Positions 1 to 13,645 of a DNA stretch of 13,645 nucleotides are shown here, one piece after another. The notes below the pieces were generated by a model. That model was not told the origin of the DNA. It ran no database searches and saw only the letters and a list, made by a program, of their open reading frames with translations. Origin of the DNA: a virus; IMG/VR virus record IMGVR_UViG_3300010266_000139, positions 1 through 13,645 of that record; one strand, written 5' to 3'. Within the stretch, counting starts at the first letter, position 1. Each line of letters begins with the position of its first letter. The translations under genes were made by a program, and so were the position numbers.

Positions 1-123
1 AAGCCCGTTGTTATCGTGGACTATTTGCAGATTATCCGACCTATTGACCCTAAGCAGAACACAAAAGACGCTGTAGACGGGCATGTAAGAGCCTTAAAGA
101 AGCTGCAAACAGATAACGACTTA
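1..123 (+). repeat. Left copy of the exact 123-bp terminal overlap (circular-assembly signature)
   Basis: Read directly: aagcccgttgttatcgtggactatttgcag...gataacgactta occurs at both 1-123 and 13523-13645. Confidence 0.95.
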
Positions 124-489
124 GTATTAGTGGTTATAAGCAGCTTGAACCGGCAAAACTATCTTACCCCCGTGGACTTTGAAAGCTTCAAAGAAAGCGG
201 CGGCATTGAGTATACAGCCGATGTTATTTGGGGCTTGCAGCTTCAAATAATGAACGGGGATTTATTCGACAAAAAAGACAAGCTAAAGGAAAAGCGGGAA
301 AAGGTGAAAGCTGCAAAGCTTGAAAACCCCCGCAAAATAGAGCTTGTTTGCCTAAAAAACCGCTACGGCAAAAGCTCTTATTCCTGTGGGTTCAAATACT
401 ACCCGCAATTTGATTACTTTGTGCCGCAATCAGATTTTGACGGCTTTACAGAGGTAGACGACGCAGACAACCCCTTTACACGGATATAA
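1..489 (+). CDS. C-terminal 162 codons of the same primase-helicase (wrap-around continuation), not an independent gene
   Basis: Frame 1 is open from base 1 (KPVVIVDYLQII...), and base 1 is equivalent to 13523, which is in phase with the ATG at 12050. The RecA-like helicase C-terminus reads VLVVISSLNR...IELVCLKNRYG. The GVG start at 16 in the ORF track is internal. Confidence 0.85.
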   Translation, partial: KPVVIVDYLQIIRPIDPKQNTKDAVDGHVRALKKLQTDNDLVLVVISSLNRQNYLTPVDFESFKESGGIEYTADVIWGLQLQIMNGDLFDKKDKLKEKREKVKAAKLENPRKIELVCLKNRYGKSSYSCGFKYYPQFDYFVPQSDFDGFTEVDDADNPFTRI

Positions 490-494
490 GCCCC

Positions 495-531
495 GGGGCG
501 TGCCGCAATGGTGCGCCCTATTATTTTGCTT
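495..531 (+). terminator. Putative intrinsic terminator after the primase-helicase gene
   Basis: GGGCGTGCC (496-504) pairs with GGTGCGCCC (510-518): 9 bp including 2 G-T wobbles, with a 5-nt loop, followed by TATTATTTTGCTTTTC. Confidence 0.55.
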
Positions 532-558
532 TTCATGTAAACATATAAAACAGAGTAA

Positions 559-587
559 TTGACAAAACACGGGTAACATGATATTAT
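559..587 (+). promoter_or_regulatory. Sigma-70-type promoter for the portal-to-capsid operon
   Basis: TTGACA (559-564), a 17-nt spacer, and an extended -10 TGaTATTAT (579-587). The spacer and -10 (GTAACATGATATTAT) are a degenerate copy of the shared box GTAAACATGATAATA. Confidence 0.6.
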
Positions 588-620
588 CTATGTGAACGAG
601 TTTACAGAAAGGGGCTTAGC

Positions 621-1823
621 ATGGCTATTTTAGACCGGCTCTTTAAGAAACAGAGTAAAACCGCCGTTGCTACAGCGGCGCAGATGATAAACGAGCCCAC
701 AGGGGTATTTACCGCCTACAACGGCGATGCTTACAGCAATGATATTTACCGTGGTGCTGTAGACGCTATAGCCCGGAATATCGGCAAGCTAAAGGGCGGG
801 CACGTTATTAAGTATGCAGACCATGACAAAATAGAGGGCGATTGCAAACTAAATAGGCTCTTACAGGTGCGCCCAAATCCTTATATGAGTGCCTACGACC
901 TGTTATATAAACTTGCTACGCATTATTACTTGTACAATAACGCCTTTGCGCTTTTAGAGCGTGACAACCGGGGCGAACTTACCGGCATTTACCCGGTAAC
1001 GTGTACAAGCGTGCAAATGCTTACAGATGCCCTAAACAATCTGTATTGCCTTTTCTACTTCAAAAGCGGTAAACAGGCTCTATTGCCCTACCGTGATATT
1101 GTCCACCTACGCCGCAACTTTAACAGCGACGACCTTTTAGGCGACGACAACGCAGCCTTATACCCGGCTTTAGAGCTTGCGCACACGCAGAACGAGGGCA
1201 TTATATCGGGTATCAAATCCGGGGCGAATATCCGGGGCATTTTGAAGTATACGCAGATAATGAGCCAGGAAAAGCTGAAAGAAGAAAAAGAAGCCTTTAT
1301 TGCCGATTATCTGCAAATCAGCAACGACGGCGGCATAGTGGCTATTGACCAAAAGGCAGAGTATACGCCGATTGAAAGCAAGCCGGTAATACTTACCGCC
1401 GACCAAACACAGGAAGTAAAAAAGAAAATATATGATTATTTGGGAATATCAGAAAACATTGTAAACAGCAATTACAATGAAGATGAATTTGCCGCCTTTT
1501 ACGAAAGCACAATAGAACCCTTTGCCGTGGCTCTAAGCATGGAATTTACAGCAAAGGTATTTACCGACCGTGAACAGGCTTTCGGCAACTCTATCATGTT
1601 TGAAAGCGGGCGGCTACAGTTTACAAGCAATGCAACCAAAGTAAACCTTATCAAAGAAATTATGCCTTTGGGCTTGCTTTCGATAAACCAAGCTTTAGAG
1701 ATTTTGAACCTACCGGCTATACAGGGCGGGGAAAAGAGACTACAAACGCTTAACGTTGTGGACGCAGACAACGCCTTAGCTTATCAGCTGCACAAAGCCG
1801 GGGAAAGAAACGGCGACCAATGA
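621..1823 (+). CDS. Phage portal protein, HK97 family
   Basis: 400 aa, the typical size for HK97-type portals, and placed immediately upstream of the prohead protease and major capsid genes. RBS AGAAAGGGG lies 6 nt upstream of the ATG. Confidence 0.85.
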   Translation: MAILDRLFKKQSKTAVATAAQMINEPTGVFTAYNGDAYSNDIYRGAVDAIARNIGKLKGGHVIKYADHDKIEGDCKLNRLLQVRPNPYMSAYDLLYKLATHYYLYNNAFALLERDNRGELTGIYPVTCTSVQMLTDALNNLYCLFYFKSGKQALLPYRDIVHLRRNFNSDDLLGDDNAALYPALELAHTQNEGIISGIKSGANIRGILKYTQIMSQEKLKEEKEAFIADYLQISNDGGIVAIDQKAEYTPIESKPVILTADQTQEVKKKIYDYLGISENIVNSNYNEDEFAAFYESTIEPFAVALSMEFTAKVFTDREQAFGNSIMFESGRLQFTSNATKVNLIKEIMPLGLLSINQALEILNLPAIQGGEKRLQTLNVVDADNALAYQLHKAGERNGDQ

Positions 1824-2044
1824 CGCAGCAAGCAAGAGTATTGCGCTATATGCGGGAATACGGCAGCATAACGAGCCTTGAAGCTTTCCGGGATTTAGGC
1901 ATAACACGCCTAAGCGGGGTTATATTCGACCTACGCAAAACCCATGCTATAGGCTCTACCACAGAGAACAGCCGCAACCGATACGGCGAAAAAACGAGCT
2001 ACAGCCGGTATTATCTTGCAGACGAAAAGAGGGCGGCACAATGA
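1820..2044 (+). CDS. Small winged-helix/HTH DNA-binding protein (HTH_39-like pattern)
   Basis: 74 aa. VLRYMREYGSITSLEAFRDLGITRLSGVIFDLRK...NRYGEKTSYSRYYL matches the small phage wHTH pattern (ITxxEA..LGIxRLsxrIxdLRk...NrxGxx..yxrYxL). It has ATGA overlaps with both the portal stop (1820-1823) and the protease start (2041-2044). Confidence 0.6.
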   Translation: MTQQARVLRYMREYGSITSLEAFRDLGITRLSGVIFDLRKTHAIGSTTENSRNRYGEKTSYSRYYLADEKRAAQ

Positions 2045-2613
2045 AAGAAATCAGAGTAGCAGAAATAAGAGCAGCTGCCCCGGCAGGGGCAGAAAGCCTT
2101 GTTTTAGTGGGTACGCCGATAGTATACGACACGCCCACAACGATACATGACCCGGCAGGGGAATATATCGAAATCATACAGCGGGGCGCACTTGACGGCG
2201 CAGACCTTAGCGACGTGAGATTATTTTACAATCACGACCTAAGCAAAGTGCCCCTTGCCCGTACACCCCGCACAATGCAGCTTGAATTGACCCCGGCAGG
2301 GCTTGAAATGAAAGCGGCATTGCCCGACACGGCAGAAGCCCGGGCGGTTTATGAAGCGGTAAAGCGTGGCGACCTTAGCGGCATGAGCTTTGCTTTTACT
2401 GTGAACGACGGCGGCAGCCGGTACGATGCACAGACGAACACCCGGACAATTACCCGCATTGCTAAGGTGCTTGAATGTTCTGTAGTGCCTTTTCCCGCTT
2501 ACCCTACGGCAAGCGTAGAAGCCCGGAACGAGCGCAGCGCAGGGCTTAGAACCTTAGCAGCACGAAAGCAAGCTAAAAGGCTTGTAAATCAGATTTTGAA
2601 AGTGAGGATATAA
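2041..2613 (+). CDS. HK97-family prohead maturation protease (peptidase S78/U35)
   Basis: 190 aa with the catalytic-region motifs LFYNHD and LSGMSFAF. Located between the portal and major capsid genes. Confidence 0.9.
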   Translation: MKEIRVAEIRAAAPAGAESLVLVGTPIVYDTPTTIHDPAGEYIEIIQRGALDGADLSDVRLFYNHDLSKVPLARTPRTMQLELTPAGLEMKAALPDTAEARAVYEAVKRGDLSGMSFAFTVNDGGSRYDAQTNTRTITRIAKVLECSVVPFPAYPTASVEARNERSAGLRTLAARKQAKRLVNQILKVRI

Positions 2614-2617
2614 AACC

Positions 2618-3862
2618 ATGAAGTTTAAGACCGTTGCGGAAGCTTTCAACTTCTACCGCACAAAGGAAGTTGCAGAAATGGAACGCAGAGCGCAGGAAAT
2701 CGGGCACATTATCGACACCGACGAAAACGCCGATATTGAAGCCCTTAACATCGAGCTTAGGGGCATTAAGGAAGCCCGGGAAAACATCGAGCTTAGAAGC
2801 TCTAGCCCGGCGCAGGGGCTTAACGTCATTACCGGCATGAAAACCGAGCCGCAGGGCAAAAAGACCTTTGGCGACGACGTTTTAGACACCCCGGAATACC
2901 GCAGCGCATTTTATAAAAGCCTTTTGGGGCAGGGAATGACCGAAACCGAAAAGGCGGCTTATGATGCGGGTATGAAGCTTTCCGAAAAGAGGGCAGATGC
3001 CTTTATCAGCTCTACAGATGCCGTTGCCGTCATTCCTACGCAGACGCTTAACGAGGTTATCAAGAAAGCCCGCACTATGGGCGGCTTGCTTTCCGAGTGC
3101 CGCAGCTTTGCGCTTCCTACTAAAATTTCTGTGCCTGTGGGTACGCCGAGCAATAAAGCTGCATGGCACACCGAGGGCGCAGCCGTTGACGCTGAAAAGG
3201 TAGTACCGACCGCCGTTACTTTCGACGGGTACGAGATTATCAAAATCTTTGCTATCAGCGCAAAAGCCCGCCGCATGAGCATTGCCGCTTTTGAAAGCTA
3301 CCTTGTAGACGAGCTTACAGCGTGCGTTATGGAATGTATCGCAGATGCCCTTGTAAACGGCACAGGCAGCGCACAGGGTACGGGGCTTGAAGCCGGTATT
3401 ACATGGGTAAAGACCGGCACGGGCAAAAACGCCGTAGAAATCGCCGCAAATGGCAGCTTTACTTATGCTAAAGTCGTGGAAACTATCGCTTTGCTGAAGC
3501 GTGGCTATTCCAACGGCGCAAAGTGGGCTATGAACAATGCGACCCTTTACAATGTGTTCTACGGCATGACCGATACCACAGAACGCCCCGTATTTATCGC
3601 AGACCCGAAAGCCGAGGGCGTGGGCAAAATCTTAGGGCATGAAATCATCATTGATGATAACATTGCCGATAACGTCGTTTACTTTGGCAACTTTGCTAAG
3701 TACATGGCTTACAATATGCCCGAGGGTATCGCCGTTGAAGTGAGCCGGGAAAGCTCTTTCCGTAAGGGGCTTATTGATTACAGGGCTCTTGCTATCGCAG
3801 ATTGCAAGCCGATTGTAACAGAAGCCTTTGTAAAGCTCTATAAGGCAACGTCTAACAGCTAA
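2618..3862 (+). CDS. Major capsid protein, HK97 fold, with an N-terminal delta/scaffold-like coiled coil
   Basis: 414 aa. The N-terminal ~110 aa are charged and helical (EMERRAQEIGHIID...ELRGIKEARENIELR), followed by a capsid-like body. Position directly after the protease is canonical. Confidence 0.88.
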   Translation: MKFKTVAEAFNFYRTKEVAEMERRAQEIGHIIDTDENADIEALNIELRGIKEARENIELRSSSPAQGLNVITGMKTEPQGKKTFGDDVLDTPEYRSAFYKSLLGQGMTETEKAAYDAGMKLSEKRADAFISSTDAVAVIPTQTLNEVIKKARTMGGLLSECRSFALPTKISVPVGTPSNKAAWHTEGAAVDAEKVVPTAVTFDGYEIIKIFAISAKARRMSIAAFESYLVDELTACVMECIADALVNGTGSAQGTGLEAGITWVKTGTGKNAVEIAANGSFTYAKVVETIALLKRGYSNGAKWAMNNATLYNVFYGMTDTTERPVFIADPKAEGVGKILGHEIIIDDNIADNVVYFGNFAKYMAYNMPEGIAVEVSRESSFRKGLIDYRALAIADCKPIVTEAFVKLYKATSNS

Positions 3863-3894
3863 GCAGCTTACAGCGACCGCCTAATAGCTAACGA

Positions 3895-3937
3895 GGGGGT
3901 GCAGGGTGCAATAACGCCCCTGTGCCCCTTTACTTTT
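3895..3937 (+). terminator. Putative (probably leaky) intrinsic terminator after the capsid gene
   Basis: GGGGTGCAGGG (3896-3906) pairs with CCCTGTGCCCC (3918-3928): 11 bp including 2 G-T wobbles, with an 11-nt loop, followed by TTTACTTTT. Confidence 0.55.
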
Positions 3938-3956
3938 GAAAGTGAGGTAATAGAAA

Positions 3957-4241
3957 ATGCTAACTTTAGCGCAAGCCTGTAATATTCTGCACGTTGACGA
4001 GGGCAACAACGACGAACTTATAAGCAGCCTTATTTATGCTATCCCGGATTACATCGAGGTAACAACCGGCATGAACGAAGAACAGCAGAAAACAGAACCG
4101 CTTGTAGAAACGGTAAGCGGCTTTATTCTTACGCTGTGGTATTACAGCGACCACAGCGACGATATAAAGCTACAGCGCACAATAGACAGCCTGTTAAAGT
4201 GTATCACGCTGAAAGTGCAGCGCAGCACGGGCACGGCATGA
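3957..4241 (+). CDS. Head-tail connector / adaptor (gp6-like, SPP1 gp15-like, Phage_connect_1-type)
   Basis: 94 aa. The N-terminus LAQACNILHVDEGNNDELISSLIYAIPDYIEVTTG follows the classic connector pattern (lrvd..dDdeli..li.aA..yie..TG). Confidence 0.7.
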   Translation: MLTLAQACNILHVDEGNNDELISSLIYAIPDYIEVTTGMNEEQQKTEPLVETVSGFILTLWYYSDHSDDIKLQRTIDSLLKCITLKVQRSTGTA

Positions 4242-4597
4242 AAGAGTATGCACGGGGCTTTTACGGCTCTAAGGCGTGGCACGATGTAAGCCGCCTGTAT
4301 ATGACAAGTAAGCATTATGTATGCGAACGTTGCGGGGGCGTGGGCGTGATATGCCACCACAGGCGATATATAACGCCGTGGAACGTGAACGACCCGGCTA
4401 TAACTCTAAGCTTTGATAATTTAGAGTGCCTTTGCCAAGAGTGCCACAACCAAGAACACAGCGCAAAGGTAAGCCGGGCGATATTCGACGAAAGCGGCAA
4501 CATGATAGGCGCACAGGATAGCGCAGAGGTAAGAGAATACAAAAAAGCCTGTGAAGCTATCGAGCGCATGAAAAACGACCGCACAGAAAGCCCGTAG
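4238..4597 (+). CDS. HNH endonuclease (packaging-associated, cos-type systems)
   Basis: CERCGGVGVICHHRRYI...NLECLCQECHNQEH gives a Cys4 plus H-N-H signature. I chose the start at ATG 4238 because it forms an ATGA overlap with the connector stop; the track start at 4136 lies inside the connector gene. Confidence 0.85.
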   Translation: MKEYARGFYGSKAWHDVSRLYMTSKHYVCERCGGVGVICHHRRYITPWNVNDPAITLSFDNLECLCQECHNQEHSAKVSRAIFDESGNMIGAQDSAEVREYKKACEAIERMKNDRTESP

Positions 4598-4649
4598 AGC
4601 CGTTTTAGCGACCGGGCAATATAAAAGTACCCTTTGCCCCTAAAATCGC

Positions 4650-4680
4650 TTACAGGGGCGTTTACGGGGCTTACAGGGGG
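4650..4680 (+). repeat. Three direct TTAC(A)GGGG repeats upstream of the recombinase gene
   Basis: TTACAGGGG at 4650-4658, TTACGGGG at 4662-4669 and TTACAGGGGG at 4671-4680, spaced about one helical turn apart. The last copy overlaps the RBS region of the 4687 ATG. Confidence 0.5.
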
Positions 4681-4686
4681 TATAGC

Positions 4687-5235
4687 ATGAATTACGTTGA
4701 ACCGATAAGGGATAAAACCACAGTACAGGACTTAGCAGACTACCTAAAGGACGTACACGAAAAGTATTACATCATGTACATGATAGGAATATACAGCGGG
4801 CTTAGAATATCCGACATCTTAAAATTAAAGGTGCGTGACATCCGGGGAAAGTCTGAAATAAAGATAAGGGAAAAGAAAACCGGCAAAGAAAAGCTTTTCC
4901 CTGTAAATGCAGAGCTTGAAAAGGCTATAGCTGCATACTGTGAGGGCAAGAAAGATTATGAATATGTTGTACCGAGTGCCCGGGCGGTAAACAAAGCTGT
5001 AAGCCGTGAATATGCTTACAGGGTAATACACGCAGCCGGGGAAGCTTTCGGCTTAGATAACTTAGGCACGCACACAATGCGCAAGACCTTTGGTTATCAC
5101 TTCTACTTGCAGACGAAAGATATTGTATTGCTAATGCGGATATTTAACCACAGCGACCAAAGCAAAACGCTTAGGTATATAGGCATAGAACAAACCACAA
5201 TAGACGCTGCAATGAGGAAATTTAGCTATAAATAG
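4687..5235 (+). CDS. Minimal tyrosine recombinase (catalytic domain only; integrase or Xer-like resolvase)
   Basis: 182 aa with the full catalytic set in order: R in SGLRISD, K in EKKTGKE, H-x-x-R in THTMRKT, H in FNHSD, and Y in LRYIG. There is no sizeable N-terminal core-binding domain. Confidence 0.8.
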   Translation: MNYVEPIRDKTTVQDLADYLKDVHEKYYIMYMIGIYSGLRISDILKLKVRDIRGKSEIKIREKKTGKEKLFPVNAELEKAIAAYCEGKKDYEYVVPSARAVNKAVSREYAYRVIHAAGEAFGLDNLGTHTMRKTFGYHFYLQTKDIVLLMRIFNHSDQSKTLRYIGIEQTTIDAAMRKFSYK

Positions 5236-5243
5236 CGGGTACA

Positions 5244-5361
5244 ACTTCACATAGTTTAGCAACGTGAACGGGGCAAGGCTCAAAGGGGGCAAAAGTGCCG
5301 ATAATATAAGGCTTTGCGGGCTATGCGGATTACTTCACACAATGTTACATATATGAACGGG
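5244..5361 (+). repeat. Two copies of a bipartite direct repeat ACTTCACA-N13/14-TGAACGGG in the recombinase-terS intergenic region
   Basis: Copy 1 is 5244-5251 plus 5265-5272. Copy 2 is 5332-5339 plus 5354-5361, 88 bp downstream. Read directly from the sequence. Confidence 0.6.
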
Positions 5362-5532
5362 TAACAGAGGTAAGCACGGTAAGCCCGAGAAGTGAACCCA
5401 CAGAAAGAAAGCCGCCGAACACCCCCCGGGGTGCGCTGTTCTGTTAGGGGCTAAGGCACCGGCGGGGGTAGGTAAGAAAACCCCTACAGGGTAAAACCGA
5501 GGGGCGGGGGGCTATCCAGTAAGCAAGTATTA

Positions 5533-5561
5533 TGCTATAATATGTGTAAACATGATAATAC
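5533..5561 (+). promoter_or_regulatory. Extended -10 promoter for the terS-terL-head-closure operon, carrying the shared box
   Basis: GTGTAAACATGATAATA lies at 5544-5560. The extended -10 is TGaTAATAC (5553-5561) and the -35 is weak (TGCTAT, 5533-5538). An alternative perfect TATAAT sits at 5536-5541. Confidence 0.5.
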
Positions 5562-5585
5562 TTGTAATAGAAATGAGGTTAGATA

Positions 5586-5921
5586 ATGGCACGAAAAAAG
5601 CACGTTGCCGAACTTGAAGCGATATTAGAGAAAATCCCCGAGGATAAGCAATATATAGGGCGCAAGCTCATAGATGAACTTATTTTCATGGATGAAACAC
5701 TAACGACGCTGAAAAGGAAAATCAAAGAGAACGGCACAGAGGAAGAATTTATACAGGGCAAGCAGCAATTTACCCGGGAAAGCACAGCCCTAACGAGCTA
5801 CAACAAAACTATACAGCGGTACAGCACGCTTTATAAGCAGCTTACCGACCTAATGCAGAAAAGCCCGGAAGCGCAAAGCAGCAATGCGGTATATGACTTT
5901 CTGAAAGCGGGGAAAGCATGA
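5586..5921 (+). CDS. terS: Terminase small subunit (P27-family-like)
   Basis: 111 aa, helical, immediately upstream of and overlapping (ATGA at 5918-5921) the large terminase. The ...IGRKLIDELIFMDETLTTLKRKIKENG... region is typical of small P27-type TerS proteins. Confidence 0.7.
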   Translation: MARKKHVAELEAILEKIPEDKQYIGRKLIDELIFMDETLTTLKRKIKENGTEEEFIQGKQQFTRESTALTSYNKTIQRYSTLYKQLTDLMQKSPEAQSSNAVYDFLKAGKA

Positions 5922-7564
5922 ACTATATAGAGCTTTACTTACAGGAAATTCAAAAGGGGCATTGCATCGTATCTAAGCGGGTGCGCCGGGTATATGAACA
6001 GCTTGTAGCCGATATGCACAACCCTAACTGTGGGTACATCTTCGACCAAAGGAAAGCCGAACGCCCTATAGAGTTTATAGAGACGTTTTGCAAGCACTCA
6101 AAAGGCGAATGGGCGGGCAAGGCGGTAAAGCTTGAACTATTCCAAAAGGCTTTTATATCGGCTCTATTTGGCTTTGTGTGTGAGCCCACAGGGTATAGGC
6201 GGTTTAGGGAAACGCTTTTCTATGTAGCCCGGAAAAACGGCAAAAGTACCATGCTTAGCGGCATTGCTCTTTATTGCCTTATCGCAGACGATGAACCCGG
6301 CGCAGAGGTTTACAGCGTGGCAAGCAAGAAAGACCAAGCCCGCATTATCTTTGATGAAACCTTAAACATGGTAAAGCAAAGCCCCGACCTTGTGAAAGTA
6401 GTTAAAAAGCGCAAGAGTGATTTATACTTTGGGCTTACCTTTTCAAAGATGCAGCCTTTAGGCAAGAACAGCGATACTTTAGACGGCTTGAACAGCCATT
6501 TAGTAATAATGGATGAGCTGCACAGCATTAAAGACCGCAACTTATACGAGGTAATGAAGCAGAGCCAAAGCGCAAGGCGGCAACCCCTGTTAGTGATGAT
6601 TACGACGGCGGGCACAATCCGGGAATGTATCTTTGACGATATGTACAAGTATGCTTGCGGCGTAGCAGACGGCACAATAAAAGACGACGGCTTTTTACCT
6701 ATCCTGTATGAGCTTGACGCTAAAAAAGAATGGGTAGACCCTATGCAATGGGAAAAAGCAAACCCCGGCTTAAACCGCATAAAGAAGCTTGACGACCTTA
6801 TAGCAAAGGTAGACCGGGCAAAGAACAGCCCCCGAGACTTAACCGGGCTATTGGTTAAAGACTTTAATGTAATTCAAACTGTGGGTACAACGTGGCTTAC
6901 TTTCGACGATATAGACAACCCGGAAACTTTCGACCTTGCCCGCTTTAGGGGCTCTTATGCCATAGGCGGCGCAGATTTGAGCATTACCACAGATTTAACT
7001 TGTGCAACCCTTTTGCTTATGGATAAGCAAGAAAAGCGGTATGTAACGCAAATGTATTGGTTACCGGCAGATAACTTTGAACAGCGGGTAAAGGATGAAA
7101 AAATACCCTATGACAAATGGTTAGAAGCAGGGCAACTAAGGCTTTGCGCCGGTAATTCTATCAATTACAGCGACGTTACAGCATGGTTTTTAGAAATGGT
7201 TTACACCTACGAAATAACGCCCGCATGGATTTATTACGACTCTTACAGCGCAAAATATTGGGTACAGGAAATGCAAGACCACGGCTTTAATATGGTGCGC
7301 TGCATACAGGGCGCAAAAACGCTTTCTTTGCCTATGCAAATGTTAGGCGCAGACTTGAAAGCGAAAAAGGTAAACTACAACAATAGCAGCTTGCTTAAAT
7401 GGTGCATGACTAATACCGGCGTGCAAGAGGATAGGAACGGCAATATAGTACCGATAAAGGCGCAAAGCCCTAAGTACCGTATAGACGGCTTAGCAAGCCT
7501 GTTAGACGCTTATGTAGGCTTATACGAGCATTACAACGAATATAAAGACACGGCAACCGTGTAA
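5918..7564 (+). CDS. terL: Terminase large subunit (Terminase_1-type ATPase plus nuclease)
   Basis: 548 aa. Contains GEWAGKAVKLELFQKAFISALFGF, Walker A ARKNGKST and Walker B-like LVIMDELH, followed by a C-terminal nuclease-length region. Confidence 0.92.
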   Translation: MNYIELYLQEIQKGHCIVSKRVRRVYEQLVADMHNPNCGYIFDQRKAERPIEFIETFCKHSKGEWAGKAVKLELFQKAFISALFGFVCEPTGYRRFRETLFYVARKNGKSTMLSGIALYCLIADDEPGAEVYSVASKKDQARIIFDETLNMVKQSPDLVKVVKKRKSDLYFGLTFSKMQPLGKNSDTLDGLNSHLVIMDELHSIKDRNLYEVMKQSQSARRQPLLVMITTAGTIRECIFDDMYKYACGVADGTIKDDGFLPILYELDAKKEWVDPMQWEKANPGLNRIKKLDDLIAKVDRAKNSPRDLTGLLVKDFNVIQTVGTTWLTFDDIDNPETFDLARFRGSYAIGGADLSITTDLTCATLLLMDKQEKRYVTQMYWLPADNFEQRVKDEKIPYDKWLEAGQLRLCAGNSINYSDVTAWFLEMVYTYEITPAWIYYDSYSAKYWVQEMQDHGFNMVRCIQGAKTLSLPMQMLGADLKAKKVNYNNSSLLKWCMTNTGVQEDRNGNIVPIKAQSPKYRIDGLASLLDAYVGLYEHYNEYKDTATV

Positions 7565-7582
7565 GAAAGTGAGGGCTAAACA

Positions 7583-8035
7583 ATGGCACAGAATAACAAC
7601 GGGCTTTACTTCCTAAAGGACAAAAAAGCGCAAATCTACAATACCGTCTATGTAGAACCCGAAGAATCTTACAGCAACCCTATACCGTATTATGTAGCGG
7701 TAAATCCTGCGCCCCTGTGGTGCTACACCCGGCAGCTATCGCAAGACCAACTTTTTGCAGCGCACGCCTATTGGAACGACGAAACCCGCTTTTTTGTCTT
7801 TAATTTCCGGGATGATGTACAAATCTATAGCCACGTCTACTATAAGGGTGATTTGTACGAGGTTACCCGAGTAGACCGCACAGACGATTACAACGGGGAA
7901 ACATTCGTTTATGTAAAGAACGTAAAAGCCGCAAAATCAGATATTGAACGCTTGCGCCCTTATGGATGGAAACCCGAGGACGAGGGACTAAAACCCGCCT
8001 ACGATGAAAACGGCAACCGCATAAAGTACACATGA
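7583..8035 (+). CDS. Head-closure / head-tail joining protein (SPP1 gp16-like, Phage_H_T_join-type)
   Basis: 150 aa. LWCYTRQLSQDQLFAAHAYWNDETRFFVFNFRDDVQIYSHVYYKGDLYEVTRVDRTDD follows the family pattern (vWa.v...s..e...a......f.iRyr.dv....i.y.g..yeI..v.d). Confidence 0.65.
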   Translation: MAQNNNGLYFLKDKKAQIYNTVYVEPEESYSNPIPYYVAVNPAPLWCYTRQLSQDQLFAAHAYWNDETRFFVFNFRDDVQIYSHVYYKGDLYEVTRVDRTDDYNGETFVYVKNVKAAKSDIERLRPYGWKPEDEGLKPAYDENGNRIKYT

Positions 8036-8058
8036 ACCCACAGAGATAGAAGCAGCAC

Positions 8059-8100
8059 AGCGGGCGGCTTACAGGCTTGCCCGCTATTATTATGCTTTCA
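8059..8100 (+). terminator. Putative intrinsic terminator ending the packaging operon
   Basis: AGCGGGC (8059-8065) pairs with GCCCGCT (8079-8085) around a 13-nt loop, followed by ATTATTATGCTTTCA. Confidence 0.5.
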
Positions 8101-8107
8101 TATATTA

Positions 8108-8136
8108 TTGGTATTATCGTGTAAACATGATAATAA
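8108..8136 (+). promoter_or_regulatory. Upstream promoter of a tandem pair, carrying the shared box inside a 7-bp inverted repeat
   Basis: -35 is TTGGTA (8108-8113), a 17-nt spacer, then TGaTAATAA (8128-8136). The box GTGTAAACATGATAATA is at 8119-8135. TATTATC (8112-8118) and GATAATA (8129-8135) are reverse complements. Confidence 0.5.
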
Positions 8137-8139
8137 GTA

Positions 8140-8169
8140 TTGACAAACGCTTACCGGCTATGTTATTAT
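8140..8169 (+). promoter_or_regulatory. Downstream promoter of the tandem pair, for the orf172-parA operon
   Basis: TTGACA (8140-8145), an 18-nt spacer, then TGtTATTAT (8161-8169). The half-box CATGTAAACATA at 8174-8185 lies just downstream, in operator position. Confidence 0.55.
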
Positions 8170-8208
8170 ATCCCATGTAAACATAAAAAGAAAGTGAGGG
8201 CGCAGCTT

Positions 8209-8727
8209 ATGGACGTTTACACAATGGAAAAATGGCAGCAAGACCGCAGCTTTAGCGCAGAGCCCGGGCAAGAGGTTACAGAGGACGTATACAACGAAAT
8301 GTTAAATTGTATGCCGCCTAAGACCTTGCCCCGGGGAAAAGCTGAACAGGCTTTACAGGATTACCGCATACCCGTACACGCCGGGTTTTTAATGGGTGAG
8401 CCGCACAGCGCAAGCAAAGACGGGCAATTATACCTTGCCTTTGGCATGAACGACTACGGCAAAGGGAAGCATTATTATTACTTAGGGCTTAGCTTACCGG
8501 CTAAGGTGCTGCACGGCGCTTACTATTACTTTGATTGCCTTAACGCCTTTGTAAATGACGGGCTTTTTAAAGAAAGCGAATTTGCCGACGATGCCGAAGC
8601 CATAAGCACCGGCGCAAACTATGAAGCAACCGTATACAAATACGAATACAAGCACGGGGAACGGGTAAGCAGCAAGGTACTTTATGACCCGTGGGCGTGC
8701 TTTGATGAAAAGGGGGCTACAGAATGA
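8209..8727 (+). CDS. Hypothetical protein (172 aa), first gene of the partition operon
   Basis: The ATG at 8209 is preceded by GAAAGTGAGGG with 8-nt spacing. I rejected the track start (TTG at 8140) because it is the -35 hexamer. I recognise no motif. The protein is Tyr/Gly-rich in the middle (GKGKHYYYLGLSLPAKVLHGAYYYF). An ATGA overlap joins it to parA. Confidence 0.6.
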   Translation: MDVYTMEKWQQDRSFSAEPGQEVTEDVYNEMLNCMPPKTLPRGKAEQALQDYRIPVHAGFLMGEPHSASKDGQLYLAFGMNDYGKGKHYYYLGLSLPAKVLHGAYYYFDCLNAFVNDGLFKESEFADDAEAISTGANYEATVYKYEYKHGERVSSKVLYDPWACFDEKGATE

Positions 8728-9482
8728 AAGTATACGCCTTAGTAAATCAAAAAGGCGGCGTAGGAAAGACCACAACCGCCCTTAATGTGGGTGCAGGGCT
8801 TGCAGCGACCGGCAAAGCTGTATTGCTCATTGATGCAGACCAAAGCGGCAACCTTAGCAAAAGTGCCGGTATAGAGCTTTCCGACGATGCCCCGACCGTG
8901 TACGAGGTACTAAAGGGCGCAGCCGATATAAACGACGCTGTACAGCCCGCACAGGGCGGCAAATACGACGTATTACCCGCCGATAGTATGCTAAGCGGCG
9001 CAGACGTGGAGTTAGCGACCGTGCCGGGGCGTGAAATGCTCTTGAAAGAAGCTATAGCACAGCTTTCTAAGCCCTATGATTACATTTTGATAGATTGCCC
9101 GCCGTCTCTTAATACTTTGTCGCTTATGGCTCTTACAGCCGCTAACGGCGTTATAGTGCCGGTACAGGCACAGTATTTAGCACTTGACGGCATGGCACAG
9201 CTTAACCAAACAATAGAGCTTGTAAGAAAGAGAATGAACCCACAGTTAGAAATATGCGGCGTGCTTGTGACGCTGTACGACCCCCGCAAGCTCTTAAACA
9301 AAGAAGTATTAGAGAGCTTAACGGCGGCTTTTCCGGGCAAGGTGTATGCTACCACGATAAGCAACAATATAGCCCTTGCAGAAGCCCCGAGCTATGGCAA
9401 AGATATATTTGAATACAAGCCCAAGAGCAAAGGCGCAGAACAGTACAGGCAGCTTGTACAAGAAATATTGAAAGCAGAGTAA
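8724..9482 (+). CDS. parA: ParA/Soj-family partition ATPase
   Basis: 252 aa with the deviant Walker A at the N-terminus (VNQKGGVGKTTTALN), Walker A' LLIDADQSGN and Walker B ILIDCPPS. Confidence 0.93.
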   Translation: MKVYALVNQKGGVGKTTTALNVGAGLAATGKAVLLIDADQSGNLSKSAGIELSDDAPTVYEVLKGAADINDAVQPAQGGKYDVLPADSMLSGADVELATVPGREMLLKEAIAQLSKPYDYILIDCPPSLNTLSLMALTAANGVIVPVQAQYLALDGMAQLNQTIELVRKRMNPQLEICGVLVTLYDPRKLLNKEVLESLTAAFPGKVYATTISNNIALAEAPSYGKDIFEYKPKSKGAEQYRQLVQEILKAE

Positions 9483-9501
9483 TACAAGTAACATCATGCA
9501 C

Positions 9502-9530
9502 TTGATTTTACCGTGTAAACATGATAATAT
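9502..9530 (+). promoter_or_regulatory. Promoter for the RHH-xis-rep operon, carrying the shared box
   Basis: -35 is TTGATT (9502-9507), a 17-nt spacer, then TGaTAATAT (9522-9530). The box GTGTAAACATGATAATA is at 9513-9529. Confidence 0.6.
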
Positions 9531-9548
9531 TAGAGAGGAGCTAAGAAC

Positions 9549-9857
9549 ATGGCACGCATGAACCGCAACCCGCTTGAAGCAATGGGCTTTGATGCAGAAA
9601 AGGAAAGGGAAGCTTTAGGGATTGAACCCACAGGGGGAAAGCGTGGCAGACCGCCCAAAACCGACCTTGTGCGCACTAACGGGGTACAGGCGGGATTGCC
9701 CGAGGATTGGACAAGAGCAACTTTTATTGTAAAGGTTGAGCAACTGGAAAAGCTCAAAGATTACGCCTATACCGAGCGTTTGACGCTTAAAGAAGCTCTT
9801 GAAGCCGCCTTAGATGCTTTCTTAAAGGACAAAACCGACCTTTTGCCGCACAAATAA
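9549..9857 (+). CDS. Small ribbon-helix-helix-like DNA-binding protein, a candidate ParG/ParB-type centromere-binding partner of ParA
   Basis: 102 aa. The N-terminal half looks basic and disordered (GGKRGRPPKTD). The C-terminal TRATFIVKVEQLEKLKDYAYTERLTLKEALEAALDAFL fits a beta-alpha-alpha RHH layout. It lies directly after parA. RBS is AGAGGAG. Confidence 0.55.
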   Translation: MARMNRNPLEAMGFDAEKEREALGIEPTGGKRGRPPKTDLVRTNGVQAGLPEDWTRATFIVKVEQLEKLKDYAYTERLTLKEALEAALDAFLKDKTDLLPHK

Positions 9858-9869
9858 GAGGGGGTACAC

Positions 9870-10055
9870 ATGATACAGCTTGAAAAAGAAAAGGCGTATA
9901 CAGCAAAGGAAACCGGCGCAATTATGAAGCGCACGCCCGAAACTATCCGGGATTACATCAAAGACGGCAAGTTAAAAGCTGAAAAAATCGGCAACGCCTA
10001 CTATATAACCGAAAGTGCTATAAAGGACTATTACAAAGACAAAGAAAGAGGGTAG
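9870..10055 (+). CDS. Excisionase-family / MerR-like helix-turn-helix protein
   Basis: 61 aa. YTAKETGAIMKRTPETIRDYIKDGKLKAEKIGNAYYITESAIKDY matches the HTH_17 excisionase pattern (yt.kE.a..l.vs..ti...i..G.l.a.kiG..y.I). Confidence 0.75.
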   Translation: MIQLEKEKAYTAKETGAIMKRTPETIRDYIKDGKLKAEKIGNAYYITESAIKDYYKDKERG

Positions 10056-10060
10056 AAATC

Positions 10061-11710
10061 ATGCCGAGAGTTATTGACGAATTGACCCCGGAAGAAGTAG
10101 AAGCGGTAAAGCGCATTGATGAAGAATATAGACCGCTACTTGATGCAGCTATGGCAAAATTTCAAGCGGCTTTTGATGCCTACAGCAAAGCAAGCGCAGC
10201 CGCTAAAGCTGAAAAACGCCCGCTTACCGTAGAAGAAGCCGCCTTAGGCGACGCAATGAGCGCAGCCGGGGACGAACAAACCGCCCTTAATGACAAGTGG
10301 TTAGATGCCCGGGCACAGGTTACCCGCAAGGCAGAAACCCGGCTTTTTGAGAATTACCGGGGCAACGTCGATGCTATTCTAAGCATGATTAAAGAGGAAG
10401 TGCCCCGGCACATTGCCGTTACTTCTATCTTTGCCGGGGATGAACCCACAGAGAAAGAGCGCAGAGCCGCCGACCGGCAAGCAGCCAAAGCCCGCAAGGA
10501 AATTGAAGCCGGTATAGCCTTTAACCGTGAACAGCTTAAAAGCCGCCCGGATGATGAAGAACTTATAAAGGCTACCAATGGACTTGTTGAACTGTTAGAC
10601 AGCGGCGCATATAAGCTTACTAACCCTTATGACATGGCGTTTAGTGATGATGCGCTTAGAACGTCTATTTATGATAGCTTTGCAAACTATCTCGAATTTC
10701 TGAAAAGAGCCGCCCCGGATGCCTACAAAGAAGCTATACACTATATAGACGATTGCATAGAGAATAAGCGGGGCATGTATGATACCGTTGCAAAGAAAGC
10801 CAAGGCAACGCAGCCCCCGGAATTATCAGTAACGACAATAACGCCCAAAGAACACCTAAGCACCGTAGACAAGCTAAGCGGTAAAGCTTTTGACGTTGAA
10901 AACGATGTACTTTACACTAAAAAGCTTATTGCTGTGGGCGTAGAACGCAGGGGAAGCAAGAAAGAAATAAATACCTTGCTTAGTATGAGCTTTGACGAAC
11001 TGGAAAAAGCAGGGGTTATTATCGACGCTAAGAAGCTTACCCCGTTTGATAGAGAGGTACACGACGCTATTACAACGCTATTTGTTGAGGGCGGCAATGA
11101 TGTAATGAGCGTAGAAATGATTTATAGAACCATGATAGGCAAGCCCAAAGCCCGCCTTGCGCCCAAACAAGCCGAAGCAATAACGCAGAGCATTACAAAG
11201 ATGATGCACACGCTTATTACTATTGACGCTTCACAGGAAGCGAAAGCCTACGGCTTTGACAATTTGAAATATAAGGGCAATTTGCTTTATGCTGAAATGG
11301 CTATAGCTTCAATCAATAACAATGTAATTGAAGCCCTACACGTCATTAAAGAGCCGGTTTTATACACCTACGCAAACCGCACTAACAGAATAGGGCGGGT
11401 AGATATGAAACTACTTGACAGCCCTATAAACAAGAACGAGGAAACTATAATTTTGCAAGGGTATCTGTACCGCCGCATTTTAGCAATGCAACACGGACAA
11501 AACAAAAGCATTGTTTACGATACTGTATATAAGCAGCTTAGCATAGATGCCCCGAGCGCAGCCGCACTAAGAAAGAAAAAAGCCGACGTGCGCAGCAAAA
11601 TTAAAACCCTGTTAGACTACTGGAAGAAAGAAAAGTTTATTGCCGGGTACGTTGAAAATAAGCGGGGGCAAGAAATGTACAGCGTTACTATTAGACTGAA
11701 AAACGAGTAA
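10061..11710 (+). CDS. Putative replication initiator (long Ala/Glu-rich helical N-terminal half, probable DNA-binding C-terminal half)
   Basis: 549 aa. The call rests mainly on context: the stop codon is 6 nt from a 4 x 22-bp iteron array and the primase-helicase gene lies downstream. I recognise no diagnostic Rep motif by eye. Confidence 0.45.
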   Translation: MPRVIDELTPEEVEAVKRIDEEYRPLLDAAMAKFQAAFDAYSKASAAAKAEKRPLTVEEAALGDAMSAAGDEQTALNDKWLDARAQVTRKAETRLFENYRGNVDAILSMIKEEVPRHIAVTSIFAGDEPTEKERRAADRQAAKARKEIEAGIAFNREQLKSRPDDEELIKATNGLVELLDSGAYKLTNPYDMAFSDDALRTSIYDSFANYLEFLKRAAPDAYKEAIHYIDDCIENKRGMYDTVAKKAKATQPPELSVTTITPKEHLSTVDKLSGKAFDVENDVLYTKKLIAVGVERRGSKKEINTLLSMSFDELEKAGVIIDAKKLTPFDREVHDAITTLFVEGGNDVMSVEMIYRTMIGKPKARLAPKQAEAITQSITKMMHTLITIDASQEAKAYGFDNLKYKGNLLYAEMAIASINNNVIEALHVIKEPVLYTYANRTNRIGRVDMKLLDSPINKNEETIILQGYLYRRILAMQHGQNKSIVYDTVYKQLSIDAPSAAALRKKKADVRSKIKTLLDYWKKEKFIAGYVENKRGQEMYSVTIRLKNE

Positions 11711-11716
11711 TAGGGC

Positions 11717-11802
11717 GGGTGCAAAACCAGTAACGCCCGGGTGCAAAACTCGTAACGCCCGGGTGCAAAACTCGTAACGCCCGGGTGCAAAACTCGTAAC
11801 GC
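11717..11802 (+). repeat. Iteron array: four tandem 22-bp direct repeats GGGTGCAAAAC(T/C)(C/A)GTAACGCCC, a candidate replication origin
   Basis: Units are at 11717-11738 (2 mismatches), 11739-11760, 11761-11782 (identical to the second), and 11783-11802 (truncated at the last 2 nt). They are head to tail with no spacers. The 22-bp period equals two helical turns. Confidence 0.85.
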
Positions 11803-11832
11803 TAAAGACCCCGAAAAAGTGCCGCAAAGCCC

Positions 11833-11900
11833 CTATTTATAAGGCTTTCCGAGCAAGGGCAAAAAACGTATAAGCTTTATAAGCATATATAAGCTTTATA
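11833..11900 (+). repeat. AT-rich block with a duplicated 13-mer TATAAGCTTTATA, a candidate DNA-unwinding element next to the iterons
   Basis: TATAAGCTTTATA occurs at 11869-11881 and 11888-11900, with a related TATAAGGCTTT at about 11838. A GC-rich hairpin follows (GGCGGCT...AGCCGCC, about 11909-11929). Confidence 0.5.
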
Positions 11901-12049
11901 GGGGCGTGGGCGGCTTGCTTGCAGCCGCCGCCCCGCCTGTGGTATCAATAGCATAAGGGAAAGAGAAAGAGCCCGCAAAGTAGCAGCAACCTACCCTGTG
12001 GGCTCATTCCATAGCCCCGCACACCGACCGAGCGCAAAGGAGCTATAAA

Positions 12050-13645
12050 ATGAGTTTACCGCATGAATTAGAAGAACTCAAGAGCTTACCGCAATGGGTA
12101 TGCTATCAAAACCAATGGAACGAGAAAAAGCAGAAAAACAGCAAGATACCGAAGAACCCGGCGACCGGCTACGGCGCAAAGGCGAACGACCCGGCGACGT
12201 GGGCGACCTATGCCGAAGCTGTAGAAGCCGCCCGCCGCTTTCATTTTGACGGCGTGGGCTTTGAATTTGCAGCCGGGTATATGGGTATTGACCTTGACAA
12301 CGTAATAGGCGCAGACGGCAATATAAACGCTGTAGCAGCCGAAATTGTAGCGACGATAGACAGCTACACCGAGTACAGCCCGAGCGGTAAAGGCTTGCAT
12401 ATCCTTTGCAAGTGCCCCGGGGCAAAGCCTATAGGAAGCCGCAACGATGCAATAGGCTTAGAGATGTACAACAATGGGCGTTTCTTCACAGTAACCGGCA
12501 AGCCCTACGGCGCAGCTAAGCCGATACAGGAACGCACAGAGCAAGTAAAAGCGGTTTATATGAAGTATCTGTATAAGCCGCCTAAAGAGCAGCCAAAGGC
12601 GCAGACCGGCACGGGCTCTAATCCTGTGGGCTCATATAAGGACACCGGCACAGATGCGGAATTGTGGCAAAAGATGTTTAGCAGCGCAAAGGGGCGGGAA
12701 ATACAAGCCCTTTACAGCGGCGATATATCCGGGCATGATAACGACCACAGCAGAGCAGACCAAGCCTTAGCAAATCATTTAGCTTACTGGACTAATAACG
12801 ACGCTGCACGCATTGACCGAATGTTTAGGCAATCGGGATTGATGCGCCCGAAATGGGAACAAAAGCGGGGGGCGCAGACCTACGGCGCAAAGACCATAGC
12901 GGCGGCAATCGCAAACACGCCGACTTATACCCCGCCTGTTAGGGCTACAGCGCAAGAAGATTTTGCAGAAAGAGGGGCAAGGGCAATGCAGCCGCAAGAA
13001 AGAGAAATTGCGCCGGCGCAACCGGCACAGGAAAAGAAACCGCCCGAGAATATCCGGGAATACATCAAAAACAGCTTAAAAGGCGACTTAGAACGCTTTC
13101 AGAGCTTCAAAGACCGCAAAACCGGCTTTAGCAATATAGACGAAATAACGAGCCTTTACCCGGGCTTATACGTCTTAGGGGCTATAAGCAGCTTAGGCAA
13201 AACGACCTTTGCACACCAATTAGGCGACCAATTAGCAAAGGCGGGCGACCATGTTTTATATTTCAGCTTAGAGCAAACCCGGCTTGAAATGGTTACAAAG
13301 GGGCTTGCCCGGATAACGGCGCAGCAATCCGAGCGCAGCGACTTTGCAACGGCGGTAAGTGCTATAGAGATACGCCGGGGCAATATAACGGATGCCGTAA
13401 AAGAAGCTGTAAGAACCTATGCCGATTTTGCAGAGCATGAAACCGTTATAGAATGTTCTTTCGATACGACCATAGACACGATTACAGGCACGGTAAAGGA
13501 CTATATAAAGCAGACCGGCACAAAGCCCGTTGTTATCGTGGACTATTTGCAGATTATCCGACCTATTGACCCTAAGCAGAACACAAAAGACGCTGTAGAC
13601 GGGCATGTAAGAGCCTTAAAGAAGCTGCAAACAGATAACGACTTA
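12050..13645 (+). CDS. Primase-polymerase / PriCT-like / DnaB-RepA-like helicase fusion, N-terminal ~530 codons. The ORF is open to the window edge and continues at 1-489, giving about 653 aa in total.
   Basis: My own translation from the ATG at 12050 (AGGAG 7 nt upstream) has no stop before the window end. It shows AEP prim-pol motifs GIDLD and SPSGKGLHIL, then a PriCT-like segment HSRADQALANHLAYWTNNDAARIDRMFRQSGLMRPKW, then Walker A GAISSLGKTT and a Walker B-like VVIVDYLQ. It is missing from the ORF track only because it has no in-window stop. Confidence 0.85.
   Translation, partial: MSLPHELEELKSLPQWVCYQNQWNEKKQKNSKIPKNPATGYGAKANDPATWATYAEAVEAARRFHFDGVGFEFAAGYMGIDLDNVIGADGNINAVAAEIVATIDSYTEYSPSGKGLHILCKCPGAKPIGSRNDAIGLEMYNNGRFFTVTGKPYGAAKPIQERTEQVKAVYMKYLYKPPKEQPKAQTGTGSNPVGSYKDTGTDAELWQKMFSSAKGREIQALYSGDISGHDNDHSRADQALANHLAYWTNNDAARIDRMFRQSGLMRPKWEQKRGAQTYGAKTIAAAIANTPTYTPPVRATAQEDFAERGARAMQPQEREIAPAQPAQEKKPPENIREYIKNSLKGDLERFQSFKDRKTGFSNIDEITSLYPGLYVLGAISSLGKTTFAHQLGDQLAKAGDHVLYFSLEQTRLEMVTKGLARITAQQSERSDFATAVSAIEIRRGNITDAVKEAVRTYADFAEHETVIECSFDTTIDTITGTVKDYIKQTGTKPVVIVDYLQIIRPIDPKQNTKDAVDGHVRALKKLQTDNDL
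13523..13645 (+). repeat. Right copy of the exact 123-bp terminal overlap
   Basis: Identical to 1-123. It lies inside the helicase domain coding sequence and keeps the reading frame (13523 and 12050 are in the same phase). Confidence 0.95.

Follow-up and report, generated by a model that had tools for sequence, protein, structure and literature searches.

The window analysed here is the whole of a 13,645-nt viral contig of metagenomic origin, which encodes a phage head and the machinery to fill it alongside genes for plasmid maintenance, raising the question of whether such an element is a virus, a chromosomal island caught in its excised form, a plasmid carrying phage relics or a satellite that lives as a plasmid. 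We consider it likely that the window represents a whole satellite genome: an episomal, capsid-forming phage satellite, or 'satellite-plasmid', whose host is a Firmicutes bacterium, probably a member of the Lachnospiraceae. As an element type, it is most likely a phage parasite living as a plasmid, one of the small plasmids of gut-type Firmicutes.

Circularity and gene content

The two ends of the window are identical:

1-123, no strand: assembly overlap, 100% direct repeat of 13523-13645, closing a 13,522-nt circle

Since this overlap falls within the open reading frame of the primase-helicase, it arose in assembly and does not represent a physical terminal repeat. The 13522/1 junction is also spanned by independent contigs from other samples (L004 and L006), in which an intact 653-aa primase-helicase is followed by the portal gene, confirming the complete circle proposed in a preliminary description of this DNA. 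The unit carries 16 genes (not the 17 proteins counted previously), all on the + strand, and its non-coding total of 1,281 nt agrees with the earlier figure of about 1.3 kb. A wrap-around assembly by itself would also be expected if an island had excised and was replicating, or if concatemers were present.

A chimera of a plasmid fragment and a phage or satellite fragment is extremely improbable. The sequence does stem from a metagenomic assembly, iterons break short-read assemblies and some contigs from other samples stop at them, but independent assemblies from many samples, divergent relatives and an isolate genome all show the same order of genes and the same two module boundaries.

Head and packaging genes

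The morphogenesis block, listed with the accessory gene that follows it, comprises the following features:

621-1823, + strand: portal protein (PF04860, E=1.3e-53)
1820-2044, + strand: small winged-helix protein (HTH_39), a variable insert (PF14090, E=1.7e-10; phrog_4973, unknown function)
2041-2613, + strand: prohead serine protease, S78 (PF04586, E=3.5e-29)
2618-3862, + strand: major capsid protein, HK97 fold family (PF05065, E=8e-37)
3957-4241, + strand: putative head-tail adaptor, gp6/gp15-like, Ad1 (phrog_40, E=0.0018; TIGR01560, 22.1 bits against a cut-off of 24)
4238-4597, + strand: HNH endonuclease, packaging accessory (PF01844, phrog_119/144)
5380-5520, no strand: candidate cos region, G+C-rich blocks including CCCCCCGGGG at 5424-5433
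5586-5921, + strand: probable small terminase subunit, TerS (phrog_1066, E=2e-25; weak TerS PHROG matches; overlaps the start of TerL)
5918-7564, + strand: large terminase subunit, TerL (PF03354, E=3e-39, ATPase; PF20441, E=5e-33, nuclease)
7583-8035, + strand: head closure protein, SPP1 gp16-like, Hc1 (TIGR01563, 22.8 bits, over the curated cut-off of 20.6; phrog_25)
8209-8727, + strand: 172-aa protein of unknown function, plasmid-associated accessory gene (215 homologues)

The full head and packaging set named in the preliminary description is thus present, with the adaptor and TerS recognised by weak matches. The gp16-like stopper is secured by its TIGR01563 score and by matches of the family profile to the SPP1 gp16 structures 2kca and 7z4w at E=0.001. 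The gp15-like adaptor stands in part: the protein's own match is weak, and its identity is suggested by transfer from its family, 17 of whose 24 members match the PF05135 gp6-like connector. TerS is similarly a probable assignment based on position, phrog_1066 and family-level transfer (PF05119, Terminase_4, is matched by 3/26 relatives), its own match being weak. The major capsid protein shares 47-85% identity with satellite relatives and just 33% with its best phage match, and the HTH_39 insert occurs, among the relatives, solely in the window and L022. The G+C-rich blocks between the HNH and TerS genes are kept between plasmid-type and integrated relatives having the same terminase, and this conservation and a fitting position make the region a candidate cos site.

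Searches of Pfam, PHROGs, NCBIfam and PADLOC returned no tail, lysis or CI/Cro family among the element's proteins, and no protein of the unit contains a membrane segment or a holin-type hydrophobic stretch, bearing out the earlier view that tail, lysis and switch genes are missing from so densely coding a unit. The 172-aa protein has no match in the same four collections, and some of its homologues adjoin ParA on capsid-less contigs of ~17.6 kb. No phage-sensing repressor of the Stl/CI type is recognisable in the unit, and inducibility by a helper phage is accordingly unsupported.

An element that encodes everything for a closed, filled head might conceivably spread as tail-less heads, as an autonomous minimal virus or a gene-transfer-agent-like particle that never uses a helper tail. 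Capsid-forming PICIs (cf-PICIs) do release tail-less capsids, which acquire phage tails afterwards (10.1101/2025.02.11.637232), but those capsids are reported to be non-infective before tail acquisition. Moreover, the known role of the encoded adaptor and gp16-type closure is that of a tail-docking neck, and functions for receptor binding, DNA injection and lysis are absent, making this reading very improbable.

Partition and replication genes

The remainder of the circle is occupied by a plasmid-type backbone:

8724-9482, + strand: ParA partition ATPase, 252 aa, without N-terminal HTH (PF13614, E=6e-56; CbiA/ParA families)
9549-9857, + strand: ribbon-helix-helix (RHH) protein, probable assignment (four best profile matches all RHH: SvtR, CopG, omega)
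9870-10055, + strand: HTH_17 (MerR/excisionase-fold) DNA-binding protein (PF12728, E=6e-9)
10061-11710, + strand: replication initiator (Rep), 549 aa, with a 250-aa helical N-terminal part and a C-terminal double winged-helix domain
11716-11802, no strand: four 22-bp iterons (CGGGTGCAAAACTCGTAACGCC), starting 5 nt past the rep stop codon
11869-11935, no strand: A+T-rich TATAAGCTT repeats (x3.4), candidate unwinding element, then a G+C-rich inverted repeat
12050-13645, + strand: primase-polymerase/helicase fusion (653 aa), 5' part; the frame runs over the junction to base 489
124-489, + strand: 3' end of the primase-helicase frame (circular call)

This backbone of ParA/RHH, Rep/iterons and primase-helicase, already proposed in the preliminary description, held in profile, fold and repeat analyses. 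The ParA family match is strong; the four best profile matches of its partner are weak (E-values 0.02-0.7) yet all to RHH proteins. A GRPRK tail and a TRATFIV strand are conserved in the partner, and its gene abuts ParA in relatives. With its conserved secondary-structure pattern, this protein is probably a partition adaptor or centromere binder and a repressor. The HTH_17 protein had been described as Xis-type: the fold is present, but an integrase partner is not. Because it lacks such a partner and is kept in the gene order ParA-RHH-HTH-Rep conserved in relatives, it is more likely a regulator.

The Rep protein has no sequence-family match in Pfam, PHROGs or NCBIfam. The model of its C-terminal part (pLDDT 89.6) has the fold of iteron initiators: RepE, RctB, Rep-DUE and Pi account for the whole of the 18 best PDB matches (E 8e-7 to 3e-4, probability 1.0), after which there is a sharp drop to E=0.015. 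Arrays of ~4 x 22-23 bp lie directly after rep in nearly all ParA-type relatives, with sequences that vary by lineage. Similarity between iterons rises with Rep C-terminal identity (rho 0.62, 153 pairs), and its correlation with the identity of the helicases is not significant (rho 0.26, p=0.06); these statistics ignore shared ancestry. The TATAAGCTT repeats are kept in many relatives despite differing iterons. The predicted primase-polymerase-helicase is borne out by an NrS-1 polymerase HBD domain (PF22763, E=2e-27), a DnaB_C domain (PF03796, E=1e-25) and the DxD and SGKGLH primase-polymerase motifs. Its helicase domain is 38% identical to an Anaerotruncus plasmid helicase, and a complete Anaerotruncus plasmid of 52 kb carries relatives of the backbone genes.

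The small recombinase and its candidate site

Two features lie between the HNH gene and the candidate cos region:

4687-5235, + strand: small tyrosine recombinase, 182 aa, catalytic domain only (PF00589, E=2e-19; phrog_216, E=2e-60)
5335-5357, + strand: inverted-repeat site TCACACAATGTTACATATATGAA, candidate target of the small recombinase

The recombinase retains R40, H128, R131, H154 and Y164, and its nearest NCBIfam models (XerA/XerD and Fim-type invertases) all score far under their cut-offs. Its homologues adjoin ArpU and terminase genes in Firmicutes phages. Since the integrated relatives L083 and L096 carry it alongside a full integrase, and temperate phages alongside a true one, it was rejected as the integration enzyme and assigned to a packaging-proximal module; the minimal recombinase described earlier is thus real, but is not the integrase. 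TCACACAATGTTACATATATGAA is the most conserved block in the intergenic alignment and is found in 9/13 relatives with a close recombinase and 0/78 without one, pointing to it as a candidate target of this enzyme.

Episomal and integrated relatives

Dozens of relatives are circles of 12.5-14.8 kb with the same backbone. All 27 ParA-type relatives of at least 11 kb are on contigs of at most 14.8 kb, wrap-around ends occur in L020, L022, L025, L037, L044, L069, L081 and L111, and Rep homologues at 98-100% identity occur in >20 assemblies on contigs of 13.4-13.6 kb. L111 is a separate circular contig in the genome of the isolate Bacillus ectoiniformans DSM 28970. An exception is L163, in which the backbone lies on a 34-kb contig with IS and extra cargo. 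The head module is shared with two integrated elements. One, L083, lies in a 209-kb Lachnospiraceae contig and is 71-86% identical in this module; the other, L096, lies in the complete chromosome of an Acetobacterium, with ~59-70% identity in its main head genes. Both encode an integrase of 380-399 aa and a CI-like repressor beside another replication module, have host genes on their flanks and lack tails; these are ordinary cf-PICIs.

The window could in principle be the excised circular replicating intermediate of such an ordinary integrative cf-PICI, with the small recombinase as integrase and the HTH_17 protein as excisionase. The unit does encode both a tyrosine recombinase and an HTH protein of excisionase fold, induced islands circularise and would give wrap-around assemblies, and the close relatives of the head module are integrated. 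However, the recombinase is a catalytic domain only, placed between HNH and TerS, beside which L083, L096 and temperate phages carry a separate full-length integrase, while the ParA/RHH pair and the Rep/iteron origin are missing from the integrated relatives. Furthermore, 0/~29 ParA-type relatives and 0/>100 listed Rep-homologue clusters lie within a long host contig, the sole long contig being that of 34 kb, and the isolate genome holds its relative as a separate circle. This explanation is therefore decidedly unlikely. The short, often wrap-around contigs of the ParA/Rep-type relatives, set against integrated relatives with an integrase backbone, argue for an episomal element and not an excised island, adding to the support for the satellite-plasmid reading that had been put forward from the window.

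Promoters and a shared motif

Four operons are each preceded by a promoter with an associated GTAAACAT motif, listed here with a terminator-like hairpin:

495-519, + strand: terminator-like hairpin after the primase-helicase gene (11-pair stem, 7 GC pairs, then a T run)
537-587, + strand: GTAAACAT site (537-544) and portal-operon promoter (559-587; TTGACA-17-TATTAT with TG)
5524-5564, + strand: TerS-operon promoter (TGCTATAAT) in a 10-nt perfect inverted repeat, GTAAACAT at 5546-5553
8103-8185, + strand: 172-aa/ParA operon promoter (8140-8169; TTGACA-18-TATTAT with TG), GTAAACAT on either side at 8121 and 8177
9502-9530, + strand: RHH-HTH-Rep operon promoter, GTAAACAT (9515-9522) within the spacer

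The five GTAAACAT sites in the window, at the promoters of the head, packaging, partition and rep operons, are all intergenic and on the + strand, against an expected count of 0.43 and with five reached in 0/200 shuffles. The 7-mer core GTAAACA has a density of 0.57/kb in the 27 ParA-type relatives and 0.16/kb in 64 others, with sites clustering upstream of portal, ParA and TerS in relatives, and the motif forms tandem 9-bp arrays in L037, L111, L117 and L163. GTAAACAT is probably read by one element-encoded DNA-binding protein that keeps the head genes quiet in plasmid life. By analogy with omega of pSM19035, this would most likely be the RHH protein, although L031 and L036 have the motif with a different strand sequence.

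These promoters also bear on whether the head module might be decaying or domesticated, leaving a plasmid that makes no transmissible particles. The analysis covered sequences, in which no helper, induction signal or repressor is recognisable, and this would suit a cryptic remnant. However, all nine genes for head and packaging remain intact, in syntenic order, over dozens of relatives at ~50-99% identity, the circular units span just 12.5-14.7 kb, as narrow in size as a capsid-capacity constraint would predict, and strong head-operon promoters carry conserved operator-like sites. A cryptic remnant is thus unlikely.

Proposed life cycle

Direct results are the genes and their circular arrangement, the fold of Rep, the architecture and co-variation of the iterons, the placement of motifs and the contrast between episomal and integrated relatives; from these we infer a cycle including particle formation, tail borrowing, an induction signal, a GTAAACAT binder, the cos position and a role for the recombinase. 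The C-terminal double winged-helix domain of Rep would bind the four 22-bp iterons and open the neighbouring A+T-rich repeats, after which the element's own primase-polymerase/DnaB-type helicase would prime and unwind. As this set of initiator, helicase and primase is like the IncQ trio, little host machinery may be needed. ParA and the RHH protein would segregate plasmid copies, while multimers would probably be resolved by the small recombinase at the inverted-repeat site beside its gene. During plasmid life the GTAAACAT-binding protein, most likely RHH, would silence the head genes. Once these are expressed, small proheads would be built from the portal, protease and capsid proteins, unit-length DNA cut and packaged by HNH, TerS and TerL from the cos upstream of terS, and the neck sealed by the gp6-like adaptor and gp16-like closure protein. 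Tails, and presumably lysis too, would come from a siphovirus that resides in the same cell or infects it, as has been shown for cf-PICIs.

Comparison with known systems

The partition genes resemble type Ib systems (ParF/ParG of TP228 and delta/omega of pSM19035) in pairing a small ParA without an N-terminal DNA-binding domain with a following small RHH protein that has a flexible basic N-terminal tail, although the sequence-level evidence for an RHH protein here is weak. Several promoters carry short repeats, recalling omega as a global regulator, but the repeat unit is 9 bp (GTAAACATA) as opposed to the 7-bp omega heptads, and binding is putative. The initiator shares its double winged-helix fold with RepE of F, Pi of R6K and RctB of Vibrio chromosome 2, and directly repeated 22-bp iterons adjoining an A+T-rich region are those of iteron plasmids; a helicase and primase beside the initiator recall IncQ (RSF1010 RepC/RepA/RepB). 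The Rep protein differs from both groups in its 250-aa helical N-terminal extension and in belonging to no Pfam or NCBIfam family. Further differences are the fusion of primase to helicase, a primase belonging to the archaeo-eukaryotic primase-polymerase type, and an origin region free of DnaA boxes.

Satellite P4 is likewise able to persist as a plasmid and has its own primase-helicase, but it has an integrase, usually integrates and, without capsid, portal or terminase genes, remodels the helper capsid. Phage-plasmids (P1, N15 and SSU5 types) also combine partition, plasmid replication and virion genes on one episome, but are several times larger and encode complete virions with tails and lysis genes. 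The Firmicutes cf-PICIs of Bacillus, Clostridium and Staphylococcus, which make their own capsids and package in an HNH-dependent manner (10.1101/2022.09.08.507074), share a homologous, syntenic portal-protease-capsid-adaptor-HNH-TerS-TerL-closure block, the absence of tail and lysis genes and a size of 12-15 kb, L083 and L096 being typical members. However, they are chromosomal islands with a terminal integrase, a CI/Stl-like repressor and their own replication genes, none of which is in the window, where partition and iteron-replicon functions are found instead.

The preliminary description had taken cf-PICIs to be known only as integrated islands and the class to be undescribed. Capsid-forming satellite-plasmids (cf-PISP) have however been published for Vibrio in 2025-26, with none reported by the authors outside Vibrio (PMC13230959; preprint 10.1101/2025.10.10.681744), and this precedent makes the novelty less than was assumed. 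Compared by description, the Vibrio cf-PISP (TG54), from a different phylum, is also a small circular extrachromosomal element (15.8 kb, against 13.5 kb here) with parA, a rep gene and a full cf-PICI head and packaging set (capsid, portal, protease, adaptor, closure, HNH, terminases) but no tails. Both lack a canonical integrase and carry a separate tyrosine recombinase inside the morphogenesis block, and for both a vertical life as a plasmid and a horizontal life by own capsids and borrowed tails are proposed. The Vibrio element differs in having a Stl-like regulator and a ProQ/FinO protein, not found here, whereas the window has a ParA-RHH-HTH-Rep-iterons-primase/helicase backbone and a head module of the Firmicutes cf-PICI lineage, 47-60% identical to the islands of Staphylococcus, Bacillus, Acetobacterium and Clostridium and 71% to L083, the integrated island of the Lachnospiraceae contig. 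The family to which the window belongs is a large Firmicutes counterpart of the Vibrio cf-PISP with a different replicon and regulation, and, if this reading is true, the plasmid lifestyle of capsid-making phage satellites, so far described in Vibrio only, extends to Firmicutes.

A complete circle with sixteen genes

The window comprises one unit of 13,522 nt and, after it, a perfect 123-nt repeat of its own first bases. This overlap falls in the middle of the primase-helicase gene, which marks it as assembler wrap-around rather than a physical terminal repeat, and the 13522/1 junction is independently confirmed by two contigs from unrelated samples (L004 and L006) in which an uninterrupted 653-aa primase-helicase is followed by the portal gene. 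The complete circle proposed in the preliminary description is thus upheld both by the overlap and by contigs that span the junction. Contigs encoding an identical capsid protein occur in 13 assemblies; gene order is constant and host flank is absent on all of them, and they end mostly at the iterons, where the breaks are repeat-induced. Terminal overlaps of 55, 77, 78, 95, 99, 107, 123 or 127 nt are present in the window and in L020, L022, L025, L037, L044, L057, L069, L081, L111 and L148, at positions that vary between elements. Their lengths look like assembler k-mer sizes and, together with the varying positions, indicate that the templates were circular or concatemeric and that the overlaps are not true terminal repeats. 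A megablast search with the whole unit gave no match in collections of phages and plasmids, and Rfam and tRNA scans found nothing.

All genes lie on the + strand. They number 16, one fewer than first counted, and leave 1,281 nt of non-coding sequence in total, in agreement with the initial estimate of about 1.3 kb. Features referred to by position are as follows.

Features of the window
1820-2044, + strand, 74-aa winged-helix (HTH_39) gene
4687-5357, + strand, small tyrosine recombinase gene and its putative site
5236-5585, first of the two large non-coding gaps
5424-5433, CCCCCCGGGG, within a G+C-rich block
8209-8727, + strand, gene for the 172-aa protein
9549-9857, + strand, gene for the 102-aa ribbon-helix-helix (RHH) candidate
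10061-11710, + strand, rep (549 aa)
11711-12049, second large non-coding gap
11869-11900, TATAAGCTT repeats

A head module lacking tail and lysis genes

The proteins needed to build and fill a head were recognised with different degrees of support.

Head and packaging proteins of the window
Portal, S78 protease, capsid, TerL and HNH: strong family matches
Head closure protein, 150 aa: above the curated cut-off of TIGR01563 (SPP1 gp16); family profile matches solved gp16 structures
Adaptor, 94 aa, 3' of the capsid gene: weak alone; gp6-like connector family matched by 17 of 24 family members
TerS: gene position; match to a PHROG family whose function is unknown; weak matches to Terminase_4 in 3 of 26 relatives

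This is the set carried by capsid-forming, chromosomally integrated phage satellites (cf-PICIs), namely capsid, portal, protease, head-tail connectors, HNH, TerS and TerL, with the adaptor and TerS recognised at family level only. Support for the adaptor came from a Pfam scan of its family members, and its family profile had no match among PDB sequences. Searches of Pfam, PHROGs, NCBIfam and PADLOC gave no tail, lysis or CI/Cro family for any of the 16 proteins, nor does any of them contain a holin-compatible hydrophobic stretch or membrane segment; the absence of tail and lysis functions, originally read from the translations, is therefore borne out by profile searches of every protein in four libraries. 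A CI/Stl-like repressor of the HTH_3/XRE type and a divergent control region are also absent from the window, in which all genes are co-oriented. The HTH_39 gene is inserted between portal and protease, and among about 150 relatives it is otherwise found only in L022 (79% identity).

The 172-aa protein is the only one left without any assignment, with no match in PADLOC, NCBIfam, PHROGs or Pfam. Its 215 homologues are nearly all encoded on contigs of 12-15 kb, and some are neighbours of ParA on plasmid-like contigs of about 17.6 kb that have no capsid gene and carry a Xer-type recombinase (L166-L168). With this distribution it behaves as a plasmid-associated accessory gene rather than a virion gene, and it may serve plasmid establishment or anti-defence.

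Episomal and integrated relatives

Whether such a circle is an episome or the excised form of an integrated island is settled by the contrast among its relatives, which were collected with the capsid protein (70 loci in viral collections and 80 in genomes). The 27 relatives of at least 11 kb that carry the ParA/Rep backbone are all contigs of at most 14.8 kb, with starts scattered round one gene circle. Eight of these ParA-type relatives have wrap-around ends and units of 12.5-14.7 kb. One of the eight, L111, is a circular contig of its own in the assembly of the isolate Bacillus ectoiniformans DSM 28970; L081 and L117 belong to metagenome-assembled genomes of Lachnospiraceae and Christensenellaceae. 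Homologues of Rep at 98-100% identity occur in more than 20 assemblies on contigs of 13.4-13.6 kb. No ParA-type relative was seen inside an identifiable chromosomal contig, the 34-kb contig L163 being set apart. Positions 1-15663 of L163, from a fermentation metagenome, contain the ParA-RHH-HTH-Rep-iteron-helicase backbone followed by a portal gene, with an insertion sequence (rve/TniB-like), RelA_SpoT and a sigma/anti-sigma pair ahead of portal. Against a norm of 12.5-14.7 kb for the unit, L163 may be a larger plasmid, perhaps a variant beyond packageable size, or an integration.

Dozens of head-module relatives, in contrast, are part of contigs of between 20 kb and 6 Mb; ParA, RHH and Rep are missing from every such relative. 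The two that were annotated are L083, on a 209-kb Lachnospiraceae contig with head genes 71-86% identical to those of the window, and L096, within the complete chromosome of Acetobacterium carbinolicum. Both are flanked by host genes and have the same tail-less head block, a CI-like repressor, a replication gene of their own and an integrase of 380-399 aa that contains arm-binding or SAM-like domains; attachment-site repeats were not found around L083. They are ordinary cf-PICIs of Firmicutes, the class described previously (10.1101/2022.09.08.507074). The head cassette is thus found on both integrative and plasmid backbones, in the window on a plasmid one. Exchange of modules with integrative cf-PICIs is clear: the 71-86% identity between the head modules of L083 and the window, which have different kinds of backbone, shows that the genes for head and packaging form a cassette that passes between the two lifestyles.

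Two further circular, tail-less elements with the head module, L148 (12,653 nt with a 77-nt overlap, from the isolate Clostridium sp. K13) and L057, have neither ParA, RHH and this Rep nor a full integrase, and seem to represent another kind of capsid-forming episome.

An iteron replicon with its own primase and helicase

Rep has no match to any sequence family, and its sequence profile retrieved nothing useful from the PDB. Its fold was recognised from the isolated C-terminal domain (254 residues, pLDDT 89.6), which alone was informative, the full-length model returning only helical-bundle noise in Foldseek. Iteron-binding initiators (RepE, RctB domains 2-3, Rep-DUE complexes and Pi) account for the 18 best PDB matches of this domain, with E values of 8e-7 to 3e-4, a probability of 1.0 and TM scores of 0.41-0.50 for 17 of them and 0.30 for one; the next match has E=0.015. 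The model thus predicts an initiator with two winged-helix domains, as in iteron replicons. The family, for which Pfam and NCBIfam have no model, comprises 3,361 representative clusters (at 50% identity) at E<=0.001 and 1,025 at E<=1e-30, and it is the C-terminal double winged-helix domain that is conserved within it, the 250-aa helical N-terminal extension being variable.

Starting 5 nt past the rep stop codon are four iterons of 22 bp, followed by the TATAAGCTT repeats and then by a G+C-rich inverted repeat, so that a presumably cognate iteron array and an A+T-rich region lie beside rep as expected of an iteron replicon. DnaA boxes are not enriched, and there are none in the origin region. 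Nearly all ParA-type relatives have about four repeats of 22-23 bp at the same position, in sequences that are lineage-specific. Across 153 element pairs, iteron similarity follows the identity of the Rep C-terminal domain (Spearman 0.62) and only weakly that of the N-terminal part (0.24), and its correlation with helicase identity is non-significant (0.26, p=0.06). Correlations of this kind are raised by shared ancestry, but their contrast points to the winged-helix domain as the probable reader of the iterons. The TATAAGCTT repeats (9-mers, 3.4 copies in tandem) lie about 70 nt past the iterons. They are near-identical at the same position in L011, L020, L037, L044, L053, L068 and L163 despite diverged iterons and Rep, which suggests that their reader is not Rep but a conserved partner, either the helicase or a host factor.

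The primase-helicase combines a primase-polymerase N-terminus, an NrS-1 helix-bundle domain and a DnaB-type ATPase. An initiator accompanied by its own helicase and its own primase is the logic of IncQ plasmids (RSF1010), and the element likewise encodes all three. Relatives of the backbone are carried by a complete 52-kb plasmid of Anaerotruncus colihominis, with 26% identity in the Rep C-terminal domain, 30% in ParA and 38% in the helicase domain.

Partition genes and a shared candidate operator site

ParA is an unambiguous match, small and without an N-terminal HTH. In the 102-aa protein encoded downstream of it, the tail is basic with a conserved GRPRK, and the C-terminus shows a strand-helix-helix pattern. 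The four best PDB matches of its family profile are all ribbon-helix-helix proteins, including omega of pSM19035, although at weak E values (0.02-0.7). The AT-hook-like GRPRK motif is conserved in an otherwise variable N-terminal tail of the family and could be a ParA-stimulating arginine finger or a minor-groove contact. The genes for ParA, RHH and HTH_17, a DNA-binding protein encoded between RHH and Rep, adjoin or overlap in relatives.

An operator-like motif, GTAAACAT, occurs five times in the window against 0.43 expected, a count reached in none of 200 shuffles, and every copy is intergenic and on the + strand.

Positions of the GTAAACAT sites in the window
One site, + strand: upstream of the portal promoter
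One site, + strand: directly past the -10 box of terS
Two sites, + strand: flanking the promoter of the 172-aa/ParA operon
One site, + strand: inside the spacer of the RHH-HTH-Rep promoter

The 7-mer core GTAAACA is present at 0.57 per kb in 27 ParA-type relatives versus 0.16 per kb in 64 relatives without ParA, with sites clustering upstream of portal, ParA and TerS. The motif is also repeated in tandem, as 9-bp units in arrays of 3 to 8 copies, in L037, L111, L117 and L163, and both these arrays and the GTAAACAT sites are candidate centromere sites. The density of the motif mostly follows the strand sequence of the RHH protein: all 18 elements in which the strand reads (W/Y/F)TRATF or a close variant have at least 0.41 sites per kb, and nine of 11 elements with other strands have at most 0.40 (the exceptions being L031 and L036). 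This match favours the RHH protein as the GTAAACAT binder, and it may be an omega-like centromere binder and global repressor. HTH_17 was considered for the same role; its presence, however, fails to split motif-rich from motif-poor relatives, which the RHH strand mostly does.

There is no GTAAACAT inside the island of the integrated L083. An exact 16-nt palindrome, CGTTGCGATGTCGCAA, is found there at 4282-4297, in a cro-like control region, and at 12647-12662, upstream of terS. It occupies the place of GTAAACAT, so that each backbone seems to install its own operator before the packaging genes.

The small recombinase and a candidate cos region

The 182-aa recombinase encoded between HNH and TerS has complete catalytic residues and consists of the catalytic domain only. 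Homologues with 50-57% identity are found in many temperate phages of Firmicutes (phi3626, BtCS33 and Javan streptococcal phages), typically beside an ArpU late regulator and directly upstream of the terminase. The preliminary description, which is supported overall, listed this protein as a minimal tyrosine recombinase and also named a Xis-type HTH; two corrections apply. The small recombinase is not the integration enzyme, since L083 and L096 carry it together with a separate full integrase, and the HTH protein, which has no integrase as partner, is more likely a regulator.

The best-conserved block of the first non-coding gap, about 100 nt past the recombinase stop codon, reads TCACACAATG-N-TGAA and has two inverted arms with a short spacer between them. 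This site is present in nine of 13 relatives with a close recombinase and in none of 78 without one; gene and site together span 11951-12620 in L083 and 11867-12424 in L096. We infer that they make up a recombination cassette complete in itself, whose simplest role would be to resolve multimers; no function appears to have been described for this recombinase. An invertible promoter switch driven by the recombinase was also considered; no convincing inverted repeats bracket the promoter region, and a single core-type site beside the gene is the better fit. The rest of the gap contains G+C-rich blocks, including CCCCCCGGGG, that are common to integrated relatives with the same terminase and are, on this sequence conservation, the best cos candidates.

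A proposed circuit and its significance

Iteron initiation, type Ib partition and HK97-type head assembly are established processes, as are HNH-assisted cos packaging and neck closure by gp15/gp16-type proteins. Observed here are that the genome is circular, which genes it carries, the fold of Rep, the layout of the origin and its co-variation, where the motif lies, and the contrast of lifestyles among relatives. Beyond this, a circuit can be proposed. The RHH protein, acting like omega, would be both centromere binder and master repressor of the portal, terminase, par and rep promoters via one GTAAACAT site, so that capsid production would be coupled to plasmid copy and partition status and not to a phage-sensing repressor. 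The arrangement suggests that the capsid genes are controlled by the circuitry for plasmid partition and copy number. The window has no recognisable phage-sensing repressor, which leaves "inducible" as the least supported part of the label. The element would make particles, with a siphovirus presumably supplying tails and lysis. Published cf-PICIs release tail-less filled heads that become infective upon acquiring phage tails (10.1101/2025.02.11.637232).

The lineage may have originated when an iteron replicon that primes itself and does not depend on the host was fused to the head module of a cf-PICI, a combination that would fit establishment in any host reached by a borrowed tail. Taken jointly, that a plasmid circuit replaces the satellite lysogeny switch, that the origin was independent of Vibrio and that plasmid transfer of this kind is widespread and unrecognised among gut Firmicutes make up a reading that we consider possible but rather doubtful as a whole. 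If these elements do spread via their own capsids with borrowed tails, they would be a means of transferring plasmids in gut communities that has been overlooked. Dozens of circles of 12.5-14.8 kb were retrieved, in a family that spans Lachnospiraceae, Christensenellaceae and Bacillus, and with Bacillus ectoiniformans DSM 28970 (L111) and Clostridium sp. K13 (L148) in culture, the idea can be tested directly.

Comparison with known satellites and plasmids

Phage-plasmids maintain a complete virion gene set, including tail and lysis, on an episome, whereas the window has no tail or lysis genes; P4, in contrast to the window, encodes no capsid genes. With cf-PICIs the window shares its own head and packaging set and the absence of tail and lysis. 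However, cf-PICIs are chromosomal islands with an integrase at one end and a CI/Stl-like repressor (present in L083 and L096), whereas the window has only the 182-aa catalytic-domain recombinase inside the packaging region and no such repressor.

The closest precedent is a 15.8-kb circular element of Vibrio, named a capsid-forming satellite-plasmid (cf-PISP) in 2025-26, which lacks an integrase, combines a cf-PICI head set with parA and repA, and encodes a distinct tyrosine recombinase inside its morphogenesis block (PMC13230959). The concept of a satellite-plasmid is therefore not new, and this precedent lowers the novelty of the window. Satellite-plasmids have been reported only in Vibrio, and the authors state that they found none outside that genus (PMC13230959). 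The window is also a small extrachromosomal circle with parA, rep and the cf-PICI head set, also without a canonical integrase and with a distinct tyrosine recombinase in its morphogenesis block, and judged by its sequence it has every functional property that defines a cf-PISP. It differs in that the Vibrio element TG54 has a Stl-like regulator and a ProQ/FinO-like protein, neither of which is among the 16 proteins of the window. The host phylum and the replicon also differ, the latter consisting in the window of a double winged-helix Rep of novel sequence and a fused primase-helicase. The head module clusters with Firmicutes cf-PICIs, which makes an origin independent of TG54, compared here by its description, likely. 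The same satellite-plasmid lifestyle thus probably exists in Firmicutes, in a large and apparently independent family that has a different replicon and dispenses with the usual repressor.
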